Assembly: GCA_000004985.1 (NCBI GenBank)
Contig: GG738855.1
Length of the DNA stretch: 64,000 nucleotides
Strand: one strand, 5' to 3'
Origin: Naegleria gruberi
Lineage: Eukaryota
In this document: in pieces, positions 1 through 64,000 of the stretch
Layout of the letters: each line of letters opens with the position of its first letter
How positions within the stretch are numbered: the stretch's first letter is position 1
Notes under the pieces: generated by a model
Database searches by the model: none
Told to the model about the DNA's origin: nothing
What the model saw: only the letters and a program-made list of their open reading frames with translations
Program-made: the position numbers and the translations under genes

Positions 1-2898
1 CAGGCTCTTGGTACAAAATTACCAAGAAGTAGTAGTGAGTTGAGAATTACGGAAAAGACAACATTACAACCTCTCTCACCACTTTCATTCCATGATGAAG
101 ATAACGAATTTGATGACAATAATCAACAAACTCCAGATAAAAAAGAGGAAGATAAATATCCAGAATTTAAAGTACCAGAATCGGAGTTAAAACAAACAAG
201 TGATTATTTGAAATTTGTAGGTGATGATGTAGATTTGGATAAGGAAACAGATTCAGATCAAAGTGATGAAGAATTGGATTTAACATCAAATTCTGTTGGA
301 GAAGATCCAAGATTGAGGAATGTCCACAATCTTCCTGAGGAATTCTTTTACAATCACGAAAAGCTGGGGAAAACAATGGATAGATTATTATCTATTTTTG
401 ACGAAACTCTTATTTTCAAGACTGGGCAACTAATTGAATCAAAAGATAATGGAGGAAACCATCAAGTTAATATTGGTAAAGTTATTCAACCAAACATATT
501 CTCTGAGAGTAGGAATGAGTTTGCCAAATGTTCCAAAAAAGTATCATTTCGTTTAAAGGAGATGGAGATTATTTTGAACACCAAGATTAATGATCTGAAA
601 CAAGAATTGACCATTGCAAAGAAAGAGAAGGACGTAAAAGCACTAGAGTGGAAGGAAAGATATGATAAATTGCAAAAGAGATGGCAAGATGTAATCTCTG
701 ACATGAACAGCTTACAAAAAGAAAAGGAAGAGATAAGAAAAGAAAGAGACTCACTCTATGGATTAGTTAGACTAAGTGAAACAATACCAGTTGTACCTCA
801 TCACATTCAAATGCCAACATCTGTTTCTTTAAATGCATTTACTGACGAAGTTGACAAAACCCACCCTCCAATTTCTGAAACTCCTTCACTAATGACAAGT
901 AAGGTCGAACCTGCCACTACACCAAACAGAATGACAAAAACAAATCTTTTGTCTAAGGAAATCTCTCCTAAACCCCAACGTCTGGAGATGCTTAAAGCTG
1001 TTTCCCAAAGATTGTTAACATCTATGGCGGATTCTCTCTCTTCACAAATGGCAACCATATTTCTCTATAACCCTAGGATTAACGAATTGCAAAGTTTTTG
1101 CATTGTTTGTAAATATGATTTTAACAATCCAGTATTGTATACATTAGTGGAAAATAAGAATCTAAGTAATGCAACACAATACTCGAATAATACACATATA
1201 CTGATTGGAGGACCAAAAGCATTCCCAAAGCAGATATCTGTTCCTGCAAATCAAGGAATCATTGGAGAGACCTTTGCAAAAACAACTGCTTTGAATATTT
1301 TCGATGTTCCAACATTCAAAAAGCATTACAGACAAATAGACAAAGATACTGGGCTTAAAACAAAGGTCGCAATTTCATATCCACTCATTACAAAGAAGAT
1401 GAATAATTGTTTTGGAGTTTTGGAAATTATGAATAAGACACCAAATCCAGATAATCTAGAAGAAATTGAACCTTATGACATTCAGGACGAAGCCAAAATG
1501 CATGAATATTCGACAATAATATCTGACCTTCTCGAAAGCGAAGCAGATTGCTTACCTTATTCAATTTTTGTTGGAAGAAGATCCAATACTCCCGTTGTTG
1601 CAAAAGAAAAGGATGATAAAAATACAGATCTTTCCAGGATCAATGTCACTAGGGTTTATGCACAAAATGCAATGAGAGTTTTTGAGGATTTGGAAGACTC
1701 GAGGACACCTGGAAGTCCGAGTAGCCCAGTTTCTAATCTTGCCCGTCCTACTAACGCTCTGGTTCCAAAAGATATTGAAGAGTACATTAAAAAGTTGGAA
1801 TCTTGTTGGAGGAAATCGGTGAGTGAAACAGCTCAATTCAAGAATGCTGCCACTCAATTGGAAGATCAATTAAATGACAGACAGGGGTATATCAAAAATT
1901 TGGAGAGAAAAGTTGGTGAAATGGAGAAAAATATGGAAGAAGCAAGGGATAAGATGATTTCAGACTTTAAGGAACAAAAGATTGCCAAGCAAGAGTGGAA
2001 AATTAAAGAAAATGAAATGAGAGTGGAATTGGATTTTATTAAAAAGGCTCACAATACCATTGTACAGGAACACATGTTCAGATTGAAGGAAGAAAGTATC
2101 AAGTCACTCTTACTACCTGTGAACCAGAATGAATCGAACTCTTCAAAACCTTCACCCCCACAGCCCCAACAGGAAGCTAAAAGAGATCGAGTTGAATTGC
2201 CCTATCTTGACAAGACTGTAAACCAATCGAAAAGGGTTCAAAATAATAGCACGAACAGTGGCTCCTCAAGAAAGACACCTGTAACAAAGAATGAAAGAGT
2301 CTCTATTGATTTTGCTGAGAGAAATTCTGTATACTATCCGCCAATATTTTACGAGCTTTTTTCTCAATACGCTCTCCCAACTTTGATTCTCAATAGCAAA
2401 TTTAGAATTTGGAAGTACAATGTAAGATTCCTCACTTTAATTGGTTGCAAGACTGAGCAGAACGAAATATTCCTCTCTCAAATATTGGGAATGCAATTTT
2501 CTGATATTTGTGTTGGTATTGAGGCTGATGCTCTGCCGAGACTATTGCAGTATGATGTTTTGCAAGGTTTGGGAATTGCCAAGTTGGGAAATGACAATTC
2601 AACTGATGCATTTAACTCTAATGGATCTAGGTCAGCCTCTCCAATTTTGAATAATTCAGGATTCAATACTTTAGATTTGCGATCAGACTCGAAATCTCCA
2701 ACTCAAAATCTACTTAGTAAGAAGACGTTTGTGAGAGTGACTGCCTACATCAGCAAACTAGGTCAAAATGGACAAAAGTTTTCTACCTACCAAGGAGGAT
2801 CTAAAATATCAGCCTCTCCTATCATGGATGAATCATCTGTTGGTAACAGTAATACATTAATTAAGGGACCTCTCTACAGCATTATTTTCACCAAATAA
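1..2898 (+). CDS. 5'-partial CDS, open from position 1 with the upstream part outside the window. It encodes a coiled-coil plus GAF-domain protein.
   Basis: The frame is open from nt 1, so the track 'start' at 40 is only an in-frame TTG. A heptad-rich segment (KINDLKQELTIAKKEK...) is followed by a GAF-like core (GIIGETFAKTTALNIFDV). Confidence 0.55.
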   Translation, partial: QALGTKLPRSSSELRITEKTTLQPLSPLSFHDEDNEFDDNNQQTPDKKEEDKYPEFKVPESELKQTSDYLKFVGDDVDLDKETDSDQSDEELDLTSNSVGEDPRLRNVHNLPEEFFYNHEKLGKTMDRLLSIFDETLIFKTGQLIESKDNGGNHQVNIGKVIQPNIFSESRNEFAKCSKKVSFRLKEMEIILNTKINDLKQELTIAKKEKDVKALEWKERYDKLQKRWQDVISDMNSLQKEKEEIRKERDSLYGLVRLSETIPVVPHHIQMPTSVSLNAFTDEVDKTHPPISETPSLMTSKVEPATTPNRMTKTNLLSKEISPKPQRLEMLKAVSQRLLTSMADSLSSQMATIFLYNPRINELQSFCIVCKYDFNNPVLYTLVENKNLSNATQYSNNTHILIGGPKAFPKQISVPANQGIIGETFAKTTALNIFDVPTFKKHYRQIDKDTGLKTKVAISYPLITKKMNNCFGVLEIMNKTPNPDNLEEIEPYDIQDEAKMHEYSTIISDLLESEADCLPYSIFVGRRSNTPVVAKEKDDKNTDLSRINVTRVYAQNAMRVFEDLEDSRTPGSPSSPVSNLARPTNALVPKDIEEYIKKLESCWRKSVSETAQFKNAATQLEDQLNDRQGYIKNLERKVGEMEKNMEEARDKMISDFKEQKIAKQEWKIKENEMRVELDFIKKAHNTIVQEHMFRLKEESIKSLLLPVNQNESNSSKPSPPQPQQEAKRDRVELPYLDKTVNQSKRVQNNSTNSGSSRKTPVTKNERVSIDFAERNSVYYPPIFYELFSQYALPTLILNSKFRIWKYNVRFLTLIGCKTEQNEIFLSQILGMQFSDICVGIEADALPRLLQYDVLQGLGIAKLGNDNSTDAFNSNGSRSASPILNNSGFNTLDLRSDSKSPTQNLLSKKTFVRVTAYISKLGQNGQKFSTYQGGSKISASPIMDESSVGNSNTLIKGPLYSIIFTK

Positions 2899-2996
2899 CA
2901 ATAAAGAGTCGCACTTAATTTGAAACCCACTTTCTCCTTTGTTACAAAAAAAGATTCCAAACAATATCTTGTTCTCTAATGAAAACCGATTAACTG

Positions 2997-5813
2997 TTGG
3001 TTTGCCACACAATGACCGAACATGATCATCATGAAGAAGAGAACAAACATGCTACTAGTTTACCGACAGGTTCCATAGAATTGGATGAAGTCATAACAAC
3101 AATTTCAACGACAAATAATCAATTGCAACAAACTTCTAATAACCATTCCGAAAATTCATCATCAAATCATTCTTCAACAACCTCTACAACAACTCGGAAT
3201 CACCCTAACCTTCCGGAAATAATAATTCCAAAGAATGAAGATATTATCGTAGCCATTTCCAAACATCATACCTCTCCAAATTCTCACCATATTCCCAATA
3301 ATAATACATCTACAGATATTGTCTTTGAGGATAATGGTGAATCCAATACTAGTTTTATGAATACAGAAGATGATATAATTTCAGATTCAACACAAGAGGA
3401 AAACCTCTATGATGATATTGTTCTATCAAATCCGACCCAACCAAACTCTGCGCGATCCAATAGTAACAATAGTACGGCAACAACAACAAGTAGTAACCAA
3501 CCCTCTCCTCTTCAACAATTAAACATTCAGCCCCATCATCAAATACAGGATGGTAGAGTTTCTCCCTCTGCAAATCCCTATCCGACAAGTTCTAATTCAT
3601 CAATTAAACAACAACATTCGGTAATCACGACTCCATCTCCTCCTTCGATTCCTTTTTCATCAGCTGCTACAAGACACCATGTAAATAATAATACACCAAC
3701 ATCATCACTACACAAACATACCACCACTACACCAACCGTAAATATATCAAGACATTATAGTGGCACCAGTAACAAATCTGATATTATCAGTATTGAATCA
3801 TCTTACTCTGAAACTTCGAGTTACAAAGCTAAAAGACATAGAGAAAGGAATATACAATACCAAACCAATACTGTATCTGAAAGGTCAAACAATTCTCATA
3901 GACAATCCAAATTACCTCCCTCTCTCATTTCTGATTTTACACCAAATAGAAACTCTCTAGTAAGGTTTCAAGAAGATAATATCATTGATAATAATTTACA
4001 TCATCAAATTTCCAAGAGACTCACATCCTCTCCAAGGGCTGAAGATGATCAAAGAATGATTGCAAGCAATTTCTTCACCAATGCCTCAGTGCCTAATCTT
4101 TTATCAATTGGAAGTAATATTTTCTTTTCTGGAAACAAGACCTCTACTGTCACAAGTAATAATGTAGACAAGTATAAGGATACTACAAATGTTCTAAGCT
4201 TACCAGATAATATTATGCTGCACATTTTCTCATTTGTTGGAATTCAATATGCAGAGGATAACAATTACAACATGCTCTGTAAGAGGTGGTATGTCTTGTT
4301 GTGCTTGGATTATTTGTGGAAGGAGAGATACTTTAATTTTTTCAATTCGAGATCAATTCAAGCAAATCCAATGCTTCTTTCATATTCTAAAGATTTTGAT
4401 TTTCCTCAAAGAAGCAAATTTAGATATAATTTAATCTTATTGAGAAAGAAGAAGCACCTCCTCAAGCAACGTCTTCTATCTCAAAACAGACACGAAAAAT
4501 CAAGAAGATACTTCCTATTCAACTCATTTGTATTGAATCCATTAGTTGCAATAATATGTTTCATGATTTCCACTGTAGTGTTTGGCCTACAAGAGGATGG
4601 TGTAATTCCAAAGAATGATAGAAATACTTTACTCTTTGTTTTTTTGCCTTTCTTCACATCATTCCTGTTTTCCATTGTTGGAAATGTTTCACTTGGTTTG
4701 AGAGAGACCATTTTCTGCAAGAATGGATTTTATGACATTTCTCACTTTATCCATTTTCTTGTTATTGTACTCGGACAGTACACATTCTATTTTTGCTCTT
4801 TACTGTTTGGTTTAAAGTGGTTTTGGTTTAAAACCTCTTTATGGACTTCCTTCTCCATTCCATGCCTTTGTATCTATATCATGTTTGTTGGATTTTGCTT
4901 TGCATATATTTTGCATAAGTATGTCAAAAGAAGAATTCAATTCCAAGATATGAGAAAGGATAGACCCAACCTGAGTGTAAATAGTCCTGAATACTTTTAT
5001 TTTGCTTATAGACTGAGATCTCATAAGAGAAGAGAATTCTACTCAAAAGCCAAATATATTGCACAACCATACGATGATGATTTTATAGAGTTGAGTGAAG
5101 ATGAAGATATGGGAAATGATACAGATGAGGATCTTGAGGATACTTTTGATGACTCTACTGCATTTGATGATGAAACTGAAACAACATCAAGAAAAACTGA
5201 TGAAATGGTTTCAACACCAAAGACCAGGGAAAGAAAGAAAGAGACAGCCAAGCTTTCTGTCTTTAAAGAGTTTGATAATCAAATGCATATTCAAGATATT
5301 ACTGACATATCCACACTTACCATTATTGTATTTATATTTCTCATACTATTTATGGTAGGATTGGAGATGATTCTGGTACCCCTCAAAATTGATGGGATTA
5401 TTGTATCTTCTTGGAGTTCTGTGTTTGTACCTCTATGGATAGTAATGTTCATTCTTTTATGTGGATTGCCGTCGTGGATAACATGGGAAATTTGCACCAA
5501 AACCAATTTAGACAAGAAAACAATAAGCACTTCAGTGGATGTCATTACTGAAGAATTTTCAAAGGCAACCACCAAAAATAAGAATGACCCAGAAAGATAC
5601 CAACGAGCATATTATTCGTTTGTTGCATGTCCATGGTGTTTTACCATTCCATTGTTTGTTGCTTTGGTTGTTCTTGCAGCCACTCTTGATGGAGCCAACA
5701 TTCCATATGTTGTTTCCTGTGCATTATTTGCATTTTGTGAGTTTGTAATTGGTGGCCTTTACTTGATGATTGTTATACCTTATACTCTAGCACACAACGT
5801 TTGGGATGTTTGA
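2997..5813 (+). CDS. F-box-like motif followed by a multi-pass transmembrane region; hypothetical membrane protein with an N-terminal S/T/N-rich low-complexity region
   Basis: Single 938-aa ORF. It has an LPDNIMLHIFSFVG F-box-like motif and at least 8 hydrophobic segments in the C-terminal half. Confidence 0.5.
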   Translation: MVCHTMTEHDHHEEENKHATSLPTGSIELDEVITTISTTNNQLQQTSNNHSENSSSNHSSTTSTTTRNHPNLPEIIIPKNEDIIVAISKHHTSPNSHHIPNNNTSTDIVFEDNGESNTSFMNTEDDIISDSTQEENLYDDIVLSNPTQPNSARSNSNNSTATTTSSNQPSPLQQLNIQPHHQIQDGRVSPSANPYPTSSNSSIKQQHSVITTPSPPSIPFSSAATRHHVNNNTPTSSLHKHTTTTPTVNISRHYSGTSNKSDIISIESSYSETSSYKAKRHRERNIQYQTNTVSERSNNSHRQSKLPPSLISDFTPNRNSLVRFQEDNIIDNNLHHQISKRLTSSPRAEDDQRMIASNFFTNASVPNLLSIGSNIFFSGNKTSTVTSNNVDKYKDTTNVLSLPDNIMLHIFSFVGIQYAEDNNYNMLCKRWYVLLCLDYLWKERYFNFFNSRSIQANPMLLSYSKDFDFPQRSKFRYNLILLRKKKHLLKQRLLSQNRHEKSRRYFLFNSFVLNPLVAIICFMISTVVFGLQEDGVIPKNDRNTLLFVFLPFFTSFLFSIVGNVSLGLRETIFCKNGFYDISHFIHFLVIVLGQYTFYFCSLLFGLKWFWFKTSLWTSFSIPCLCIYIMFVGFCFAYILHKYVKRRIQFQDMRKDRPNLSVNSPEYFYFAYRLRSHKRREFYSKAKYIAQPYDDDFIELSEDEDMGNDTDEDLEDTFDDSTAFDDETETTSRKTDEMVSTPKTRERKKETAKLSVFKEFDNQMHIQDITDISTLTIIVFIFLILFMVGLEMILVPLKIDGIIVSSWSSVFVPLWIVMFILLCGLPSWITWEICTKTNLDKKTISTSVDVITEEFSKATTKNKNDPERYQRAYYSFVACPWCFTIPLFVALVVLAATLDGANIPYVVSCALFAFCEFVIGGLYLMIVIPYTLAHNVWDV

Positions 5814-6041
5814 GATTCTTTATTTGCCAAATCCAAATGAAATTCAAAATATCCTCCGTCAAAATAAATTTAAAAATGACAAGTGAATCTCAATTTAAGT
5901 AAGAGAGAATAAAGGGATTGAAATCATTGAATTTGTAATGCTCGCCCTTAGTTTAGAGTCATACAGACAGTGCGCGTATGTTATAATGTTTCACCTCTTA
6001 AACATGCAATATTCAAATTTAAACAAATCAAATAGAGAAAG

Positions 6042-7446
6042 TTGAAAAAAATTAATTCAAACATCATGAATACTCAACACCTTTCTAATGAGCCATTCCA
6101 TAACACAATACCCTACCTGGAGCTTCTAGGCGTAACTGAATCTCTGGCCAGCAATTCAACAAGTAGCAGCAAAGGTATCAATTTTACTTCTGGCAAAATA
6201 CCTGAAGCTGCTGAAAACATTGGAAGTCTGGTCAATTCTGGCTTCTTCATATTGACTTTAGTTCCTGTTTTTATCATCCTAATTGCCTTTTATTATAAAC
6301 AAAGACAAGAGATGAAACGTAACCAGAGATTACTTTTCATTCTCGTGGCCATCCTAATTGTGGTGGAGGTTGTTGGGTTGTGCATTAGAGTTGTCTACAA
6401 TGCAACTGCACTTCACATGAACCAAATCGATTGGCAATCACTGCCTGACTTGCCTAGTTACAGAATTGTATTGTGGATTTCAGGTGTCTTGGAAAATGCT
6501 ATTGTCTATTCAGTCGTTGTAGCCATCACACTCATTATGGCCTTCGTTCAAGATATTTTGTAAGTTTATCACATTTATTCATGTTGAAATATTAAAGTTA
6601 TTTAGTTTGACAACTGCTGCAGCTGCTGGTTCCATGTCTAAAAAAGTTTACAGAAGATTACGTTACTCACTCATTGTTTTCTCAGTTGTGGCTTCCATCA
6701 TCTTGGGTCTTGTCATTGTAATTAATGCAACACTCAATTTACTAGTGAAAATGTCTATTATTGATAAGAATGCTGGTATTCCACTCCAAGTAGTTCTTTT
6801 AATTGTTTATTTCCTCACAAGTGTCCTCACACTCATTGTATTTTCAATTGTGGCAATCAGATTAATTGGTATTGTGAAAAAAACTTCAAGCAACATTTCC
6901 AGTGCAGTTTCTCCAACTCAAAAGAAGAAACAAAAAAAGGATGTGCCTTATATGAAGATTGTTGGCTTAATGTTTGGTATGATTATCAGTTCCTTCTTTC
7001 AAATCTTGTCAGCAATTATTGGCTTCCTCACCTCTTCATTTGCAGGATATTTACACATTTTGGACTATTTCTGCCAAGCTGTTGGTATTCTAATCTTTGT
7101 CGTTTTCGTTTTATTGTTGTACAATCCATTGTGGAGACGTGAAGTTGCTGAAGATCAACAACGTGCTTTGGATGATACTCAAACAGATACCTCTTCTCAC
7201 ACTCATCCAAATGCAACAAGAAAGAGTTTGAAAATTGAAACTACTTCCAAAATGCAACAATTAGATGATTTGGAAATGACACCTGTCTCACCAATGGTGC
7301 AATCTCCAAAGGCAGAGACAATCACAACAATGAGTGGAGCTGGAGAGGGTTCATCACTAGCTAATTCAATCGTTAATGGAGAATCTCAAGATGAAAACTC
7401 TCATTCTTTGATGGGAAATACTGAAACACCTCAATCTGTTGTTTAA
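6042..7446 (+). CDS. Seven-transmembrane receptor-like protein, join(6042..6559,6606..7446) with a 46-nt intron
   Basis: Track ORFs 6042..6563 and 6607..7446 join in frame. The GTAAGT donor overlaps the apparent stop, and TTTAG is the acceptor. The spliced product has 7 predicted TM helices and an acidic, S/T-rich tail. Confidence 0.55.
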
Positions 7447-7614
7447 GCTAAGATCACGTCATAACAGCTATTATTGTATCATATATCCTCAAAACATTAA
7501 GAAATAACCCTTTAAATATGAAATGCAGAGTCTATTAATAAATATTGATTTTATTCGCTTTCAAAATTTTGTAATCTCTATATTTTGTTTTTCAACCAGG
7601 TCAATTGAATTAAT

Positions 7615-8811
7615 TTAAGCAAGACGTTCAATAACAACTGCTGAAGCACCACCACCACCATTACAAATGGAAGCACAACCAATTTCTTGATTTCTATGTT
7701 GGAGAGCACTGATCAAAGTACAGAGAATTCTAGCACCTGAACAACCAATTGGGTGACCCAATGAAACAGCACCACCAAAGATGTTTACATTACTAACATC
7801 CAATCCAAGAATCTTCATATTAGCAAGGGCAACAACAGAGAAAGCTTCATTAACTTCCCACAAATCAACATCACCAATATTAACACCAGCATGTCTCAAA
7901 GCAATTGGAACAGCAGCAGAAGGAGCAGTTGGGAAATCAATTGGAGCCTTTTCAGCATCACCATAACCCAAAATTCTAGCAATTGGCTTCAAACCAGCAT
8001 TCTTGGCCTTTTGTTCACTCATCAAAACTAAAGCAGCACCACCATCAGACAGTGTGGAAGCATTGGCAGCGGTGACAGTACCATCCTTCATAAAAACTGG
8101 CTTGAGTTGTGGAACCTTATCAAAGTTAATGTTAGTATATTCTTCATCTTTTTGGAGATAGCTGACAACATCACCCTTCTTCTTTGTTGGAAGAGCAATC
8201 GAGAACATTTCATTAGCCATATATCCCTTTTCATTAGCTTCACGAGCTCTATTATATGATTCAATTGCATAGTTATCTTGATCTTCACGAGTAATACCAA
8301 ATGATTTGGCAGTATGTTCAGCACACCAACCCATATGTTCATTACTGAAGGCATCAGTCAAACCATCCTTCAAAATTGAGTCAACCAATTTACCATCACC
8401 TAATCTGTGACCAGATCTTCCGTGTGGAACATAATATGGTGCATTACTCATAGATTCAAAACCACCAGCAACAACACAATTATGGATTCCTAATTCAATT
8501 GATTGAGTACCATACATGACAGCCTTCATACCAGAAGCACACATCTTGTTGAGTGTTGTACAAACGACACTATCTGGAAGACCAGCATGAATACAAGCTT
8601 GGCGAGCTGGAGCTTGACCCAAATTAGCAGAAATAACATTGCCCATAATTACTTCTTGTACTTCGGAGAGTGTAACACCTGATTTTTGAAGGGCAGAACG
8701 AATGGCCAATGAACCTAATTTTGGTGCATCAAATCCAGAGAGTTTACCAAGGAAGGAACCGATTGGTGTTCTTTGAGCGGCAACAATAACAGCACGAGTC
8801 TTTAAAGTCAT
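7615..8811 (-). CDS. ACAT: acetyl-CoA acetyltransferase (thiolase II)
   Basis: Strong full-length thiolase similarity (VIVAAQRTPIGSFLG, NKMCASGMKAV, NEAFS, GHPIGCSGARI, CNGGGGASA). The first ATG is at 8811 (MTLKTRAV), so the track ORF start at 8925 is upstream read-through. Confidence 0.9.
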   Translation of the reverse strand: MTLKTRAVIVAAQRTPIGSFLGKLSGFDAPKLGSLAIRSALQKSGVTLSEVQEVIMGNVISANLGQAPARQACIHAGLPDSVVCTTLNKMCASGMKAVMYGTQSIELGIHNCVVAGGFESMSNAPYYVPHGRSGHRLGDGKLVDSILKDGLTDAFSNEHMGWCAEHTAKSFGITREDQDNYAIESYNRAREANEKGYMANEMFSIALPTKKKGDVVSYLQKDEEYTNINFDKVPQLKPVFMKDGTVTAANASTLSDGGAALVLMSEQKAKNAGLKPIARILGYGDAEKAPIDFPTAPSAAVPIALRHAGVNIGDVDLWEVNEAFSVVALANMKILGLDVSNVNIFGGAVSLGHPIGCSGARILCTLISALQHRNQEIGCASICNGGGGASAVVIERLA

Positions 8812-8948
8812 TTTTTTATAATAATTTAATAAATAAATTTTCGCGTTTTTCCATTCAACCAAGAGTATGGACCATTTTAGTTTTGGAAGGAAAAGCGGAT
8901 CTCCATTTTGTAAAGTTAAGCTCAATTGAAATTAATTAATTGAATAAG

Positions 8949-9911
8949 CTAATTGAAAATCTTCCAAATGCCTCTGATTGACTTTTGGTGAACAGCATAT
9001 GGAACCTCAAGAAGACCTCTCAACATTTTCATAATATCTAACCCCATTGTTAAACCGATAATACCAGCAATAGAACCCAATAAACCTGGAATATCTGTCG
9101 ATAGGACTTCATCAATAACTTGAACATCAAGCGTTCCATAAGAGACAGAGATAATAATATCTGCAGAACTGGCATTCGATATTTTGATTTGTGACAAGGT
9201 TGGCTCCCACAGTGTAGTTGAATTCCCATCAAGAAAGTTCTTTGTCACCTTATTCAGAGTATACATATTATCCTTGTATGGAGAAGCAAATTGTGTCTCT
9301 GCAAAAATGTCAGCTTCAGCAGCTATTTCATGGAATGAAATCTGAGCACCATATTTCCCTGCAGTAGGAGCTTTCATTTTAAAGTTCAATGATATTGATC
9401 CTCCAAATCCTGCAGTTGATGTTGTCTTAATACTCTTAATTTCATTATTAAGAAAATAACAATTAAATTTCAGTCCAGAAGTTACAATCTCCTTCTTTTG
9501 ATTTGTAATGGTTGTTGAAGACTTTACTCCAGAGCTGGAGTAAGAATAAGCTCCAGTAAAAGTAATATCACAATAATCACAAGCTTCGGAAGGAGGCTTG
9601 GCATTATAATTACAAATGGTCATCCCAGGAAATTCCATCTTATCCTGAGTGACATACGAGATTGTTGTTGTAGGCTGGTTTTTACTCTTCTCATAGGTAT
9701 CCGATACGTCATAAATATACCAGCCACTAAATCCTAGAAAAATCAACCAACCAATAATTGCGAAAATATCCCTTACTGCAAATTTCCATTTCTTTTTAGG
9801 AGCAGCTGGAGCAGAAATTTGTATACCTATTTTCTCTCCAACCTTTTCAACTCCTTCTACAAGAGTATGCACGGGAACAGTTGAATTCATTTTTTTAAGC
9901 ATGTAGTTCAT
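8949..9911 (-). CDS. ENaC/ASIC/degenerin-family two-TM channel-like protein, paralogue A
   Basis: It has an N-terminal TM helix followed by the FPGMTICNYN motif (compare FPAVTICN of ENaC/ASIC), a roughly 230-aa extracellular-type loop, and a C-terminal TM2 LLGSIAGIIGLTMGLDIMKM (compare [20 protein letters not shown]). Confidence 0.65.
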   Translation of the reverse strand: MNYMLKKMNSTVPVHTLVEGVEKVGEKIGIQISAPAAPKKKWKFAVRDIFAIIGWLIFLGFSGWYIYDVSDTYEKSKNQPTTTISYVTQDKMEFPGMTICNYNAKPPSEACDYCDITFTGAYSYSSSGVKSSTTITNQKKEIVTSGLKFNCYFLNNEIKSIKTTSTAGFGGSISLNFKMKAPTAGKYGAQISFHEIAAEADIFAETQFASPYKDNMYTLNKVTKNFLDGNSTTLWEPTLSQIKISNASSADIIISVSYGTLDVQVIDEVLSTDIPGLLGSIAGIIGLTMGLDIMKMLRGLLEVPYAVHQKSIRGIWKIFN

Positions 9912-10035
9912 ATTGTATTTGGGGTGTTTCTACAGAGAGTGTATGAACTTGAACATAAAAGCGGGAGATGAATGGCTTCTCGATTATGTTTATTAAATTC
10001 ATAATGTATTATATTACATTGTTGGTTATTAAACC

Positions 10036-10977
10036 TTAATTCAAAGCTTCATAGACCAGTCTGTGTTGTTTAGTTTTGACTGCTTCGAATATAATAAACC
10101 CAACTCTTATCATTTTTAGGAGATCCAGGCCGAACAATACACCCAACATACCAGCAATTTCTCCCATCAATTCAGTCCAAGTTTTAGACTCGAATTCATT
10201 TCTAGTTGTAATGTCCAATTTACCATAACCAACAGAAACCACAACTGTTCCATCAGAATAGTTAATTAATTTTACAGAAGACTTCACTGCCTTATAGAGT
10301 GTGTTATCAGTTCTATACTCGACTGATGTCTTTAATCTCTTAATGTTCTCTAAAGAGAGAGTGAAAAAGTTATCATCTCCAACTGATGCAAAATTGAACT
10401 TGGCATGGTCATTATCGACAGAAACACCTTCATCATAAGTATTGAAAAATACATAAAGACCAGCTCTTTTAAGACTATTAATCTTTGAGAAATCATCAAG
10501 TGTAAACTCAAAAGCAATTGATCCACCATATCCACTTTGATTTGATTTGTATTTTGATTTTCCATCTCCATTAAATGTAAAACACTGATACGTGTAGACA
10601 GTACCTGCCTGTGTTACTGTAATTTTTGATGATGAAAGAGTTTCAGTGCAACTCCCTCCAGGAATTGTGCATCCAGTAAAACTTAGTGCTGTATCTGGTA
10701 TTGATGAACAAAATGTTGTCTTGGGAAAGTTCAATGATGAATAAGAAGTGACATCCACTGATACTGGAGGATGGGTCTGAAGATAAGAGTAGCCAGATAT
10801 AACACTCCACATATAAACTCCCAACATTGCAATACTTCCTAGCCATCCGAAAATTACAAGAAATTCTCCATAAGTGTATCCATATTTCTTCTCAAGCTCA
10901 TCTCTTGCTCCTTCTCCACTTCCATCATCGGAATCTTCTTCTGCTCCTAAAACATCAACAGGTTGATCGGTGGTCAT
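10036..10977 (-). CDS. ENaC/ASIC/degenerin-family channel-like protein, paralogue B (tandem duplicate of 8949..9911)
   Basis: Same architecture as paralogue A, with NFPKTTFCSS after TM1, GGSIAFEF, SVGYGKLDI, and TM2 LMGEIAGMLGVLFGLDLLKM. It is colinear with paralogue A. Confidence 0.65.
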   Translation of the reverse strand: MTTDQPVDVLGAEEDSDDGSGEGARDELEKKYGYTYGEFLVIFGWLGSIAMLGVYMWSVISGYSYLQTHPPVSVDVTSYSSLNFPKTTFCSSIPDTALSFTGCTIPGGSCTETLSSSKITVTQAGTVYTYQCFTFNGDGKSKYKSNQSGYGGSIAFEFTLDDFSKINSLKRAGLYVFFNTYDEGVSVDNDHAKFNFASVGDDNFFTLSLENIKRLKTSVEYRTDNTLYKAVKSSVKLINYSDGTVVVSVGYGKLDITTRNEFESKTWTELMGEIAGMLGVLFGLDLLKMIRVGFIIFEAVKTKQHRLVYEALN

Positions 10978-11282
10978 TCTCTATTTCTTCTCTATGTATC
11001 CCTTAATGATGAAAATTTATTAATTTTTTTGAATATGAACTTGTTATTCCCGCGCATTGTACTCTGGAGACATTATTGTAGTGCGATTGATCAGAATGGC
11101 TTGAGGGTTTTGAGGTGAAAGAATGGAAATTGAGCTCCAACTAAGAATAAGTTCCCATTTCAAATAATTGTCAATGGCTCAATGGATTGTTGAGCTTGTA
11201 TGTCAAATTATCACTGTGGCAAAGATTAGACCAAAGAATTCAAGTTTGGTTGCTATGTTTGTCTAAACTTATTGTACTCTAA

Positions 11283-11972
11283 ATGTTTGGTGAAGGAAGA
11301 AAAGAAAAAATGTCATCAAGCAACAACACTCATTCATCATCATCTTCCCTTCTCTTGGATATTGAAGACAATTTGAACAAAAAGAAAGAAAATTCAAATC
11401 CTATTAGTAAACCATCCTTTCTCAAATTATCACAGCAACAAGATGGCACAAATGAAGGAATGCCTAGATTTGCTCCTTCCGAGCTCTTGTCCAGACTACA
11501 AAGCTTTTTACCACAAATTAAAGAAGCAAACGAAAAGCTAGAAAGTGGTGAAGTTGAAGGCTTTTCGGATTGTGTTGAAATTATTGAGAATGATGATGAG
11601 GAGGAACAAGATGGTGCTCAACTTCAAGAGGAAAATTATAATGATGAAGAAGAATCCGAACATAAACCCTATGTGGAGATGAATGTAGTATTGGGAGTAT
11701 TAGAACAAAAACAAAAAACAAGCCTAATTACAGATATAGATGGACCAACAGAGGATGAACAAAAATTGGAAGAAAAAGATGAAGTTGTAAATTTGAGAAT
11801 TGGAAAGGATTTTACTCCACAAGAAAGCAAAAATATTGAACAGGATATGGTGGCATATATGAATATTATGAATTCTCTTCTCGGTTCTTCATCAGCATTG
11901 AAAAGAAAACGAGTAGAGGACAACAGTGATAGTGGCAGTAGTGGTGATAGTAGTGACAGTGATCAAGATTAG
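11283..11972 (+). CDS. hypothetical acidic, Ser-rich protein
   Basis: 229-aa ORF with an acidic low-complexity composition and a C-terminal DSGSSGDSSDSDQD tail. No recognisable domain. Confidence 0.35.
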   Translation: MFGEGRKEKMSSSNNTHSSSSSLLLDIEDNLNKKKENSNPISKPSFLKLSQQQDGTNEGMPRFAPSELLSRLQSFLPQIKEANEKLESGEVEGFSDCVEIIENDDEEEQDGAQLQEENYNDEEESEHKPYVEMNVVLGVLEQKQKTSLITDIDGPTEDEQKLEEKDEVVNLRIGKDFTPQESKNIEQDMVAYMNIMNSLLGSSSALKRKRVEDNSDSGSSGDSSDSDQD

Positions 11973-13420
11973 AACATTACATTTGCTACATATTTACGTT
12001 TCAAGTATTCAGCCATGGTTCTATCCTCTTTTGCTAATTCTGTTTGACCCAATGCCTCATAGGCTTCGCATCTATCTCTGAAAGCAGGGAAGAAGGTATT
12101 ATCAATATTAATTGCTTCAGTATTGTCATTTACACATTTCCAATACTCCTTCTTTCTGAAATATGACAGACCTCTCTTATTAAGTGCATTGACCTTGTAT
12201 TGTTTCAATATTTGTGCATTTGCTGGATTCTTCTTTAAACAAGTGTCAATATATTCCATACAGTATGCGAAATGAGAACGTGCCATTTCATGATCCTCAT
12301 ACTTTGTGTAAGCAATACCTAATTTCACCAAAATATCCACATAAACTGCATTAAAATCAATATTATTTCCTTTGGCAACACAATCCTTCACAAATAAATT
12401 AAAGTGATCAATAAATCTATTGTAGAATGAAAGAGCAACTTGATCATTACCCAATTTTGAGTGACAATCACCAGCATTCATCTCTGCATGGTATTCAGTT
12501 GGATCTATCTTTAAGATCTTATCATAACAACTGACTGCCTCTTTCAGATAATTTTCTCTTTCTTCAACTCGTGTGATTGGCAAAATTTTGGATAATTCTT
12601 CCAAAAAGATACCCTTAGCATAGAGTAGTCCACAATGTGTGTCGTCCTTTTCAATTGCTCCAGAAACGAGCTTGATTCCCTCCTTCAACATGTCAGTTTT
12701 TTGACTGAGGTCATACCTCTTATCTTGTGAAATTGATAACAAGTTGTAAGATAATTTTTCAATAATAGTTGAGGCCAAAACCGATCTATTTTCACACAAT
12801 TCCAAAGATTTTTCGAGAATTTGATTGGCTTCATTAATATTTCCAGTAGCTACATAACAATCATGTAAATTTACACAAATGTCAGAAATTTCATATTTTG
12901 TCAAAGATTCAGTTGGGATCTTTTCACATTGTTCCAGGTAGAATGATCTTAATTCCTCAAATAATGGCTTTGATTTTTCATATTCTCCCAAAGAAAAGAA
13001 CATTGTGCCAAGAAGTTCTTTCAGCTTGTAAATACTGACTTGGTAATGTTCATCACTTTCATCAATTTCTTCCGAAAAAGTAACAATTTTCTTTTCCAAA
13101 TACTTGATGGCATCCTTGTTATCTAAAACCCAAAATTCCTCTGCATTCTTAGCAGCATCACTAATCTTTTTCGAAAGTATTGATTCGTGAAATGGTGCCT
13201 GTATGAGGTGTGATGGTTTTTCTGGTTTTAAATTTGGATTTGTATCGATGGCCTTGTTGGACAAACCTGGCTTTTGATTTAATACCACACCACCATGATG
13301 AAGTGAGAAAGTTTTCAATTGTACTCTAGTATTTCCGAAAAATGTCAATGATGAAGAAGTTTTATAAAGACGATTGAGTCTGAGAATGCTTTGTCCAATC
13401 TTTTTCATTTTTTCTTTCAA
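11969..13420 (-). CDS. TPR-like helical repeat protein
   Basis: 483-aa ORF with repeated roughly 34-aa amphipathic helices (A..Y/F..G pattern). Its stop overlaps the stop of the convergent upstream gene by 4 nt. Confidence 0.45.
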   Translation of the reverse strand: MKEKMKKIGQSILRLNRLYKTSSSLTFFGNTRVQLKTFSLHHGGVVLNQKPGLSNKAIDTNPNLKPEKPSHLIQAPFHESILSKKISDAAKNAEEFWVLDNKDAIKYLEKKIVTFSEEIDESDEHYQVSIYKLKELLGTMFFSLGEYEKSKPLFEELRSFYLEQCEKIPTESLTKYEISDICVNLHDCYVATGNINEANQILEKSLELCENRSVLASTIIEKLSYNLLSISQDKRYDLSQKTDMLKEGIKLVSGAIEKDDTHCGLLYAKGIFLEELSKILPITRVEERENYLKEAVSCYDKILKIDPTEYHAEMNAGDCHSKLGNDQVALSFYNRFIDHFNLFVKDCVAKGNNIDFNAVYVDILVKLGIAYTKYEDHEMARSHFAYCMEYIDTCLKKNPANAQILKQYKVNALNKRGLSYFRKKEYWKCVNDNTEAINIDNTFFPAFRDRCEAYEALGQTELAKEDRTMAEYLKRKYVANVMF

Positions 13421-13465
13421 TTTTAATATTAAATAATTTATGATGAATACGAAATTATTAAAAAA

Positions 13466-14650
13466 ATGTCCTTTCTCTCATCACAATATCAACCAACATC
13501 TGATAATAATTCATCGGCATCAAGCCGATCATCAATTTCCATGTTTCAGCCAACATTCTTTGAAATAATGACACAGGAAAGAATGATTTCTGGATTAAAA
13601 TCAGCGCTCCGATACATCTTGTCAATGGCTGCACAACGCAATTTTAGATATTTGAACATTTTGAAATATTATGATGAATTATTTGGAATACTTCAACTTG
13701 TGATCGAGAGACATTTTCTCTCAAATTTTGACTCTTCTTTTGCCGAGCATTTATTTGGATTGAAACGAGTGGATGCAAATCAATTTACACCTGATAATCA
13801 ATCAAAACCTTCATTTCTTACCAGCAAACAGAGAGCACAAAGTCTTGCATATCTTGTCTTTGTTCCTTATATAAAGGATAAATTGGAAAATTTATATGTT
13901 GATTTGAGAAGAGAGCATGCCTTGTCAGATATTAGAAATTCTACAGAATTGGATAATTCAATTATTCCTTCGGAAATGCTGCAAGAGGAGTCAAGTAATA
14001 TGGGATATCATAGATTTTCAAAAATTGTTAGGACATACTTTATGAAATTATGGCCATATATTAGTACTGCCTATGAGGGCTCTCATTTCTTTTTCATGTT
14101 CCTCTATCTGTTAAAGAGAGATTTCAAATATCATAATCCTTTCATGTATTTGATTGGACTATGTCTTAAGAGATTATCACCATCAGAACATGTACAACAT
14201 TTGAGTGCTATGAATATCAAGAGAAATAATCTCATTGAATCTTTCAAAAAATTGGGGGGAAATTTATTTGGATCTCTTTTTGGTTACATTATCAAATTTT
14301 TATACTCAATTTCTGATTACTCAACTCATTTACTCTTAGCAATAGCCTTCCTTTTCAAATTCTTTGAATGGTATTTCAATAATGAATCATCACTTCTCAC
14401 AAAGGGAAATATCATCATTCCACCTCCACCTTCACAACCAGAGAGAACTCCAGGAGGTCTAGAAATACCAACAAACCCAAGATTATGTCCATTGTGTAAG
14501 AAGGAAAGAAGAAATGCCACTTTATTGACAGTTTCTGGCTTTGTATTCTGTTACAAGTGTATTCAAAATCATTTGATAAGTCATTCAACCTGTCCAATCA
14601 CACTCTCTCCCTGTAACAAATCACATCTTGTAAAGATATTTGAAAATTAG
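13466..14650 (+). CDS. PEX12: peroxin PEX12 (RING-type peroxisomal import ubiquitin ligase subunit)
   Basis: The N-terminus matches the PEX12 Pex2_Pex12 domain (PTFFEIMTQERMISGLKSALRYI...FAEHLFGLKRV). The C-terminus is a degenerate RING (CPLCKKER...CYKCIQNH...CP). Confidence 0.8.
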   Translation: MSFLSSQYQPTSDNNSSASSRSSISMFQPTFFEIMTQERMISGLKSALRYILSMAAQRNFRYLNILKYYDELFGILQLVIERHFLSNFDSSFAEHLFGLKRVDANQFTPDNQSKPSFLTSKQRAQSLAYLVFVPYIKDKLENLYVDLRREHALSDIRNSTELDNSIIPSEMLQEESSNMGYHRFSKIVRTYFMKLWPYISTAYEGSHFFFMFLYLLKRDFKYHNPFMYLIGLCLKRLSPSEHVQHLSAMNIKRNNLIESFKKLGGNLFGSLFGYIIKFLYSISDYSTHLLLAIAFLFKFFEWYFNNESSLLTKGNIIIPPPPSQPERTPGGLEIPTNPRLCPLCKKERRNATLLTVSGFVFCYKCIQNHLISHSTCPITLSPCNKSHLVKIFEN

Positions 14651-14701
14651 TACTAACTGAAATAACAGTCTAGGAGCTATCTGTTACTACTCAACAAAAA
14701 T

Positions 14702-14717
14702 AGTTTCCCGCCAATCA
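14702..14717. promoter_or_regulatory. TTTCCCGCCAATCAG, an E2F-like core fused to a CCAAT box, about 300 bp upstream of CEP41
   Basis: Direct observation. TTTCCCGCC is the reverse-orientation E2F consensus. CCAATCAG resembles an NF-Y site. Confidence 0.35.
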
Positions 14718-15014
14718 GAGTACAAATTTCAAATCAAAAAAAAATTCAACTTTGGATTTTTAATCTCCATTATACTGCACTGTTGTATTATGAGCTGCTA
14801 TTTTAAACCTATTGGTGATGCTAAGGTAGGTTGGGAATATATTGTATGATGATGATGGTCTAATTATTCTTTTGTTTTAATTTAAATCAAAATAACAACA
14901 ATAGATTTTGGAGAAGAAGGCACCATCAAGTGTTTGTTTTAAAGATGTAAGATCATCACTGGATACAGGAAAAGTAAAAAAGAAGGATGATTCAGGTAAG
15001 TTCAAAGATCTTGA

Positions 15015-15787
15015 ATGTTTCCGAACATTACTTTCCTAACAACAGGCGATTCTAAATTATTTAAAAAAGTTGAAAACTTTAAGAGAATGAAAGGAACTGA
15101 ATTAATGAAACTCATTCTTCTCAAATTAAATTCGCAAAATAACACCTCACAAACAGAGCCTCTAGAACATGCTCCACCATCACCAAGTGGATCAAAAAGC
15201 TTGTATTCATCTATGGCTTCTTGCACATTCTCTGAAGCCAAATTAGCAGTGCATCAATCTGATCCAATCCTTGTAAAAACCAGATTGAAGGAAGATGTTC
15301 ATGATGTGGATAATATGGTACTCTTATTGGATGTTAGAGATACAGATGAATATTCAGTATGTCACATCCAGACAGCTTATAGATATCCAGCTGCTACAGT
15401 GAATAGAACTGTTAATCCATTTACACCTGAAATGCTTTCTTTTGTAAGTGTTTAAATCTTTAAAATTGGAACCTTATTGGAATTATTAAGAAAAATCATC
15501 CTCTCAAAAAAATTGTAATATATGACAGGGACGAAAAGATTGCTTGTCCTGCTGCCAACCTTCTCTTTGAAAAGGGTTTTGATAATATTGTAGTTCTTAG
15601 TGGAGGCTTACAAGAATTCTTCCAAAAACACCCAGAGCTCATTGTTGGAGAAGTGCCAAAGGAATGGTATCCTCCTGTTCTAAAGAAGAAAACAAGACCT
15701 CCTTCTGTCGCTAGCTTGAACTCAACAAAGAAGGCTTCGATTACAAAAGAGAAGACGAAATCAACAGGACCAAAACCATTCAAGTAA
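15015..15787 (+). CDS. CEP41: centrosomal/ciliary protein CEP41 (inactive rhodanese domain), join(15015..15443,15491..15787)
   Basis: [41 protein letters not shown]|[41 protein letters not shown] aligns with human CEP41 across the splice. The 47-nt intron has a GTAAGT donor. An additional 5' exon is possible. Confidence 0.75.
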
Positions 15788-16006
15788 TTTAGAGGCAGTT
15801 TTTGTCAAGCAAAGACTTCAATTTGTGCATTAAATTCGCAGCGATGTTAACTCGTGTAACATCATTGATAAATACCAACAACAAGAACACGAATAAATTT
15901 TAAATTATGTTTTATTGTTTGATGATGATTAGGAAAAGGTGTTGGGTGGTAGAGAGGGAAAATTGAGAGTGAGTAAATAATCTGAGATTATTAAACATTG
16001 AAATGT

Positions 16007-16351
16007 TTAGAAACCGTGGACTTTAAGAGATTCCTTGGTGACAATACCTTCTTCGAGCAAAAATTCAGAAATATTGCCTCGTTGATCTCCAGAAACTTGG
16101 ATAACTTTACCTGCCTTTTCATCTTCTACTATTGTTCCGTTGCAACAGAATTTATGCTTGACACCACTGATGAATTTCTTAAACTTGAAATTACGAGGCA
16201 ATCCTTCAACAATAGTAACACATTTTCTACCGTTACGCTTTTGGACTCTGATGTGAACGAAGTTTTGTTCAGTAACAGTGGTTGAAAGTTGGTTGTTGTC
16301 TGCGGAATCTCTGAAAGGATCGAATGTTTGGAAGTTTTGAATTTCAGACAT
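16007..16351 (-). CDS. SUI1: translation initiation factor eIF1 (SUI1)
   Basis: MSEIQNFQTFDPF...HIRVQKRNGRKCVTIVEGL...IQVSGDQRGNISEFL...LKVHGF is near-identical in pattern to eIF1. The first ATG is at 16351, and the track start at 16366 is a TTG. Confidence 0.9.
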   Translation of the reverse strand: MSEIQNFQTFDPFRDSADNNQLSTTVTEQNFVHIRVQKRNGRKCVTIVEGLPRNFKFKKFISGVKHKFCCNGTIVEDEKAGKVIQVSGDQRGNISEFLLEEGIVTKESLKVHGF

Positions 16352-16513
16352 GATGATGCGATGCAATATTTTTTTGTGTTTTTTATTTAAAAAAATAATA
16401 TTACTTGTTTTTTATTGATGATTATTTTTAGTTTGACAAAGTCCATTTGAAATTTGTTATGCTCTGTTTACAATTCAAATTAAAGATGTAAGCCGATTCT
16501 AAAATATTAGCAT

Positions 16514-17152
16514 CTATTGACTGGTTGAAGTACCATTCTTATTTTCAATATCTTTTTTAATGTAAGAGAAATTAGCTTCGAGCTCTCTTTCCAATTCTTG
16601 TTCCTTCTCTTCACTCTTTTTAATCTTGTCATTGAACTTTTTAACCTTGGCTTCCAAATTCTTCCTCTTTACAGCCCAAATCAATAAACAAACAGAAATA
16701 AACAGAACACCAAATGCACGAATACCTCTATAAATAACCTTCTTTAACATGACTTCTGCATCCTTACGGGATTCCAATTCTTTTTGTAACATTTCTCTCT
16801 TTTGTTTCAGACTTTCGGCAGAGTCCATGATGAGAGAAGCTGTCGATTGCAAATTAAAAACATTTTCTGATGTTGTTGATTGTTCTGATGAGGTATTGGT
16901 TTGTTGTTCGTTGGTTGTTGTGGTAGGTTCTTGGGCTGGTGAATTTTCTACCACTGGTTCCGATAATGTTGAGGTTTTTTCTTCTTTACTTTCTGATTGT
17001 TCTGATGAGGTATTTGTTGTTGTTGTATTATTGGATAATAATCTATTAGAAAATTGAGTGGAAAAACATCTTGATGAGAAGGTAGTGGCCAATCTTTGGT
17101 TATATCCTGTTGGCAATCGGAGTAATTGTTTGGTAAATTGTCGTGATAACAT
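16514..17152 (-). CDS. hypothetical mitochondrial-type membrane protein (presequence-like N-terminus, T/S-rich region, one TM helix, C-terminal coiled coil)
   Basis: 212-aa ORF. It has a basic, hydroxylated N-terminus without acidic residues (MLSRQFTKQLLRLPTGYNQR), a TM helix AFGVLFISVCLLIWAV, and a KKSEEKEQELERELE tail. Confidence 0.35.
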   Translation of the reverse strand: MLSRQFTKQLLRLPTGYNQRLATTFSSRCFSTQFSNRLLSNNTTTTNTSSEQSESKEEKTSTLSEPVVENSPAQEPTTTTNEQQTNTSSEQSTTSENVFNLQSTASLIMDSAESLKQKREMLQKELESRKDAEVMLKKVIYRGIRAFGVLFISVCLLIWAVKRKNLEAKVKKFNDKIKKSEEKEQELERELEANFSYIKKDIENKNGTSTSQ

Positions 17153-17248
17153 TTTTTTGTTGTGAATTTAAAAATTGAAAATTATTACACAAGTACCTGC
17201 AAGGTAAATTGAAAATCTAAATCATTTCTTTAGGGTTTTATGGTACAA

Positions 17249-18123
17249 TTAATGAGAGAGTAAATTCAAACGATCTTTCCATGCTGTATCTGCCGAGTGG
17301 AAGGTAATAATTCTCTTTTCGTCTTGCTCATCTGCCACTTCAGAGTTCATGTCTGTATCGACTGGTTCGAAAATAATACAGAGAATGTGACATTTGGTTG
17401 TGTCTGACATGGCATCTTTGATGATAGTGTGATGTGGTTGCTTCATCACATCTTCTTCCAATAATCTATTTCCCCATTCAATGAGCGAAATTCCACTTGA
17501 AAAAACAGATGGTAAATCCAATCTATCAAATCGTTCCAATCTATAGAGGTCAATATGATGAATAGGACTATTAAATTATTATATTTGTTAAATTAAAATT
17601 CATTGTAATAATACGAAACTTACACTTTCTTGCTCGTCATTTTGGATTCGTAAATATTATCTAGCAAAAATGTTGGTGATGGAACATTGAGATTCATATC
17701 CTTTTCCAATACTCTGATAACGTGTCTTGCAAAAACAGATTTTCCACTTCCCATATCACCAATTAATAAGACAACATCTGTAGATTCCAACATGGATGAA
17801 AATCTTTCGGCCAAATTTCTAGTTTCTTCAACTGAATTGACAACAAAAGTTGCTTCAAAATAGGTGGGAGTGACCTGGGATGGTATTTCTCTAGCCGAAT
17901 ATTTATAATCATCCATTTTCTGTTGCTTTTTCAACTCTGGCCCATTTAAACAAGAGTGAGTACTGAATGTTCTTTCTCCGATGAATTTTGTAGATTGATT
18001 CCAATTAGTGGTAGTCCAGTTGGCCGCACTTCCAAGTATAAACTTTCCATTGTTTTTGGTGATGGATTGAATTTGATGGATGAGATTGATACTTCTTCTT
18101 CTGCTGCTGTTGCTCGATAACAT
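17249..18123 (-). CDS. tsaE: TsaE/YjeE-family P-loop protein (bacterial t6A tRNA-modification component), complement(join(17249..17567,17624..18123)). A long N-terminal extension suggests organellar targeting.
   Basis: It carries the P-loop LIGDMGSGKSVFARHVIR, then VPSPTFLL, then IHHIDLYRL, then ISLIEWG, which are the TsaE signature blocks. They are split by a 56-nt intron with a GTAAGT donor. Confidence 0.7.
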
Positions 18124-18477
18124 ATTGATTAATGGACAATAGAAGTCTACTACTGTGTGTGTTAATCAAAAATGAAGCTTTGAGGCAAGTTAAAGTTGTG
18201 TGATGATATTTTTTTTTTGTATGAAAGAAGGGTTTGATTCTGATCTTGTTTGTGTGGCTTAGAGTCTATTTATACAATGAAGCCGAAAATAGGAAGTATT
18301 ATTCAAGAATGTACTTGATAAATGACTACTTTAAATAATTTGATTTTACAATGCAAAGTATCATCTACAGAGAGTTTCTATTAAAAGTCAACTCTTGTCG
18401 AACTAAAGTATTTATCCTGTAGAACACAATGATGGAAATTAGTCATCTCCTTGTTCAGGAATAAGTATTTATTAAGC

Positions 18478-19865
18478 TTACTTTTCATAAATTCTATGCA
18501 AATAAATGGTTAGTGGTTCATATTGATCAGTGGCTTCTTCAATGTCAAAACAGTAAGCTTTTGGATATTTTGGTGGTTCTTTTGAAGAGATAGATAGTCC
18601 CTCTGATTCGGCCTCTACTCTTGATATTCCACAAAATGTTTGAAGAGATTCAACAAGGGATGTTGCATTTTCACTCAAAGGATACTCAATTGAATCATTT
18701 TCTGCCTTCTTTCTCCTTTCGTTTGTATAAATTGCTTGTTGATGAAAGGAAAAAATGTTTTCTTTAGTTTCTGATAAGGCAACATCTATTTTGATTCCAC
18801 TCCATTCAGTATCATACTCCTCTGAATCAAATCTATTATCCCTTATTGTAAAGTAGTGTAAATTATCCTTATTGGGAGTATCACATGATTGTCTCATCAT
18901 TTTCTTGAGGAGATCAATAGGAGAACGGTCAATTTGAATTTTCATTGAACGATTGCCAGAGAGAGAACCATCCCAACTACGTAATTGACCCTTCTTGATT
19001 TGTACTGGCTTGTTTGGTTTAACCTTGAGTTTCCAACTCAAAATCATTTCATCTGAATTACCTCCAGGATATCGACTGAATAAAAATTAATAAACTCATT
19101 GAATTAAGAAACATACTCTAGTGCCATGAATAGAATACTGATTGATAGTGAGCAATTCTTCTTGTACTCTTCAACAACAGATGGTAGATTTGAGGTTAGG
19201 TGAACACTAAATCTAGGATCCACCTTCTTACTTCTCATCACTTGTACAAACTCATTTCTATTCATCATATCACAAATGCACGAGTTAAACTTTCCATACA
19301 TTCTAGAATTCAACACTGCCAAATTTGCAAATGATTCAGCATTGAGAAACTTTGAAATTTCATAAATCAAATCATTGGTAAACTCTTCCAATGCACTTGT
19401 TCGTGTGAGTGTTGAGCTTGACATTTTAATCTTTTTAGAAAGATTTTCCTCTTCATCAATTGTAATTTCCAAACTTCTCTTCTTCTCTTGTTTTAACAAT
19501 TCCTCAATTCTTTTCTTATCATTGGCTTTTAATTTTTTTAATCCGTGTATTTCGTGATTCTTCAATTTTTCAACCAAATCATCATCTTTGATATATTCTA
19601 AATTAAATATTATTTGTTATTGATGATGATGGTGGTGTGTGATTATAAAGTATTTACCTTCAAAATTGTACCATTCTGGATAATTTCCACCAAAACTATC
19701 AACCTCTGATCTGACAATCTTTCCAATCCTAAGAACACTTTGTGGAATATTCTTGCCAGTCAACTTGCATTTTGATCGGCTTGATTTACTGTACTCGATC
19801 ATATAATCACCTAGTGGTGGAAATTCAGGCATTTTTTCTTGTGTTTTCTTTCTGTTTGCAAACAT
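18478..19865 (-). CDS. hypothetical protein of three exons, complement(join(18478..19075,19117..19597,19658..19865))
   Basis: Three track ORFs join in frame through a 60-nt intron (GTAAAT donor) and a 41-nt intron (GTATGT donor). The ATG is at 19865. No confident domain. Confidence 0.45.
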
Positions 19866-20151
19866 TTCTGGTTTTTATCTGTGGCCACTGGATGGTTGTT
19901 TGGAAGTAAAAGAATAGAAATTGTAAACTAATGAAAAGTGCGCGCAACGGGATGTGTTTGTGTTGTTTCTGCGAGTCAATTTTGTAAAACTCATGCTGGG
20001 GTTGAATTTATTTTGATACAATGTTATTGAAAAAGCTGACAAACAAACCTTATTGGAATATTTCACACACCACAAAAGAAAATTAGGAATCACAAATTGA
20101 TAAGGACCTTAACGATTCTTACTATACGCACATCAATAGTGAAAACAATAT

Positions 20152-20757
20152 TTATTGAGAGTAATAATCCTTTCTTGGTTTCCAAGTTTTCATTAGTTCA
20201 TTCTTTTGTTTCAAATTCTTAATAGCCTCATTTGGGTCAATAATTGCTAAATATCCAAAATTGAGTGGATGAGTTTGACACAAAGATGGTGTAGCTGTTT
20301 CAGATAATCTCTGATTGACCTCTACTAATTTTCCTTTCACATATGATTGTATTTCCAATGAGCAAATTGTTTCTGGAGACTCATTTGAGGCATATTCAAT
20401 TTTACAAATTATTGTGTTTGGTTGAATTGAGTGACATGGTAATTTTTGTTTGTTCTTTTTTCCATTGTTGTTATTTTGTTGTTTGACCTCCTTTGGTTTT
20501 TCATCATCCTCCATGGCATTATCGGATGGTGTTGTTGTAGTTGGTGGTTGAATTGGAAAATGCACTTTTACTACTCGGAAAGTATTTTGGCAAAGAAAGT
20601 GCTTCGGAGATAAACAAATCACAAATAAACCATTCTTATGTTCTTGAATACATAAATCATAATTTAAAATTGGGTCATTACTGGTTGTTGCAGGTTGAAT
20701 ATAGTAATCATCAATATTCTCGTTGATTAAAAGTTGGGTACGTTCACATTTACTCAT
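20152..20757 (-). CDS. hypothetical protein
   Basis: 201-aa ORF with an ATG start. It has a Cys/His-containing N-terminal half and an N/K-rich linker. Confidence 0.35.
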   Translation of the reverse strand: MSKCERTQLLINENIDDYYIQPATTSNDPILNYDLCIQEHKNGLFVICLSPKHFLCQNTFRVVKVHFPIQPPTTTTPSDNAMEDDEKPKEVKQQNNNNGKKNKQKLPCHSIQPNTIICKIEYASNESPETICSLEIQSYVKGKLVEVNQRLSETATPSLCQTHPLNFGYLAIIDPNEAIKNLKQKNELMKTWKPRKDYYSQ

Positions 20758-20784
20758 TTTTTTAAATTAATTTTAAATTATTAA

Positions 20785-22906
20785 TTATTTATTGAGAGTG
20801 AATTTCTTTCGTTGTTGCTGAGAGTAAGCTAGTGTATTATACATGTTCTTGATTTCTGCTAATTGACGTTTCAATTGATCATTTTCTTCAAGTAATCGTT
20901 TCTGTTCTTCTTCTAATTCTGATTGTTGTGCTTCTGGGTCTAATCTTGGTGGAGTTCTTTGTCTAATAGATGGTAGCTCAAAGCTCGAAGATAATTGTGA
21001 AGATTCTCCTAGTTTATCCTTGAGTGCAGTTATGTGTTGTTCATAATTTCTTTTCTGTGTTTCAATAATTTCTTGGTAGGTCCTGATTTCCTCTTCCTTA
21101 GATCGTTTACTATGCTCAATTGTGAGTTTAAGAGCTTCATTTTCATCTCTGAGGAGCATTATTTCTTCCTGGAGTTGTGATGTTGAAGGATAATCGAACG
21201 TATTTCTTTCTCCTTTCAAGAATTGACATTTTCTTTCCAGTTCTGAAGTTTGCAATCGTTCTTTCATCAGTATTTCATTAGTCTCGTTCAGCTTTTGCTC
21301 CAGCTCTGTTATTTTAGATCCAGTAACTTTTTTAAGTTCTTTCAACTTTTCCAATTCTATAGTTGTAATAGTGAGTTTTAATCTTAATTCCTCATCCGGT
21401 GTGGTATTGGAAATTGGCTGTTTGAGATCGAAACTAGTATTTTGAAATTGTAGAGTGTCTAGTGCTCTTCTACTTGTGCTTTGAAGCTCATTTTTCAAAT
21501 ATTTGATGATTTCATCCTTTTGTTCAATGTCTTTGCCCTATAGAAAATATTAAGCAAAGCTTCATTAAAAGTACTACCTACCAGCCTTTTGATTTCTTGC
21601 TCTAATTGTGGAGCAGATGGTATAGATGCTCCAGATTTTGGCCTTCTTTTCTTTAAATTGTCAATTTCTGCTTTCAACAAATCGACAAGCTTGTTGTCAT
21701 TCTCGGATTTCTCAATCATTCTGGCCTGTTTGGCCTTAATCTCATTGTAGGTCTTTTCTAAAATTTTGTTTCTAGCCACAGATGCATCCAACTTATTCTT
21801 GACAGCTTTGATTTCTTCCACTTTTTCAGTAATTTCTTTTTTCAAATCGACAACTTCATTCCTTCTTTCTTGTTCAAGTTTTTCAATTGCTTTTCTTTGC
21901 CTCTCATCCACAGAAACAGTAGATAGTGTTGAAATGGAGCTGTTTTCATTGGCAGAGACTGATTGAGGAGATATACTATTAATTGTTGATGAGAGAGGAC
22001 TTGGAATATTTGAAATTGTAGGAGAAGAGATTGTTTGTGATTCTAACTTCTTTTGGAGATCCTTGACCTTATTTTTAAGTAAATAAATTTGTTGAGCTCT
22101 TCCTCTAAACCCGTCGCTATTGGTAAGAAGTGAATCAATCGACAAGTCATCACCAACTTCTTTTTGAATAAGAGCTCTCAGTTTCAAATTTTCATTCTTG
22201 TGCTTTTCTCCTTGCTCTCTAAGCATTTTCATTCGTTTCTCATAAGTTGCAGCCCTTTCTTTAAATTGTTTAAGTAATTTCATTGTTTCATCCTCTCCGT
22301 CCTCTTCTTCCACAGATCCTGAATTGGTTTCATTTAAGTTTTCCCTCACCTTAGAACTAAAATGTCTCAGATTGTTATTATTTGTGACTGTTATTGATCG
22401 ACTCGATTGTTGTAATTGTTGTACCTGTTGAGTAAGAACTGCAACTTTAGACTTTTCCTTATTCAATTTTACAATTATATTCTTATTTTTTTTTGCCAGC
22501 TCAATGAGCTTTTTGTCTCTCAAGTCTATTAATTCCTCCGAATCTTGATCATGAAGTCATTAAATTGAATCTTGTTGTAATATTACATACCATCCAAAAA
22601 CAAAGCTTCTACTTCTCGGTTTGTATTCCTCAACTCTTCCACAACTTCTTTTAAATCTCGTATTTCACTCTCCTTTGCTTCAAGCTCCTCTAGGAGAGAT
22701 TTATTTACATCTGGAGAGCCTTCCATTGCAAGTTTATCCAACTTGGCATAGGATGATGGTTTGTTGTTTCCTAAATCCTCAATATTTGGAGGAGTTTCGT
22801 CTCCGCTACTATTCTCTTCATCCAATTCCTTTTTTTTGATGATCTCCTTTGATTTTAATTCTTGTTTTGATGACGATTTTTGTAGTTGTTGTTTACTTGT
22901 CGACAT
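20785..22906 (-). CDS. long coiled-coil protein, complement(join(20785..21537,21582..22543,22591..22906))
   Basis: Three track ORFs join in frame through a 44-nt intron (GTAGGT donor) and a 47-nt intron (GTATGT donor). The product is continuous heptad-repeat sequence. Confidence 0.6.
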
Positions 22907-22925
22907 TTTTTTATTTGAATGAAAA

Positions 22926-22941
22926 TTGTACTCTACTTTTG
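22926..22941. promoter_or_regulatory. E2F-like site TTTTGGCGGGAAAG immediately upstream of the coiled-coil gene ATG at 22906
   Basis: Perfect TTTGGCGGGAAA 20-35 bp upstream of the ATG. Confidence 0.4.
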
Positions 22942-23005
22942 GCGGGAAAGTTTATTCAACCTCCCAACTGTTATCAAGACTTAAAACAGAGGAAATATAT
23001 TTTGA

Positions 23006-25585
23006 TTACATGATCGAACAACACTTAGCCTCCTTTTCTTGGACTGGTTTTCCTGGGTTCTTATTTGGGAGTGGTGTTGGTGGCATGAAAATAGGAGATA
23101 GTTGAATATCATCTGTGTGAAGAGTGTCATTAACATTCTTCGTTTGATTATTCTGTTTAGTGAGTGGAGGAGAGTTGGACTCAGAAGCATTAAGGTTGAC
23201 TGCAAAAATATTCTCATCAGTTTTGAGAGCACTGTTACTGGAGGAGGGTTTTTCCTTGACTGGAGTTTGTGGAGGAGATAGCTGGTATGGTGTGATGTAC
23301 TTTTCATTTTCTGGACCTTTCAAATCCTTGATATGAAAAAGAGAAAAGAATGTAGACTGAAGGGATGGATCCATTGGGTGTGGCTCCAACTTTTGTTTTC
23401 TATCAGCAAAAGGTACTGGTAAATAGAGATTTTCTCGTAATTTCCACTCATATTTGGCTCCTCTTTCGAATGGTATAGTTCTATTGTTCTGCACAACATC
23501 AATATTGTAATAGAAGGATTTGGACAGCTCATCTCTTTCCAACAAATTAGATCCTCCTCCCACGTTTACAAATGAATAGTAGAATGCAAATATTTTGAAT
23601 AATGATTGATTTCTTGAAGGGTCATTTTCAAAAATCTTGTAAAACTCTACAAAACAAGGCACATCTTCCTCAACCCAATCAAGCTCAGTAAGCTTTTTGT
23701 CAAGGAAAAGAGAAATACTGACATTGAGTATAAGTCTATAAGAATTATGGTGTGAGGAAGATATTATATCATCAACGTATCTGGTAACATCAGTTTTTCC
23801 AAAAAATGCTATTGAATGTTGCTCAATAGATCTCTTTTCAATAGCCTTGTTAAAGCTCATATCTATTACTTCCATAACAAAGTCTCGAGCTATAACTATG
23901 GAATCATAGGAGGGCTTGTGTTGTGGACTGGTTGGAGGAGAATAGAAAACGTCAGAAATATATCCAACTGGTGTTGGAGTACTAGACTTGGACTCACCAC
24001 TCATTTTAGAGAATGAAGATGATCGTGTTCTTTCCTTGTAGTTTTCCCTTCTCCACTGCATTAGTTTCCAATTTTTTGGTTGGCTTCTATCGTGCACTTC
24101 AAAAGAAGAAAAATCATTGTCATACATTTCAACACTCTCCGCAGTACTTATTTCACTAAACGTATCAGTGACATCATATTGATCTAGCTCTTGTTTAGTT
24201 TCAGGCAAAGAAGTTGCAACTGTAAGAGGACTGTTTGGCCGAGATGTGGTGAAACTTTTAGAATTTCCAGTTGTGTTGGGCCTAGAAGGTTTCTTCTTTG
24301 CTTTCATGTCCCCTATTGTTGGAGTTTTCACTCTTTGTATTTGAGTATTTACAGGAACTCTTTCCACACTCTTCCTTACATCAGTTACTATGGATGTAAG
24401 TGATGATATACTTCCTCTTCGAGGTGAATTTTGGGCTGATGGTGGTGGAAACATTGTGGAATTTGTGGGTATGGCATCTTTAAGACTTGGTTTCTTAACA
24501 GCAGTTGAACCAATACTACCACTCGATGTATTGGCTGTACTTGTCTTATCCCACTGTTGCTTCTTCTTTTCTGAGGGTTCTTTACATTTAATTTCATCGG
24601 TTGGATTGAAAAATTGAGGCTTATATCCCATATCCTTAATTGGTTTTGAAGGTTCCGATCTCCTTAATGGATCAACGGCATTTGTTTTTGTTTTTGGTTT
24701 AGATTTTGTTATTATTACTGGTTGAGGGGGTGGAGGTTGGTTAATTGTTTCAATTGTGGCTTGTTTCTTTGCTTTTTCATCATTTACATATTTTGACTCG
24801 TCTTCAAGAACTGGGGAAGCTTGGAAAAACTCATCCTCAGAAGAATCTCCAATTAAAAAGTCGTCTTCCTCCTTTTTTTCTACTTTGGAGCCGGGCACTG
24901 AGAATGTTATTTGAGTTTTTGGATTGCCTTGAATGTTAGGAGTAAAAAGCCACTCTCCACTTTCGTCTTCTTGAGCCTCGCTCAGTAATTTTGAGGCAGC
25001 CATCAATCTAATGTTATGAGCAACAGATTTTCTGTCACTAATATTGGGTAAAACCTTATCCTCTGTTAGAAGGTCTTTTTGAGATCCAGGTTTAAGGTTG
25101 AGTAGTTTTGCAGAATTTCCTAACGGAGAAGGGTAATGAATATACTTCTCATTAATTAAATAATTATTTACACCTTTCTTTTCAATTAGATTTCCACTTG
25201 GAGTTTCATATTTGATGTCTGGCATTAGAGAATCCATTTTTGTAATATAATATGCTTTGTCCCTCTCCTTTTTTACCATTATCTCCTTTTCAAAGAATTC
25301 CCCATCCATAAAACGTTTCTCTTCATCACCCATTGAGAGGTTTGCTCTCGGCGTTAGAATTGTTGGAGAAAGCAAAATGTCACTCATTTCAAGAGGTGAT
25401 AATTTACTTCCTGTTGGATCAAAGAAAGATCCTCCTAAAGATCCATTCAAATCATCAAATTCATCATCCAAAATACTTGTTTGTTTGAGCATGGTAAGAT
25501 TGGTATCCATCTCCCGCTGCATCTCCTCAATGGATTGTTGATTATCAAACAAATCCAACTCGCTATTGTCCAACAAACTAGACAT
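23006..25585 (-). CDS. large S/T/P-rich hypothetical protein with a conserved-looking C-terminal globular region
   Basis: 859-aa single ORF with an ATG start (MSSLLDNSELDLFD). It has proline/serine-rich low complexity. The C-terminal roughly 250 aa are compositionally normal. Confidence 0.45.
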   Translation of the reverse strand: MSSLLDNSELDLFDNQQSIEEMQREMDTNLTMLKQTSILDDEFDDLNGSLGGSFFDPTGSKLSPLEMSDILLSPTILTPRANLSMGDEEKRFMDGEFFEKEIMVKKERDKAYYITKMDSLMPDIKYETPSGNLIEKKGVNNYLINEKYIHYPSPLGNSAKLLNLKPGSQKDLLTEDKVLPNISDRKSVAHNIRLMAASKLLSEAQEDESGEWLFTPNIQGNPKTQITFSVPGSKVEKKEEDDFLIGDSSEDEFFQASPVLEDESKYVNDEKAKKQATIETINQPPPPQPVIITKSKPKTKTNAVDPLRRSEPSKPIKDMGYKPQFFNPTDEIKCKEPSEKKKQQWDKTSTANTSSGSIGSTAVKKPSLKDAIPTNSTMFPPPSAQNSPRRGSISSLTSIVTDVRKSVERVPVNTQIQRVKTPTIGDMKAKKKPSRPNTTGNSKSFTTSRPNSPLTVATSLPETKQELDQYDVTDTFSEISTAESVEMYDNDFSSFEVHDRSQPKNWKLMQWRRENYKERTRSSSFSKMSGESKSSTPTPVGYISDVFYSPPTSPQHKPSYDSIVIARDFVMEVIDMSFNKAIEKRSIEQHSIAFFGKTDVTRYVDDIISSSHHNSYRLILNVSISLFLDKKLTELDWVEEDVPCFVEFYKIFENDPSRNQSLFKIFAFYYSFVNVGGGSNLLERDELSKSFYYNIDVVQNNRTIPFERGAKYEWKLRENLYLPVPFADRKQKLEPHPMDPSLQSTFFSLFHIKDLKGPENEKYITPYQLSPPQTPVKEKPSSSNSALKTDENIFAVNLNASESNSPPLTKQNNQTKNVNDTLHTDDIQLSPIFMPPTPLPNKNPGKPVQEKEAKCCSIM

Positions 25586-25689
25586 TTAAAATGTTTTTCA
25601 ATGATAATGGTGCAGATGATGTTTTGATCTATCAAATTAAGTAGTGCCTTAAATCGTCCTAGTCGTATTTTTTTTTAAATTTTTAAATC

Positions 25690-25703
25690 ATTTGGCGCCA
25701 ACT
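25690..25703. promoter_or_regulatory. Palindromic TTTGGCGCCAAC motif in the divergent promoter between the genes starting at 25585 (minus strand) and 25998 (plus strand)
   Basis: Direct observation. It is GC-rich within an AT-rich spacer. Confidence 0.35.
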
Positions 25704-25997
25704 CCTTTCAACGGCAACAAAGGGCCTGTTCTTTTTTCTAAGGACAAACCATATCAATCCTATGATACGATAACGTATTAATAAATTAATTTGTTTGATT
25801 CAGATCTACAGGATTCTTAGAAGATATATAATACTCTTTGTAAGGAATTGAAAATGATCTCTTCAATATTGAACTAGATACTTTGTTACTACCATATATC
25901 AGCCCAACTCACGGCAATTTATTTAATAATCGTGATAGACCTTGAAATTAGAGGCCTTGAAATTGTTGGCAGGGAAGATGCGTATGGCAAATAAAAA

Positions 25998-26803
25998 ATG
26001 GCTAAACAACTCTTCCAAGTTCATCATCAGCAGAATCAACAACAACAACATGAAGAGGTGAAAGATGTCATCACGGGATTTGGTATTATCATAGTATTAT
26101 GTTTTTCTCAATATTTGATTGGATTCTTTTTAAATTATAATAACTTTACTTTATACGAATACTTTGCCACATGTGTTGTTTCTTTATTTGCATTTGTTGG
26201 AGGATTTGAACTATATTTCAAAGTAAGTGATTATGATTGATAGGTCAATATCTTAATTATCCACAGTCACAAAGAATTGTAATGGCCAAACCTAGAGATT
26301 TTATCAATTTACATTGTAAATTAGATGACTGGATACCCTTTATTCCTCATGCTATTTATTTGTATTCTTTTGGAGATTTATTTATCATGTCTCTGATTAT
26401 ACCCACCTCACCTGATTTGGAATATTTATTTAGAGTCTTATTTGGAATGCTTCTAGTGACAATTACACAATGTATTTTCTTTGTAATTTTCCCATCCAAT
26501 ACTCCAGATTTCTATCGGGATAGCATAGCTCACTATGAGTCAAAAAACGGAAAGTTGGACAACTTGACAAAGTATTTCTATGAAAAGATGCACAAAGCAG
26601 ATCTGAATATCAACACAGTACCATCAGGCCATTGCTCTCTGGCTACCTATTTGTCACTCACTCAACTCCACATTTTTGGATATTGGACTTTATTGAATCC
26701 ATTGGCAATTGGAATAAGTTGTGTCCTCACCAAACAACATTCAATACTGGACACTTTTGCAGGAGCACTATTTGGATATTTTCTCTTCATTCTCATTCAT
26801 TAA
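25998..26803 (+). CDS. PAP2-superfamily (lipid phosphatase or phosphotransferase-like) membrane protein, join(25998..26222,26267..26803)
   Basis: It has a PSGH motif followed by a QHSILD (HxxxD) motif in a multi-TM context. The two track ORFs are joined by a 44-nt GTAAGT...CAG intron. Confidence 0.55.
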
Positions 26804-26899
26804 ATTCGCTGTATTTCCTTCCTCAATAATATCAAATCACAATTAGAATCTACTCTTTTCCCAACAGCAAAGAAATTAAAAAATCAATTCACATAAAAA

Positions 26900-29637
26900 A
26901 TGGCTGGATTGAAAAAACTTTTAAATAAGAAAAAGTATGTCCTCTCCATGTTTCCCTATCCGAGTGGTAATTTGCACATGGGACATGTTAGAGTGTACAC
27001 AATTTCGGACCTCATTGCTAGGACTCATAAAATGTTAGGGTACAATGTTATTCATCCATTTGGTTTTGATGCCTTTGGATTACCTGCAGAGAATGCTGCC
27101 ATTGAGAGAGGTGTTTCTCCAGCAGATTGGACTCACAAGAATATTGCTCACATGAAGGAACAAATTAAAGCCTTGGATTTTGATTTTGATTGGGAGAGAG
27201 AAGTGATAACTTGCAATCCGGAATATTACAAGTGGACACAATGGCTTTTCCTTCAACTCCACAAGAAGGGATTAGCCTATCAACAAGAAGCTTTGGTAAA
27301 TTGGGATCCGATTGATAATACTGTATTGGCCAATGAACAAGTTGATAGTCAGGGAAGATCTTGGAGATCTGGTGCTTTGGTGGAGAGAAAGAATTTGAGA
27401 CAATGGTTTTTCAAAATTAGAGAATTTGCAAACGTATGTTTAATGCAATATGATTCAGTATTATTTAGTGATGATGATTTTTAAATTTGGAATTTATTAA
27501 TAATTATTCTGTAATTCTGATTTAATGATAATTAATTGATGATTTAATGTTGGATGAATAATATTAATAATAGGAATTATTGGAAGATGCTGATACTTTG
27601 GAAAATTGGCCAATTAATGTTAGAACAATGCAAAAACAATGGATTGGAAAATCGGAAGGAGCTGAATTTTCTTTTGAAACAACTAGTGGAAGTAAGATTA
27701 CTGTCTTTACAACAAGACCAGACACAATTTATGGTGTCACTTATTTAGCTGTTGCTCCAGAAAATGATAAATTAATTGCTGCAATGGTTCCAGAATCGGA
27801 TAAATCTAGAGTTGATGCTTTTATTAAGCGTCTTTCATCATTGACAAGTGTGAAGAGAAATGAAGTTGCCAGCAACTCAAAAGAAGGTTGTTATACTGGT
27901 GTTGATGCTATTCATCCAATCACCAAAGAACGTATTCCAATTTATATTGCCGATTATGTCATTGCTGACTTTGCTGAGGGATGTGTTATGGGAGTCCCAG
28001 CTCACGATACCAGAGATTTTGAATTTGCTCAAAAACACTCCATCCAAGTTAAGAGAGTAATCAAACCACTCGATGATATTGTCGATGAAAATCAATGCTA
28101 CACTGAAAAGAATGGTATTCTCGTTAATTCTGCACAATTTAATGGTATGAAAATTGCTGAAGCTACACCAAAAATTATTCAATTTGCTAAAGAACAAGGT
28201 TTTGGTGGGCCATCTGTCCAATTCAAATTGAGAGATTGGTTAGTTTCAAGACAAAGATACTGGGGTGCACCAATTCCAATCATTCATTGTCCTCAATGTG
28301 GACCTGTTCCAGTTCCTGAAAAGGACTTGCCAGTTCTTTTGCCAACAAATATTGAATTTACTGGTAAGGGACCATCTCCATTGGCCAAAGTTGAAGATTG
28401 GATTAATGTCAAATGTCCATGTGGAAAGGGTATCGATTGTAAACGTGATACTGATACTATGGATACCTTTGTTGATTCATCTTGGTATTTCCACAGATAT
28501 ACCGATGCCAAGAATGATAAGGAGGCATTTAGTGTAGAAAAATCCGATAAGGAAATGAATGTAGATATCTATATTGGAGGTATTGAACATGCCATTCTTC
28601 ACTTGCTCTATTCTAGATTCATTCACAAATTCCTCCACAGTGAAGGATATATGAAACATAAGGAACCATTTGATACTCTCCTCACTCAAGGAATGGTCCA
28701 AGGTGAAACATTCAAAGATTTGGATAACAATAAGTATTACAAACCAGAAGAAATGACAAGATTGGAAGATGGCACAGTTGTAGATAAGAATACTCTCAAA
28801 CCATTGACAAGCGTTTGGGAAAAGATGTCCAAATCCAAATATAATGGTGTAGATCCAGAAGCTGTTGTGAAAGAATTTGGTTCAGATACTGTTCGTCTCT
28901 ACATTCTATTCAAAGCTCCATATGATAAGGAGTTGATGTGGGAACAAAATCAAATTTTGGGGCAACAAAGATTCCTTGCTCGTTTGGATGGTTTGATTTC
29001 CAACTTTGCTAAACGTAAATCTGAAAATGTACAACAATCTGAAGTGGAAACATCTGATGATGAATTCAAATTCTTGAAGGAGATTTATTCTCTCATTGAA
29101 CAAACACGTGAAGGTGTGACATCTCGTTATACATTCAATGTTTGTGTTTCTAATCTCCACAAATATGGTATTGCTCTCCAAGAATATGAAGAAAAGATTG
29201 GAAATACTAAGGCTTATGAAGAAGCAATGCTTTTGTTACCATCTGTTATGGCCCCTTTCACACCAATATTTGCTGAAAAGACCTTCAAGACAGTGACAGC
29301 TCATTTACCAAAAGATCACCCACTCAAACAATGTACATCTGTGTTCGAAACTGCCTTCCCAACTGTTACTCCAAGCGAAATTAAGGTTGAAAAGAAGAGT
29401 CAACTCTGTGTCGTGCAAGTGAACGGTAAGAGAAGAGACGAGCTCCAAATTCCAATGTCCCTTTTAAAGATTGCCAACAATTCTGAAAGACAAACAGCTG
29501 TTGAATCATTTGTTATGAGTAACAGTAGAGTTATTGCTATCAAGAGGGAACAAAATGAAACATTCAAAAAGATTATTCACGTCGACAAGATGAAACATCA
29601 ATATGTAATCAATTACATTGTCGAAGAAAAAGAATAA
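26900..29637 (+). CDS. LARS2: leucyl-tRNA synthetase, bacterial/mitochondrial type, join(26900..27433,27574..29637)
   Basis: It has the HMGH motif ([15 protein letters not shown]) and a bacterial LeuRS layout. FAN|[13 protein letters not shown] aligns with the E. coli sequence ADELLNDLDKLDHWPD. A KMSKS-like [11 protein letters not shown] motif is present. The 140-nt intron has a GTATGT donor. Confidence 0.9.
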
Positions 29638-29641
29638 AAAT

Positions 29642-31129
29642 TTATCTCTTTGGTGGCCTTATCAATTGTTTCTTCACTTTCATTGGGAACATGTTGGCAA
29701 AGAACATTGGATCTTTCATCATTTGTTCACTCATTTTCTTTGGATCCTTCATGGCTGCTGAACCAGCCTTACTGATGAATGATTTCATCTTTTCGTACAT
29801 CTTGAGCATCTTGTTTACATCGGTAACTTCAACCTTAGCTCTCTTAGCCAAGTCCAATCTTCTGGCACTCGATGATTCAACCAAGAGAGGTTGCAATTTT
29901 TCTTGTTCAGACATGCAACTAATGATATGTTCGTGATTATCAATGAATGACAAGTCCATATTATCCAATTTATCTCTGAATTTACCAATAAATTGTTCTG
30001 GAAGGTAACTGGCCATATTTTTCAGAGATCCCATCTTTTTAAGCATTTGAATTTGATCTTGATAATCCTTGAATGTGTATGCACCCTTACTGAATTGAAC
30101 AAGTTTTTGTTGAGCTTGAGCAGCATCCAAATTCATGGCATCCTTAGCTTTTTGAGCGAGAGTCATAATGTCACCTCCACCCAAAATTCTCTTAGCCAAA
30201 CTTTGGGGATCAAAAGTTTCCAAATCATCCATCCTTTCACCAATACCAATATATTTAACACTCAAACCAACAACTTGTTTCATACTGATAGCACAACCAC
30301 CACTGCTAGTACCATCCATTCTTGTCAAAACAATACCAGATAAACCAACACGATCGTGGAATTGAGTAGCAATATTCACAGCGTCGTTACCAAGCATAGA
30401 GTCTGCAACCAACAAGGTTTCATTTGGTTGAACAATAGCTCTTAATTCTTCCAATTCTGTCATGAGTTGTTCGTCAATGTGCATTCTACCAGCTGTATCG
30501 AAAATTACAGTATCAAATTGTTCACCATTTGGACCCACATATTCCATAGCTCTCTTTGCAATTTCAATTGGATTTTGTTCTGGAATAATTGGAAGTGATT
30601 CGACTTGAATTTGTTGAGCCAATGTTTGAAGCTGCATTTGAGCTGCAGGTCTGTAAGTATCAAGTGATACCAACAAGACTCTTCTATTTTCCTTTCTCTT
30701 TAATTGTAAAGCCAACTTGGCACTCGATGTGGTTTTACCAGAACCTTGAATACCTGTCACCATGATAACTGATTTACCTTCAGTGGATGGAATTAATTCC
30801 AAAGGAGCAACACCTCCACCCAACAATTCTGAAAGTCTATCCATCACCATCAAGTAAACAGTAGCAGATTTTGGTAATTCTTCAGCTTTTTGATTCGGAC
30901 CAACCCATTTTGCAATACGTGACAGTATTCCCTTATTTTCCTGTGATTCAACTTGTTTAACAGCTGCAATACCAATGGCATCCTCAGTGGCTTCCTTCAC
31001 AAATTGTGAAACAACAGATTCAGCAACATCAGCATCCAACAAGGCAACTCTAACTTTTTGCATGGCCTCTTCGACATCTTCCTTGGTGAGTGTCTTCTTT
31101 TTGAAGAGATTAGTAAAAGCATCAGACAT
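29642..31129 (-). CDS. ffh: Ffh-type (bacterial/organellar) signal recognition particle protein SRP54 homologue
   Basis: N, G and M domains are present, and the diagnostic residues are bacterial: DTYRPAAQMQL against eukaryotic DTFRAGAF, and DTAGRMHIDEQLM against eukaryotic DTSGRHKQ. It carries a Met-rich M domain. The first ATG is at 31129. The track extension to 31189 starts at GTG. Confidence 0.85.
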   Translation of the reverse strand: MSDAFTNLFKKKTLTKEDVEEAMQKVRVALLDADVAESVVSQFVKEATEDAIGIAAVKQVESQENKGILSRIAKWVGPNQKAEELPKSATVYLMVMDRLSELLGGGVAPLELIPSTEGKSVIMVTGIQGSGKTTSSAKLALQLKRKENRRVLLVSLDTYRPAAQMQLQTLAQQIQVESLPIIPEQNPIEIAKRAMEYVGPNGEQFDTVIFDTAGRMHIDEQLMTELEELRAIVQPNETLLVADSMLGNDAVNIATQFHDRVGLSGIVLTRMDGTSSGGCAISMKQVVGLSVKYIGIGERMDDLETFDPQSLAKRILGGGDIMTLAQKAKDAMNLDAAQAQQKLVQFSKGAYTFKDYQDQIQMLKKMGSLKNMASYLPEQFIGKFRDKLDNMDLSFIDNHEHIISCMSEQEKLQPLLVESSSARRLDLAKRAKVEVTDVNKMLKMYEKMKSFISKAGSAAMKDPKKMSEQMMKDPMFFANMFPMKVKKQLIRPPKR

Positions 31130-31617
31130 ATTAGAGGTCAAGTTTGAAAATAGACCATATTGTTTTGGTGAAGAGTGGAAGAATCTCACTTGTTGTTGAT
31201 TGTATTGTTGAAGAACATTTGGAGCCCAACATTCTTGTTATTTGATGAAAATAAACTTGTATGATGGCACAAGGCTGGTGAAAATACTTCCGATGATGAA
31301 AAGACAATTTTACAGTGATGATGTGTGTTGGCTGTCTTTAAAAATCGTGAGAGGAGAGAACGACTATTACTTTTAAACATTTTTTTCTAATCTGTGTTGT
31401 TTTATTATTATAATTGTTTCTTCATGTATCTAATTGATGTGATGATAACAAATTGTTGTACTATTAGATATTATGAACGACGACAATTAAATAATTAATA
31501 TTATATTATAGTTTTTATTGTTTGAAAAAGGTGTCGAAAATTAAAATCAACCAAAACAAAGACCCATTTTGGTTAATATTGTTGTTATTGTTGGTGTTAA
31601 AAGGTGGTAGAGTAGAA

Positions 31618-32286
31618 TTATTGTTTACCTCCGATGATAGACTTCAAGTGTTCGTTGAGCTTGGTTGGTGTATTCTTCCATGAGTGAGAAGTAACAAGAT
31701 TGTAGGTGGAAATGGTTGGTTTGACTGGATATTGAACAAAGAAAGTTTGAGCAGCTTCTTCTTCTCCATTGACAAGATAAGAGTACAGCAAAGCATTACG
31801 CAAGGAAGCAACTTCTCTATCAGTTGAAGCTCTCTTAATATATAATCCAAAGGTAAGTTCAGCATCAGGTACGCTACCAACTTGACCGAAAGCAGCAATA
31901 ATCTTGGCCATATCATCAATTTCCAAATCACGTGGGTGAGCATCGTAGTGTTGCTTGAGAGAAATGAGAGACTTGTAGTCGCTTGCCTTGGCAAATTCTA
32001 AAGCAGCATCACCACGTGATACCTTTCCTTCTCTTTCCTTTTTCAATTCGGCCAATCCATTCCAATTTCCTTCATAAACAAGGTCGAAAACCTTCTTGGC
32101 ATCTTGTTGTTTGAAAGAACTGGATCCAATTTTATATTCGTCTTCGCCGAATGGTGTAATAGAAAGAGATCTTGTTGTGGTGTGGAAAGAGTGTGATGAG
32201 AGGAAGACTCTTGAAGGAAGAACGGAAGAAGACTTCTTTGTACAAGCCTTGCAGATGTTGATGAGGGTGGATTTTTGGGCTGGCAT
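31618..32286 (-). CDS. hypothetical mitochondrial-type helical (PPR/TPR-like) protein
   Basis: It has a presequence-like N-terminus (MPAQKSTLINICKACTKKSSSVLPSRVFLSSHSFHTTTRSL) followed by roughly 35-aa helical repeats. Confidence 0.4.
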   Translation of the reverse strand: MPAQKSTLINICKACTKKSSSVLPSRVFLSSHSFHTTTRSLSITPFGEDEYKIGSSSFKQQDAKKVFDLVYEGNWNGLAELKKEREGKVSRGDAALEFAKASDYKSLISLKQHYDAHPRDLEIDDMAKIIAAFGQVGSVPDAELTFGLYIKRASTDREVASLRNALLYSYLVNGEEEAAQTFFVQYPVKPTISTYNLVTSHSWKNTPTKLNEHLKSIIGGKQ

Positions 32287-32370
32287 TTTTTTTAAATTTA
32301 TTTTTTAAAAATAAAATGGAATTGCATTTGAATGGCATACATTAATTTTCAATTTCATACCTTATTGAAA

Positions 32371-34459
32371 TTAGAATAGGTTTTTGAGTTGCTTATTTTC
32401 TTCTCTTAATGATCTCACTTCCTCGGTTAAATTTTCTACTTGTTTTGAAAGTTGTTCAATTAGAGAGAATGTCTGCTCTTGTTGAATACAGAATTGACGT
32501 AAAACATCTACATGAATGTTGGTGAGATCTTGGTGAATTGAACTCTGAAGATTGAAAATGGATTCTTGAAGTACATCCTTCATCACATCTTTCATTCTTT
32601 CCTCAGAAATACTATTTGACACAACTGGGGACCCAGTCGAGAGAGTTTGTTTCTGTTGTTGCTGTTGTCTAGATAGATGTGGTGATGAACTAGTTGCTAT
32701 TATTGAGGATGGAAGGGATTCGTCATCGATCATTTCATTGTGTTTTTGATTGTCTTCAAAAGATAACTCATCAACATTTTCGAGTGAGGGAGGAGTTTGG
32801 GGATGATAGTTAGAGGGTGGGAGAATATTCTCATTATTGGTGTCATCGACAGTGGGAGAGTTAAATTTAGGCTTTTTGGTTGGTCCTGAGGGAGAAAATA
32901 CAGACCTATCATCCTGAGTTGGTTTTAGGGATTTGTATATGGATAATCGATTATTTGTAGAATTTTCTAACATCTGACTGCTATTCAGATCAAGACTTTT
33001 GAAAGTGGTTGGTTTAAAAGGGTTTTCCAGGGAGAGTTTTGTGTTAATTTTGGAACTCAAGTGTTCCATTTGAGCTTGTTTTTTGATGTCCTCCAGTGTT
33101 GGAAATTGTGTAGATCCAATCTCAATACTTTTACCTGTTTTAACAGGAGAGAAAACATCCATACCATGATTTCTGTCTATGTTAAGTGTAGGTGGTTTAA
33201 CTTGTCTTTCTTGAGGAATGGAAGGAGGGGTTGATGGCTTTTTGAGAGATGAATAGGATTCAATGGTTGGGGATTCTCGTGGTCTTTGTACTTCAGATTG
33301 AGCTGTCTGCTGTTTAGCAGTGGATTTCTTAGATTTAGATTGAAAGGTTAGTGTTCTAATATATCCCATATCGACAGTAAGTTCAGTAATTGGACTCGTT
33401 GTTGATTTTTTCAAATCATAAAGGAAAACACTTCCATTAGATGTTCCTACAGCCATTATTGATCCATTATCCAAGTATGAAAATGAAGATATTGGTTGAG
33501 AAACTCGAATATTTTCCACAATCCTAATTTTAAAATTATATGATTATTCTACTAAACTATATGAAAATGCTTACTTTTTTTCCTTAATATCATAAAAGTA
33601 AATGTTCTTATCCAATCCTGCTGAAGCAAGGAGAGCAACATTTTGCTTTGAAAAATGTACTGCTACACATGGAGCTTGATGTTGATTAGGAAATGAGCAA
33701 TATGGCTTTCCAGAGATGGTATCCCATATTGTTACACTTCCATCATCACTGGCACTTGCCAATAGGGTTTTGTAAAAAGGTGAATATTCCAAAAATTTGA
33801 TTGATTGTTGTGTATTCGAAAGGGTGCATGAGAGAGTATTCGATACAATATTATGAATCAGAATTGTACCACTGGCATCACCACTCGCAACATGTTGATC
33901 ACCCTCGCTGAATGTGACACACGTGATAATTTCCTTATGTCCCTTAAATGTATTGATGACTTCCTTCTTTTTCAGATCCCAAATTTTTACGATACATGAG
34001 CTGCCTCCCGAACAAAGTTTGAGAGATGATTCTCCTATAGAAATTGATTGTACTTGTTCTTCAATATTTAATTTTCCAAATATTTCACCTTCAGGTGTTC
34101 CCATAATTACACTTCCATCATCACTACACGAAATGAGTACCTTATCTTGTTTTCACTCATTGGTTACAAATATTTTAATTGAAATACATACTATTGTGAT
34201 TCCATTTGGTGTCATTAATTGTTCGGTTTGGGAAATTTAACGAATTATAAGGACTCAATTTTCCATCCAATGTATTCAATTCTAATATCGATATTTGTTC
34301 GGATCCCACTATGGCCAATTTGTACAATGTTGTGGCAGATGTTGTGTTCGCATCTGATGATGAAGATGTCTTTGCATTTGTCCTATTACTGTTAGAAGCA
34401 ACACTTCTGGAACCTATTGGTGCAAAAGTTGAAGATGAAGGGTATTGTTTTGGATTCAT
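32371..34459 (-). CDS. NEDD1: NEDD1/GCP-WD (gamma-tubulin complex recruiting WD40 protein), complement(join(32371..33523,33575..34145,34192..34459))
   Basis: The WD40 blocks align with NEDD1 (IVKIWDLKKKEVINTFKGHKEIITCVTF...SDDGSVTIWD...GLDKNIYFYD). The C-terminal helix ...VRSLREENKQLKNLF matches the NEDD1 ...EIERLREENKRLRAHF. The two introns are 51 nt and 46 nt, with GTAAGC and GTATGT donors. Confidence 0.8.
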
Positions 34460-34474
34460 TTTTTTTGATACTAT

Positions 34475-34487
34475 TTTGGCGGGAATA
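34475..34487. promoter_or_regulatory. E2F-like site TTTTGGCGGGAAT in the 250-bp divergent NEDD1/NARFL promoter
   Basis: It lies about 20 bp upstream of the NEDD1 ATG at 34459 and is a consensus TTTGGCGGGAA. Confidence 0.4.
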
Positions 34488-34709
34488 GTTAAAAGCCTTC
34501 ACTTTCATACAAAAACGAACTGCCACTATTATCTGACTGCTAGGTTAAGAGCAAGTTTTTGATCCAATTCATTCTTTTCATTAACATCGGTTGGTCTCCA
34601 TTAATATTATTAGAAAAAGAAGAATCACAGAGTCGGATGAAGGAAATGCGTGGTCTGTGTCCATTCCTCCTCAATTAATAAGAAGAAAAAAACGCCACAA
34701 CAATAATCA

Positions 34710-36554
34710 ATGTCCTCCTACATTCCTCAACAGGAACCAACCATGTCGACAGCACTCATGCTGGCCGATTTGGACGACTTTCTACCAATGAATAGACAAG
34801 ATTGCATAAAACCCTTTCTCATGACCAATTCAAAGTCAGATTCAACAACATCTAGCAAAAACATCACATCGGAGAATGGTACTGCTGCAGTCAGTGTTTC
34901 TCTTGACAATGATGATTCTGTGGGAGGAGTTTCGATAAATAGAAATCCCACAAGAAGAATCGGAAGAAGCAATAATAGAGGAACCATTAATTTGAACAAT
35001 AGTCAACAAGCCGAACCAAAGAAAATTGCAAAAATTGAATTGGCTGATTGTTTGGCTTGTTCTGGTTGTGTTACTACTGCAGAAAGTGTTTTGGTAAATC
35101 AACAAAGTGTGGAACAATTCTTGACAAGCTTAAAGGAAATGAAATTATTTTCCCCATTTATTGAGAAAATTCAAGATAAGGTGAATGTTTCGGATTTGGA
35201 AGATGATCTTGATTCGATCCTATTGTCTGGATCGAAAAGAGTTGTGAAACCACAACCAAATTCTATATTTGTAATTACAATTTCTCAACAAAGTGCAGCC
35301 TCATTATCTTCCTATTATCAGTGCTCATCAGTGAGAGAGTGTCTCTCTCGGTTGTCATACCTGTTTAAGGTTAAGTTTGGAGCTGTTGCAGTTTTTGAGA
35401 CTTCAACCCTTGCAAGATTGGTTTCTCATTTGGAATTGTGTGAAGATTTTCTCAATCGATACAAGGAAGGCAAGGGACCTGTTTTTGCTAGTGCTTGCCC
35501 TGGGTGGATTTGTTATGCAGAAAAAACTCAACCTGAAATTATTCCATCCATTTCAACAGTTAAATCTCCCCAACAAATTATGGGTACTTTTGTCAAAAAG
35601 TTCATAACCAGCAACATGAAACAGTTATCCAATGAGATTTCACTTGAAAATTTGAAGGTTTACCATACTACTGTAATGCCTTGCTTTGATAAGAAATTAG
35701 AGGCTAGCAGACCAGACTTTACCAATGATCCTTTCGATAAAGTTGATATGGTATTGACTAGTAGCGAAATTACAGAACTCCTTCAGAAGGAACTTCAAAT
35801 AGAAACTCCTGAAGATTTCATTAGAAACACAGAAAATTTCATCAAAAACGAAAAGTATCAATTGGATAGCATTTTTGAAATTTTGTCTCAATCCACACAT
35901 CATTCCACCCAAGATATTAGTGAGGATGCCACTTTACTTGAATGGCTTGGATCTGAAAGTGATGCCACAGGATCTGGTGGTTATTGTGAGATTGTATTCA
36001 AATATGCTGCCAAGAAATTATTTGGAATTGACCTCAGAGATAAGACTCTTATATTTGAAAGCAAGAGAAATAGCGACTATAGAGAAACTGTACTAGTTGA
36101 TCCAACTGATTCTTCAAAGATTTTATTGAGATTTGTAATTGCAAATGGATTTAGAAATATTCAAAACTTGGTAAGAAGAATGAAACAAGCAGACAATTCT
36201 GAACCTTTCCATTTTGTTGAAGTTATGGCTTGTCCTATTGGATGCCTGAATGGAGGAGGTCAAGTGAAGGTCAAACAACCAAAGATCACATTGGATATCG
36301 ACTCACCTTCTTCTGTAACCATTACCCCAAAGCAGCATTTGGCCCAAACTGAAAAGCTTTATAGGGATGACATTTCTAACATCAAATCTCTTTGTGAAAA
36401 TAATTCGAATCTTGTCAAGGAAGGTTTGAATAATTTATATTACAATTGGATTAAGGGGTCTGTGGGTTCTGTACAAGCAAAATCAATCCTTCACACTCAA
36501 TATCATGCTGTTGAAAAGTTGAATATTGTTACGCCAACTGCCCTCAAATGGTAA
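34710..36554 (+). CDS. NARFL: cytosolic Fe-S cluster assembly factor NARFL/Nar1/CIAO3 (Fe-hydrogenase-like)
   Basis: It has the diagnostic blocks LADLDDF..DCIKP, ADCLACSGCVT, ACPGWICYAEK, MPCFDKKLEASRPDF, MACPIGCLNGGGQ and HTQYHAVEK. Confidence 0.9.
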   Translation: MSSYIPQQEPTMSTALMLADLDDFLPMNRQDCIKPFLMTNSKSDSTTSSKNITSENGTAAVSVSLDNDDSVGGVSINRNPTRRIGRSNNRGTINLNNSQQAEPKKIAKIELADCLACSGCVTTAESVLVNQQSVEQFLTSLKEMKLFSPFIEKIQDKVNVSDLEDDLDSILLSGSKRVVKPQPNSIFVITISQQSAASLSSYYQCSSVRECLSRLSYLFKVKFGAVAVFETSTLARLVSHLELCEDFLNRYKEGKGPVFASACPGWICYAEKTQPEIIPSISTVKSPQQIMGTFVKKFITSNMKQLSNEISLENLKVYHTTVMPCFDKKLEASRPDFTNDPFDKVDMVLTSSEITELLQKELQIETPEDFIRNTENFIKNEKYQLDSIFEILSQSTHHSTQDISEDATLLEWLGSESDATGSGGYCEIVFKYAAKKLFGIDLRDKTLIFESKRNSDYRETVLVDPTDSSKILLRFVIANGFRNIQNLVRRMKQADNSEPFHFVEVMACPIGCLNGGGQVKVKQPKITLDIDSPSSVTITPKQHLAQTEKLYRDDISNIKSLCENNSNLVKEGLNNLYYNWIKGSVGSVQAKSILHTQYHAVEKLNIVTPTALKW

Positions 36555-36577
36555 AATATACACTGTACCTGTTAACT

Positions 36578-37204
36578 CTAATACAATATGCAACCTCGAC
36601 TAACTTTTCCTTTGTATGTGAATGCCACACAATGTCCAGCATCACTGTGATACTTGAATGATTCTAAATGCCTCACTCTGAAAACAGTTTCATTACAAAC
36701 TTTACACAGGGCAGTTTCCTGATAATTTTCTCCAATTAGAGTAAAATTGATTGGGCACTTGTACACCCATTCACAATTCTCAATAAAATCATCATCAACA
36801 TGTAAGAAGTTGTTTTTTGGAAATTTTCGCAAATGTTTAATTCTTCTCTGAAGAACTGCTAAATAATTCTTTACATTAATTTCTGGATTGAATCTTGGAA
36901 AGTAGTGTATTAATAATCGCTTCCAAATAAATCTCTGAATGAGTGTGTAATCATCTAATTCTTGAGCTTTCTCAGTCGTTAAACCAAGATTAAACCAATT
37001 CTTCAACCCTTGAACAAGACCATTTTCATTCTTTAAATTCCTACAAAATATAAAATCAAACATGGCACTGTCACTCCTCGCCAACTCATTCAATTCCTGC
37101 ACACGTAAATATTGAGCTATTTGAAGCCAAATTTCAGCTGGAATTTTCACCCGATAGTGATCAAATGTAAATTGTCGTTGTTGGGTGATGGGCTCTGTTG
37201 ACAT
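36578..37204 (-). CDS. hypothetical F-box-like protein
   Basis: 208-aa ORF. It has an N-terminal IPAEIWLQIAQYLRVQELNELARS F-box-like helix and a Cys/His-rich C-terminus. Confidence 0.4.
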   Translation of the reverse strand: MSTEPITQQRQFTFDHYRVKIPAEIWLQIAQYLRVQELNELARSDSAMFDFIFCRNLKNENGLVQGLKNWFNLGLTTEKAQELDDYTLIQRFIWKRLLIHYFPRFNPEINVKNYLAVLQRRIKHLRKFPKNNFLHVDDDFIENCEWVYKCPINFTLIGENYQETALCKVCNETVFRVRHLESFKYHSDAGHCVAFTYKGKVSRGCILY

Positions 37205-38166
37205 TTTTTTAAATTGGATTTTAAGAAAAAGTACTTTGAATTTTAAAATGGCAGAAAGCTATCCGTTATGACGTGTTTAGTTCATCAATTATGAAATTGT
37301 TACAAGCCCTACTGAGTTCTTAATTCTTCAAATCTTTAATCAACTTGGCGAACTAAAAATTGTAGTTTGGTTTTCTGTAAATCTGTCGGTATTCAAAAGG
37401 AGTTATTAGGACAGGATAACGTACGATAGGATAACATTCTAATACATAGTTAAACCATCTGTCGGTACCTCTTCAACTTTGACACCAAATACACTCTTTA
37501 ATACACAATTGTTTAATCCAATCTCATTGAGAATTTGAATGACCTGATTGCGAAATAAACTTTGCCATCAAAAGCATTAAAATTGATATTGTAAACTATT
37601 ACCAATGTAAACGAATACCCATCAAGCTTATTGAAATACAAATTAAAGCAACCACCATCCAAGCTTATTTGTAATTGACAAGGAATGAGGTACATAAAAG
37701 AGATGAATACATCACCATCCAACAAATCCTTTTAGCAAATTCGGTAGACGCAACGTACAAAAACACTGGACGCCCTCCTCACATGGTAACCAATAACAAC
37801 TCCTCCCTTCTGTCATGTTGTGACTCAGTTGCGTCCTCAGAACACGCCATCACAACATTAAAAAAATTTGCATCACCTATTGTTGTGGGAAGGTTTAACA
37901 CAAAACAACCAACCCAATCTAGAGTACCAATAATTTGTTGTTGGCAGTTAAATTCCGTTGTTGCGCGTTTCATTTTGTGTTGCCGGCAGTCTTGATTTAA
38001 ACAATCACGTGATAGTAACCAGCACGTTCTTAAACGATCTTGAAAAATTTCCGTCCCTATTGTTGAAATTTGTAGTGCAAATAGCTATACAACAACAATA
38101 TATATTACGCAATTATAGTTTAAAATTTAAATAGTTTGTGTGAATAGAATCCCTACTTATATTAAA

Positions 38167-38961
38167 ATGTCAGAGAGTGGTGAAACAAAGAAAAAGTACA
38201 ACACTGGAGGATCTTCTAAAAAGTATTTACCTTCCTTCTTTTCCGAAGCAGACTGCATTGTTGGTTTGCATAATTATGATCCCTTTGATCAACAACCCTT
38301 GCTCACACCTGATGAAGTTGTCATCTCAACAAAGAATTTGGTTTTTGAAAAGTACAATGGAGAGAATCACTTGTTGAGCTCACTCAAGTATACATTGCGT
38401 GTGTGCACTGTGAATTGTGGCTTACCCAATCTATGGGTAAAAATTGAATTAGTATGTGGCAATACCAATACTCCAATTTTTTGTGTTAAAAAGGAAAGAA
38501 AAGGCAAGAGAGGTATTAAAGGTAGATGTTATCAAGAATTTGACGTTTCAAAGGTAAGCTAAACTGAGGTGCATTCCATGTTTAATTAACTCTTCATTTT
38601 CATGATTTCTTTTATTGGATTTTGTTCAACCTGTCAACTTTCTTTATACCATTACAATTTTTTAATACAATGAATTACAGCACGGATACAACAAAGCCAA
38701 GCTGGAGTTTAGGTTCAGAGAAACAAGCAGTGACAATGTAACAGACAAGTTCAGACTCAATGTAAATATTTATAATGACACAACACTTCTCCTCACCTTC
38801 CAGTCACCACGGTTCAGAACTGTTGTACGTTCTCCACAGAGAGGTAAATTCAAGTTACTGAGAGAGCAATTAAACAGTAACAATATTGTTGTACCATATG
38901 AAAAGGCTGATGATGAAGAAGATAATCCAGTGGAGGAAAAGAAAAGGAAAAGAAGTACTAA
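38167..38961 (+). CDS. hypothetical protein of two exons, approximately join(38167..38553,38680..38961). The 3' exon frame could not be checked against the ORF track.
   Basis: The track ORF starts at a GTG and the first ATG is at 38167. A GTAAGC donor follows ...FDVSK, and a 126-nt intron ends at ATTACAG. The downstream frame stays open for about 94 codons. Confidence 0.35.
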
Positions 38962-39080
38962 AAATTAATGTAAATACATAAGAGCTGCAATTGTTTTTCA
39001 AGTGTTAAACCAGCAACAATCATTTTATTTAGACTTAATTGCCATTGATTTAATATGACAATTATTTTTAATTAATGAAT

Positions 39081-39199
39081 GGTTACGGCCATATCACGAT
39101 GAATGCACCTCATCCCGTCCGATTTGAGAAGTTAAGCATCGTCGAGCCACATCAGTACTGAGGTTGGAGACAACTTGGGAACCTCTGGTGCTGTAGTCT
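39081..39199 (+). rRNA. rrn5: 5S ribosomal RNA gene (119 nt), dispersed single copy
   Basis: The 5' end GGTTACGGCCATA and the 3' end GGTGCTGTAGTCT pair as 5S helix I. An internal ...CCGATTTGAGAAGTTAAGC... matches the loop B and helix III region. A T6 run at the 3' end (CTTTTTT) is a Pol III terminator. Confidence 0.85.
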
Positions 39200-39238
39200 T
39201 TTTTAAACAGAACAATAATGATTTAGAATATAATGAAA

Positions 39239-39685
39239 TTAATTTAAAGTTTTAATAAAGTGATGACAACCTAAAATATATCCATTATTCAAATAAACCT
39301 TATGAGCTGCATTTCTTTGATATCCAGAATCCAAATGAACTTGTTTACATCCATTCTCCTTTGCAAAATTATCCACAAAATGTAACAATTGACTTCCCAA
39401 TCCTTTTCCTCTATGAGATTCCTTACAAACCAAATCATCAATATACACAATTTTACCCCATGCAGTTGTTGTCATAATTCTATATCCAACGAGTGCAACA
39501 ATTTCATCACCGATCGAAATTGCATTCAATCTAAAACCATCTTGTTTTTGTTGATGTTCAATTTGCAAAACGAATTGTTGTTCATCTATCAGGTGTGGAC
39601 GTAATTCTTGATACGTTGCCAGACAAGAAGCAATTTGTGATGGTGTGGAAATGCAGAGAATAGTGTGGGAAGATGGTGATGACAT
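39239..39685 (-). CDS. GNAT-family N-acetyltransferase, bacterial-like and intronless
   Basis: 148-aa ORF carrying the acetyl-CoA binding motif QxxGxG/A (ESHRGKGLGSQLL) and GNAT motif B (VHLDSGYQRNAAHKVYLNNGY). Confidence 0.7.
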   Translation of the reverse strand: MSSPSSHTILCISTPSQIASCLATYQELRPHLIDEQQFVLQIEHQQKQDGFRLNAISIGDEIVALVGYRIMTTTAWGKIVYIDDLVCKESHRGKGLGSQLLHFVDNFAKENGCKQVHLDSGYQRNAAHKVYLNNGYILGCHHFIKTLN

Positions 39686-39854
39686 TTTTTTTTGGAGCGG
39701 GCTTATTCAATCTGCAATTTGGAAAATAAATAGTATGTGAAATACTGTGGTCAACTACTGTTGATTCCGTAAAATTGATTATACTCTTCTATTATTAATT
39801 ATATTTATGTAAATATTATAAAATTGTTTACAATAAATTGTAAACCACAAAAAA

Positions 39855-40169
39855 ATGAGAGAAATTATTTCTATTCACGTAGGCAATGCTGGAATCTCTT
39901 TCCAAGAAGTTTTAACAAGTAACTCTATATTTTGCTTTAAAACAAAATTATTTCGCCCAGTTCAATTTGAAGAAATTTCCAAATTTTCTGATTTGATCGT
40001 TTTAGCTTCGGATGATGGAAATTGTAATCAAAATGATGATTTGCAAAGTAAAAGAGGAAAACAAGAGAAGAGACTGAAGGAAAATGAATTTAGAAATAGG
40101 GGATTTTCTCAAGTTGTTATTGATGTTCACAATAGGAAATTTAAATTTATTTATGAAAATAGAAAATGA
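39855..40169 (+). pseudogene. Tubulin N-terminal fragment. Only the first roughly 14 codons (MREIISIHVGNAG) are tubulin-like, and the remainder of the ORF is unrelated.
   Basis: ATGAGAGAAATTATTTCTATTCACGTAGGCAATGCTGGA is about 80 percent identical to the 5' end of the alpha-tubulin gene at 59206. Similarity is lost after codon 14. Confidence 0.35.
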
Positions 40170-40291
40170 AATTTTATTGGAAATATTTCTAGTCAACTAG
40201 ACAATCAATTTTCACAAGATGAATAAGCACAACAGCAAAATCTTCTTCCATGGTTGTGTGAATATTTTGAAAGAAACTTTCAGTAAATTTA

Positions 40292-43012
40292 CTAGTTTAG
40301 GAAAATTTTTACCTTGGATTCAATCTTTCCTCGACATGTTGGACAATTGACTTGATTGGAAATACAATCCAAACAAAATAAGTGTCCACACGGAACACTC
40401 ACATGATCTACCTTATTATCCATACAAATAATACATTCAAATAGTTCTTGTTGATGTAAATGTTCATGATTATTGACTTTGGGTTCTTGTGATTCTAAAT
40501 CTTCATAATATTTAGCAAGTTTTCCAATCAAATCTTGATTTTCCTTTTCCTTCTCCTCCAAGTCACATAAAAATTGATGAGTTTGAGTTTCCAATTGAGT
40601 ACATTCCCTATTAAGTTTTAAAACTTGTTGTTCGAGATTAGTGTTGGAGAGTCGAAGATTTTGAATGATATTCGATTGTTCTACAGTCTTTTTCTTGAGA
40701 TTTTCCTTTTCCAAATCTAATTGCTTGTTAGATTGGGTCATTTCATTAAGTTTAGTTTCTAATTGTTGAACTTTCTTTTCCACTTGTTGACTTTTCTTTG
40801 AATCAATTTCCTTAACTTTCCTTTCGAATTGTCTATTTTCATTTTCCAATCGTGATTTTTCTTGGTGTAAAATTTCCATTCTCTTTTCATACTTTAAATT
40901 GGATGTGATCAACTCTTTGGATATATTTTCTAAATTGAACTTGGATCGATTGAGTTCAAGTGTCAAATCCTTTACTGAAATCTCCAAATTCTGAACTTGA
41001 AATTCTCTGTCTGAAAGAGTTTTCTTCAAATTATCCATTTCAGAGACTTGGTCGATGAGCTGGTGCATTGTATTTGTTTTTCTTTTCAATGCAAATTGTA
41101 ACAATTCCACTTGTTCTCTTAATTCCACTTCTCTTAATGATTCACTTGATGATTCTTTAATTTCTTTCATTGATTGTTCAGGAATTTTCTGTTGTGGAAT
41201 ATCTTTAACAGGTTCTGGATGTTTTTTGCTATAATTTTCCTCACATTTACCAGAGCAACATGAAAACTTTCCACATTTGGTCTTTTGTGTTGTGTATTTT
41301 TGACATTCCACACATTGCCAATCATACAATTCCAAATTATCCTTCAAATTTCTAAAGTGATATCTCAAATCAAAGCAATAAATCTTGTTGCTTAATTTTT
41401 TCAATCTATCCATTCCTCCATAAACATACAATCTCATTTTTGAAACATGATTACAATATCCAGTTAATGCTTCCATATTCTTTGAAGTAGTCAGAACCTT
41501 TTCCCAATTGAATGTATTCAAGTCGAGTGACCAAATTTCATTACTTGCCACTCCATTCATTCCTGTACCCCCATAAAACACTAAAGCCCTGTCCTTTCCA
41601 TTGATTTTCACTTTAGACCAACCACAGTGAGTCATTGGAGGTGGTTTAGTCTTGGAAATGTTAGAAATTTCAATCCATTCGAGAGAAGAACAATCAAATA
41701 GCCACATATCGTTCAAAGAATCCAATCTTGATCCATCTCCACCATATAAAATCAAATATTTTCCATTGCAAATACTAGTCATGCAAGATTTTGATTTGTC
41801 TGAAGGACAAGGTTTGGAAATGTTCAATTTTTGAAGCTTTTCATTCTTGATATCATATCTGAAAAAGGTTCCAACATTTTTACATAATTCACCTGAATAC
41901 TGTCTACCTCCATAAATGTAAATAAATCCAGGAACACTTGCTGCACATGAAAGAACCAAATTAAACTTGAATTTTAACTTTTTCCATTCGAATGTCTTTA
42001 AACAGAGTCGAAAGGATCCATCATTAACTCCATCATCTCCTCCACCAATTAAATAAGCATACTTTTCCTCAAAATCAGAAATGAAAACATGTCCATTTCT
42101 TCTTCCAGCTTCAGGAATTTCTCCACTAACCACTGGAGTAATAAGTATATTCGAGTAAGTATCCAACATGATTAATTCACCAAAAGTTTCACTCATTTGT
42201 CGAGAAATCAAATCCTTTTCTGTATGAGAAATACCTCCCCAATAGAAAATTGAAGAATCATTGTAAATAAATCCAGAATGTAAAACTCTTTCTGTCATTA
42301 CATAATCTGTTACAATAATTTTCCATTTTGGAGGTTCAGTCAACTCTTCTACTTTTTGTTTGTGAGATTCTTTCAGTTGTGAAATAATTTTCTGATCATC
42401 CACAAAAAACAATTCATTAGGATTGTCAATTCTCAATCCTGGCCATTCATCCGAATAGATTTTGTAATATGGATTCTTAATAATGACATATCTACCAACT
42501 CTAAACTCTTCAGATATATTAACTTTTCCATAATTGTAAATAGCTAATTGAACAATATTAGTATTTAAATCAGTCAACCCATTTTCTACAATAGTCATCA
42601 CTGATGTCATTCTAAACACTGGTTGACAAATTCTAGCAAATAAATATTTCCCTCTATTTGGATGATTTGGTGAATTATTTGGTGAGAGTTTCAATTGTTC
42701 AATCTGAATCAATTCCATTCCCTTTACAATTTCCAAATCTTTCACAACCTGACCTTTCCACACTTGTCCTCTATCCTTCCATGCACAAACATCCCCTTCC
42801 GATGGTCGATATTTAATCAATGCTGTTGAATGATGTTTGAGAATGGCTGCTCGTGTAAATCTTTCCTTGGAAACTTGATTTGTAGTTGGAGGTTGAAAGG
42901 CAGTGGCTTGTTCTGTGTAGTTGTGTAGACCGTGATCACCCATTTCGTTTCGCATTTCTGTCATGAGAGCATGATAAACCTCGGGTGAGAGATTGGAGAG
43001 CAAGTCATCCAT
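40292..43012 (-). CDS. Kelch-repeat, B-box-like, coiled-coil and C-terminal RING finger protein (TRIM/LZTR-like putative E3 ligase)
   Basis: It has six Kelch-like blades (xIYVYGG/ILYGG/LVFYGG...W), a CVECQK...CGKFSCCSGKCEENY zinc module, a long heptad region, and a C3HC4 RING (CIICMDNKVDHVSVPCGHLFCLDCISNQVNCPTCRG). The first ATG (MDDLLSNL) is at 43012. The track start at 43135 is a TTG. Confidence 0.7.
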   Translation of the reverse strand: MDDLLSNLSPEVYHALMTEMRNEMGDHGLHNYTEQATAFQPPTTNQVSKERFTRAAILKHHSTALIKYRPSEGDVCAWKDRGQVWKGQVVKDLEIVKGMELIQIEQLKLSPNNSPNHPNRGKYLFARICQPVFRMTSVMTIVENGLTDLNTNIVQLAIYNYGKVNISEEFRVGRYVIIKNPYYKIYSDEWPGLRIDNPNELFFVDDQKIISQLKESHKQKVEELTEPPKWKIIVTDYVMTERVLHSGFIYNDSSIFYWGGISHTEKDLISRQMSETFGELIMLDTYSNILITPVVSGEIPEAGRRNGHVFISDFEEKYAYLIGGGDDGVNDGSFRLCLKTFEWKKLKFKFNLVLSCAASVPGFIYIYGGRQYSGELCKNVGTFFRYDIKNEKLQKLNISKPCPSDKSKSCMTSICNGKYLILYGGDGSRLDSLNDMWLFDCSSLEWIEISNISKTKPPPMTHCGWSKVKINGKDRALVFYGGTGMNGVASNEIWSLDLNTFNWEKVLTTSKNMEALTGYCNHVSKMRLYVYGGMDRLKKLSNKIYCFDLRYHFRNLKDNLELYDWQCVECQKYTTQKTKCGKFSCCSGKCEENYSKKHPEPVKDIPQQKIPEQSMKEIKESSSESLREVELREQVELLQFALKRKTNTMHQLIDQVSEMDNLKKTLSDREFQVQNLEISVKDLTLELNRSKFNLENISKELITSNLKYEKRMEILHQEKSRLENENRQFERKVKEIDSKKSQQVEKKVQQLETKLNEMTQSNKQLDLEKENLKKKTVEQSNIIQNLRLSNTNLEQQVLKLNRECTQLETQTHQFLCDLEEKEKENQDLIGKLAKYYEDLESQEPKVNNHEHLHQQELFECIICMDNKVDHVSVPCGHLFCLDCISNQVNCPTCRGKIESKVKIFLN

Positions 43013-43537
43013 TTTGTTTTGATATTTTTTTCGAAAAAGAAATGAAAGTAAAGAAATTGGTTTTTTGAAGAATTGGGAATTGTTAAAAATGCCTGAATGG
43101 AATAGTTTATCAAGAATTCCTTGCCATAAACACAATATATGAAAAAAGAATGTTTGAAAGAAGGTAGTACATTGAATACATTGATTTAATGAATTAGTGA
43201 AATAGCAACTACTAGTAAGAGAAAGGATTCTACCATTGAATCAACTCCACCAACCAAACAATTCAATCTTGGAAGAATTCCTTCCCATATTGGATAATGT
43301 TAAACTCAACAAGTGTCCTCCAAGACCTTCATCCAATATTTCTCATGAATATGGTTTGAAATTGGCAAGGGCTTATCTTGAATATGTCCAAGAATTGTAT
43401 GATCATTTCCCAGATAAATTCAAGAATAATGAAAAGAGAATGGAAACTTGGCAGAAATTCAAAAATGCATGTTGAACACATATAATTTTATTTGATGAAA
43501 AACAACATTTTAGGTCGTAACTTTTTTAAGTGAAGTA

Positions 43538-44188
43538 TTGGAGAAGGATGATTTGTCAATCAAGTGCAATAGATGTCGTATTGAAATGGAACATTTACAT
43601 GAGGTTAATGCATTCACTCTTCATCATGTCATGTATAAGGATCACGACTTTACAAAGACATTTAGGAGTACAACAAAATTCATTCCCGAGTTCAAAAAGT
43701 TTGGTGCTGATTGGTTCAAGAAGAATGAAAAGTTGGAAGTATTGTGTAGACCTTGTCATGGTTTGGAACATGCAAGGAATGTTGAAGGTGGTTCTAATTG
43801 GCAATATTGTCATGAAAAGATGATCAACCTGATGGGAGGAAAATGTCAGGAATGTGGTCTGTCTTTTGAATCCAATTCAGAATTGGGAAAGATCTTTCAT
43901 GTGCATCACAAGAATAGGGATGGTGTGAAGAAGAGAGCCCAAGCAACAGAAGATATTGATGATGAAGAGAGGGAAATAGCCAATAATGTTAATGAGTACA
44001 AGTTAATTCTTGCAATGACTGAAGAACAACAATTAGAAAAGTTGAAGGAATTTGAATTGCTCTGTGATGGATGCCATTATTTTGAGCACATGGAAAAGCA
44101 TGCAAGATCGGAAGTTATTGATTTAGGAATGAAGGAGAGAATGATGAACTTGTTGAGTTTTCAGAGAGTATTGTCTATGGAAAAATAA
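43538..44188 (+). CDS. Protein with two HNH-nuclease-like motifs and a zinc ribbon. The start is uncertain, and the first ATG is at 43586.
   Basis: Motif 1 is LHHVMYKDHD...NEKLEVLCRPCHGLEH. Motif 2 is HVHHKNRDG...LLCDGCHYFEH. Both fit the HH-N-LCxxCH-H pattern of HNH (His-Me finger) endonucleases. An N-terminal CNRC is present. Confidence 0.5.
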   Translation: MEKDDLSIKCNRCRIEMEHLHEVNAFTLHHVMYKDHDFTKTFRSTTKFIPEFKKFGADWFKKNEKLEVLCRPCHGLEHARNVEGGSNWQYCHEKMINLMGGKCQECGLSFESNSELGKIFHVHHKNRDGVKKRAQATEDIDDEEREIANNVNEYKLILAMTEEQQLEKLKEFELLCDGCHYFEHMEKHARSEVIDLGMKERMMNLLSFQRVLSMEK

Positions 44189-44584
44189 GCAGCCAGGGTT
44201 TTGCACAACAAAGCACATTGTACAATTGCACACTGATTGGTTTTGCTAAATTAATTGCAGATATTTTTTGAAAATAATAAAATAAATTGGTTAATTAAAA
44301 AATATAATAAGCTTTTCTGTAAAATTTTTCAACCATTAATAGACTTTATAACCAAGCAAACGATTACTTTACAACAGTCAAATGAAAACATGAAAATGTG
44401 AAAATGAAAATTTTTGTTTGTTGAAAATGAATATTATCCATTTTGCAATCGAATTAGTAATTGCGGATCCGTAATTAGACCTCACTTGCCAGGTTTGCCT
44501 GTTGTGTCTTTAAGCAATGGAGTACACTACAATTTCCTTTTTGCTTTAAATTTTAATCTCAAAACGTGGCATCTTAAATATTTC

Positions 44585-44612
44585 GAATTTACAAGAATTT
44601 ACAAGAATTACA
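44585..44612 (+). repeat. Short tandem repeat, (GAATTTACAA) about 2.7 copies
   Basis: gaatttacaa gaatttacaa gaattaca, in an intergenic spacer near the tRNA-Thr gene. Confidence 0.5.
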
Positions 44613-44850
44613 CGTTTGGTACTGAATGACAACTTGAAAATTTTTAAAAAATCGGAATTAATTTCCGAAAAGAAAAATTCAAGCCAAAAACCTATCGACA
44701 CTTTAGAACAGCTCGTTCTCGATAACTACTTGGAGATGGAAGGTAATATTTCAGATATAGGTAGCACAGCATGTGAATGTGAAGATATAGAAAGTTGAAA
44801 GATCGAAAAAGTAAAAGGATGGTGAAAATAGCAAAAGATTAAAATTCAAA

Positions 44851-44922
44851 TGGCTATTGAGGGGATTGAACCCTCGACCTTCTCCTTACGAGAGAGAAGC
44901 TCTACCACTGAGCTAAACAGCC
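44851..44922 (-). tRNA. tRNA-Thr(CGU): tRNA-Thr (anticodon CGU)
   Basis: The reverse complement folds as a cloverleaf. The acceptor pairs GGCTGTT with AATAGCC. The D-arm is GCTC-AGTGGTA-GAGC. The anticodon loop is CTCGTAA. The T-arm is GAGGG-TTCAATC-CCCTC. A T-run lies 8 nt downstream. Confidence 0.85.
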
Positions 44923-45393
44923 TGTGGTGATTTATTAAAAAAATTGAATTTCACTTTACCTCATTGATAGGATGAAAAATATTGACTAATAAAATTATTT
45001 TCAAATTCTAGCTTGGAATAAAAATGTTTTTCCCACTCTAGTTTTTTATTACAATACGCTATACATGTTCGTATACGTGAAAATTCTCTAGACTTGTCGT
45101 CAGTTTTTTAATTTACTTTTGAAAACACTGTAGTGTAACTAGTCTTTTATTTGTTGGAGTGAATTAATGAAAATTGAAATTAAAGTACATTAATACACAA
45201 TTTATATTAACGTTTAATATCTTATAAAATTGAATTCTTCTAAATCCTAATATTAAAAATTACGTTGTGGGCAACAACAAAAGCACATTTCATTCTTTTT
45301 CATGAAAGTTGTAATCTAAAGCTCCATACTATTCAACATGACAACTCCGAAATATCAATAATATAATCATCATTTAAAAAATCAAAAAAAAAA

Positions 45394-46597
45394 ATGCTAC
45401 TCCATCCACGTACATTTATTCTCATCCTTGCCATTCTCTTTTGTGGATGTAATACATTGATTATCAACGGAGCCGAGCTCGGCTTCAAGTTGAAACACAA
45501 TATTAAATTATTAAAAACCAATGATCGTCCAATTATAGGAATTATTGCACAACCAACAGGACGTACATTGAGTAGATATGGTAACACCTATATTGCTGCA
45601 TCCTATGTTAAATATGTTGAATCTGGTGGTGCTCGTGTTGTTCCAATTCCATATAATTTACCTGAAAGTCAATTACGTACATTATTTGAATCTTTGAATG
45701 GTGTTGTTTTTCCAGGAGGTAAATATTAATAATTTGAAATTTCATGATGTGAATAATTGAATATTTATATTGATGATGATGATCAATGAAATTTATGAAT
45801 GAAATTTATATTGAATATTTAAATTGGAATTTAATATATGAAAATATATGAAATTCATAAATGAAAATACATGATTTGTATAATGAAAATATATAGGTGG
45901 TACCGATTTAACCAATAATGATGGTTCTTGGACTCCATATTTAAAAACTTTAGGATTATTTGTCAAGTGGTCAATGGAATCCTATGATAAAAATCAAGAT
46001 TCCTTCCCAATTTGGGGAACTTGTTTGGGAATGCAATCCTTGACAATTATCTTGTCTGGTGATTCTAACATTCTTGCTGGTGGATTTGATAGTTATAACA
46101 TTTCAATGCCATTGAATTTTACAAATTCAATTCCAGACACTAAAAAGATGAGTAGAATTTTCAATAATTGTCCAATTTCATACATGAATACTTTGGCAAC
46201 TCAACCTGTCACTCTTAATAATCATCATTATGGTGTTCCTATTCCATCTTGGATGACCAATCAAAAGCTCACTTCTGAAAATTTACTTTTAGCAATTAAT
46301 AAGGATAGAAATGGAAAGGGATTTATTTCACTTTATGAAAACAAGAGATATCCAATCTATGCCAGTCAATTCCATCCAGAAAAAATTGCCTTTGAATGGT
46401 GTCATGAAGATATCGATCATTCATTTGATAGTTTACAAGCTAACATGTACTTTTCTCAATTCTTTGTCAATGAAGCTAGAAAGAGTCAACACAAATTCCA
46501 AAATGAACAAAGTGAACTTGCCTCATTGATTTACAATTACAATCCAGTTTACACTTATCCAGTTGAACCAGATTTTGCTCAATGTTATTTCTTTTAA
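45394..46597 (+). CDS. GGH: gamma-glutamyl hydrolase (peptidase C26) with signal peptide, join(45394..45718,45897..46597)
   Basis: It has a signal peptide (MLLHPRTFILILAILFCG), then IIGIIAQP...VVFPGG|GGTDL...FPIWGTCLGMQSL...HHYGV...SQFHPEK. A 178-nt AT-rich intron has a GTAAAT donor. Confidence 0.85.
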
Positions 46598-46810
46598 ATT
46601 ATTTAATTGTATATATTATGAGTTTCATTTATAAAATTCAATAAAGAAATTGATAATTTTAACAAATACTTTATTGCACTCTCTGACATTTTCAGATGAT
46701 GAAAATGTAAAATTGAATAATGAAATGAAAATTCAATTGTTTGTCTCGAATGGTTGAATATTCGGAATTTACAGTTTTCAATATAATAGAAATTACTTTA
46801 CAATTTTTAT

Positions 46811-47341
46811 TTACACATTTTCGTTAGGTTTCTTTATTTCCTCAGTAATGAAATAGTCCAAAATCCATTCATACAAAATTTCAAACAGAAATTCATAAAT
46901 AGTTCTACCAAACAATGTAACAGCAATCACAATAGAACCTCTAGAAATCCATGAATTCTTTGGTTGTGTTATAACATCCAATGTAATTAGTCCTCCCATC
47001 ACAATTAATAAAAACAATGAATAAACAACACGTCCAATCTTTTTAGCCAATTCAATCTTTTTTGCTTTTGTGGTGAGTGGAGGTTTTGTTGGATGGTGGT
47101 GGTGATGATGATGGTGGTGTTGTTTTGGTGTTGATGCACCATCTACTAGTTCGGAATCTCCAAAATATTTTCTATTAGATAATGGAGTAGGAATTCCATT
47201 GATTTGCTGGTGCTGCTGTTCATCTAATGTTGTTGTTGTTGATAGTGATGACATTTTACCTCTGCTCATTGATGATGTTAATAAGGGTACCTGGCTCTTG
47301 GTTGTTAAAGATGATCTGTCCTCTAGTTCTTGTTCAAACAT
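46811..47341 (-). CDS. hypothetical His-rich membrane protein
   Basis: 176-aa ORF with a (CAC/CAT)n-encoded H9 run, a TM helix VVYSLFLLIVMGGLITL and a second hydrophobic segment. Confidence 0.35.
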   Translation of the reverse strand: MFEQELEDRSSLTTKSQVPLLTSSMSRGKMSSLSTTTTLDEQQHQQINGIPTPLSNRKYFGDSELVDGASTPKQHHHHHHHHHPTKPPLTTKAKKIELAKKIGRVVYSLFLLIVMGGLITLDVITQPKNSWISRGSIVIAVTLFGRTIYEFLFEILYEWILDYFITEEIKKPNENV

Positions 47342-47453
47342 TTTTTTTTGAGAGTGGAAAATAGTTGAGGTTTTTTATTATCGTTTCCATAAAAGATACT
47401 TTAATAGTTGAGTGAACTATTTTAGATAAAATTAAAATTTCACTCTTGATTTT

Positions 47454-50400
47454 TTATTTCTTCTTGTTGAGTCTGGATAATTCCTTCTTGTAATTTTCAA
47501 CCTTGAGCTTTTCTTCATTGTAATTCTTTGTAATTTTGGCTTTGGAATCTTCAGCGAGGGCTAATTGCTTCTTTAACTTTTCAACTTCTGCCATTACTTG
47601 AGCTGCATTTCCACTCTTCAAAATGTTGAGCTGATCCATCAATTTGGAAATGTTTTCTCTCAAATCATTTACCTCAATATCTTTCTTGACAATTATTGTT
47701 TTCAATTCCTCAACTTCTTGAGATGATGTTTCCTTAACAATAATTGGTTCCACAACTGCCTTCTTAGATTCTTCCAGTTCAATATTCATCTTTTCCAAAA
47801 TTGAAACCTTAAGTGAGAGGTCTTGTACAACCTTCATTTGTTCATTGATTTCTTCCTTATCCTTTACAGATGAATTTTCGGCTGAGCTAACTTTGTCTGT
47901 CAAGTTCTTAATTGTTGCTTCCAAAGCATCAATCTTCTTCTTACTTTCAGTTCTTTCAGCATTTTGTTTTTCCTTAGCTTCCTTGAGAGCCTTTTCTTTG
48001 GCACTTTTCTCCTTGTCCAATTGTTGGTTGAGTGAGGATTGAGACTTTTCCAGAGATTCAATTCTTTTAGTAAATGAAGATACATCCTTTGAGTCTTTTG
48101 ATTTCGAGCAAACTAGATCGAAATCTGCTCTCAACTTTTCAAATTCTGATTGTCTCTTTGATAATTCGCTCATTAATTTTTCCACTCTATTATTCACTTC
48201 TGTCAATTCTGATGATTGTTTTTCTGCTTGTTGAGATTTTTGTTTGAGTTGATTTTCAATTTCTTCTCTTTCTGCCTGCATTTCCTTAATACGGGCTTCA
48301 AAAGATTCCTTGATTGAAGAAGTGTCTTGTTCGGACAATTGTTTTTCTAGAAGTTCAACCTTCGTTTGAGATTGTTCCCTTTCTGTTGCAGAAACTTCTT
48401 GCAACTCTTTAAGGGTTTGTTGAGCCTTTGTTAATTGCAATTGAATATCATCTCTTTCCTTTAAATTTTGTACAGTATCGGAAGCCTTTGATTGAATCAA
48501 TTCGAGTATCTTGGCGTCCTTTTCTTTTACAATCTTGGTTAATTCTTGATTGGAGTGTTTGAATTGCTCCATCATCTTTCTAACCTCATCAACTTCAGAC
48601 ATGGCAGTGTTCATAACAGTCTTCATTTGAGCCTGTTGTTCAGCCACCTTCTTGTGTTTTTCAATCTCTTCTTGGAAAGATTTGATTTGTTGTTTCAACT
48701 CAATATTCTCGGAAGCAACAACTTTGCTCTCGGAATCTTTGTTATCATCTTGTTTAAGAATTTCAATTTCTTCTTGGAGTGTTGTAATAGTGTTCTTGAG
48801 CTCTTGATTTTCAGTTGAAGCCTTCTCCGTTAATTCCTTTAATATGTTGCTTGTTTCTTGGAGAGAATGTTCTAATTTGGTGATCATCTCTGTAGATTTC
48901 TCCTTCTCCCTTGAAAGAGTGGTTAAGGTTTCATTCAACTTTTGCATTTCTCTATAATGTTCTTCTCCCTTTTCCTTGGCAGCAATCAATTCCTTTGTTA
49001 ATGTTGCAACAGTTTCACTTCCCAGAGCAACCTCTTTCTTTAATTTTTCAACTTCACTCATAGTGGAATTAAGAGCATCTTCCTTCTTTTTACGTTGATC
49101 ATTAATTGAAGAAATGGTTTCATCTCTTTTTTGTAAATCTGATTTGAGTGCTTCTACCGTTTGATTCAACTTTTGGATCTGTGATTCCTTTTCTTTGGTG
49201 GTTTTTTGAGTGGTTGTAAGTTTGTCAGTGCATTCTTTTAATTGCTTCTTTCCAGCATCAACATCTACTCTCATTTGATTAATTTCAAAGTTTCTTGTCT
49301 TGAGCTCTGACTTGAGCATTTTGATATTTTCAATATCGTTCTTGTGTTGCTCTCTTTCCTTTTGTAATGTTTCAATGACTTGCTCGTTGTTCTTCAACAC
49401 TTCATTACTTTCATAAATTATCCTTTCTTGTTCTTCCAATGTATTGGTTAATGACAACAATTGGTTCTTTAAACCTTCGGATTCTAAAACCAAACTTTCG
49501 ATAGCTTCTTCCTTTGCATGAATCAAATCCTTATTATCAGAAATTACCTTATCCTTACTCTCAGATTCCGTCTTTGTTTGTTGTAAAGCCTGAATGTTTT
49601 TAGCAATTATTTCCTCTTTTTCTGCAATCTCCTTTTCCAGTTCCTTGTTTCTTGTTTGGTTTGTTTCATCTTGGGAAGAAAGCTTGGTAACTTCAACAAG
49701 CAAGCATTCACTCTTTCTCTTTTCCTCATCCCTTTCATGCTTGATATGTTCAACCTCTTTGGAAATTTCCTTGAATTTGCGAGAGGTTTCTTCAATCTCC
49801 TTGTTCAAGTCGAGATTACAATTTCTGAGCAATTCATCTTTCTGTAACAACTCCTTCTTAGTGTCATCAAGTTGTTTCTTTAATTGTTCAACAACTTCAG
49901 TAGAAGGAGATGGAGAAGTAGCTGGAACAAATGATTGAATCTTTGCCAATAATTCTTCTTTTTCCTTCAAAAGTTTAGCAATTTCCTTGGCATCTCTTTG
50001 TTTGGCTTGAGTGAGTTTTTCAACTTCCTTAGTCTTCTCAAGAACGGATCTTTCCTTTGCGATAACGGTATCCTTCAATGTGGTAATTTCCTTAGTTTTA
50101 GAGGAGACTTGTTTTTCAAGGGAAGCAAATTTAGTCTCTGTTTCGGATTTGATATTTCTCAGCTTTTCAAGCTCCACCTTCATGTTTGATACTTCATTAA
50201 CAAACTGTTCTCTTTCTTCTTTGAGTTGTTTCTTGTCTTCCTTAATTATCTTTGATTCCTTCTTTTGGCTTGTAAGGGCATTGTTCAAATCAAGCTTTTC
50301 CTTCATCAAGGTAGCAATTCTGGAATCTTTCTCTGTTATTTCCTTTTGCAATGTTGCAATTTCTTCCTTTTGTTGATCTTTGATTTTCTCCATGTTGGAC

Positions 50401-50720
50401 AATTTAGATTGAATACTCTTGTTTTCCTTTTCCACAGCCTTTATGCGTTCTGCTTGTTCTTCAAGTTTTCTCTTTGAGGCTTCCTTTTCGGATTTCAGAC
50501 TGAAAACTACTCCCAAAAGAATAGCAATACAAGTAGTCAATATAATTGATTGGTATGAAAGACTACTACTAATAGTATCAAGCAGGAAATTACTACTTGG
50601 TGCACAATAGACCGAAGAAGAAAACAACATTGCTAGGGTCAATGATTTAAGACCCAAGTAGGAAGAATGGTTTACCAAGTTCATATTTTCTATATTGTTG
50701 TTGGTGTTTAAATTAAACAA
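47454..50720 (-). CDS. giant coiled-coil protein with N-terminal membrane anchors (kinectin/golgin-like)
   Basis: 1088-aa single ORF with two N-terminal hydrophobic segments followed by about 1000 aa of uninterrupted heptad repeats rich in E/K/L/Q. Confidence 0.6.
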   Translation of the reverse strand: MFNLNTNNNIENMNLVNHSSYLGLKSLTLAMLFSSSVYCAPSSNFLLDTISSSLSYQSIILTTCIAILLGVVFSLKSEKEASKRKLEEQAERIKAVEKENKSIQSKLSNMEKIKDQQKEEIATLQKEITEKDSRIATLMKEKLDLNNALTSQKKESKIIKEDKKQLKEEREQFVNEVSNMKVELEKLRNIKSETETKFASLEKQVSSKTKEITTLKDTVIAKERSVLEKTKEVEKLTQAKQRDAKEIAKLLKEKEELLAKIQSFVPATSPSPSTEVVEQLKKQLDDTKKELLQKDELLRNCNLDLNKEIEETSRKFKEISKEVEHIKHERDEEKRKSECLLVEVTKLSSQDETNQTRNKELEKEIAEKEEIIAKNIQALQQTKTESESKDKVISDNKDLIHAKEEAIESLVLESEGLKNQLLSLTNTLEEQERIIYESNEVLKNNEQVIETLQKEREQHKNDIENIKMLKSELKTRNFEINQMRVDVDAGKKQLKECTDKLTTTQKTTKEKESQIQKLNQTVEALKSDLQKRDETISSINDQRKKKEDALNSTMSEVEKLKKEVALGSETVATLTKELIAAKEKGEEHYREMQKLNETLTTLSREKEKSTEMITKLEHSLQETSNILKELTEKASTENQELKNTITTLQEEIEILKQDDNKDSESKVVASENIELKQQIKSFQEEIEKHKKVAEQQAQMKTVMNTAMSEVDEVRKMMEQFKHSNQELTKIVKEKDAKILELIQSKASDTVQNLKERDDIQLQLTKAQQTLKELQEVSATEREQSQTKVELLEKQLSEQDTSSIKESFEARIKEMQAEREEIENQLKQKSQQAEKQSSELTEVNNRVEKLMSELSKRQSEFEKLRADFDLVCSKSKDSKDVSSFTKRIESLEKSQSSLNQQLDKEKSAKEKALKEAKEKQNAERTESKKKIDALEATIKNLTDKVSSAENSSVKDKEEINEQMKVVQDLSLKVSILEKMNIELEESKKAVVEPIIVKETSSQEVEELKTIIVKKDIEVNDLRENISKLMDQLNILKSGNAAQVMAEVEKLKKQLALAEDSKAKITKNYNEEKLKVENYKKELSRLNKKK

Positions 50721-50829
50721 GGAATATTTTCAATTTGCTTTAGCAAGTGTTGCAATGTAAGGTTATTGTTGGTATGCTAATTTTTTTTGTTTGCAATTTC
50801 TGTGTGTTTTTATTGAGGAAGTAATTCAA

Positions 50830-50843
50830 ATTTGGCGCCAATA
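50830..50843. promoter_or_regulatory. Palindromic TTTGGCGCCAAT motif about 115 bp upstream of the giant coiled-coil gene ATG at 50720
   Basis: Direct observation. Confidence 0.35.
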
Positions 50844-50850
50844 GAACTCT

Positions 50851-52116
50851 TTATTGTCCATTGTTTGGGTGGTATGTAAACGACTTGTCATTCTCCAAAA
50901 GAAGATCTAAAAAGAGTGCATCCAATTCATCAGTGATAGCTTGGTCATGTTGAGCCCATCTATCTTTGGAATGTTTAACAAATAGTGAACTACAAACAGC
51001 ATTAACTCTATTCAATTCATAAACAATCCATGATTCAACTCGTTGTCCAAAATGTAATGAAGATAATGGAACATTTGGTACTTGTTGCCTTAACAAATAT
51101 AATTCCTCAATTTCTTTTTCAATTTCAATTGTTCTCAGTGCTTTAACAGTATCAAATAATCTTCTAAAATTCAAAATTATTATATTTTCTAATGGTTCAG
51201 CAACATCAGCGTGGTTAGTATTGATTAAATACTTCCATTCCAAAATATTTACACTCAATAGTGTTTGAATAATGAATAGAGTCTTTTTCACATCCAAAAC
51301 ATCTCGTTGTGATGTAGGTGGTTTGTCCTTGCTATCCAAAATATTGTGATAATTCTTTTTTGCAGTATTAAGTTTTGCATACGCCACTGTATAAGGACTT
51401 CCATGAATAATTTTAGCAGCTACATTCTTCAATCTGTCAATATTATTAGTTCGAGAAACGAGCACTCTTTCGGAGGCAAGCCATTCAAGAATTGAAGAAT
51501 TACCAGACCAAATGAATGAAAAAGATCTACGTAACTCCCATCCCAGTATATCAACGCATCGGATTGGATTCACATTACATTTAAAAATGTTTTGAATTGA
51601 TGTAGGAATTTTGCTCTTTTCTCCTCCTCTATAAGTTGCAAGCATATTCCTCAATTTTAAATAATCTCTCAATGATGATGAATACACAAAACGAATATCA
51701 AAATCGGAAAGTGATTCACAATGATATCCATATGAGTGACTTCCTGTCTCGACACAATATAAAATCTTTACATTGTTCTTTCTTTCATATTCTTGCAGTT
51801 TTTCTTGAATAGCCATTGGAATTTCCATAGGAACATAATTATAATATGAAGACATGGTAGATGGTAATTTTTCCAAACTTAAATTATTATTATTACTAAT
51901 GGGAGATGTATTATTTGTAATTGGGCTTGTATTCATAGTACTATTCGATGAAGATGATACTTGTTTTTTCGGATTATGAACAACTTTTCTTGAGTGTTGT
52001 TGTTGTTGTTGTTGTTGAGTAGAATGATGGTAAGCATATACTGGTAGAGTAGTCTTCATCATCATCATGGGATGAAGTGTCTTTCGGAAACGAAGAAGAT
52101 TACTCTGCATCATCAT
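50851..52116 (-). CDS. Nucleotidyltransferase-fold protein (GS...D.D motif), possibly of bacterial ancestry. It has a presequence-like N-terminus and a poly-Q run.
   Basis: KILYCVETGSHSYGYHCESLSDFDIRFVY fits the hG[GS]x9-13DhD Pol-beta-like NTase signature. The N-terminus is MMMQSNLLRFRKTLHPMMMMK. Confidence 0.4.
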   Translation of the reverse strand: MMMQSNLLRFRKTLHPMMMMKTTLPVYAYHHSTQQQQQQQHSRKVVHNPKKQVSSSSNSTMNTSPITNNTSPISNNNNLSLEKLPSTMSSYYNYVPMEIPMAIQEKLQEYERKNNVKILYCVETGSHSYGYHCESLSDFDIRFVYSSSLRDYLKLRNMLATYRGGEKSKIPTSIQNIFKCNVNPIRCVDILGWELRRSFSFIWSGNSSILEWLASERVLVSRTNNIDRLKNVAAKIIHGSPYTVAYAKLNTAKKNYHNILDSKDKPPTSQRDVLDVKKTLFIIQTLLSVNILEWKYLINTNHADVAEPLENIIILNFRRLFDTVKALRTIEIEKEIEELYLLRQQVPNVPLSSLHFGQRVESWIVYELNRVNAVCSSLFVKHSKDRWAQHDQAITDELDALFLDLLLENDKSFTYHPNNGQ

Positions 52117-52341
52117 CAGTCCTATGGATTTAAAATATTTTCTTTTTAATTTTTATTGCAATATTTAAAAAATTCATTTTCTAATTTTTTCAAGTGGCAT
52201 GAAATCAATTTTTCTTTTAATTTGCTTATTCTTCAATTATTTTGAAAAAGACTCACAGTAGAGAATCAAAGAATAATAAGCTTTTTATTTTGATAATGGA
52301 CTTGTGAAATATCTAGTCACTTTCGAATAACATATAAAAAA

Positions 52342-53232
52342 ATGACAACTCCTGCTACTCCTCGAACAGCAGTGAACCAACCACATTATCGTTCAACGTC
52401 ACGTCTTCGTCAGAAGGAAGCCACTCCGATAGAATTTTATCAAACTCTCGATCTGATCAATTCCTTTACTATTCAGACAATTTCTCTGCTCAACCATTTT
52501 TCTCTCCAATGTGAAACTAAACTAAACCGTGTGGAACATGATTTACATCGTGTTGAAATTACACTCTCCCTCTTGGAAAGTAAATTAAAATCTGTTGATG
52601 GAATGGAAAGCAAAATGAAAGAATTCGAATCTTCATCCACCACTGTCTCTAATCCAACAATAACAACAACAATGGAAACAACAACAACAAATTCATCAGG
52701 AGTTCCTCCTCCACCTTCATCAGCTTCTGGCTTTGTCCCTCCTCCACCTGGATCTTCTGGTTTTGTTCCTCCACCTCCAGGTTCGGCTGGTTTCGTCCCA
52801 CCTCCACCATCATCAGCTGGTTTTGTTCCTCCACCTCCTTCAATGTCTTCTTCAGGTAGTATGGGTATTCCACCTCCTCCAGTCATGATGATGAGTGGAA
52901 TGGTTCCTCCTCTCCCTCTAGCAACAACAAATAATTATTCGACAGCAACATCACCTGTAGAGAGTGAAGCTCATAATGATGATGCTGGTAATGTACTCGG
53001 AGAGAATATGTACACTTGTGAAACAGATCCAAGATTGGCCAGATATTTCAGATTATTCTACAAAGTGGGAGCTCCAAGACAACAACTTGAAATGGATATT
53101 AAGAGAGATTTAGGATTGACTGATTCCAGTTTTTTAGATACACCTACTGCTCCATCTCCATTAGGACCATATATTCCACCTCCAGCTGAAAGTGAGAGTG
53201 AAGAAGAGGAAGAAGAGGAAGAAGATAATTGA
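52342..53232 (+). CDS. WASHC3: WASH complex subunit 3 (CCDC53) with an expanded proline-rich repeat
   Basis: It has an N-terminal BRK1/CCDC53-type helix (LLNHFSLQCETKLNRVEHDLHRVEITLSLLESKL). The C-terminus TDPRLARYFRLFYKVGAPRQQLEMDIKRDLG matches CCDC53 KDPRYARYLKMVQVGVP. It has an acidic tail. Confidence 0.7.
   Translation: MTTPATPRTAVNQPHYRSTSRLRQKEATPIEFYQTLDLINSFTIQTISLLNHFSLQCETKLNRVEHDLHRVEITLSLLESKLKSVDGMESKMKEFESSSTTVSNPTITTTMETTTTNSSGVPPPPSSASGFVPPPPGSSGFVPPPPGSAGFVPPPPSSAGFVPPPPSMSSSGSMGIPPPPVMMMSGMVPPLPLATTNNYSTATSPVESEAHNDDAGNVLGENMYTCETDPRLARYFRLFYKVGAPRQQLEMDIKRDLGLTDSSFLDTPTAPSPLGPYIPPPAESESEEEEEEEEDN
52706..52838 (+). repeat. Tandem imperfect roughly 30-nt coding repeats, 4 copies, encoding PPPP(G/S)S(S/A)GFV
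   Basis: The units are cctcctccacct...ggctttgtc, cctcctccacctggatcttctggttttgtt, cctccacctccaggttcggctggtttcgtc and ccacctccaccatcatcagctggttttgtt. Confidence 0.6.
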
Positions 53233-53299
53233 AATAATTGTAAATTTTGTAAATTTAAAGATAATTTTTGTAATGATTTAATAATATTTAATAAATAAT

Positions 53300-55309
53300 T
53301 TAGAGAGTCATTAATTGTTCTTCATTAATCTTGAATGAGTTAATGACAAATAATTTAGAATACAATTCTTCACAGACTTTTCCACATTCTTCTCCCATAG
53401 TCTTCTTAGCTTTGATGAGTTCTTGTTGGATTTGAGAAATCTTTTCATTAATAAAGCTCCAGAAATCCTTCTTGGTGACTTGTGCAGCTCTATTGAAAGA
53501 GGCAAGCATTTCAGTCAAATATTCATCAACAATGGTACAACTTTCAATCATCTTGTCACTATATTCAATATTGTCATCTGGAAGTTGGGATGGATATTCC
53601 TTTGATACAACTCTTGAATCTCTCAAAATGGTAGAGTTGGTCAAAATTTCCTTAATCAAGTTATGGAATGGAATGAGTTCCTTTTCAATAGAGATTAAAT
53701 CTTGTTCTTGTTCAACAGATTTAATGAGCCAAGTCTTAATGGAATGATAAATGGCTTCATTCAATGGGGTTAAACCTCTCAACATGAAAAAGTTAGTATC
53801 TCTCCAATCTGCGAAACTATTAACTGCCTTAGTTTGCTTCATCATGAGATTGATATGTTTCATGAGTGCCTTACTATCAGCCTTGACAAATTGAGCATCA
53901 TATGGTTCACCTCTGAATAAATGCAATTGTTCACTGCTTGTTATATTGGTAATGACTGGATTGTAGAATAATAAAAGTCCTCTGTCTTGAATTTCAGATT
54001 GTCTCTTACCATATAAAAAGTTATGGACAAGGATGGTACCAAAATTACCTTGTCCATTAATGTCTCTAGTGGCTTCAAAAGCTTTGATTGCTTCTCCTGA
54101 ACAGACATAGACAAGACCTGCAGAGATTTCTCTCAAAAGAGCAGATGTAACTTCAATATAATTGGAAATAATAGTTCTTGGGAATTCATGATCAGCTGGT
54201 CCCTTATGGAGGAGCATTAAATTCATTGGACGAACCTTCTTTGTTGGATTAGTTTGATTGAATAATTCCTTAAAATCACATTCCTCATAGAAGAGATAGG
54301 ATCTTGGGAATTGTCTAGTAGCCAACATGGATTCCTTATCACCATCAAATTCAGTAAATTCATATTGAGATTTGAGGAATTGTAAAATAGAGTCTTTGAG
54401 ATCTGAAACGAGGTGTGGAATTGTCAAACCCTTACGAATATATTCATTATTTTCATTCAGAATTTCTTCTTGTGTAGAGTCAGCAGTGATTCTAATTTGA
54501 ACCTTGTTATCTTCATCTTGTTGTCTTCCAATCTTATTGACACGAATAACATTAGCAATTCCATTCAATGAAGTTTCTGGTCTCTTCTTTGAAGGCAAAA
54601 ATCTCAATCTATTCACAACATATTCATCCATAACTTTGACTCTGTCAGCATTCAATGAAGTCTTCATTCCTAGAGACAATTCAAAGAATGATGGAAGATC
54701 TTGCTTACAACTATTTCTCCAAGAATCACCAAGAATTTTATCACACAATAAACCATTATATTCAGATGAGAGACAATTGAATTGAGCAACTTTGAGATTG
54801 ACAGCTTTGGATTCTCTTGTTGTGAGAAGAGTTTCATCTGGCAAATTAAAGTTCTTTCCATGTTTTGCTCTAACTTTTTCAATAGTATTAACAATTGAAT
54901 CAAGTAAACTCATTGCATATAAATTATATTCCCTAGCACAATAATCATTGGTATGGAAATAAACAAGTAAATCCATCTCTGACAAGACTTTGTGATAATA
55001 TGAGAGAGCATGATGATTCGGATCAATGAATATATTTTTCAATTCTTCTTCTTGATTTCCAGCAAGAGAAACAGCAGCAATTGAATCTTGTAATTGTATA
55101 AAACTACTATTTAAAGAGGAATCAATTTGAAAAACATCTCGGAGTGCAAAAGAGGGTGAAGTTTTGAATTGATTGTCATCGAGAGCATTTACTTGCAAAC
55201 AACAATAGGAAATTACAATCAAAAGTAAAAGTAATGATGATGCTGATGATTGTTTTATTCTCATCCATATGGATTTTGAAGAGGATGACTGCAATCGTTG
55301 TTGCAACAT
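53300..55309 (-). CDS. hypothetical secreted/luminal glycoprotein (signal peptide)
   Basis: 669-aa ORF. It has an N-terminal hydrophobic leader (SSASSLLLLLIVISYCCLQVNA), many N-x-S/T sites, and scattered Cys. No motif is assigned with confidence. Confidence 0.45.
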   Translation of the reverse strand: MLQQRLQSSSSKSIWMRIKQSSASSLLLLLIVISYCCLQVNALDDNQFKTSPSFALRDVFQIDSSLNSSFIQLQDSIAAVSLAGNQEEELKNIFIDPNHHALSYYHKVLSEMDLLVYFHTNDYCAREYNLYAMSLLDSIVNTIEKVRAKHGKNFNLPDETLLTTRESKAVNLKVAQFNCLSSEYNGLLCDKILGDSWRNSCKQDLPSFFELSLGMKTSLNADRVKVMDEYVVNRLRFLPSKKRPETSLNGIANVIRVNKIGRQQDEDNKVQIRITADSTQEEILNENNEYIRKGLTIPHLVSDLKDSILQFLKSQYEFTEFDGDKESMLATRQFPRSYLFYEECDFKELFNQTNPTKKVRPMNLMLLHKGPADHEFPRTIISNYIEVTSALLREISAGLVYVCSGEAIKAFEATRDINGQGNFGTILVHNFLYGKRQSEIQDRGLLLFYNPVITNITSSEQLHLFRGEPYDAQFVKADSKALMKHINLMMKQTKAVNSFADWRDTNFFMLRGLTPLNEAIYHSIKTWLIKSVEQEQDLISIEKELIPFHNLIKEILTNSTILRDSRVVSKEYPSQLPDDNIEYSDKMIESCTIVDEYLTEMLASFNRAAQVTKKDFWSFINEKISQIQQELIKAKKTMGEECGKVCEELYSKLFVINSFKINEEQLMTL

Positions 55310-55491
55310 TTTTTCGGAATTTGTTTGAGTGTGGATAATTAGGAAACACGTTTTTTCATTCCTAAGATTCCGGAGATGAAGAACTCCGAAATATCCAATA
55401 GTTTAATATTATTAAAAATCATCATTACCCAATGCAATGCATAAGAGATTATAGATCATGTTTAAAAGATTAAAAACTTCAAATTCTATTA

Positions 55492-56993
55492 ATGCAAGAA
55501 TTATTTAATAAAAAAATGTTTAAACAATCATCGTTGAAATCCTTGTACATTTCATCTTGTTGGATGAAAATTCCGAAAGCCTTTGCAAATCACCATGCTC
55601 CAATAGTTACTTCAATCAATAACAATCGTGATTGTTTTACTACTAACGAATTTTCTCATCAATGGGAGAGAAGATTCTATGCAACCATCATGTAAGTCTT
55701 TTAATTTGGAATTTTCTCAAGTATTCATACAATTATTTAAATTATAATATTAATTGATATATTACTAATGTATGAAATTTCAATATAATTAGGAATAAGA
55801 GTGTTCAAGTGAGTAAACCAAAGGCAGAGGCCAAGAACAAATCAAACTTTGCCAAATCTCAAGAAAAAATCAAAAAACAAAAGGTACAACAAGTTCAACA
55901 AAGAAATGAAAAGGATTACATTTCGGATAAAACTCAATTGGAAAAAACACTCAAAATACAAGAATTAATTGGAAAATATGCTACTTTGAAAGGAAAGAGT
56001 GAATTATCGGAACAAGATGAAAAATTGCAAATTGAATTTTTAAGAAAAATAGTTCAATATCCTAATTTTATATTTATGAACATGTTGGAAGCTGGAAGCT
56101 CAATGGATCCTTCAATTTTAGGAAATGTAAATATATTCTCGAGTAAGCTTAAATATGATCAATATCTGGAAAGATTTGAGTCAAAATTACTCAAAAAGGA
56201 ATATGCAAGTGTAAAAGTGTCAAGTGCACCAAATATTGCTCAAATATTGGCTGCCACCTCATCCACATCAAGTATTGATGTCTTGACTGCCACCATTGAT
56301 GACACTATCAAGTTATCGCCACCGGAACTGAGAGAAATTATGGATTGGACTTCAATTGTTTGGTCAGAGCTGTTATATTCAGTACTGATAAAATCTATAA
56401 AGGAGCAAAATCAAACAGCTGGTGAGCTTAAAGATTTGGATATTCAATTGCAAAATGTTTCACATGATTTGAAACAAAATAAGGGCTCATACCTAGCCAT
56501 GCAAAATAAGTACCAAAAGCTCATTGATGAAAAAGTTAAACTCTTGCAATCTCAAGAATCTAAATCAGAGGGATACAAATCCAGACTCTATCTCACTGAA
56601 AAGATCTATGTTGCCCAGAGGGATAATGAAAGTTTGAGTGAGGTCGATAAATTTGCTGTCCCATCTCGAAAGGATCCATCTAAGAAGATTGTTCACATTT
56701 ATTCAGCTCCAGATGTAGCTGCATTGGAAATTCACAACTTTATGAAAACAGCCAAAGACAACTCTGTCAGTATTGCTGTTGTTTCTGGAAGTGAATTATT
56801 TGAATTTCTGGTGAGAAATAAGATTGATTTATTGAGGATTTCATTCTTGGGCAATTATGATGATCTTATCACTCATAAATTGAACTTGGAGGAAATTGAA
56901 GAAATTGCAGATATTGGTAGAAGGGAAGCACAAAAGAGACAAACAGATAATGAGAACAATCAACAAGAAGAAAAGGAACCAAAGCAAGAATAA
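55492..56993 (+). CDS. hypothetical protein with a presequence-like N-terminus and coiled-coil regions, join(55492..55691,55793..56993)
   Basis: The exon-1 ORF ends in ...ATIM with a GTAAGT donor overlapping the stop codon. A 101-nt AT-rich intron ends at AATTAG. Exon 2 is in frame. Confidence 0.5.
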
Positions 56994-56998
56994 AAAAA

Positions 56999-57781
56999 AT
57001 GATGAACAACCAAAACACTGACCCATCACTGCAACTTTGTGCAAACCATTTGTTTGACATGATAAATCGGAAGTTGAGTGAATTGAATGCATATGAAGAA
57101 AGATTAAAAAAGAAGGAATTGGAATTAGAAAGGAGAGAAAGGGATTTGGAAAAGTTAATATTATCAAACAATTCACAATCTTCTCCAATAATAAGCGAAA
57201 ATAATATTTTAAATAATTTATCATCATTGGATGCAACTATCACAACAAGGGTTTTTAATGTCACTGAATTTGATACGGAATATACTAGTAACAAATTGAA
57301 AGTACTAAATGACAATAGAACAGTTCAGAAAATTTATAATGATGATTGGCCATGTGCTTGTATGGGGCTGATTCCAGATCACATAATTGATTCTAATAAT
57401 TTTGACATTGTTAGATTTCAAACAAAATTCACCAATAATTGTTGGAATAATTTATTTGTTGGATATGCATTTAAGGATGATTTTTACTTGTCAGGAAAAA
57501 ACTATTCTGTCTGCTCCTATATGATCTGTTTGCATAAATTGGACAACGAAATCAAGATTTACAAATATTGGCCAGAAAATGAGTCGGGTTCTGAAATTGA
57601 AAATTACTATTTTGGAACTAACATTCAAACACTAGAAATGATTCATAACAAGGTAGAGGGTAAAATTTCGTTAATTATTAATGGTCAACCAAATACATTA
57701 TTCAAAGATGAATTGCTGAAATCAACTTTGCATCCTGCTTTTGAATTGAGTCAATATCAAGCTACTTGTGAGCTGATATAA
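56999..57781 (+). CDS. coiled-coil plus SPRY/B30.2-like domain protein
   Basis: It has an N-terminal coiled coil (KKKELELERRERDLEKL) and a C-terminal beta-rich region with a WNNLFVGYAFK...YSVCSYMICLH pattern typical of SPRY. Confidence 0.45.
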   Translation: MMNNQNTDPSLQLCANHLFDMINRKLSELNAYEERLKKKELELERRERDLEKLILSNNSQSSPIISENNILNNLSSLDATITTRVFNVTEFDTEYTSNKLKVLNDNRTVQKIYNDDWPCACMGLIPDHIIDSNNFDIVRFQTKFTNNCWNNLFVGYAFKDDFYLSGKNYSVCSYMICLHKLDNEIKIYKYWPENESGSEIENYYFGTNIQTLEMIHNKVEGKISLIINGQPNTLFKDELLKSTLHPAFELSQYQATCELI

Positions 57782-57844
57782 ATTTTTTCAGATTTGAGAA
57801 TAATCTTAATAATTTTTTGAAAAAGTCTCAATGGAGTAATTAAT

Positions 57845-59212
<1,368 letters not shown>

Positions 59213-59335
59213 TTATTAAGGATTGTATTTTGCAAGTTTCTCTATAATGGAGGACGAGCGATTTTTTTTAATTTTGTTTCTAAGAACAAGCAACCCTGTT
59301 ACGTTATTTAAACAAAACTACAACCTTTTGTAATA

Positions 59336-59426
59336 TTGTGGCGCCAAAATAAAATACAAAAATTTGGCGGGTTCAGTACAATTCCTTATTAATAACATTT
59401 TTACAGTTATTTTGGCGGTAAAATAT
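59336..59426. promoter_or_regulatory. Cluster of three E2F-like GC-rich motifs 130-220 bp upstream of the alpha-tubulin ATG
   Basis: The motifs TGTGGCGCCAAAA, ATTTGGCGGGTT and TTTTGGCGGTAAAA lie in an otherwise roughly 80 percent AT spacer. Each is approximately TTTSGCGS, and the first is palindromic. Confidence 0.4.
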
Positions 59427-59501
59427 GTGAGTACTCATTTCTGTTGTAAACTTTAAAATTAATCCAAAAAATCTTTCCAATGTACTATTGTAATAAGTTA
59501 A

Positions 59502-61472
59502 CTATTTATTATTATTATTATTGTTATTGTTATTATTATTGGCATTATTCCTATTGTTTGGATTATTCATAAGGTTCATACCACCATTTACCATATACAT
59601 TGGTTGATTGAAAGGAAGATTTGGCATGTTTGGCATATTTGGCATGTTTGCCATGTTGAATGGCATAACAAAATTATATGGAAATGGCATTGGATTGGAC
59701 AAGATTAATCCTTGTGTATTTTGATAACCAGGTATTGTAGTTGGCACTGTTGGTGCTGTGGGAGGGTTCAAGTTTGGTGGTAATGCTTGAGATGGTTGTG
59801 GTTGTGTTGGTGGTGGCTTTTCTGAACATTTTTCAATCAGTTCAGTACCTATTGGGAATGATACAAAAACAGGTTCAGAGGCAATGGTGTTGGCGGTGAT
59901 GGTTTCCTGTTCCTTTGTTTTATCAAAGTATATCTTCAAGTATTGATAAGGGAATAGTAATAGGGATGACTTGTCATCAATTGGAGCAGTAATGAAATAT
60001 TTCTTCTTGGCCATATTGTTCAATAGAGTTGGAATTTTAGTTGCCTGGGTTGACGGTGTTAATTTCCATAAATGAACTTTCATATCCTTCTTTACAAGAT
60101 TTGCAATTATACTAGTTTTAAGGGACATGAGATTCTTGGTAATCTTGATATCTTTTGGCCATTTACTGGAATCAACAACAATTTCACTTTTAGCATAACC
60201 TTCCAAATGTCCAATAATAGAGTTAGGAGAATCAATACTGAATGTTAATTTGTGAATTTGTACATGGTTAGGACCAATTGTGTAGTCATTAATAGTTTTG
60301 GCAGCAGTACTAGATGTAGAATTTCCACTAGGTGTGCTTCCTGTAGAATTTGGAGTTGAAGTAGTTCCAGATGTGGTTGAATTGGTAGGAGTACTTCCAT
60401 TTGTTGGAGTTGTGGTAGTTGATTGATTGTTGGGAGTGGTTACAGTGGTTGGAGGTGTGGTTGAGGTATTATTGGTTGCTGAGCTAACTGTAGTTGGTGC
60501 AGTACTTGGAGCCAGAAAGCTTGGTGGTGGAGTTGTGACAGTTGTAATGACAGGAGGAATTACAACACCTTTAGCAACACTGGCTTTTGGTGGCAACTTT
60601 GGAGTAACATCCTTTTCTGTTTTGATATGGGTTGTGTTGGAGGCATTTGTGTTGATGCTACTATTGTTGGTATTAGCGCTGGCATTACTGTTTGAATCAT
60701 CATTCTTTTCATTCTTGTCATTCTTCTCCAAAGGTTGCAGTTTGAGTTTGTCTTTTTCAACTCCTCTCAAATCTATCAAAAGACCATATTCTGTATTGGG
60801 ATAATGTAAATTCATAGCATCTAGAATGAGTCTCGATAATCCTTCACTAATACTGAAAGGATCTGTAGAATTACTTGTGTTAGAGGTAACCATTGATTGT
60901 GGATCTAGCTTGCAAGCCTCTGTTATTTTTTTCCATTTTCTTGAAATGCTAGGGGAGAGTATTGAGATAATAAGACCCTTCTTGACCATATCTTTTACAA
61001 TTTCCATTGCATTCTTTCCAACATACATTCCATTCAAAATGCAAGGGTGCTCTGATGGAGTGGATGAACAAATCATCACATACTTTAAAGCATCCTTGTC
61101 CCATTCCAAATCAGTGATTGAAGTTGCAAGAGCTTCACTGACACAACTATGGGCAATACCACCAGCATAGAATTTTTCCTTCAATCCTTCCAAAATTTGG
61201 TAAAATGTGGAATAATCTTTAATGAAAGGAATTACCTTTACCAAAAAATCACCATTTGGTGGATAATTTTGAAATAAAACAGCAGAAAATTCCGTATTCT
61301 TATTTCTCAAATACAACATGTAGGGCACAATGACTCTGTTTAAAAAGTAGGCAAAATATGTCTTCATTCCTGTTGTTGTGTCGATTAAAATACATATTTG
61401 TTTAGGTTGATTATCAGATGGGCCATGTGCAGAAGATGATTTGGGAATTGAACCCGATCTATTACTTAGCAT
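59502..61472 (-). CDS. MED25: Mediator subunit MED25-like protein (N-terminal vWA-like domain, S/T-rich linker, ACID/PTOV-like domain, Pro-rich and poly-N C-terminus)
   Basis: The vWA blocks ICILIDTTTGMKTYFAYF, FYAGGIAHSCVSEALATSI, YVMICSSTPSE and GLIISILSPSI align in order with the MED25 vWA domain. The poly-N tail is encoded by (AAT/AAC)n. Confidence 0.55.
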   Translation of the reverse strand: MLSNRSGSIPKSSSAHGPSDNQPKQICILIDTTTGMKTYFAYFLNRVIVPYMLYLRNKNTEFSAVLFQNYPPNGDFLVKVIPFIKDYSTFYQILEGLKEKFYAGGIAHSCVSEALATSITDLEWDKDALKYVMICSSTPSEHPCILNGMYVGKNAMEIVKDMVKKGLIISILSPSISRKWKKITEACKLDPQSMVTSNTSNSTDPFSISEGLSRLILDAMNLHYPNTEYGLLIDLRGVEKDKLKLQPLEKNDKNEKNDDSNSNASANTNNSSINTNASNTTHIKTEKDVTPKLPPKASVAKGVVIPPVITTVTTPPPSFLAPSTAPTTVSSATNNTSTTPPTTVTTPNNQSTTTTPTNGSTPTNSTTSGTTSTPNSTGSTPSGNSTSSTAAKTINDYTIGPNHVQIHKLTFSIDSPNSIIGHLEGYAKSEIVVDSSKWPKDIKITKNLMSLKTSIIANLVKKDMKVHLWKLTPSTQATKIPTLLNNMAKKKYFITAPIDDKSSLLLFPYQYLKIYFDKTKEQETITANTIASEPVFVSFPIGTELIEKCSEKPPPTQPQPSQALPPNLNPPTAPTVPTTIPGYQNTQGLILSNPMPFPYNFVMPFNMANMPNMPNMPNLPFNQPMYMVNGGMNLMNNPNNRNNANNNNNNNNNNNK

Positions 61473-61598
61473 GTTATTGTGTTGTTATGATGAGAAGAAA
61501 AAATTATTCTTCTTTCTGCTCCGATTCGTGATTAAAAAAAATATCCAACAACAAGGATGTAATAATTTAAATTAGTTAATTTTTTTTGAATGTTATTT

Positions 61599-62378
61599 TT
61601 AATTTTGGTGCAAAACACTTGAGGCTTTGAGCAATTCATTCAACTTTTCTTCATCGTCCTCCTCTTCTTGTCTTCTTCGAGCTTGTTCTTCCTTCTTATT
61701 CTTTTGAGTTTCTTCCCAAACAGCTGCCCACATTTCCATACACTTACTGTGATAAAATAGTTGAGAATGAACAAACTCTTCAAATACTGTCCTCAAATCT
61801 CCAAGTCCTTCGTAGAGCTTTTTTTTCAATCCTCTATTTTCTCTAAGTTCTCTAATTTGATCATCTACAGATGTTGGCACCTTTCTTCTCTTTTTAATAT
61901 TCTTTTTTTGAGTTTTCACATATTCTGTATTGAAATCTCTTATGAGCTTCCATGTTTTTGAGAAACTCTCTATATCATTCGATTGTAATCTGTCAATTCG
62001 TTCTTGAAGAATAACATTTTGATTATTTGTATAAATGAATCCTTGGTGAAGAATAGCAAGAAATGTTTGTAAATCCTTATGATCCTTAACGTCAAGAGTT
62101 GATATTTTTTCATCGAGTGGGAGAAGAGACTTGTTGACAGTTTGTAAGCTCTTCTCATATTCTCTCAACTGAAATTTAAAAAAGTCAGCAAAGTCTAGCA
62201 CCTTCGTTCCTCTCTCCAGAGACTGTGAGGCGTAAAAGAGCATTGAATCGGAAGAGTTGGGATTAAGTGATGTTCCTAACGATTGTTGAAGTTGTTTTAG
62301 AGAATCATCAGAAGATCCTTGTGTTGGCATTCCACTAAGAGGAGATATTGGTGTTTTTGGTGTTGTTGTTCCTAACAT
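61599..62378 (-). CDS. hypothetical helical protein
   Basis: 259-aa ORF with an ATG start. It is predicted to be alpha-helical, with a basic KKNIKKRRK patch and an acidic C-terminus. Confidence 0.4.
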   Translation of the reverse strand: MLGTTTPKTPISPLSGMPTQGSSDDSLKQLQQSLGTSLNPNSSDSMLFYASQSLERGTKVLDFADFFKFQLREYEKSLQTVNKSLLPLDEKISTLDVKDHKDLQTFLAILHQGFIYTNNQNVILQERIDRLQSNDIESFSKTWKLIRDFNTEYVKTQKKNIKKRRKVPTSVDDQIRELRENRGLKKKLYEGLGDLRTVFEEFVHSQLFYHSKCMEMWAAVWEETQKNKKEEQARRRQEEEDDEEKLNELLKASSVLHQN

Positions 62379-62437
62379 TTTATGTACAATAAATAATAAT
62401 AAGGGAGTTGGTTCTTTTTTTTTAAAAAATGTAACAC

Positions 62438-62480
62438 TGTTGGCGCCAATAATTATGTATAATTTGGCGCCAAATTTACA
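62438..62480. promoter_or_regulatory. Two palindromic GGCGCC motifs (TGTTGGCGCCAATAAT and AATTTGGCGCCAAATTT) 60-100 bp upstream of the gene starting at 62378
   Basis: Direct observation. The second motif is a 17-nt perfect palindrome. Confidence 0.4.
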
Positions 62481-62598
62481 TCTTATTTGAATAATAGAAA
62501 CGAGTGTTCACTACAACATTAACTCTGTTAATGTCAACAGTTAAATCAATAAGAATTGCATCTCAGTTGATTTGTAAATTTCAATTTAAGTTAAAGAA

Positions 62599-62672
62599 TG
62601 GCTACGGCCATATCACGATGAATGCACCTCATCCCGATTTGAGACAACTTGGGAACCTGTGGTGCTGTAGTC
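62599..62672 (+). pseudogene. 5S rRNA pseudogene, 74 nt, with a 45-nt internal deletion
   Basis: Its 5' 37 nt and 3' 29 nt are near-identical to the 5S gene at 39081, with 2 substitutions. The middle segment ...TCCGATTTGAGAAGTTAAGCATCGTCGAGCCACATCAGTACTGAGGTTGGAGA is replaced by ATTTGAGA, and the junction lies within a TTGAGA direct repeat. The T-run is retained. Confidence 0.6.
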
Positions 62673-62777
62673 TTTTATCATAATCATCTCTAATATGACT
62701 GATTAAGGTCAACAGTAAGCTAAGTGCAATTCGTTTATTTTCCTATTAACATAGTGAAAGTCCTATTAGGTTGGATT

Positions 62778-64000
62778 TTAAAGACCAGTCGGATAGGTTT
62801 CTTCAAGTCGCTTTTTAGCCCATTGATGTTGCATATCTATTGGATGGACTGCAGTGGTGGTGTTGAAATGAATAAGGGCATCAAATTGCTTTGCGACCTT
62901 TGCTTCAAAGTAATGAGATTGTCTCTCAGTTTTCGGTCTGTAAATAACACCAATAGCTCTTTCTAGTCTCTCCTTTTCTAATTCCCTTCTCAAAGTTGCA
63001 TTAGTTTCAACACTTGGATCCTTGCTTTTAAATAATAGCATGTAGTCTTTGGTCTTTTGACCGATTGTTGCATCATGAAGCAATTCTTCAATTGAATCCT
63101 TCATACCAGGGTTGACACGTTTATATTCAGGATCTTGATTCCATTTATCAGCAGCTGTTACACTTCCATTAAATGTGGAAAACCCAACAATGTAGACATC
63201 ATCTGGAAAGTTTTCTCTGCACTTTCTTCCAATGTTAATTTCATGGCCCTTATCATAGATACTATCTGTTTGTGAGGCATCTCCAACATGAGAATTGTGA
63301 GCAAACACAATAACTTTGGCCTCTTTTCCATAGCTATTGGAGTAATATTTCATAATCTCAACCAGTGTCTCAAAGAAGTGCTCATCCCGAATATTCCAAC
63401 TTCCATCCACAAACATAACTCTATAATAATGCTCTGCATTCTTTACAACCATTGCATTTTGAATGGCATTGAAGAGATGGTCCTTTTCTTGTAATTCCTT
63501 TGTTTCTCTATTCTGCAAATCCAATAATACCTGCATTACCTTTTCTTGACATGATCCACCAATTACTTTTCTTATTGGCTCCTTCTTTTTGTAATTTTTC
63601 ATGCACTCATATTGCTCCCTCACATGTTTAGCACCTTCATGATCACCAATTGATTCGAAATATTCGAGAACGACCCTCATACTTCTGTCACTACTATACA
63701 AATCAAGACCGTACAATCCAACCATATCCTTCTCCTTATTGAATTGTGTATTATACTCCCTCAGCCACTCCACAAGATTGAGAGTGGGAACATTTCTCCA
63801 CATCCAAGTTGGGAATCGTTTAAATCCACTCAGTGAATCAACACCAGTGCAATCAATTTGGTGCTTGATAAATTCATTCACCCTAGAAGTATCGGGAAAG
63901 TCAGCCTCAAGGCAAATACAATTGAAACCCTTCTCTGATATTAGACGCTTTGTAATGGCTGCTCTGTGTTCGTAGAATTCATGTGTGCCATGAGATGCCT
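62778..64000 (-). CDS. erythromycin esterase (EreA/EreB, PF05139) family protein, 5' end beyond the window
   Basis: It has IVFAHNSHVGDA (the HNSH motif). The frame upstream of the track start at 63881, which is a GTG, continues open to the window edge. That upstream frame encodes ...ASHGTHEFYEHRAAITKRLISEKGFNCICLEADFPDTSR, which contains the EATHGTHEF-type N-terminal motif. Confidence 0.7.
   Translation of the reverse strand, partial: ASHGTHEFYEHRAAITKRLISEKGFNCICLEADFPDTSRVNEFIKHQIDCTGVDSLSGFKRFPTWMWRNVPTLNLVEWLREYNTQFNKEKDMVGLYGLDLYSSDRSMRVVLEYFESIGDHEGAKHVREQYECMKNYKKKEPIRKVIGGSCQEKVMQVLLDLQNRETKELQEKDHLFNAIQNAMVVKNAEHYYRVMFVDGSWNIRDEHFFETLVEIMKYYSNSYGKEAKVIVFAHNSHVGDASQTDSIYDKGHEINIGRKCRENFPDDVYIVGFSTFNGSVTAADKWNQDPEYKRVNPGMKDSIEELLHDATIGQKTKDYMLLFKSKDPSVETNATLRRELEKERLERAIGVIYRPKTERQSHYFEAKVAKQFDALIHFNTTTAVHPIDMQHQWAKKRLEETYPTGL

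Follow-up and report, generated by a model that had tools for sequence, protein, structure and literature searches.

A tandem pair of short-form DEG/ENaC-like genes in Naegleria gruberi that probably encode anciently diverged channel subunits

Two adjacent nuclear genes, A and B, of the amoeboflagellate Naegleria gruberi, a heterolobosean, probably specify anciently diverged paralogous channel subunits of a short-form DEG/ENaC branch. This reading takes family, fold and channel role jointly; for the assignment to the family (DEG/ENaC, ASC) and fold alone, our confidence approaches certainty. The ENaC/ASIC/degenerin interpretation of the pair in an earlier note, made from the letters of a 64,000-nucleotide window (the whole stretch of DNA that was analysed), is supported. 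As usually described, the DEG/ENaC family belongs to animals; ENaC/degenerin members were reportedly recorded in N. gruberi by Studer et al. in 2011. The presence of the family in this organism is already on record and that core claim is known; A and B carry PF00858 annotation in public databases, and PF00858 was run on N. gruberi in the OSCA paper. In recent phylogenies, the non-animal DEG/ENaC exceptions are only heterokont and filasterean-related. The short-form architecture and the G-L-D pore motif are undescribed in the papers searchable here, and an open literature search returned nothing on Naegleria DEG/ENaC, on Naegleria amiloride physiology, or on a link between PAC and DEG/ENaC through unicellular homologues.

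Gene arrangement and family membership

Translation recovered both open reading frames on the minus strand at the positions proposed for them. The public model of A is 313 aa long and starts at Met8 (9888-9890), as against the 320-aa frame used here, and B is deposited as EFC47330, XP_002680074 and D2V788 (NAEGRDRAFT_64711). The head-to-tail order with a thiolase gene adjoining was also borne out, with 124 bp between the genes, presumably holding the 3′ end of B and the promoter of A, and a further 137 bp from A downstream to the start codon of the thiolase gene. A and B align as full-length paralogues (E 4e-30) at 26-27% identity, a value that rules out a recent duplication; with identity of only 26%, the duplication is old.

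Table 1 Features of the gene pair (positions are those of the window; residue numbers are those of each protein)
Feature	Position	Strand	Details and basis
Gene A, short-form DEG/ENaC-like subunit	8949..9911	-	ORF 320 aa
A C-terminal tail KSIRGIWKIFN	8952..8984	-	ends in family-wide ...F-N terminus; AF2 helix 313-319
A TM2, residues 274-309	8985..9092	-	TM2a 274-289 + TM2b 292-309; AF2 helices, HMMER alignment to ASIC TM2, motif statistics
A G290-L291-D292 at TM2 break	9036-9044	-	GAS-belt position; followed by K295, R298
A ectodomain, residues 79-273	9093..9677	-	all-beta, 12 strands, 4 Cys; AF2, hhalign, Cys count
A C-Y-F-L-N block in ectodomain	9447-9461	-	
A post-TM1 motif FPGMTICN, residues 94-101	9609..9632	-	contains invariant C100; aligned to FPAVTLCN of ASIC1/2/5
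A TM1, residues 46-68, VRDIFAIIGWLIFLGFSGWYIYD	9708..9776	-	contains W55; hydropathy; AF2 helix 46-78
B-A spacer	9912..10035		124 bp, B stop codon to first ATG of A; coordinates
Gene B, short-form DEG/ENaC-like subunit	10036..10977	-	313 aa
B TM2, residues 267-302	10072..10179	-	split by G-L-D; AF2 helices 267-282 + 285-302
B G283-L284-D285 at TM2 split	10123-10131	-	followed by K288, R291
B degenerate post-TM1 motif FPKTTFCS, residues 84-91	10705..10728	-	translation, alignment
B TM1, residues 36-60	10798..10872	-	hydropathy; AF2 helix 36-68

The profile search against PF00858 suggested in the earlier note placed both proteins above the gathering score of 23.6 (40 bits for A, 27.4 for B), so the family match is far beyond chance. 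All 30 aligned short-form members matched PF00858, with no rival family. When a profile of these 30 sequences was compared with PDB sequences, it found ASIC5 (1.9e-10), FaNaC (5e-9), ASIC1 (1.7e-8) and ENaC-gamma (1.4e-6), and hhalign joined the short forms to canonical DEG/ENaC with 99.7% probability (E 1.2e-25) over 269 colinear columns running from TM1 to TM2.

An exhaustive profile search yielded a short-form clade of at least eight N. gruberi paralogues together with N. fowleri, N. lovaniensis and ~90 environmental clusters, whereas word-indexed searches gave only A, B and one environmental relative. Members of the clade recur as adjacent pairs; a scan of metagenomes yielded short contigs alone, which do not bear on adjacency. 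In a second isolate both reading frames are intact in the same arrangement, which rules out a pseudogene reading, and they differ from A and B by 10 synonymous and 2 non-synonymous codons (binomial P 3.8e-5, assuming that 75% of random changes are non-synonymous), which, at the level of codon comparison, indicates purifying selection on both genes.

Reduced ectodomain and pore sequence

The AF2 models (pLDDT 86.2 for A and 86.2 for B) contain two transmembrane helices (residues 46-78 and 274-309 of A, 36-68 and 267-302 of B) flanking a large ectodomain. Hydrophobic segments at ~46-68 and ~274-309 of A and at ~36-60 and ~267-302 of B agree with the topology put forward earlier, a short N-terminus, TM1, a loop and TM2; the loop itself measures ~200-205 aa and not the ~230 aa claimed. 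The ectodomain is predicted to be extracellular and the short N-terminus cytoplasmic. The ectodomain, ~200 aa and all-beta, has the palm and beta-ball core fold of ASIC and ENaC and is followed by TM2 and a conserved tail of ~10 residues; helices of at least four residues are absent from it in A, and a single one of four residues is present in B. The finger, the Cys-rich thumb and the knuckle are missing from both proteins, and in the hhalign alignment three large canonical insertions have no counterpart. The expectation of an ASIC palm and thumb fold with flanking helices was therefore right for the palm/beta-ball core and the two transmembrane helices and wrong for the thumb. Across the clade, 178-225 aa separate the post-TM1 motif from TM2, compared to 275-569 aa in canonical sequences, the median number of ectodomain cysteines is 6 compared to 14, and the pre-TM1 His-Gly (HG) motif of gating (canonical consensus T-x-H-G-x-P), absent from A and B, was found in 0/34 short forms and in 10/15 canonical ones.

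Compared with ASIC1 and ASIC5 (BASIC; PDB 6AVE, 2QTS, 9MKY), which have ~500 aa and 14 ectodomain cysteines, the short forms have ~315 aa and 4-6 cysteines, and with the finger, thumb and knuckle A and B also lack the acidic pocket. Relative to ENaC alpha, beta, gamma and delta (PDB 6WTH, 6BQN, 9BLR), they are without the GRIP/protease-cleavage region as well as the thumb and finger. Translation confirmed the two post-TM1 motifs reported for the pair. C100 and C151 of A are invariant in the 30-sequence alignment, the equivalent cysteines are invariant in canonical sequences, and C100 may form a disulfide with the cysteine of the beta-ball C-x-x-F-N block. W55 in TM1 of A is invariant across the 30 aligned members, of which at least 90% also keep N320, the last residue of A.

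TM2 is the most conserved part of the short forms, with a glycine ladder and a G-L-D-x-x-K signature. The earlier reading of G-L-D at the G-x-S filter position in both copies held, as HMMER aligns LLGSIAGIIGLTMGLDIM with the ASIC pore stretch and so sets G-L-D on G-A-S, and a TM2 break at the ASIC GAS belt is predicted by AF2 in both proteins. The glycine is kept (G290 is invariant) and the serine is replaced by aspartate, so that the G/S-x-S filter of ENaC is absent, and the sequence carries no hint of Na+ selectivity or of sensitivity to amiloride. Of 76 short forms, 62 carry G[LIVM]D, compared to GxS in canonical ones. At the sites of ASIC T448, E451 and D454 stand K, R and L, the first two corresponding to K295 and R298 of A in our mapping from the HMMER alignments; K295 is shared by 90% or more of the 30 aligned members, and R298 is frequent among them. 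Through K, R and E, TM2b has an unusually polar character. Just before TM2, at least 90% of members keep a small residue, G279 of A (the G of LLG-D), which from ASIC numbering we take to be the Deg (degenerin) site.

Origin and alternative readings

Lateral transfer is said to have been raised by Studer in 2011 as a possibility for non-metazoan members. The same possibility appears in PMC10507113, and with a family so overwhelmingly metazoan, A and B could be suspected of recent acquisition from an animal or of assembly contamination. We regard this as extremely improbable. The genes lie amid native housekeeping genes at a uniform GC of ~0.35, their arrangement is identical in the second isolate, and their relatives comprise the divergent N. 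gruberi paralogues and two other Naegleria species, a clade with shared traits of its own that does not nest within canonical sequences in a neighbour-joining tree. A recent transfer from an animal is effectively refuted; an ancient transfer of the short forms may have occurred. The deep nodes of the tree, which would relate the short forms to the metazoan clades, are weakly supported. Searches by motif and tblastn through IMG/VR and the genomes of bacteria and archaea (185,579 in all) found no relatives, which, with so insensitive a method, is weak evidence of absence. The PF00858-type proteins of Cafeteria roenbergensis, Tunicaraptor unikontum and Symbiodinium (PMC10507113, PMC9822975), likewise unicellular eukaryotes, pose the same choice between lateral transfer and vertical inheritance accompanied by loss. 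Those proteins came to light through BLAST searches that started from animal sequences, and they group with ASIC/ENaC; BLAST of Discoba in PMC10507113 reported no candidates. A and B reach only E ~0.02 by phmmer against PDB ASICs, and the Naegleria proteins are thus too divergent for BLAST with animal queries.

The fold also invites comparison with PAC/TMEM206/ASOR, and A and B might work as PAC does, as short-ectodomain trimeric anion channels made selective by Lys/Arg in TM2b and gated by protons on the beta core, a reading that we consider unlikely. K319 sets anion selectivity in PAC, and the conserved K295 and common R298 would suit such a role. PAC/ASOR took the top Foldseek rank (8.6e-14), with a TM-score of 0.62-0.64 when normalised to the length of PAC, and the compact 12-strand beta-domain, the two transmembrane segments and the protein size of PAC are all found in the short forms. 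The short-form profile matched PAC sequences at 5e-7 to 2.7e-5, and hhalign gave 88% probability (E 2.9e-6) with a score of 51.1; the best of 40 local shuffles reached 24.2, and reversed profiles scored 18.8-19.6. However, this signal comes from only ~58 residues of TM1 and beta1; neither the ectodomain core nor the beta12/TM2 block scored better than shuffled sequence, and PF15122 was matched neither by A or B at E <= 10 nor by the 30 members at E <= 0.01. Identity in structural alignment is 9-11% to PAC (PDB 7JNA, 7SQG, 7JI3) compared to 13-19% to DEG/ENaC, TM2 is clearly of DEG/ENaC type (GxxAGxxGxxxG), and a simple anion pore would not be expected to carry a conserved Asp at its constriction. 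The short form also lacks the helix-turn-helix insertion of PAC described in PMC7904269. PAC is conserved in vertebrates according to the same paper, and among the best 120 matches listed for human PAC almost all were named vertebrate proteins. PAC is missed by the canonical DEG/ENaC profile (2.3% probability) and found by the short-form one, as would be expected of an intermediate sequence. The short forms could then be a surviving minimal ancestral design of two transmembrane segments and a bare 12-strand beta-domain, ancestral to DEG/ENaC and PAC, to which animal DEG/ENaC would have added the finger, thumb and knuckle; we think this possible and somewhat doubtful.

Both the HG motif and the G-x-S filter have been lost and TM2b is polar, which could mean that A and B keep the fold and serve as surface receptors, adhesion proteins or regulatory subunits and not as channels. 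We find this quite improbable, given that TM2, with its ladder and signature, is the most conserved segment, which is hard to explain without pore packing, and that TM2 is predicted to break into TM2a and TM2b with the geometry of the ASIC GAS belt.

Proposed working and significance

As channel subunits, A and B would assemble as trimers with TM2 lining a central pore, and since short-form members recur as adjacent pairs, heteromeric trimers may form. Three Asp would then form a ring at the constriction, with Lys/Arg lying one and two turns of the helix further down, and the resulting selectivity would differ from the selectivity of ENaC/ASIC for Na+; at a little short of even, we lean toward a cation pore that discriminates poorly or interacts with divalent ions. 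An anion pore would be equally consistent with the basic residues below the Asp. As A and B have neither the acidic pocket nor the protease-sensitive and peptide-binding peripheral domains, their gating would depend on the beta core and wrist. The candidates for a stimulus are membrane tension and, on the model of PAC, extracellular ions or protons. Such stimuli would suit a freshwater amoeba answering ionic and osmotic change. Given the absence of the HG motif, the G-x-S filter, the thumb and the finger, the channel properties of ASIC and ENaC are not transferable to A and B.

Naegleria belongs to Discoba, very distant from animals, yet has a whole DEG/ENaC multigene family. Its short forms, conserved also in the pathogen N. 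fowleri, are near the smallest possible version of the fold and constitute a natural minimal system, in which one can ask what the beta core and TM2 are capable of alone, what selectivity G-L-D and Lys/Arg produce, and whether cation-selective DEG/ENaC and anion-selective PAC had a common ancestor. For the resemblance of ASIC and PAC, 'structural convergence' has been proposed (PMC7904269); if the short forms do represent the ancestral core, that resemblance would instead reflect divergence, and the superfamily, present in Discoba, would be an old eukaryotic invention and not an animal one.

The gene pair and its locus

Both ORFs of the tandem pair that an earlier note had described as ENaC/ASIC/degenerin-like channel genes at 8949-10977 were located exactly there, on the minus strand, and every motif that it had quoted from the two proteins, here called A and B, was verified by translation. 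A spacer of 124 bp separates the two genes. Downstream of A comes an acetyl-CoA acetyltransferase (thiolase) gene, EFC47328, whose start codon is 137 bp away; upstream of B, at a distance of 305 bp, is a divergently transcribed NOPCHAP1-like gene. A, B and the thiolase gene are all on one 613-kb scaffold, and the GC content of the window is ~34% throughout. B is identical to N. gruberi EFC47330 / XP_002680074 / UniProt D2V788, and A to a 313-aa N. gruberi model with its start at Met8; both are publicly named only 'predicted protein', with a precomputed PF00858 match already attached. Gene callers picked Met8 of A on both isolates, seven codons into the ORF (MNYMLKK-MNSTVPV...), and the N-terminus of A is disordered in its model. 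The genes around the pair are of ordinary eukaryotic housekeeping kinds (F-box, thiolase, NOPCHAP1, TPR and Pex2/12 RING peroxin), with the thiolase and the Pex2/Pex12-type RING peroxin <6 kb apart. In the ORF list, the stops of the NOPCHAP1-like ORF and the convergent TPR ORF share the same four bases, which illustrates the compactness of the locus.

In a second N. gruberi isolate, one contig is 99.0% identical across 6.3 kb, with the B-A-thiolase order and both ORFs intact. Over A and B jointly, the two isolates differ at 10 synonymous and 2 non-synonymous codons, and the binomial probability of two or fewer non-synonymous differences in 12 is 3.8e-5 if ~75% of random changes are non-synonymous. 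Contamination was rejected given the housekeeping neighbours and the order retained in the second isolate, and a pair of pseudogenes was rejected given the intact ORFs and this pattern of codon differences. The sequence comparison indicates that A and B are native genes under constraint.

Coordinates of features in the window
Feature	Position	Strand	Detail
Gene A	8949..9911	-	ORF, 320 aa
Gene B	10036..10977	-	ORF, 313 aa
A, ORF start to annotated start Met8	9888-9911		7 codons
A, C-terminal tail	8952-8984
B, C-terminal tail	10039-10071
A, first Cys pair	9570-9581		C111, C114
B, second Cys pair	10648-10671		C103, C110
Thiolase ORF	7615-8811	-
NOPCHAP1-like ORF	11283-11972	+
TPR ORF	11969-13420	-
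Shared stop bases	11969-11972
Pex2/Pex12-type RING peroxin ORF	13466-14650	+
Long ORF	40-2898	+	279-952 aa (range of the four long ORFs); no Pfam match at E <= 1e-4
Long ORF	23006-25585	-	as above
Long ORF	21495-22523	-	as above
Long ORF	6607-7446	+	as above
tRNA-Thr(CGT), single	44851-44922	-

A minimal DEG/ENaC architecture

A and B are paralogues, as had been claimed, with 27% identity in an end-to-end alignment (E 4e-30). Pfam ASC (PF00858), the match that the earlier note had proposed as a check, was the sole credible Pfam match for both, scoring 40 bits for A and 27.4 bits for B against a gathering score of 23.6. Single-sequence searches against solved structures gave weak matches (ASIC1/2/5, E ~0.02), yet on diagnostic stretches. 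A profile of 30 short-form members, that is, PF00858 proteins with, as in A and B, a bare 12-strand beta core, matched ASIC5 at 1.9e-10, FaNaC at 5e-9, ASIC1 at 1.7e-8 and ENaC-gamma at 1.4e-6, and hhalign of the short form against 18 canonical long DEG/ENaC sequences gave a probability of 99.7% (E 1.2e-25), with 269 colinear columns that span TM1 to TM2.

AlphaFold2 models made with the 30-sequence alignment were confident (pLDDT 86.2 for both; pTM 0.71 for A and 0.73 for B), predicting a long TM1 helix, twelve beta strands and a short C-terminal helix, with TM2 split exactly at G-L (274-289 and 292-309 in A; 267-282 and 285-302 in B). The two TM segments claimed for each protein appear as two hydrophobic segments and as two helices in the models. 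Of the features that the earlier note had set as a check, the Pfam match holds, the palm and flanking helices are thus present in the models, and the thumb does not exist here: ectodomain helices of at least 4 residues number none in A and one, of 4 residues, in B, and in hhalign the canonical finger, thumb and knuckle are three insertions with no short-form counterpart. By sequence profile and predicted fold, A and B belong to the DEG/ENaC superfamily. Three canonical features that were tested for, the HG motif, the G-x-S filter and the peripheral domains, are lacking in both, and the proteins are most aptly classed as a minimal, divergent DEG/ENaC variant; the original observation is confirmed and its interpretation supported, with these corrections.

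When 1.84 billion representative proteins were searched exhaustively with HMMER, 314 relatives came up at E <= 1e-3, of which 91 reached E <= 1e-10. Among the ~100 top-ranked hits, most are 230-400 aa long with a single full-length matched stretch, and canonical channels of 450-700 aa enter the ranking only from ~E 1e-8, in three matched pieces. Named members come exclusively from Naegleria, including at least eight paralogues in N. gruberi, among them a second adjacent pair (NAEGRDRAFT_64420 and 64421), and one member in N. lovaniensis; the remainder are from short environmental contigs. The distance from the post-TM1 motif to TM2 is 178-225 aa in short forms and 275-569 aa in canonical channels, the pre-TM1 HG motif is found in 0/34 against 10/15, the median number of ectodomain cysteines is 6 against 14, and the filter triplet is G[LIVM]D in 62/76 short forms where canonical channels have GxS. 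The short-form consensus runs FPAVTICNWN ... F-x-C-Y-x-F-N-N-D ... T-G-Y-x-G-S ... L-x-G-D-x-A-G-M-x-G-x-L-M-G-L-D-x-L-K-x-x-R-G and closes with a nearly invariant ...F-N(G) C-terminus. This tail, ...K-x5-[WYF]-x2-[FL]-N(-G), is conserved in nearly all short forms, with the final Asn kept in at least 90% of members, and is absent from canonical DEG/ENaC; it may serve trafficking or gating. Past the second strand, most short forms carry a four-cysteine block (C-x-x-C ... C ... C), of which A has lost the second pair and B the first, a complementary loss that could matter if A and B co-assemble. Outside the window, the 1563-aa N. gruberi model D2VVE1 / NAEGRDRAFT_81362 contains three stretches matching the short-form profile, the best at its C-terminus (1372-1563), and is either a real fusion/repeat protein or a merged gene model.

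The duplication that produced A and B is old, since they share 26% identity on trimmed columns and fall in different subgroups of a rough neighbour-joining (NJ) tree, in which the only close relative of B is an environmental sequence. Members of the 64420/64421 pair, and of an environmental pair, likewise fall in different subgroups. The latter pair, on a 13.3-kb contig of metagenome 3300002220, is divergently oriented and 75 bp apart (5018-5926(-) and 6001-7017(+)), encoding proteins of 302 aa and 338 aa (the latter 35% identical to A). A head-to-tail pair in N. fowleri (VFQX01000053.1; FDP41_006660, 4772-5875(+), and FDP41_006661, 6001-7264(+)) is 49% identical and ~125 bp apart, a more recent duplication than the other pairs. 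It is flanked by a hybrid histidine kinase and a pseudouridine synthase rather than thiolase, indicating that the pairing recurs and the synteny does not. Because deep bootstrap values in the tree are poor (33-58), it can only be suggested that the two products of an adjacent pair are heteromeric partners.

Relation to PAC and the putative pore

Foldseek ranked PAC (TMEM206/ASOR; PF15122; a chloride channel activated by protons) and ASIC equally (8.6e-14 and 1.9e-13), with ASIC giving the better query coverage (query-normalised TM-score 0.60-0.63) and PAC the better size match (target-normalised 0.60-0.64). The 30-sequence profile matched PAC sequences at 5e-7 to 2.7e-5. Against a PAC alignment of 13 species, whose human query is 100% identical to 7JNA chain A, hhalign aligned the short form at 88% probability (E 2.9e-6) over 258 colinear columns, compared with 2.3% for canonical DEG/ENaC. 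The short-form score of 51.1 exceeded reversed-profile controls (18.8-19.6) and the maximum (24.2) of 40 local shuffles that left hydrophobic segments in place. When the alignment was dissected, the signal was confined to ~58 residues of TM1 and beta1 (32.1 against a shuffled maximum of 16.7), with the beta12/TM2 block and ectodomain core at null level. Given this signal and its local limits, the short form behaves, at the level of sequence, as a partial intermediate between DEG/ENaC and PAC; the alignments are suggestive, not conclusive, of common ancestry of the two families.

The HMMER alignments place ASIC G-A-S-I-L-T-V-L-E-L-F-D against G-L-D-I-M-K-M-L-R-G-L-L of A, a mapping in which the filter Ser becomes Asp, T448 Lys, E451 Arg and D454 Leu. 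ASIC T448 and E451 presumably face the lower pore, and E451 and D454 contribute to Na+ selectivity. Two features, the Gly ladder conserved in TM2 and the break predicted at the GAS-belt position, argue for a pore still lined by TM2 in the short forms, one to which ENaC or ASIC selectivity cannot be transferred. Most short forms have the filter Asp, and at least 90% conserve the Lys after it. In view of a putative ring of Asp at the constriction, we lean tentatively, and at a little under even confidence, toward a cation pore with altered selectivity that possibly interacts with divalents; an anion pore is a real alternative. Lacking thumb and finger, A and B have neither the ASIC acidic pocket nor the ENaC protease-sensitive domain. 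Gating would act on the beta core and wrist, and the stimulus may be external ions or protons, or membrane tension.

Previous reports and significance

The abstract of Studer et al. 2011 reportedly records ENaC/degenerin in Naegleria gruberi as well, and reportedly discusses vertical inheritance versus lateral transfer. With that report and the existing Pfam annotation, the headline claim of the earlier note is not new. Elsewhere, non-metazoan DEG/ENaC have been reported only from heterokonts (Cafeteria) and the filasterean-related Tunicaraptor (PMC10507113, PMC9822975), with one alveolate candidate, Symbiodinium, additionally listed (PMC10507113); BLAST searches of Discoba with animal queries gave no DEG/ENaC candidates (PMC10507113), and none were found in pathogenic protozoa (PMC3681921). 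The searchable literature yielded no account of the short-form architecture, the G-L-D-x-x-K pore motif, the clade size, the recurrent short-form gene pairs or the local PAC link. DEG/ENaC is already known from Naegleria; the short-form variant, still uncharacterised, is amenable to experiment and relevant to how two channel families originated.

What the first reader, a model, noticed from the sequence alone, without database searches (positions are those of the whole stretch)
14702..62480. The same E2F-like palindrome recurs in at least six other promoters, biased to centrosome/basal-body and coiled-coil genes
TTTGGCGCCAA(A/T) or TTTGGCGGGAA occurs at seven sites:
- 34475, about 20 bp upstream of NEDD1
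- 22928, about 25 bp upstream of a long coiled-coil gene
- 62441 and 62466, upstream of the gene starting at 62378
- 25691, in the divergent promoter of the genes starting at 25585 and 25998
- 50831, upstream of the giant coiled-coil gene
- 14703, with a fused CCAAT box, upstream of CEP41
Alpha-tubulin, NEDD1 and CEP41 are all microtubule-organising-centre components. A shared cis-element would fit a co-regulated basal-body or centrosome assembly programme.
Basis: partly seen in the sequence, partly recalled or inferred. Interest (0 to 1): 0.6.

Follow-up and report, generated by a model that had tools for sequence, protein, structure and literature searches.

The report
E2F-type sites upstream of Naegleria basal-body genes
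A short E2F-type DNA motif sits just upstream of seven genes in this Naegleria gruberi window, including flagellar alpha-tubulin, NEDD1 and CEP41, and stays with those genes in related amoebae, so E2F becomes a testable candidate for the unknown switch that makes Naegleria build basal bodies from scratch.

Summary
The window is Naegleria gruberi NEG-M.

**Counts.** The 10-mer TTSSCGSSAA occurs 7 times (0.18 expected). SSCGCCAA gives 13 strand matches at 9 places (0.40 expected). All 9 places lie in the 13% of the window that is intergenic, 17-206 bp upstream of seven start codons.

**Targets.** Flagellate alpha-tubulin, NEDD1, CEP41, two coiled-coil proteins and two lineage-specific proteins carry the motif. 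About 34 other genes, housekeeping or uncharacterised, do not.

**Motif identity.** The two variants equal the published in-vitro preferences of E2F-DP (TTGGCGGGAA) and E2F homodimers (GGCGCC). N. gruberi encodes one E2F, whose recognition helix is identical to human E2F4, plus DP, an E2F7/8-like DEL and RB.

**Conservation.** In N. fowleri, N. lovaniensis and Willaertia, 9 of 10 orthologous promoters keep an E2F-like core, against 13 of 84 other promoters (p = 4e-6), although the neighbouring genes differ.

**Not shown.** Factor binding, expression of four targets, and genome-wide enrichment were not tested. The link to the amoeba-to-flagellate basal-body programme is inferred.

**Prior work.** I found no description of this element, and a 2025 review calls the Naegleria cilia regulator unknown.

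**Verdict.** This is a new member of a known kind, and it is interesting and testable.

The parts
14705..14714 (+). E2F-type site TTCCCGCCAA (overlapping CCAAT), 76 bp upstream of the CEP41 ATG (14790)
14790..15800 (+). CEP41 orthologue (multi-exon, rhodanese domain; the 3' end is approximate)
   Evidence: Pfam Rhodanese. Spliced model. Full-length BLASTP to human CEP41, E = 1e-34. Heterolobosean orthologues.
22939..22948 (-). E2F-type site, TTCCCGCCAA on the gene strand, 33 bp upstream of the ATG at 22906
20788..22906 (-). Coiled-coil protein gene of about 660 aa, family unknown (weak Rootletin and CCDC113/96 coiled-coil hits only)
25692..25701 (.). Palindromic E2F-type site TTGGCGCCAA, 107 bp upstream of the ATG (25585) of the 859-aa gene and 297 bp upstream of the divergent PAP2 gene
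23009..25585 (-). 859-aa protein NAEGRDRAFT_64718, with no known domain and found only in Heterolobosea
34476..34485 (-). E2F-type site, TTCCCGCCAA on the gene strand, 17 bp upstream of the NEDD1 ATG (34459)
32374..34459 (-). NEDD1 orthologue (663 aa; introns 34191-34146 and 33574-33524)
50832..50841 (.). Palindromic E2F-type site TTGGCGCCAA, 148 bp upstream of the ATG (50684) of the 1076-aa coiled-coil gene and 10 bp after the stop codon of the upstream gene
47457..50684 (-). 1076-aa protein with N-terminal hydrophobic segments followed by a long coiled coil; family unknown
59340..59347 (.). E2F-type site GGCGCCAA (TTTTGGCGCC on the gene strand), 134 bp upstream of the alpha-tubulin ATG
59364..59373 (-). 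E2F-type site, AACCCGCCAA on the gene strand, 158 bp upstream of the alpha-tubulin ATG. N. fowleri has CCCGCCAA at the same distance and in the same orientation.
59412..59421 (-). Weaker third site, TTACCGCCAA on the gene strand, 206 bp upstream of the alpha-tubulin ATG
57848..59206 (-). Flagellate alpha-tubulin gene (identical to TBA1_NAEGR)
62440..62449 (.). Palindromic E2F-type site TTGGCGCCAA, 62 bp upstream of the ATG at 62378
62463..62474 (.). Perfect 12-bp palindrome TTTGGCGCCAAA, 85 bp upstream of the ATG at 62378
61602..62378 (-). 259-aa all-helical protein NAEGRDRAFT_64736. It has a weak match to the last BAR-domain helix of CIBAR1. In N. fowleri and N. lovaniensis it is divergently paired with an Enkurin gene.
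11047..11055 (+). It may belong to the same regulon or be a lone site.

Best explanation
The repeated element is a binding site of the E2F family. It takes two forms: TTGGCGCCAA (palindromic) and TTCCCGCCAA (asymmetric).

Naegleria gruberi's single E2F-DP heterodimer is expected to bind these sites close to the transcription start of a small battery of genes. Its E2F7/8-like DEL protein may bind them too, and RB may modulate the activity. Such binding would put those genes under one switch.

The battery includes the flagellate-specific alpha-tubulin, the gamma-tubulin-complex adaptor NEDD1 and the centriole/cilium protein CEP41. The most likely biological role is therefore co-induction, or de-repression, of basal-body and flagellar-apparatus genes when the amoeba leaves the growth cycle and turns into a flagellate.

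Shown:
- The sites exist.
- They are far more frequent than chance.
- They are restricted to promoters.
- They match E2F specificity.
- They are conserved with their genes across species.
- The E2F, DP, DEL and RB proteins exist, with an E2F recognition helix unchanged from human E2F4.

Inferred:
- That these proteins bind these sites.
- That the sites drive transcription.
- That the timing of that transcription is the differentiation programme.
For: **(1) Statistics.** TTSSCGSSAA occurs 7 times against 0.18 expected. SSCGCCAA gives 13 strand matches at 9 places against 0.40 expected. All 9 places lie in the 13% of the window that is intergenic.

**(2) Specificity.** Morgunova et al. 2015 (PMC4686757) report that E2F2-DP1 prefers (T)TTGGCGGGAA(A), that E2F homodimers bind GGCGCC, and that E2F8 prefers TTTTTGGCGGGAAAA. 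These are exactly the variants found here.

**(3) Trans-factors.** Supplementary files 4 and 6 of Medina et al. 2016 hold one NgruE2F, one NgruDP, one NgruDEL and one NgruRB. Pfam confirms E2F_TDP plus CC-MB, E2F_TDP plus DP, and two E2F_TDP domains respectively. The E2F DNA-binding domain matches human E2F4 (1CF7) at E = 7e-25, with the recognition helix [22 protein letters not shown] identical.

**(4) Phylogenetic footprint.**
- NEDD1: N. fowleri, CCCGCC at about -31; N. lovaniensis, TTGGCGCC at about -38.
- CEP41: N. lovaniensis, TTTTTGGCGCCC at about -46.
- Alpha-tubulin: N. fowleri, CCCGCCAA at -160; Willaertia, CCCGCC at -133.
- 259-aa gene: N. fowleri, TTTCCCGC at -110; N. lovaniensis, TTGGCGGGA at -91.
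- 859-aa gene: N. lovaniensis, TTTTTGGCGCCAATTTT at about -30; Willaertia, TTGGCGGGC at about -40.

Overall, 9 of 10 orthologous promoters carry an E2F-like core against 13 of 84 other promoters. Six of those 13 share the intergenic region of a target. Fisher p = 4e-6. The upstream neighbour differs between species in every case.

**(5) Unbiased k-mer test.** Using the orthologue promoters only, CGCCA ranks first (8/10 against 7/78, p = 3.8e-6), followed by GCGCC, CCCGC, CGCCAA and CCCGCC.

**(6) Target bias.** All 3 MTOC or cilium genes in the window carry the motif, against 4 of about 38 others (p about 0.003). The roughly 34 genes without the motif are housekeeping genes (thiolase, LeuRS, SRP54, SUI1, Pex2/12, Med25 and others) or uncharacterised ORFs.

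**(7) Biology from the literature.**
- Flagellate tubulins are induced in differentiation and not in mitosis (preprint 10.1101/2024.01.08.573270).
- Basal-body genes are transcribed de novo as an early co-expressed cluster (PMC4819266).
- Naegleria lacks RFX, FOXJ1 and XAP5, and its cilia regulator is unknown (PMC12183034).
Against: - No binding or expression evidence for these sites could be obtained.
- Four of the seven targets have no demonstrated link to basal bodies.
- E2F-like sites also occur near genes with no such link: the ASC-channel-like/NOPCHAP1 pair in the window, and hemerythrin, Med25, Nipped-B and a methyltransferase in relatives.
- A variant without the central CG, TTTCCCTCCAAAA, replaces or accompanies the motif in Willaertia and in one N. 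fowleri promoter. Canonical E2F contacts the CG core, so this variant fits E2F less well.
- Known key centriole genes (SAS-6, SAS-4, gamma-tubulin, centrin) could not be examined, because N. gruberi genomic DNA outside the window was not retrievable.
- The sample is one 64-kb window plus about 195 kb from relatives.
Confidence: 0.55

Rival explanations
1. The sites are ordinary cell-cycle E2F elements. They mark genes expressed, or repressed, with proliferation (G1/S or mitosis), as in animals and plants, where many centrosome and tubulin genes are E2F/DREAM targets. On this reading the sites have nothing specific to do with the amoeba-to-flagellate switch.
For: The motif and the factors are the canonical cell-cycle ones. 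NEDD1 could serve spindle assembly. In Willaertia the cohesin loader Nipped-B, a typical proliferation gene, has TTTACCGCCAAAAAA at about -46. Epsilon- and eta-tubulin are up in both mitosis and differentiation according to the Kennard preprint.
Against: The alpha-tubulin here is the flagellate isoform, which is reported as induced in differentiation and not differentially expressed in mitosis. Amoebae divide without centrioles. Gamma-tubulin and basal-body proteins are reported absent from amoebae (PMC4819266). CEP41 has no known mitotic role. No replication gene lies in the window or in the fetched loci to show the canonical regulon.
Confidence: 0.2
2. The element is bound by a different, possibly lineage-specific factor whose preference merely resembles E2F. 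One candidate is a C2H2 zinc-finger protein that reads GC-box and CT-box sequences (CCCGCC and CCCTCC). Another is NF-Y acting on the overlapping CCAAT.
For: The CG-less variant TTTCCCTCCAAAA is enriched in the same promoters. GAGGGAA is present in 4 of 10 target promoters against 1 of 78 background promoters (sites). GC-box/CT-box duality is typical of Sp/KLF-type fingers (my own knowledge). Several sites contain CCAAT (14710, 50837, 62445; N. fowleri alpha-tubulin).
Against: The palindromic GGCGCC form with symmetric TT...AA flanks is the signature of a dimeric E2F-type winged-helix protein, not of Sp/KLF. Five of the nine window sites are of this form. Most sites lack CCAAT and read CCAAA or CCAAC instead. 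The organism has a full E2F/DP/DEL set with an unchanged recognition helix.
Confidence: 0.15
3. The recurrence is chance or a by-product with no regulatory role, for example remnants of a repeat or mobile element, or GC-rich islands.
For: The motif is short, and one perfect copy in Willaertia lies inside the ELP2 coding sequence, so not every copy is functional.
Against: - 0 of 100 shuffles reach the observed counts.
- All the sites are intergenic.
- The flanks share no similarity beyond the motif.
- The sites are kept in orthologous promoters of species whose NEDD1 proteins are only about 50% identical, and whose intergenic DNA aligns with the window only in a short block close to the start codon.
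Confidence: 0.02

Closest known systems
E2F-DP response elements of animals and plants (TTTSSCGC; TTGGCGGGAA; palindromic TTTGGCGCCAAA)
   Same: The sequence is identical, including both the heterodimer-type and the homodimer-type variants (PMC4686757). The sites sit close to the start of the gene. The cognate E2F, DP, E2F7/8-like and RB proteins are present in the organism.
   Different: The classical targets are DNA-replication and cell-cycle genes. Here the recognisable targets are flagellate tubulin, NEDD1 and CEP41, in an organism that divides without centrioles and builds them only on differentiation. Binding and regulation are untested.
Multicilin/GEMC1-E2F4/5-DP1 programme of vertebrate multiciliated cells
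   Same: An E2F4/5-type factor is used outside the division cycle to switch on centriole-biogenesis genes for mass or de novo basal-body assembly (PMC12183034, PMC6210342; Ma et al. 2014 as cited there). NgruE2F's best solved-structure matches are E2F4 and E2F5.
   Different: The geminin-family co-activators are, to my knowledge, restricted to animals, and I did not look for them. The hallmark targets (PLK4, STIL, SAS-6, DEUP1, CCNO) could not be examined in Naegleria. The link would be either deep ancestry or convergence.
RFX (X-box) and FOXJ1 cilia regulons of animals and choanoflagellates; XAP5 in Chlamydomonas
   Same: A single promoter motif ties together genes of the ciliary apparatus.
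   Different: The DNA motif and the protein family are unrelated. RFX, FOXJ1 and XAP5 are reported absent from Naegleria (PMC12183034).
DREAM / RB-E2F repression of cell-cycle genes in quiescence
   Same: The same sites and factors can act as repressors that are released on a change of growth state. Naegleria differentiation is triggered by removing nutrients.
   Different: The direction of regulation would be opposite: genes on at cell-cycle exit rather than off. MuvB components and CHR elements were not examined.

Membership tests
E2F/DP-family binding site (E2F response element) | Sequence matches the E2F consensus: TTTSSCGC, or TTGGCGGGAA, or a GGCGCC core with T-rich and A-rich flanks | tested here: met
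   7 sites match TTSSCGSSAA, and TTTSSCGC gives 7 matches lying in six of the seven promoters. The variants equal the SELEX preferences in PMC4686757.
E2F/DP-family binding site (E2F response element) | Promoter-proximal position | tested here: met
   All 9 places are intergenic, 17-206 bp upstream of an ATG. Transcription start sites are unknown.
E2F/DP-family binding site (E2F response element) | The organism encodes E2F and DP proteins with intact DNA-contact residues | tested here: met
   NgruE2F, NgruDP, NgruDEL and NgruRB sequences come from the Medina 2016 supplements. Pfam finds E2F_TDP, CC-MB and DP domains. The recognition helix is identical to human E2F4 in 1CF7.
E2F/DP-family binding site (E2F response element) | Site conserved in orthologous promoters | tested here: met
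   9 of 10 orthologous promoters against 13 of 84 others, p = 4e-6. De novo k-mer ranking recovers CGCCA, GCGCC and CCCGC.
E2F/DP-family binding site (E2F response element) | Physical binding by E2F-DP and site-dependent transcription | not testable with these tools
   This needs EMSA, DAP-seq, CUT&RUN or reporter mutagenesis.
Canonical G1/S cell-cycle E2F regulon | Targets are replication or cell-cycle genes whose expression peaks with the division cycle | tested here: inconclusive
   No replication gene lies in the window or the fetched loci. The only proliferation-type gene with a site is Willaertia Nipped-B. Flagellate alpha-tubulin is reported as not induced in mitosis.
Multicilin-E2F4/5 centriole-biogenesis programme | An E2F4/5-type factor drives core centriole-assembly genes (SAS-6, STIL, PLK4, CEP152, DEUP1) outside the cell cycle, with a geminin-family co-activator | not tested
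   NgruE2F is most similar to E2F4 and E2F5.
Naegleria differentiation (amoeba-to-flagellate) basal-body gene cluster | mRNA induced early after the start of differentiation | not testable with these tools
   The literature supports this for flagellate tubulin and for basal-body genes in general. Per-gene tables were not held, and the gene identifiers were not found in searchable text.
NF-Y CCAAT box | Invariant CCAAT pentamer in every site | tested here: not met
   Only 3 of the 9 window sites contain CCAAT (14710, 50837, 62445). The others read CCAAA or CCAAC.

The most novel reading that the evidence does not exclude
Naegleria's single E2F4/5-like E2F, acting with DP and perhaps gated by RB or DEL, is the long-sought master regulator of de novo basal-body and flagellar-apparatus gene induction. 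If so, the coupling of E2F to centriole biogenesis seen in vertebrate multiciliated cells would be an ancient eukaryotic wiring. Naegleria would have detached that wiring from the division cycle and reused it for differentiation.
Probability: 0.3. Interest if true: 0.8.

Novelty: new member of a known kind. Interest (0 to 1): 0.62.

Why it matters
Naegleria is the classic model for building centrioles from nothing within an hour. That requires fast, coordinated transcription of tubulin and basal-body genes. No cis-element or transcription factor for this programme is described in the literature I could search. [quoted passage not shown]

A conserved E2F-type site on flagellate alpha-tubulin, NEDD1 and CEP41 names a concrete candidate from a one-gene family, with its DP, DEL and RB partners. 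It also gives a motif that can be scanned genome-wide against existing time-course data, so the question becomes directly testable. The finding would also bear on whether the E2F-centriole link of animal multiciliated cells is ancestral.

Tried and rejected
- **Expression data.** Fritz-Laylin & Cande 2010 (PMC2987438) and the published Kennard et al. 2025 paper (PMC11753955) are not held. The preprint is held, but its supplementary tables are not. The gene identifiers of the unknown targets appear in no searchable paper. So I could not check whether the four unidentified targets are induced in differentiation.\n- **Genome-wide test.** N. gruberi genomic DNA outside the window is not in the look-up collection. 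No genome-wide scan was possible, and SAS-6, gamma-tubulin, centrin and beta-tubulin promoters could not be fetched.\n- **Identity of the 259-aa protein.** Pfam found nothing. PDB sequence search gave only a weak hit to the last BAR helix of CIBAR1, at E = 0.007 to 0.018. The AlphaFold2 model from a 4-sequence alignment had low confidence (pLDDT 55, three long helices). Foldseek against the PDB returned only generic helical bundles. I do not claim it is a CIBAR/FAM92 protein.\n- **Identity of the 859-aa and coiled-coil proteins.** No Pfam or PDB matches. Exhaustive HMMER found homologues only in N. lovaniensis and Willaertia.\n- **16-mer weight matrix.** A full matrix trained on the window over-weighted the CCAA flank and missed half-site orthologues. 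I replaced it with the core consensus test.\n- **Rhodanese gene next to N. fowleri alpha-tubulin.** It is a Cdc25/arsenate-reductase-like protein, not CEP41.\n- **Orientation bias.** 9 of 11 asymmetric sites read CCCGCC on the coding strand. This is only a trend (two-sided p about 0.07, my arithmetic).\n- **NF-Y/CCAAT as the common factor.** Rejected, because most sites lack CCAAT.
Full report
**Source and gene content.** Exact protein look-ups place the window on a 613-kb scaffold of Naegleria gruberi NEG-M (proteins EFC47330 to EFC47347). The alpha-tubulin at 57848-59206 (minus strand) is identical to TBA1_NAEGR. The window is 34% GC, compact, and has few short introns. I mapped about 41 genes from ORFs, Pfam and homology.

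**The observation.** All seven sites exist, and two coordinates are off by 1-10 bp.
- The shared core is TT[GC][GC]CG[GC][GC]AA. It occurs 7 times against 0.18 expected from dinucleotide-preserving shuffles.
- SSCGCCAA gives 13 strand matches at 9 places against 0.40 expected. This adds two sites in the alpha-tubulin promoter (59340, 59364). A weaker third site lies at 59412.
- The textbook E2F 8-mer TTTSSCGC occurs 7 times against 1.1 expected.
- The window holds only 12 SSCGSS hexamers, and nine of them are these sites. CpG is depleted, with observed/expected of 0.38.
- Every site lies in the 13% of the window that is intergenic, which is only 28% GC. For seven independent regions that has P of about 7e-7.
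- Each site lies 17-206 bp upstream of a start codon.

**Which genes carry it.**
- Flagellate alpha-tubulin.
- NEDD1. I spliced a 663-aa protein, and its best hits outside Heterolobosea are sea-urchin and plant NEDD1 (E = 1e-61 and 1e-54).
- CEP41. It has a rhodanese domain and aligns over its full length with human CEP41 (E = 1e-34).
- A coiled-coil protein of about 660 aa.
- A 1076-aa coiled-coil protein with an N-terminal membrane anchor.
- An 859-aa protein and a 259-aa protein, both found only in Heterolobosea.

The roughly 34 genes without the motif are of two kinds. The identifiable ones include thiolase, two ASC-type channels, NOPCHAP1, a TPR protein, Pex2/12, SUI1, TsaE, PAP2, LeuRS, SRP54, NARF, GNAT, Kelch-RING, a C26 peptidase, RlaP, CCDC53, Med25 and erythromycin esterase. 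The remainder are uncharacterised ORFs. All three recognisable MTOC or cilium genes carry the motif, against 4 of about 38 others (p about 0.003). One further E2F-like site, TTCCCGCGC at 11047, lies between an ASC-channel-like gene and NOPCHAP1.

**What the motif is.** Morgunova et al. 2015 report three E2F preferences (PMC4686757). E2F2-DP1 prefers (T)TTGGCGGGAA(A). E2F homodimers bind GGCGCC. E2F8 prefers TTTTTGGCGGGAAAA. The window contains exactly these forms: TTGGCGGGAA three times, TTGGCGCCAA four times, and the perfect palindrome TTTGGCGCCAAA once (one of those four).

Naegleria has the proteins to read them. The supplementary sequence files of Medina et al. 2016 contain one NgruE2F, one NgruDP, one NgruDEL (E2F7/8-like) and one NgruRB. 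Pfam confirms the domain architectures. The E2F DNA-binding domain matches human E2F4 in the E2F4-DP2-DNA crystal structure at E = 7e-25, and its recognition helix is identical residue for residue. The next best matches are the E2F4 and E2F5 coiled-coil/marked-box domains.

**Cross-species test.** I fetched the orthologous loci from N. fowleri, N. lovaniensis and Willaertia magna, about 195 kb in total.

| Gene | Species | Site | Position relative to ATG |
|---|---|---|---|
| NEDD1 | N. fowleri | ATCCCGCCTT | about -31 |
| NEDD1 | N. lovaniensis | ATTGGCGCCAC | about -38 |
| CEP41 | N. lovaniensis | TTTTTGGCGCCC | about -46 |
| Alpha-tubulin | N. fowleri | CCCGCCAA | -160, same distance and orientation as in N. 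gruberi |
| Alpha-tubulin | Willaertia | CCCGCC | -133 |
| 259-aa gene | N. fowleri | TTTCCCGC | -110 |
| 259-aa gene | N. lovaniensis | TTGGCGGGA | -91 |
| 859-aa gene | N. lovaniensis | TTTTTGGCGCCAATTTT | about -30 |
| 859-aa gene | Willaertia | TTGGCGGGC | about -40 |

- I counted an E2F-like core within 250 bp upstream of each annotated start. It is present in 9 of 10 orthologues of motif genes and in 13 of 84 other genes. Six of those 13 share the same bidirectional intergenic region with a target. Fisher p = 4e-6, and the background chance per 250 bp is about 6%.
- An unbiased k-mer ranking on the orthologue promoters alone puts CGCCA first (8/10 against 7/78), followed by GCGCC, CCCGC, CGCCAA and CCCGCC.
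- The neighbour on the upstream side differs between species for every one of the five genes. The element therefore travels with the gene, not with the locus.
- These species are far apart. Their NEDD1 proteins are about 50% identical, and in the alpha-tubulin upstream alignment only a short block next to the start codon is conserved.

**Link to function.** According to the literature I could read:
- Flagellate tubulins are induced rapidly in differentiation and are not differentially expressed in mitosis (preprint 10.1101/2024.01.08.573270).
- Amoebae divide without centrioles.
- Gamma-tubulin and basal-body proteins are absent from amoebae, and their mRNAs are induced early as a co-expressed cluster (PMC4819266).
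- Naegleria lacks RFX, FOXJ1 and XAP5, so its cilia regulators are unknown (PMC12183034).
- No searched paper links Naegleria promoters to E2F.
- In vertebrate multiciliated cells, E2F4/5 with Multicilin or GEMC1 activates centriole biogenesis outside the cell cycle.

In N. fowleri and N. lovaniensis the 259-aa gene shares its promoter with an Enkurin gene, which encodes a flagellar protein.

From this I infer that the E2F-type sites most likely tie a battery of basal-body and flagellar-apparatus genes to one switch. The switch would be thrown when the amoeba stops growing and differentiates. Whether E2F acts here as an activator, or as an RB- or DEL-linked repressor that is released, cannot be told from sequence.

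**Caveats.**
- Binding and regulation are untested.
- Four targets are of unknown function.
- A few unrelated genes also have sites.
- A CG-less variant, TTTCCCTCCAAAA, is enriched in the same promoters, mainly in Willaertia. It fits canonical E2F less well and leaves room for a second factor.
- One perfect copy in Willaertia lies inside the ELP2 coding sequence.
- The key centriole genes and the canonical replication genes could not be examined.

**Verdict.** The E2F-type identity is well supported. The basal-body interpretation is plausible and only partly supported. The element is a new member of a known kind, E2F response elements, with a potentially novel and testable regulon.

Noticed in passing
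L007:9982, L013:5802, L009:9861, L002:1-40 (no exact copy in the window): A CG-less variant, TTTCCCTCCAAAA, sits in the same target promoters: Willaertia NEDD1 (start of the TTCCCTCCAA core about 16 bp upstream of the ATG), Willaertia alpha-tubulin (-199), the N. fowleri 279-aa gene, and two copies on a metagenome alpha-tubulin contig. GAGGGAA is in 4 of 10 target promoters against 1 of 78 background promoters. It could be a degenerate E2F site or the site of a second factor.
   Followed up: partly
window 11047-11055: An eighth E2F-like site, TTCCCGCGC, lies between an ASC-channel-like gene (ATG 10977, minus strand) and NOPCHAP1 (ATG 11283, plus strand).
   Followed up: partly
window 59230-59275; L003:2930-2975; L013:5950-5985: A conserved block lies next to the alpha-tubulin start codon: an A-run, then CGCT, then TC(C/T)TCATTATA(G/A)AGA. 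It is shared by N. gruberi, N. fowleri, Willaertia and a metagenome copy, and is probably the core promoter or 5' UTR.
   Followed up: no
window 39837-40166 (+): A 110-aa ORF begins MREIISIHVGNAG, a tubulin-like N-terminus, then diverges and has no Pfam hit. It is probably a tubulin gene fragment or pseudogene.
   Followed up: partly
window 20155-20766 (-): A separate small gene (weak GCV_H-like hit; from memory it resembles Abitram/FAM206A) lies directly downstream of the coiled-coil gene.
   Followed up: partly
whole window: CpG is strongly depleted, with observed/expected of 0.38. This makes CG-containing motifs rare and conspicuous, and it may reflect cytosine methylation in this genome.
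   Followed up: no
L009:8781-10840 and L011:8857-10834: In N. fowleri and N. lovaniensis the orthologue of the 259-aa gene is transcribed divergently from an Enkurin (flagellar protein) gene and is followed by Med25. N. gruberi keeps the Med25 neighbour. On the upstream side it has an erythromycin-esterase gene instead of Enkurin, and alpha-tubulin lies beyond Med25.
   Followed up: partly
L013:4482: The Willaertia Nipped-B (cohesin loader) gene has TTTACCGCCAAAAAA about 46 bp upstream of its start. This hints that the same motif may also serve classical proliferation genes.
   Followed up: no
L005:20574, L006:20925: The relaxed motif also hits GGTTCGATTCCCGGC, which looks like a tRNA T-arm (I did not run a tRNA scan). 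This is a predictable false positive for any genome-wide scan.
   Followed up: no

Follow-up and report, generated by a model that had tools for sequence, protein, structure and literature searches.

A probable mitochondrial TsaE encoded by an intron-containing nuclear gene of Naegleria gruberi

Within a 64,000-nucleotide stretch of the Naegleria gruberi genome (the window), we find a nuclear gene that probably encodes a mitochondrial form of TsaE (YjeE/YdiB; PF02367, TIGR00150), the protein that in bacteria serves as the ATPase subunit within the threonylcarbamoyl-transfer complex TsaB-TsaD-TsaE. We confirm that the feature is a real nuclear, intron-containing gene of the TsaE family; it is already known in the sense that public databases contain it, although with an incorrect gene model. 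An initial annotation of the window had proposed a bacterial t6A component retained for an organelle, and this proposal is supported by the presequence-like character of the N-terminal extension and by the listing of the protein, together with a TsaD/Qri7 homologue, in the portion of a published mitochondrial proteome table covered here. The proposal started from the premise that mitochondrial t6A is thought to need Qri7/OSGEPL1 and Sua5 alone, and rightly so: according to reviews of t6A synthesis, eukaryotes lack homologues of TsaB and TsaE, and Qri7 and Sua5 are all that mitochondria use. A literature search (TsaE together with Naegleria, protists or chloroplast, and the relevant accessions) found no paper discussing a eukaryotic TsaE.

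The gene lies on the minus strand (18123..17249) and consists of two exons and one intron, giving a spliced product of 272 amino acids (Table 1). The intron-containing TsaE homologue that had been proposed at 17249-18123 is thus borne out, with a GT-AG intron and with a product that passes both TsaE HMMs. The intron (17623..17568) is the sole GT-AG choice that yields one open frame with HIDLYRL and IEWG restored, and the junction of the two exons is spanned both by the Pfam TsaE alignment (aa 96-214) and by the region of the AlphaFold2 (AF2) model with pLDDT above 90. The predicted splice links ...AAAGT to TCCTATT. Exon 2 encodes the HxDxYR and EW motifs, the C-terminal expansion and the final strand and helix; peptides of the predicted 272-aa protein encoded there include LDLPSVFSSGISLIEWGNR and IITFHSADTAWK. 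A near-identical contig (L075) that carries the exon-2 ORF was considered as a cDNA and rejected, being genomic with the intron retained.

Orthologues of the same architecture are present in N. lovaniensis, N. fowleri, Willaertia magna and one environmental relative (L076). They are 50-65% identical within the domain and unconserved at their N-termini. A phase-2 intron occupies the shared position in N. lovaniensis (147 nt), W. magna (about 50 nt) and the environmental relative (39 nt). The orthologues in the three named species lie on contigs of 296-605 kb, and the N. gruberi gene itself lies on a 613-kb scaffold, has a GC content typical of the window (33%) and is flanked by ordinary eukaryotic genes, for example those for Pex12 and a TPR protein. 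Scaffold, neighbours, conserved intron and orthologues together uphold the earlier claim of a bona fide nuclear gene rather than contamination.

Table 1. Coordinates in the window of the TsaE gene and of the features of its predicted product.
Feature	Coordinates	Strand	Residues and remarks
Exon 1	17624..18123	(-)	Codons 1-166 and two bases of codon 167; N-terminal extension, Walker A, SPTF
Putative mitochondrial presequence	17965..18123	(-)	aa 1-53; candidate MPP site R51-T-F53/S54, predicted cleavage after F53
Linker, poorly conserved	17860..17964	(-)	aa 54-88, between presequence and TsaE domain; disordered through about aa 61
Walker A / P-loop GDMGSGKS	17737..17760	(-)	aa 122-129; fits GxxGxGK(T/S)
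SPTF motif	17668..17679	(-)	aa 149-152; fits SPT(F/Y)
Intron, predicted spliceosomal	17568..17623	(-)	56 nt, GTAAGT...AATAG, phase 2
Exon 2	17249..17567	(-)	Last base of codon 167 to TAA stop
HIDLYRL	17537..17557	(-)	aa 171-177; HxD(L/V)YR motif, exon 2
IEWG	17471..17482	(-)	aa 196-199
C-terminal expansion, eukaryote-type	17315..17461	(-)	aa 203-251, including an acidic loop; precedes last strand with invariant Arg252

Membership in the TsaE family was assessed by the HMM searches that the initial annotation had suggested, and both curated thresholds were exceeded: PF02367 (TsaE) gave 91.4 bits, the gathering score being 26.6 (E=5.6e-26), and TIGR00150, an NCBIfam equivalog model, was passed narrowly (62.5 bits against a cut-off of 60.1). 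The gamma-proteobacterial model NF007931 remained below threshold (37 versus 246), as expected for a non-enterobacterial member. All four of the TsaE blocks originally quoted are present (Table 1), and their co-occurrence is far beyond chance. In a 47-sequence alignment the invariant residues include G125, G127 and K128 of the P-loop, S149 and P150 of the SPTF motif, H171, D173 and R176 of HIDLYRL, E197 and W198 of IEWG, and R252. The SPT(F/Y) peptide is totally conserved in TsaE and in the bacterial complex reaches into TsaD's active site; the Asp of the HxD(L/V)YR motif (here Asp173) is catalytic and its Tyr (here Tyr175) acts as a switch, while the Glu of the EW pair (here Glu197) is a Mg ligand, the Trp (here Trp198) a switch residue, and an Arg (R252) stacks on the adenine (Missoury et al., 2018; PMC6009658). 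N. gruberi retains every residue to which that study gives a part in ATP/Mg binding, in hydrolysis or in contact with TsaD (K128/S129, S149-P-T151-F, H171/D173/Y175/R176, E197/W198 and R252).

Structure prediction agrees with these assignments. The best sequence matches in the PDB are all TsaE, and the AF2 model, with pLDDT above 90 over aa 89-272, has a predicted fold in keeping with TsaE, namely a mixed seven-stranded sheet with flanking helices. When the model was searched with Foldseek, the top eight matches were TsaE/YdiB/HI0065 structures with target-normalised TM scores of 0.68-0.81 and E values of 2e-11 to 1e-9; the next match had an E value of 7e-3. The part that follows the EW pair comprises 74 residues in N. 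gruberi and 67-84 in heterolobosean TsaE. Counted by regex landmarks from EW to the C-terminus, its median length is 88 residues among representative matches of a eukaryote-type profile search versus 43 among 69 prokaryotic TsaE.

A long N-terminal extension had also been noted at the outset; it is present, but at some 85-90 residues (about 88) it is larger than the 70 or so first estimated. The folded domain has its start around aa 89, and the P-loop occupies aa 122-129, as against about residue 38 in bacterial TsaE. The extension and the P-loop share one ORF that is open without interruption from position 18123, where its ATG lies, and an in-frame stop precedes this ATG by 15 codons. The extension is therefore not a mis-joined exon, which the initial annotation had allowed for. 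The chance of 88 codons staying open is about 0.001 by composition. Residues 1-49 include five K/R and no acidic residue, the first acidic residue being at position 50, and the first 40 residues hold 5 K/R and 11 S/T. An amphipathic segment at aa 9-19 has the maximum hydrophobic moment (0.64), and the AF2 model predicts a helix at aa 5-23; pLDDT is below 50 at aa 25-61, and the means of successive 10-residue blocks across aa 51-90 are about 40, 52, 66 and 85. Together with the published TargetP mitochondrial score of 84 given in the part of the proteome table covered here (PMC8134430, Supplementary Data 2), this presequence-like composition answers the suggestion that the N-terminus be examined for targeting.

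Comparison among the Heterolobosea points the same way. An R-x-(Y/F) motif is aligned in all four heterolobosean orthologues, and in three of the four species the N-termini are basic and free of acidic residues through the first 35-49 positions. Presequence-like character is seen also in N. lovaniensis and Willaertia and is less clean in N. fowleri, and the called N-terminus of the environmental orthologue is acidic, an upstream exon possibly being missing there. The sequence of aa 54-88 is not conserved among orthologues. Judged on its sequence, the extension appears presequence-like in that, as expected of a presequence, it differs from species to species.

The public model at this locus, XP_002680077.1 (NAEGRDRAFT_57360), is a chimera that joins TsaE exon 1, by a splice to about 17046, to a downstream gene and omits exon 2, including the HxD(L/V)YR motif; taken separately, the downstream protein has 212 aa. 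The exon 1 translation and residues 1-167 of this model agree at 100% identity. The public Willaertia model is wrong at its 3' end, and it should be corrected along with the N. gruberi reference model. In the part covered here of the table for the experimentally defined N. gruberi mitochondrial proteome, XP_002680077.1 falls within the 946-protein mitochondrial cluster, with a TargetP value of 84, 4 unique peptides and an abundance rising toward the densest fraction (Horvathova et al., 2021; PMC8134430, Supplementary Data 2). Peptide arithmetic on this entry shows that the 68 covered residues (4 peptides) are not explicable by the non-TsaE half alone at one missed cleavage or fewer. This indicates, by arithmetic rather than from the spectra, that peptides from the TsaE part are among those detected for the chimeric protein.

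An organellar TsaD partner, which the initial annotation had advised looking for, is listed in the same portion of the mitochondrial proteome: the TsaD/Qri7 homologue XP_002678425.1 (PMC8134430), which in a PDB search scores 145 bits to E. coli/Salmonella TsaD versus 120 bits to yeast Qri7. NgTsaD keeps the FDK and SGxKT motifs, which are common to E. coli and Salmonella TsaD in alignments; the lysines of these motifs, which hold the ATP gamma-phosphate, were dropped as discriminating TsaE contacts because they are too widely conserved across the TsaD/Qri7 family. Within this part of the table no TsaB was found by name, by the GPGSFT motif and its variants or by the xIDTS motif, and no Sua5/YrdC by name or by the TVYGL motif; the matches that did appear there, to COX1 and to an acyl-CoA dehydrogenase containing the letters YRDC, were false. 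Ten unusually long TsaE homologues were scanned and none was a fusion with TsaB or TsaD. The sole fusion among them, to an LRR protein, is probably a merged gene model.

Long TsaE homologues with an N-terminal extension, all with automatic annotation only, occur in green algae (Chlorella, Chlamydomonas, Volvox, Pleodorina and Scenedesmus), in diatoms (Thalassiosira, Cyclotella, Discostella and Attheya), in a MAST stramenopile and in Bigelowiella natans, alongside many other eukaryote-like sequences. The view first taken, that TsaE is normally absent from non-plant eukaryotes, accords with what the reviews say, but the protein is less rare than that view assumed, since it is found in diatoms, MAST and Bigelowiella. 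As far as sequence can tell, the Naegleria gene belongs to a eukaryotic TsaE family that is widespread, with several hundred eukaryote-type clusters across Discoba, Archaeplastida, Stramenopiles and Rhizaria. Among prokaryotic TsaE, Alphaproteobacteria account for most of the closest ones (39 of 72 motif-matched loci), and these also form the sister cluster in a neighbour-joining tree; in that tree, built from a similarity-biased sample, the heterolobosean group has 100% bootstrap support and a single eukaryotic clade 28%. The best non-heterolobosean matches to N. gruberi TsaE score 101-104 bits (a metagenome protein, P0006, followed by Chlorella P0012 at 101), and the alphaproteobacterial matches 84-86 bits. 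We infer that the gene goes back to the alphaproteobacterium from which mitochondria arose and that animals and fungi have lost it.

By analogy with the bacterial system we also infer a TsaE-TsaD interaction and a t6A role in Naegleria, which would proceed as follows. The mRNA would be spliced once, with removal of the 56-nt intron, and the 272-aa precursor would be imported into the mitochondrion by a basic presequence of about 50 residues. The mature P-loop ATPase would then serve the TsaD/Qri7-type threonylcarbamoyltransferase of the mitochondrion in the way that bacterial TsaE serves its partner: ATP-bound TsaE would dock at the entrance of the TsaD active site, with its SPTF loop inserted and the ATP gamma-phosphate held between both proteins, and ATP hydrolysis would free TsaE and reset TsaD for the next round of t6A37 formation on mitochondrial ANN-decoding tRNAs. 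It is conceivable, and we advance it tentatively, that Naegleria mitochondria and by extension many algal and protist organelles run such a bacteria-like, TsaE-assisted t6A cycle, the "Qri7 alone" arrangement of yeast and humans being a derived simplification. In the strongest version of this proposal there is no TsaB, and the eukaryote-type TsaE may act on a TsaD homodimer by way of the RLDLP helix and the C-terminal expansion. To our knowledge such a TsaD2-TsaE mode has been described in no organism.

Three other accounts of the gene deserve consideration. That it reflects bacterial contamination or a gene-prediction artefact, with the extension or exon 2 not part of the gene at all, is effectively refuted: the public model is indeed a chimera with a neighbouring gene and the Willaertia model is also wrong at its 3' end, but these errors belong to the public models, and the gene model given here restores a complete TsaE domain. 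The position of the GT-AG intron is moreover kept in three other genomes or contigs, the scaffold is long, of 33% GC and lined with eukaryotic genes, and the extension lies in one ORF with the P-loop. It is unlikely, though the least unlikely of the three, that the protein, while a genuine mitochondrial TsaE, reached Heterolobosea later by horizontal transfer, the donor being an alphaproteobacterium or else some other eukaryote, for instance an alga. A patchy spread among named eukaryotes (Heterolobosea, Chlorophyta, diatoms/MAST and Bigelowiella) would fit such a transfer, as would best non-heterolobosean scores barely above those of alphaproteobacteria and the low bootstrap value for one eukaryotic clade. 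Against it, eukaryotic TsaE share derived traits that prokaryotic TsaE do not have, namely SPTFLL(D/Q)N, RLDLP, the long post-EW insertion and the N-terminal extension, and members of the family come from at least four supergroup-level lineages, some of them lacking plastids; the intron position is common to Naegleria and Willaertia, and any transfer must therefore be old.

We think it somewhat less likely still that the protein is a repurposed ATPase of TsaE fold which, without TsaB, has taken on a non-t6A role, kinase-like or regulatory for instance, whether inside the mitochondrion or elsewhere. Such a change of role would be in keeping with TsaB not being found in the covered part of the mitochondrial proteome table, and with the extra C-terminal expansion and the distinctive RLDLP helix, which lies where bacterial TsaE contacts TsaB/TsaD. 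In bacteria TsaE needs the asymmetric TsaB-TsaD heterodimer for binding and does not bind TsaD homodimers, and B. subtilis TsaE (YdiB) has autophosphorylation activity (PMC6009658), both of which would suit it as well. Yet strict conservation extends to all ATP-site residues and to the SPT(F/Y) loop, for which entry into the TsaD active site is the sole role known, the equivalog model TIGR00150 is passed, albeit narrowly, and a TsaD homologue is listed for the same compartment in the covered part of the proteome. A mitochondrial TsaE remains our preferred reading.

If the Naegleria TsaE is mitochondrial, as is probable, mitochondrial t6A synthesis probably does not follow the "Qri7 plus Sua5 only" picture in all eukaryotes. 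Reviews hold TsaB and TsaE to be bacteria-restricted and for this reason propose them as antibacterial targets. An intact, conserved and probably mitochondrial TsaE in Naegleria contradicts the bacteria-only statement and limits the statement that Qri7 and Sua5 suffice, and it offers a way to ask how organellar t6A synthesis was simplified and whether TsaE works without TsaB. N. fowleri is a lethal human pathogen and humans have no TsaE, so that the protein is a conceivable selective target.

Set beside bacterial TsaE of solved structure (T. maritima 6N9A/6S84, B. subtilis 5NP9 and H. influenzae 1HTW), the N. gruberi protein has the same predicted fold, the GxxGxGK(S/T) and SPT(F/Y) loops, HxD(L/V)YR, the EW switch and the adenine-stacking Arg, and it is 41-43% identical to alphaproteobacterial TsaE over about 115 residues. 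Unlike them, it is nuclear-encoded with a spliceosomal intron, carries an extension of about 88 aa with presequence character, has SPTFLL in place of SPTFTL, shows RLDLP where a helix meets the TsaB/TsaD bundle, and is longer after EW. The cytosolic and archaeal analogue, Bud32 of KEOPS, is likewise described in reviews as an ATPase "switch" that enables turnover of a Kae1/TsaD-family transferase, but its kinase fold is unrelated and without sequence similarity, and the Naegleria protein is not of the Bud32 family.

A likeness is also seen to the TsaE of green algae, diatoms, MAST and Bigelowiella, which share with Naegleria the N-terminal extension, VPSPT(F/Y)LL, (I/F)HH(I/F)DLYRL and RLDL, a long, variable and often acidic post-EW insertion and a C-terminal W..RL; the best alignments of these eukaryote-type TsaE to N. 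gruberi are 46-47% identical. Naegleria has no plastid, and its TsaE must therefore serve the mitochondrion or another non-plastid site. The Qri7/OSGEPL1 and Sua5/YRDC system of yeast and humans operates in the same compartment on the same modification, and Naegleria, too, has a mitochondrial transferase of the TsaD/Qri7 family. Whereas the yeast and human Qri7 system is described as needing no accessory subunit, Naegleria keeps TsaE in addition, which implies a more bacteria-like, ATPase-assisted cycle.

The minus-strand gene initially annotated as an intron-containing TsaE homologue opens at an ATG (18123) that lies 15 codons downstream of an in-frame stop, and its exon 1 ORF of 167 codons ends ...YESKMTSKKV; the splice donor, GTAAGT, lies at 17623. 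Among the downstream AG acceptors compared, that ending at 17568 alone leaves one uninterrupted frame, which reads ...KKVPIHHIDLYRLERFDRLDLP...IEWG... to a TAA at 17249-17251, and for this reason we assign the gene two exons and one intron, with a spliced product of 272 aa.

Features of the TsaE locus and neighbouring genes (window positions)
Feature	Position	Strand	Remark
Exon 1	18123..17624	minus	ORF from ATG to donor
Intron	17623..17568	minus	56 nt, phase-2, GT-AG; single open frame restored
Exon 2	17567..17249	minus	to TAA
R-x-(Y/F) motif, R51-T-F53	17965-17973		candidate MPP cleavage site
Downstream gene	16514-17152	minus	212 aa
Pex2/Pex12 RING peroxin homologue	13466-14650	plus	116 bits
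Multi-TPR protein	11969-13420	minus	
Rhodanese-like ORF	15015-15455	plus	sub-threshold match
Glycine-cleavage-H-like ORF	20152-20757	minus	sub-threshold match

Four lines of evidence (HMMs, solved structures, predicted structure and functional residues) identify the protein as TsaE. It passes the thresholds of both Pfam PF02367 (91.4 bits, E 5.6e-26; gathering score 26.6), whose alignment over aa 96-214 spans the splice junction, and, narrowly, the NCBIfam equivalog TIGR00150 (62.5 versus 60.1). The top sequence matches among solved structures are the TsaE proteins of T. maritima, B. subtilis and H. influenzae. In an AlphaFold2 model built from 47 aligned sequences, pLDDT stays above 90 from aa 89 to the end of the protein, aa 5-23 form a helix and aa 25-61 are disordered; Foldseek against the PDB returned eight TsaE chains (E 2e-11 to 1e-9; target-normalised TM 0.68-0.81) before the next match at E about 7e-3. 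The four sequence blocks quoted initially are all present (GDMGSGKS, 122-129; SPTF, 149-152; HIDLYRL, 171-177; IEWG, 196-199), and every residue that Missoury et al. (2018; PMC6009658) assigned to ATP/Mg binding, hydrolysis or contact with the TsaD active site is kept (K128/S129, S149-P-T151, H171/D173/Y175/R176, E197/W198 and R252). Gene structure, TsaE HMMs, fold and motifs together confirm the initial observation.

Over its first 167 residues the protein shows 100% identity to the public N. gruberi model XP_002680077.1 (EFC47333.1; NAEGRDRAFT_57360; UniProt D2V794), carried on a 613 kb scaffold. That model is a 342 aa chimera in which the same donor is spliced to a distant acceptor near 17046, so that TsaE exon 2 is omitted along with the 96-nt intergenic spacer and the downstream gene's frame is entered at codon 37. 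The initial gene model is correct and the public one wrong, because the former restores the HxDxYR and EW motifs and the complete TsaE fold, because both halves lie in one protein in three orthologues (N. lovaniensis, 278 aa; N. fowleri, 277 aa; Willaertia magna), and because intron position and phase are homologous in relatives, the intron lying just 5' of x(I/V)HHIDLYRL in N. lovaniensis (147 nt), Willaertia (about 50 nt) and the Naegleria-like environmental contig L076 (39 nt). The claim of a spliceosomal intron is thereby supported. The chimera affects the database entry and any proteomics search based on it. The public Willaertia magna model (P0004) carries a spurious 3' intron (locus L002, 4001-5013), and reading through it gives ...RTITLMSKSKDWKNRLEKVL followed by a stop, in agreement with the W-K-x-R-L C-terminus conserved among the Naegleria proteins.

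The N-terminal extension is about 88 residues, rather than the "about 70" first proposed, with the P-loop starting at residue 122-125, whereas its median start in 69 prokaryotic TsaE proteins is residue 40. It is not the product of a mis-joined exon, since extension and P-loop share one ORF; the probability of the extension ORF remaining open by chance is about 0.001. Its first 40 residues contain 5 K/R and 11 S/T, with an amphipathic stretch at aa 9-19, and acidic residues start only at position 50. N. lovaniensis and Willaertia have a similar presequence-like character, and N. fowleri a slightly less clean one. The extensions are unalignable across species save for an R-x-(Y/F) motif in all four heterolobosean orthologues (CRNY in the other Naegleria species, KRY in Willaertia), which, from its match to the R-3/R-2 pattern, may be an MPP cleavage site.

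By fractionation of N. gruberi, Horvathova et al. (2021, Nat Commun; PMC8134430) defined a mitochondrial cluster of 946 proteins. In the part of their Supplementary Data 2 (sheet 1) covered here, XP_002680077.1 is listed with 'TsaE [Acetobacter aceti]' as best BLAST match (6e-11), a TargetP mitochondrial score of 84, 4 unique peptides (19.9% coverage) and an intensity increasing toward the densest, mitochondria-richest fraction. Since this entry is a chimera, we checked the origin of the peptides by arithmetic, taking 4 tryptic peptides to cover exactly 68 residues. With up to one missed cleavage, no combination falls wholly within the neighbour's half; with two, only two do, both requiring the transmembrane peptide, whereas hundreds fit within TsaE exon 1. 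On this peptide arithmetic, as distinct from spectra, TsaE was therefore very probably detected in the mitochondrial proteome. The presequence-like N-terminus, the TargetP score and the proteome entry support the organellar role initially proposed.

Contamination is excluded: the gene sits in ordinary eukaryotic DNA of about 33% GC, near Pex2/Pex12 RING and TPR proteins, and is, as first claimed, a bona fide nuclear gene. The N-terminus of the downstream 212-aa protein (MLSRQFTKQLLRLPTGYNQRLATTFSSRCFST) resembles a presequence; the protein also contains a low-complexity region rich in T/S/E/Q, a single predicted transmembrane helix and, at its tail, a coiled coil. It matches no Pfam family and may itself be a mitochondrial membrane protein. 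An ENA metagenome contig (L075; PRJEB11402; 1219 nt) is 97.4% identical to 17036-18259, intron included, so that environmental sample contained a close relative of N. gruberi. The TsaE gene on L076 (1084-1923; JGI metagenome 3300002220), with the same phase-2 intron, adjoins an Arf-family gene, like its N. lovaniensis counterpart. The N-terminus called for this L076 gene is acidic instead of basic, which may mean that an exon further upstream was missed.

A heterolobosean profile recovered Chlorella, Pleodorina, Chlamydomonas and an MMETSP transcript before any bacterium. An exhaustive search through 1.84 billion cluster representatives with an HMM profile of eukaryote-type sequences gave 548 clusters at E<=1e-30, of which the top 150 scored at least 144 bits. 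Among 151 representatives (142 from this search plus eleven earlier eukaryote-type matches), compared with the 69 prokaryotic proteins, median length was 239 versus 155 aa, median P-loop start residue 78 versus 40, and the median number of residues after EW 88 versus 43. Members include green algae (Volvox, Chlamydomonas eustigma, Chlorella variabilis, Scenedesmus), diatoms (Thalassiosira, Cyclotella, Discostella, Attheya, Detonula), a MAST stramenopile and Bigelowiella natans. They share VPSPT(F/Y)LL, (I/F)HH(I/F)DLYRL, RLDL and a C-terminal W..RL, along with a variable, often acidic insertion. The Naegleria gene thus belongs to a broad family of eukaryotic TsaE proteins, labelled automatically in databases and not acknowledged in the t6A literature, Thiaville et al. 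included; our literature search found no paper discussing eukaryotic TsaE. The gene is not of a new kind, being already in databases, wrongly modelled, and in the mitochondrial-proteome table; what is new is its corrected structure and conserved intron, and its recognition as part of this large, overlooked family. By implication, the "minimal mitochondrial t6A system" generalisation needs revision.

As to origin, in a motif-seeded scan covering the genomes of 185,579 prokaryotic species, 72 TsaE loci were recovered, 39 of them in named Alphaproteobacteria, including Micavibrio, Rhodospirillales, Acetobacter and Hyphomicrobiales, which also gave the best tblastn matches. A neighbour-joining tree of 84 sequences and 141 columns recovered Heterolobosea as monophyletic (100% bootstrap) and placed all eukaryote-type sequences in one clade beside the alphaproteobacterial cluster, the latter grouping with only 28% bootstrap. 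In pairwise BLAST the best non-heterolobosean matches of the N. gruberi protein were a metagenome protein (P0006, 104 bits) and the Chlorella homologue (P0012, 101 bits), versus 84-86 bits for the best alphaproteobacteria. These comparisons fit inheritance from the mitochondrial ancestor with multiple losses, a history that is not proven because the sample is similarity-biased and the protein short.

The part of the N. gruberi mitochondrial-proteome table covered here also supplies a candidate for the TsaD partner sought initially, the TsaD/Qri7 homologue XP_002678425.1, which scores higher against bacterial TsaD (145 bits) than against yeast Qri7 (120 bits); no TsaB or Sua5/YrdC appears there by name or motif. 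The XP_002678425.1 model begins MERPKILHEQ..., which in E. coli and Salmonella TsaD aligns near residue 24, so that roughly the first 20-odd domain residues are missing and the model is probably 5'-truncated; an 18-residue insertion follows the FDKTARLL motif. None of ten long TsaE homologues was a TsaB or TsaD fusion, and a 1020 aa EukProt sequence (P0139) with a TsaE domain C-terminal to a long leucine-rich-repeat protein is probably a merged gene model, not a real fusion.

By analogy with bacteria, the best-supported mechanism is a mitochondrial TsaE acting on TsaD. The precursor would be taken into mitochondria, and the mature, ATP-bound ATPase would dock on mitochondrial TsaD with its SPTF loop inside the active site; TsaD would complete the gamma-phosphate site, and hydrolysis would free TsaE and reset TsaD for the next tRNA, as in the bacterial cycle. 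The partner of bacterial TsaE is only the asymmetric TsaB-TsaD dimer (PMC6009658). Either Naegleria has an undetected TsaB, or eukaryote-type TsaE is adapted to a TsaD homodimer, in which case the adaptation would involve its C-terminal expansion together with its conserved RLDLP helix, which sits where contact with the helical bundle is made.

Follow-up and report, generated by a model that had tools for sequence, protein, structure and literature searches.

A bacterial-type Ffh gene of probable mitochondrial function in Naegleria gruberi and the one-base assembly defect near its 5' end

The Ffh gene and its neighbours

The window analysed here is a stretch of 64,000 nucleotides of contig GG738855.1 from the public Naegleria gruberi (NEG-M) assembly GCA_000004985.1. 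In it, a bacterial-type Ffh gene (29642..31380, - strand; corrected ORF) and a bacterial-type, presumably mitochondrial leucyl-tRNA synthetase (LeuRS) gene (26900..29637, + strand; 865 aa) converge tail to tail. The LeuRS stop codon TAA ends at 29637, and the TTA at 29642..29644 is the Ffh stop codon on the other strand, leaving the spacer AAAT (29638..29641) between them when read from the sequence; the 4-bp distance given in an earlier note on this DNA was therefore right. The LeuRS gene consists of exon 1 (26900..27433), a 140-nt intron (27434..27573, GTATGT..AG) and exon 2 (27574..29637), and removal of the intron restores reading across the junction after ...FKIREFAN. With this GT..AG intron next to the Ffh gene, and with 5S rRNA and tRNA in the window, the context is nuclear and eukaryotic.

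The exon 2 part of LeuRS scored 632.7 bits against the profile leuS_bact TIGR00396 (cut-off 548.4) vs 83.9 bits against leuS_arch, and Pfam matched tRNA-synt_1 and the LeuRS editing domain, consistent with the bacterial type proposed in the earlier note. Only 96 bp separate the LeuRS ORF from a preceding PAP2-like gene, and a presequence is not obvious; the ORF start presumably lies about 30 residues inside the N-terminus of bacterial LeuRS. On the other side of the Ffh gene, and on the same strand as it, an ORF at 31618..32286 encodes 222 aa with an S/T/K-rich N-terminus. The product has no Pfam match even at E<=1, so no pentatricopeptide repeats were detected. The gene immediately upstream of NgFfh, XP_002680082.1, is listed as a pentatricopeptide repeat (PPR) protein in Table S1 of Pyrih et al. 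(2021, Mol Biol Evol 38:3170; PMC8321541), and the label comes from that paper alone; we infer from position, not from sequence comparison, that 31618..32286 is XP_002680082.1.

Reading frame and 5' end

In the public sequence, the Ffh ORF is unbroken over 29642..31189 (- strand), with 515 aa when counted from a GTG and 495 aa from the ATG at 31129. This frame holds no ATG upstream of 31129, yet conserved residues are found there. Inserting a C between 31219 and 31218 on the - strand gave a single-exon ORF of 579 aa that begins at ATG 31380, which lies 251 bases upstream of 31129 in the window and 84 codons upstream in the corrected CDS. The deletion site (31218..31219, - strand) can be written GGGCTCCAA[C]ATGTTC, with the missing base in brackets, and the sequence with the extra C, as expected if the base is restored, is GGGCTCCAACATGTTC. 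Among the single-base insertions tried, only this one reproduced the published NgFfh protein. The resulting ORF is identical over residues 1-421 to corrected NgFfh, 421 residues being the length of the stretch quoted from Table S1 (PMC8321541), and for its remainder all 470 residues of the public N. gruberi model XP_002680081.1 were matched. Going by these sequence matches, the gene at 29642..31380 is NgFfh, also named mtFfh (XP_002680081.1; Pyrih et al., 2021). Both the gene and its assembly defect are the same, its neighbour is placed as the listed upstream gene, and nothing differs except that the window shows the uncorrected public assembly.

The deletion at 31218/31219 breaks the frame between the presequence and the body of the protein. 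Pyrih et al. (2021) attributed the break to a genome assembly issue, using trace reads and the amplified 5' end of the transcript. The correction of the frameshift depends on those reads and that amplification; from the window alone, one inserted base is both needed and sufficient. A search for a presequence exon or an intron further upstream showed that none is needed, since the one inserted base joins ATG 31380 to the protein body. A GTGAGA at the GTG of the ORF resembles a splice donor, and it was rejected because splicing there would delete the conserved LFSNLT...AF N-terminus.

The public model XP_002680081.1 also lacks 25 residues of the N domain, which were wrongly spliced out as a false intron. 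These residues are conserved in all relatives in our alignment and are covered by peptides found by mass spectrometry (PMC8321541). The public gene model is thus wrong at its 5' end and carries a false intron. Because of the one-base deletion and the faulty model, the presequence is invisible in the raw public sequence, and the earlier note, which partly missed it, placed the start at Met 31129; translation really begins at ATG 31380, on the far side of the assembly error. The note had also treated MSDAFTNL as colinear with MFDNLT of Escherichia coli, a register that the alignment shifts by 8 residues, the counterpart of bacterial MFDxL being LFSNL, which lies that far upstream of Met 31129. 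The practical value of the locus lies in quality control of the public N. gruberi assembly and gene model.

Domain structure and relationship to other SRP GTPases

The corrected protein begins with a mitochondrial presequence region (31132..31380, - strand), supported by composition, comparison with relatives and the published work (PMC8321541), which covers the 83 residues upstream of Met 31129 and contains 8 R+K, 1 D+E and 19 S+T. Counted to the equivalent of the bacterial start, the N-terminal extension is about 75 residues long; extensions are present in the relatives and absent from bacterial Ffh in the alignment. The rest of the protein holds the complete set of N, G and M domains, each above its Pfam cut-off. 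The N domain, an SRP54_N helical bundle that includes the 25 falsely spliced residues, spans 30956..31141 (- strand; PF02881, E 9.5e-12). The SRP54-type GTPase or G domain spans 30179..30772 (- strand; PF00448, E 1.1e-66) and contains GIQGSGKTT, DTYRPAA, DTAGR and TRMDG; in the alignment with relatives and bacterial Ffh, GSGKTT, DTAGR and the RMDG motif are invariant or nearly invariant columns. The signal-peptide-binding M domain (SRP_SPB) spans 29777..30079 (- strand; PF02978, E 5.7e-18) and has a degenerate SRP-RNA-binding motif, SSARRLDLAKRAK, which stands with a 2-residue insertion where SRK(K/R)RIAxGSG is expected (alignment columns 601-640). The same degeneracy has been described for NgFfh (PMC8321541).

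The earlier note had assigned the product to Ffh and not to cytosolic SRP54, and the profile scores bear this out. Among NCBIfam models, ffh TIGR00959 scored 399 bits vs 215.2 bits for SRP54_euk TIGR01425; both scores are under the curated cut-offs (473.2 bits for the TIGR00959 equivalog, where the match comes in two stretches, and 576.25 bits for TIGR01425), and Ffh is the best-scoring model by far. The TIGR00959 score is reduced by an insertion in the N domain and by the divergent M domain. Against solved structures, Ffh chains came out on top, with 282 bits for 7o5b_g, which we take to be Bacillus subtilis Ffh, and 224-256 bits for other Ffh chains, whereas archaeal-type SRP54 scored about 206 bits and mammalian SRP54 about 143 bits. 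Cytosolic SRP54 has the same three-domain architecture, and the motifs tell it apart: the ORF carries DTYRPAA and DTAGRMHIDE, as the note had read, where YRPAA and DTAGR have the SRP54 counterparts FRAGA and DTSGR. In addition, cytosolic SRP54 tracks ER markers in the LOPIT fractionation and mtFfh does not (PMC8321541).

Bacterial Ffh shares with mtFfh the N, G and M domains and the motifs GxxGSGKTT, DTYRPAA, DTAGR and T[KR]xDG. The two are colinear from MFDxL/LFSNL to the M domain, at 40-45% identity, especially in alphaproteobacteria. The named matches outside Heterolobosea were all alphaproteobacterial, within this same range of identity, and include Commensalibacter, Skermanella, Sphingomonadales, Arboricoccus, Ferrovibrio, Novispirillum and Acidocella; orthologues in Willaertia and in Naegleria-like contigs are 68-78% identical. 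In published trees, mtFfh forms a monophyletic clade across four eukaryotic lineages, sister to or within alphaproteobacteria (PMC8321541). Our HMM, PDB and best-hit scores agree with those trees.

Compared with bacterial Ffh, mtFfh adds the presequence of about 75-83 residues, has TSSGG for DARGG and SSARRLDLAKRAK for SRKRRIAxGSG, and has no known SRP RNA partner. Naegleria and Willaertia have in common the N-domain insertion, of about 25-35 residues, as well as TSSGG in this N-G interface loop and the loss of GSG. Other heterolobosean-like homologues (Acrasis, P0005 and P0006) keep D[VA]RGG and have no N-domain insertion. These derived changes of the Naegleria/Willaertia proteins, at sites of the bacterial SRP GTPase cycle, go beyond the published account. 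With changes in both the RNA-binding motif and the DARGG loop, mtFfh may have a GTPase cycle that differs from the bacterial one. It is conceivable, if rather improbable, that this sub-lineage evolved a protein-only way to accelerate the interaction between Ffh and FtsY, which is the role of SRP RNA in bacteria.

Mitochondrial function and alternative explanations

We are highly confident that the locus holds a single-exon nuclear gene for a mitochondrial Ffh, which is made in the cytosol and imported by means of its presequence, and that LeuRS is unrelated to it. That a plastid-less protist should have an organellar, mitochondrial Ffh, as proposed in the earlier note, agrees with published evidence on this very gene: NgFfh is in the LOPIT mitochondrial proteome, where it co-fractionates with mitochondrial markers and was found as peptides by mass spectrometry; its N-terminal leader alone sends mNeonGreen to the mitochondrion of Trypanosoma brucei; and the full NgFfh CDS is also mitochondrion-targeted in T. 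brucei (PMC8321541). The basis of the localisation is thus fractionation and a heterologous host, not tagging in Naegleria, and none of the organisms that carry mtFfh is genetically tractable (PMC8321541). The partner mtFtsY of N. gruberi is listed as XP_002682642.1, and no SRP RNA was found in the nuclear or mitochondrial genomes (PMC8321541). In the 64-kb window, tblastn found no second SRP-type GTPase and no FtsY, XP_002682642.1 lying outside it, and no SRP RNA was found at Rfam gathering scores.

All the checks that the earlier note had proposed, namely a phylogeny, the FtsY partner, a 4.5S-like RNA search, the 5' end and tagged localisation, had already been published for NgFfh (PMC8321541). 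The note had called the locus a further example of mitochondrial Ffh, wrongly, because it is the N. gruberi gene of the original discovery. The mitochondrial Ffh locus is already known as the founding example, and it adds nothing new, since the 2021 discovery was published on this exact gene; a full-text search of the literature covered found no paper on mtFfh after Pyrih et al. (2021). Altogether, the bacterial-type, nuclear and mitochondrial Ffh of the note stands, while its start codon, its colinearity, its 'further example' and the meaning it saw in the LeuRS linkage do not.

Synthesis of mtFfh takes place in the cytosol, and a presequence of about 80 residues at its N-terminus takes the protein into the mitochondrial matrix. 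There, its NG domain would dock on mtFtsY at the inner membrane, and the docked protein would pass the nascent chain to Oxa1, both of these being inferred steps. A mitochondrial protein that handles imported, nucleus-encoded proteins post-translationally, in the way cpSRP54 handles LHCPs, or that has a role unrelated to membrane targeting, is a less probable reading that we still give some weight. The loss of SRP RNA, together with the changes in the RNA-binding motif and the DARGG loop, would fit such a role, and the authors themselves kept a post-translational mode open (PMC8321541). However, mtFfh and mtFtsY are kept or lost together, the mitochondrial genomes of the carriers are gene-rich and encode soluble as well as membrane proteins, and in T. 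brucei seven of the nine mitochondrion-encoded N-termini of N. gruberi that were tested act as SRP signal peptides (PMC8321541). We therefore favour the co-translational reading for mtFfh.

The earlier note had also taken the convergence with LeuRS as a hint of an organellar SRP. With stop codons 4 bp apart, a 3' UTR of either gene necessarily runs into the other, and overlapping 3' ends might co-regulate two genes related to mitochondrial translation. We consider a functional junction very improbable: N. gruberi has a gene-dense genome with short intergenic spacers, and no LeuRS gene flanks Ffh in Willaertia or in two Naegleria-like contigs. Neither the linkage of LeuRS with Ffh nor that of the PPR-like gene with Ffh was seen in the related loci L001-L004. 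With three related Ffh loci lacking a LeuRS neighbour, the tail-to-tail layout looks incidental and carries no detectable meaning; in a genome where genes are densely packed, LeuRS is a neighbour unrelated to Ffh.

It is exceedingly improbable that the gene is a bacterial contaminant, or that a bacterial ffh was recently acquired by horizontal transfer and plays no part in an organelle. The best matches outside Heterolobosea are indeed bacterial Ffh at 40-45% identity, but the GC content of the gene (about 0.36) matches that of the rest of the window (uniform at about 0.35), a gene with a spliceosomal intron lies only 4 bp away, the orthologues in Willaertia and Naegleria-like contigs, 68-78% identical, are found among eukaryotic genes, and the protein has a eukaryote-specific N-terminal extension. 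The monophyletic eukaryotic clade of four lineages, the amplified 5' end of the transcript and the mass-spectrometry peptides (PMC8321541) also count against it.

A plastid-type cpSRP54 left over from a lost plastid is just as remote. Like mtFfh, cpSRP54 is a nucleus-encoded Ffh derivative that is imported into an endosymbiotic organelle, where its partner is an organellar FtsY. Many lineages have a cpSRP54 that functions without RNA and carries mutated RNA-binding motifs (PMC8321541). However, the chloroplast SRP54 NG domain scored 196 bits, which does not exceed the 202-231 bits of bacterial NG-only chains, the named top matches are alphaproteobacterial and not cyanobacterial, published trees that include this sequence set mtFfh apart from cpSRP54, and NgFfh co-fractionates with mitochondrial markers (PMC8321541). 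The ancestry of cpSRP54 is cyanobacterial, whereas that of mtFfh is alphaproteobacterial, and the organelles served differ; cpSRP54 works with plastid SecY/Alb3, and with cpSRP43 in land plants, whereas for mtFfh neither a SecY nor an extra factor is known.

Read as a mitochondrial Ffh of alphaproteobacterial ancestry, the gene belongs to a relic system. [quoted passage not shown]

Family assignment and genomic setting

Three genes lie between positions 26900 and 32286 of the window. One of them, a minus-strand ORF (29642..31189) of 515 aa when read from a GTG and 495 aa when read from the ATG at position 31129, encodes the full SRP54/Ffh architecture, including SRP54_N (E 9.5e-12), SRP54 GTPase (E 1.1e-66), and SRP_SPB (M domain, E 5.7e-18) domains. 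Against the NCBI curated models, it scores 399 bits with ffh (TIGR00959) versus 215 bits with the eukaryotic SRP54 model (TIGR01425). Scores against solved structures agree with this order: the top chain, 7o5b_g, is an Ffh (which we take to be that of Bacillus subtilis) at 282 bits, with other full-length Ffh chains at 224-256 bits, archaeal-type SRP54 chains at about 206 bits, and mammalian SRP54 chains at about 143 bits. The chloroplast SRP54 NG domain (196 bits) is no closer than bacterial NG-only chains (202-231 bits). These results bear out an earlier note that the product is Ffh-like and not SRP54-like, and the motifs it cited, DTYRPAA and DTAGRMHIDE, are both found in the ORF.

The best match in a large protein collection is a public model of 470 aa (“predicted protein [Naegleria gruberi]”), identical in pairwise alignment at 470/470 residues; the two differ only in 25 residues that the public model lacks. 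Two Naegleria-like sequences (78%) and Willaertia magna (68%) follow. Except for one Acrasis kona protein, the lower named matches are alphaproteobacterial Ffh with 40-45% identity, including those of Commensalibacter, Skermanella, Sphingomonadales, Arboricoccus, Ferrovibrio, Novispirillum, and Acidocella. Because of the 470/470 match, the window is N. gruberi nuclear DNA, and its uniform GC (near 0.35), 5S rRNA gene (39081..39199, plus strand, 98.8 bits), tRNA gene (44851..44922, minus strand, 69.5 bits), and spliceosomal intron in a neighbor gene are all consistent with this. The two RNA genes sit among protein-coding genes.

Start, reading frame, and annotated intron

The same gene has been described as NgFfh or mtFfh, XP_002680081.1 (Pyrih et al., 2021, Mol Biol Evol 38:3170; PMC8321541), and that paper reports faulty CDS limits in the public model plus a genome assembly issue. 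Both faults were reproduced from the window sequence. The frame opening at ATG 31380 reads MFKSNSRSLLSRFLK...NVGLQ and then, as assembled, meets a stop. Of all single-base insertions within the first 260 bases of this frame, each of which was tried, the published protein was recovered with just one, a minus-strand C between 31219 and 31218 (GGGCTCCAA[C]ATGTTC). The corrected ORF (29642..31380) encodes 579 aa, the first 421 of which are identical to the stretch quoted from the paper's corrected protein. The missing base separates the presequence from the protein body; although mentioned in the paper, its absence at 31218..31219 (minus strand) is still uncorrected in the public assembly.

The alignment of mtFfh with its relatives and four alphaproteobacterial Ffh sequences supports the corrected start independently of the insertion scan. 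In it, LFSNL, which lies 8 residues before the Met at 31129, lines up with the bacterial start MFDxL; the phenylalanine of LFSNL is nearly invariant, and the segment ...FHSSxxxYGLFSNLTSN is kept in Naegleria and Willaertia. No ATG precedes 31129 in the main frame, so translation must enter from the other frame. The start codon placed at 31129 by the earlier note is thus an internal Met, with the ORF opening at ATG 31380 once the base is restored, and the colinearity proposed with E. coli MFDNLT is 8 residues off, LFSNL being the counterpart of MFDxL. The 83 residues upstream of this Met include 8 basic, 1 acidic, and 19 Ser/Thr residues, a composition typical of a presequence.

The public 470-aa model splices out 30941..31015 (minus strand), residues 59-83 of the 515-aa ORF (VVSQFVKEATEDAIGIAAVKQVESQ). 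As these 25 residues are kept in every relative and covered by two MS peptides (PMC8321541), the annotated intron is false, and in this respect the uninterrupted reading first made from sequence is better than the database model. Two changes are common to Naegleria and Willaertia mtFfh and absent from Acrasis, two related environmental sequences, and bacterial Ffh: replacement of the conserved DARGG loop by TSSGG (DGTSSGG; about 30323..30337, minus strand), and an N-domain insertion of about 25-35 residues (ENKGILSRIAKWVGPNQKAEE...; about 30860..30950, minus strand).

Neighboring genes

The LeuRS gene (26900..29637, plus strand) is of bacterial type as previously noted, scoring 632.7 bits with leuS_bact (cut-off 548.4) versus 83.9 bits with leuS_arch. 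Removal of its sole intron (27434..27573, plus strand; 140 nt, GTATGT...AG) restores reading through the ...FKIREFAN junction, giving 865 aa. To our knowledge, bacterial-type LeuRS in eukaryotes is organellar, so a putative mitochondrial label is reasonable. The ORF start has no obvious presequence and, by comparison with E. coli LeuS, presumably corresponds to a position about 30 residues into the bacterial protein; either the 5' end is atypical or the gene as read lacks an upstream exon. This start (region 26804..26968, plus strand) is only 96 bp past the stop of a PAP2-like gene. Of two consecutive plus-strand ORFs, 25998..26240 and 26237..26803, the latter matches the PAP2 superfamily (PAP2_3, E 1e-9), and both probably belong to a single membrane phosphatase-like gene that a frameshift or short intron interrupts.

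The Ffh and LeuRS stop codons are separated by AAAT (29638..29641), the 4-bp gap described earlier. Neither LeuRS nor the 222-aa upstream neighbor was found in the Ffh flanks of W. magna (locus L001) or of two Naegleria-like loci on three contigs (L002/L003 and L004). The lack of LeuRS in these flanks indicates that the tail-to-tail junction is specific to N. gruberi; the best explanation for it is the gene density of the genome, not functional coupling. The 222-aa ORF (31618..32286, minus strand) matches nothing in Pfam, even at E<=1, and begins with a presequence-like stretch (MPAQKSTLINICKACTKKSSSVLPSRVFLSSHSFHTTTRSL); the gene directly upstream of mtFfh is tabulated as a pentatricopeptide repeat protein (PMC8321541). 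In W. magna (JBEGDK010000031.1), tandem mtFfh copies at 8001..9701 and 10627..12327 of L001 have 100% identical CDS (1701/1701 nt) and fall in a direct repeat (about 2.2 kb, 99.2% identity), an apparent duplication that is either very recent or an assembly artefact.

Mitochondrial Ffh and its probable mode of action

According to the published account, mtFfh is in the N. gruberi LOPIT mitochondrial proteome, MS peptides cover the protein, and both its leader and full CDS send mNeonGreen to the Trypanosoma brucei mitochondrion (PMC8321541). It belongs to a strongly supported clade of Heterolobosea, Hemimastigophora, Alveida, and Goniomonas that branches either as sister to alphaproteobacterial Ffh or within it and shows no relationship to cpSRP54, and its partner is mtFtsY, XP_002682642.1 (PMC8321541). 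Nuclear encoding, presequence import, and mitochondrial residence have been shown in the literature, upholding the organellar interpretation of the earlier note, whose proposed checks had all been carried out on this gene.

Beyond import, homology suggests that GTP-dependent pairing of the NG domains of mtFfh and mtFtsY would take place at the inner membrane, and that the nascent chain would be handed to Oxa1, since mtFfh carriers lack SecY (PMC8321541). Seven of nine N. gruberi mitochondrial N-termini tested acted as SRP signal peptides in T. brucei, and the authors left a post-translational, cpSRP54-like mode possible (PMC8321541). Within the window, no SRP RNA reached the Rfam gathering score, and a second SRP GTPase was likewise not found. 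In the paper, searches of the nuclear genomes with covariance models gave no bacterial-type SRP RNA, and the mitogenome intergenic comparison gave no candidate RNA gene; the paper also describes the RNA-binding motifs of mtFfh as mutated (PMC8321541); in our alignment, the bacterial SRK(K/R)RIAxGSG is SSARRLDLAKRAK. The mitochondrial particle seems to be one without RNA.

Within the full-text collection searched, mtFfh turned up in no paper other than Pyrih et al. (2021). Overall, the feature is real and its organellar interpretation right; the locus, rather than a further example, is the type example of a known system. Relative to the main text of that paper, only minor points seem to be added: the N-domain insertion with the DARGG-to-TSSGG change, the unconserved LeuRS linkage, and the apparent tandem duplication in the Willaertia assembly.

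Follow-up and report, generated by a model that had tools for sequence, protein, structure and literature searches.

The gene under study, encoded on the minus strand at 29642..31380 of a 64,000-nucleotide stretch of Naegleria gruberi DNA (contig GG738855.1; referred to below as the window), is the mitochondrial bacterial-type Ffh (mtFfh, or NgFfh) of this organism. The reading frame of Ffh is open between about 31242 and the stop at 29642, its first in-frame ATG lies at 31129, and the long ORF matches PF02881 SRP54_N (9.5e-12), PF00448 SRP54 GTPase (1.1e-66), and PF02978 SRP_SPB/M (5.7e-18). The domain order is N-G-M, the full set of a bacterial Ffh, namely the SRP54_N helical bundle, the SRP54 GTPase, and the signal-peptide-binding M domain. 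The best database match of the ORF was N. gruberi XP_002680081.1 (470 aa), which agrees with it save for one segment that was wrongly excised; the matches ranked after it came from other Naegleria and Willaertia (65-78% identity), followed by Ffh of Alphaproteobacteria at about 40%. Among the named matches from outside Heterolobosea, the best were Ffh of Alphaproteobacteria/Pseudomonadota (Rickettsiales, Acidocella, Azospirillum, and others), which have the same domain architecture; identity was 39-44%, and about 85% of the length was covered. Judged by these best matches, mtFfh appears to be nearer to bacterial (alphaproteobacterial) Ffh than to the cytosolic SRP54 of eukaryotes; a phylogeny of mtFfh was built by Pyrih et al. 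2021 (PMC8321541).

The window itself is eukaryotic nuclear DNA with about 35% GC, and since the neighbouring genes carry spliceosomal introns and the top match is located on a 613-kb N. gruberi scaffold, we are dealing with a nuclear gene and not with a bacterial contaminant. Two genuine introns, one in the gene for a bacterial-type leucyl-tRNA synthetase (LeuRS) and the other in a WD40-repeat gene, served as our local reference for splice sites and composition (Table 1). The LeuRS gene is convergent with mtFfh, and only 4 nt separate its stop codon (+, TAA 29635..29637) from that of mtFfh, so the 3' UTRs of the two genes must overlap. On the other side, a spacer of 237 nt with 23.6% GC separates the mtFfh start codon from the end of the upstream neighbour (31618..32286, minus strand). 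This 222-aa ORF gave no Pfam match at E <= 0.001, and its product, XP_002680082.1, was termed a pentatricopeptide-repeat (PPR) protein in PMC8321541.

Table 1. Coordinates of the features discussed for the mtFfh locus and its surroundings in the window, with the evidence on which each one is based
Feature	Position	Strand	Basis
First 162 nt of the mtFfh CDS, codons 1-54, from the true start ATG (31380..31378) to the error site	31219..31380	-	ORF list; published protein; L006
One-nucleotide assembly deletion	31218..31219	-	Published Sanger reads; gap against L006; insertion of C reproduces the published protein
Rest of the mtFfh CDS, from within codon 55 to codon 579	29642..31218	-	Pfam; homologues; corrected translation
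mtFfh stop codon	29644..29642	-	Corrected CDS
Mitochondrial presequence region, residues 1-75 of the corrected protein	31157..31380	-	Bacterial alignment starts at L77; composition; published scores; reporter import
Proposed 125-nt intron, in fact coding: last two bases of codon 23 to first base of codon 65	31189..31313	-	GC; stops; codon score; paper (PMC8321541)
GTG, Val65 codon; mechanical bacterial-style ORF 'start', not a start codon	31187..31189	-	ORF rule; corrected translation ...QQQVRFFHSS
Internal Met85 codon, wrong RefSeq start of XP_002680081.1 (MSDAF), in helix 1 of the conserved N domain	31127..31129	-	Pfam SRP54_N; bacterial alignment
False in-frame 75-nt GT..AG 'intron' removed by XP_002680081.1, encodes VVSQFVKEATEDAIGIAAVKQVESQ	30941..31015	-	XP_002680081.1 (P0001) against the window ORF
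Genuine spliceosomal intron of the LeuRS gene, 140 nt, GTATGT...AATAG, about 18% GC	27434..27573	+	
Genuine spliceosomal intron of the WD40-repeat gene, 51 nt, GTAAGC...ATTAG, about 18% GC	33574..33524	-	

Upstream of the Ffh ORF and on the same strand lies a second, ATG-initiated ORF of 64 codons (31380..31186), which the initial annotation had pointed out and had taken for a possible separate presequence exon joined to Ffh by splicing. Both the ORF and its role as the source of a mitochondrial presequence stand, as borne out by the continuous CDS that results from restoring one base and by the published protein and predictions. The separate exon and the intron do not: there is a single exon, and its two ORFs are out of frame with each other through a one-nucleotide deletion. 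One C is absent from the assembly between 31219 and 31218 (minus strand), where the window has CTCCAA-ATGTT and the true sequence is CTCCAACATGTT, with CAT (His) as codon 55; the form lacking the extra C is CTCCAAATG / CTCCAAATGTT. Upon insertion of the C at this point, the two ORFs fuse into one intronless CDS of 579 aa, and the corrected protein is the same as the published revised NgFfh over all 399 residues compared. Because this single C is missing, the frame is shifted, the CDS is split into two overlapping ORFs, and an apparent upstream 'exon' emerges. By exact look-up in a collection of 15 billion proteins, the corrected 579-aa protein and the spliced 537-aa protein were both absent. 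We are highly confident that the locus holds a single-exon nuclear mtFfh gene, consisting of presequence and Ffh body, that is split by one missing C and involves no splicing.

The gene, its assembly error, and its presequence are already known, having been published and experimentally characterised in 2021 (PMC8321541), and for transcript confirmation, mitochondrial fractionation, and import we draw on that literature. Pyrih et al. 2021 (Mol Biol Evol 38:3170) described XP_002680081.1 as wrong, both in its CDS limits and through a one-nucleotide deletion in ACER01000115.1 that is evident from the raw Sanger reads (legend of their supplementary fig. S2). Four exemplar raw reads of the same genome project carry the C, the machine-read segments in that figure being ...ccaacatg... 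against ...ccaaatg... in the assembly. Their supplementary table S1 lists 0 introns for NgFfh, and the revised protein, which begins MFKSNSRSLLSRFLKTANTHHHCKIVFSSSEVFSPALCHHTSLFSSNNKNVGLQHVLQQYNQQQVRFFHSSPKQYGLFSNL..., runs uninterrupted through the proposed intron (...THHHCKIVFSSSEVFSPALCHHTSLFSSNNKNVGLQHVLQQYNQQQVRFFHSSPKQYGLFSNL...). As stated in PMC8321541, PCR on the 5' end of the transcript bore out the amendments to the gene model. Gene, neighbours, strand, and assembly defect are identical to those of the window, which is merely uncorrected and shows no biological difference.

The missing base also came to light in an independent sequence. XP_002680081.1 shares its 90% cluster with an unannotated protein (P0121) of exactly 579 aa, encoded on an independent ENA metagenome contig (L006) with 99.2% identity to the window over 2,856 nt. 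The sole indel within the gene is an extra C in L006 (CTCCAACATG vs CTCCAA-ATG), and L006 carries one uninterrupted 579-aa ORF, though as a different strain with 16 substitutions it is, taken alone, no proof of the NEG-M sequence. L006 also shows the same convergent arrangement of the leucyl-tRNA synthetase and mtFfh genes. The orthologous loci of Naegleria sp. (two contigs, L001 and L002), of Willaertia magna (L003), and of an N. fowleri-like contig (L005) likewise each hold a single continuous ORF. Its N-terminal extension is about 70 aa or longer, and none of the four loci has an intron at the presequence position.

As for the intron proposed at 31313..31189, its two landmarks, GTAAAA at 31313 and AG at 31190/31189, are both present, and the arithmetic is right: removing these 125 nt joins the ORFs in frame and without a stop (MFKSNSRSLLSRFLKTANTHHH-LRFFHSSPKQYGLFSNLTSN-MSDAF), the first exon ending in phase 1. 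The AG is not, as had been asserted, the only one in the region, further ones having their G at 31287, 31275, 31256, 31234, and 31185. The ORF list does place a GTG 'start' at the acceptor; its coincidence with the AG is an artefact of the bacterial rule applied there, by which an ORF begins at the first ATG, GTG, or TTG after an in-frame stop. In composition, the segment reads as coding sequence. Its GC content is 33.6%, as against 17.9% and 17.6% in the genuine local introns (n=2); it has 0, 2, and 0 stops in the three frames, the coding frame being stop-free, against 2-12 per frame in the genuine introns; and its codon log-likelihood is +9.4 in frame versus -6.5 and -13.5 out of frame, while the two genuine introns score from -17 to -101. 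At position +5, the donor GTAAAA does not have the G found in both local donors, GTATGT and GTAAGC (n=2). Furthermore, past the proposed donor the upstream ORF runs on without a stop for another 42 codons, as far as its overlap with the stretch in which the Ffh frame is open, and this is more than chance would give (P about 0.03-0.05 if non-coding). The segment 31313..31189 also encodes a patch, SLFSSNNK, that resembles NLFLNNG of N. fowleri and SIFLNNN of Willaertia.

What might be counted in favour of splicing, namely a 67-nt first exon (31380..31314) joined over the GTAAAA...CAAG intron to 31188 to give a 43-aa presequence, is that the resulting N-terminus is stop-free, basic, and without acidic residues, that Naegleria genes do have spliceosomal introns (two within the window), and that the frame would be kept even in the corrected sequence. 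The restoration of frame, however, carries no weight per se: from the ATG to MSDAF there are 11 GT..AG pairs, each spanning 30 nt or more, that restore a frame without stops, and when the intervening sequence was shuffled 2,000 times, 100% of the shuffles contained at least one such pair (mean 5.7). One missing base accounts for the break in frame. With the coding-like GC, stop content, and codon score, the poor donor, the published count of introns and PCR check of the transcript 5' end, and the absence of an intron here from the relatives all standing against it, we regard this splicing as very improbable. It would delete 42 genuine codons (C23-Q64), including the patch weakly conserved among relatives, and turn V65 into L, while keeping residues 1-22 and R66 onward; the real extension measures about 75 aa and not 43. 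All 11 candidate introns, among them 31270..31185 (86 nt) and 31256..31189 (68 nt), were rejected on the same grounds. In the true sequence the proposed intron becomes 126 nt long and is still in frame, so the logic of frames alone leaves room for a rare spliced isoform, against which argue the composition, the quality of the donor, the comparative data, and the published transcript check.

It might also be thought that the one-base deletion is real, either as one of the alleles in a strain that is heterozygous or polyploid, or as a true frameshift, in which case ribosomal frameshifting would be needed or the locus would be a pseudogene copy. The assembled consensus does lack the base, but the four raw Sanger reads carrying the C, the absence of which was termed an assembly error, and the detection of the protein by mass spectrometry in mitochondrial fractions (both PMC8321541) tell against this. 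So does the comparison of strains: between the window and L006, the changes in mature Ffh number 7 synonymous and 0 non-synonymous, those in the presequence 1 synonymous and 3 non-synonymous (H21Q, N50S, and G52V; the four sites being 31324, 31318, 31232, and 31226). By these counts, mature Ffh is under strong purifying selection between strains and the constraint on the targeting peptide is relaxed, as is commonly seen where a targeting peptide under loose constraint precedes a constrained enzyme. We accordingly give a real deletion hardly any chance.

That Ffh needs a start upstream of the first ATG in its own frame, as originally suspected, proved to be right. In the alignment with bacteria and heterolobosean relatives, Met1-Phe2 of bacterial Ffh corresponds to L77-F78 within GLFSNLTSN, 8 residues before the Met at 31129, and no in-frame ATG occurs in the Ffh frame between the upstream stop and 31129. 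Since the Pfam SRP54_N match as well as the alignments with bacteria and relatives begin upstream, ATG 31129 cannot be the true start. The notion that the ORF at 31380 is an independent uORF or a separate small gene, with Ffh starting at 31129 devoid of any targeting extension, agrees with the RefSeq model but is barely credible, as it would cut off those 8 residues shared with bacterial Ffh and all relatives, the beginning of the SRP54_N domain included, would leave the frame no earlier ATG, and disregards that the corrected sequence forms one continuous ORF.

On the single-exon reading, translation starts at ATG 31380 and proceeds uninterrupted over 579 codons with splicing playing no part, residues 1 to about 75 constitute a basic, Ser/Leu/Phe/His-rich presequence directing mitochondrial import, and the body equivalent to bacterial Ffh starts at G76-L77 (GLFSNL...). 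With the C restored, 75 residues precede the position equivalent to bacterial Met1, an extension that bacterial Ffh does not have; the region spans 224 nt in the window and 225 nt in reality. These residues comprise 5 K, 3 R, 7 H, 13 S, 7 L, 7 F, 1 E, and 0 D, and form an N-terminal, net positive, hydroxylated, nearly acid-free segment rich in Ser, Leu, Arg, and Lys. The freedom from acidic residues that had been ascribed to the upstream ORF holds for the parts kept by the proposed splice but not for the whole 64-aa ORF, which contains E31. In a crude test for an amphipathic helix, the maximum hydrophobic moment over 11 residues was 1.76 in the presequence, vs 1.67 +/- 0.25 in shuffles, a difference short of significance (P = 0.34). 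The targeting evidence comes from PMC8321541: the revised protein scored 0.908 (TargetP mTP), 0.926 (MitoProt), 0.971 (MitoFates), and 0.87 (Predotar); NgFfh was detected by mass spectrometry in mitochondrial fractions and, in LOPIT proteomics, co-purified with mitochondrial markers; and mNeonGreen carrying the N-terminal leader localised to the mitochondrion of Trypanosoma brucei, into which full-length NgFfh was likewise imported. The MS peptides shown there include 0 within the N-terminal extension, which is consistent with cleavage of the presequence but does not prove it.

A motif of the form [R/K/Q]-x-[F/Y]-H-[S/T]-S-x3-[Y/F] stands directly before G-[LIV]-F-S in mtFfh of Naegleria and Willaertia (31157..31186, minus strand; alignment columns about 93-104). 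By eye, the stretch R66-F-F68-H-S-S71-P-K-Q-Y75 / G76 fits the R-10 processing pattern, and the motif is partly conserved in relatives. Cleavage possibly takes place at an R-10-type site (MPP plus octapeptidyl peptidase) before G76, which would leave GLFSNL as the equivalent of the bacterial N-terminus. A more far-reaching scheme, which we consider very unlikely, is that a minor isoform, present besides the unspliced mRNA and without the in-frame 126-nt GTAAAA...CAAG segment, would have its presequence shortened to 33 aa, perhaps with a different import efficiency or dual localisation, and that, separately, [R/K]-x-[F/Y]-H-[S/T]-S-x3-[Y/F] / G-[LIV]-F-S may mark two-step processing by MPP and an Oct1-type activity, regenerating a bacterial-like N-terminus.

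The other heteroloboseans offer the closest parallels. Their mtFfh genes (N. fowleri KAF0980917.1, Naegleria sp. metagenome contigs, Willaertia magna ABK040_007831, and Acrasis kona) share with NgFfh an intronless single ORF, the bacterial-type N-G-M architecture, and a poorly conserved N-terminal extension before a start, G-[LIVM]-F-S, that is conserved; in the mature part, those of Naegleria and Willaertia show 65-78% identity to NgFfh. The extensions differ in length and sequence, and for N. fowleri mtFfh the true start Met was described as uncertain (PMC8321541). In Willaertia magna JBEGDK010000031.1, two mtFfh copies are arranged in tandem (3001..4701 and 5627..7327) with a spacing of 2,626 nt; their 1,701-nt coding sequences are 100% identical, and an ungapped comparison revealed no similarity in the 400 nt upstream of each. 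This pair could be the outcome of a very recent duplication, of gene conversion, or of an assembly artefact.

Further afield, the N-terminus MF(D/S)xL of alphaproteobacterial Ffh aligns with LFSNL of NgFfh; unlike NgFfh, the alphaproteobacterial protein lacks the presequence of about 75 aa and is not nuclear-encoded. The plastid cpSRP54 is, like mtFfh, a bacteria-derived Ffh, nuclear-encoded and imported into its organelle by means of an N-terminal targeting peptide (PMC8321541). It differs in being of cyanobacterial and not alphaproteobacterial origin, in having a transit peptide instead of a mitochondrial presequence, and in the organelle it serves.

XP_002680081.1 is still wrong at two places, and its users will miss both the targeting signal and 25 internal residues. 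The second place is the 75-nt stretch at 30941..31015 (minus strand), which is coding because MS peptides, VALLDADVAESVVSQFVK and EATEDAIGIAAVK, cover it (PMC8321541, supplementary fig. S1B). There is a more general lesson to be drawn. When adjacent ORFs lie on the same strand in different frames and their open regions overlap, an error of one base in sequencing or assembly is a better explanation than an intron, and the existence of a frame-restoring GT..AG pair has almost no information value. As to the biology, covariance-model searches identified no mitochondrial SRP RNA partner (PMC8321541), and what the corrected gene represents is a vestigial bacterial SRP pathway kept in the mitochondria of a few protists.
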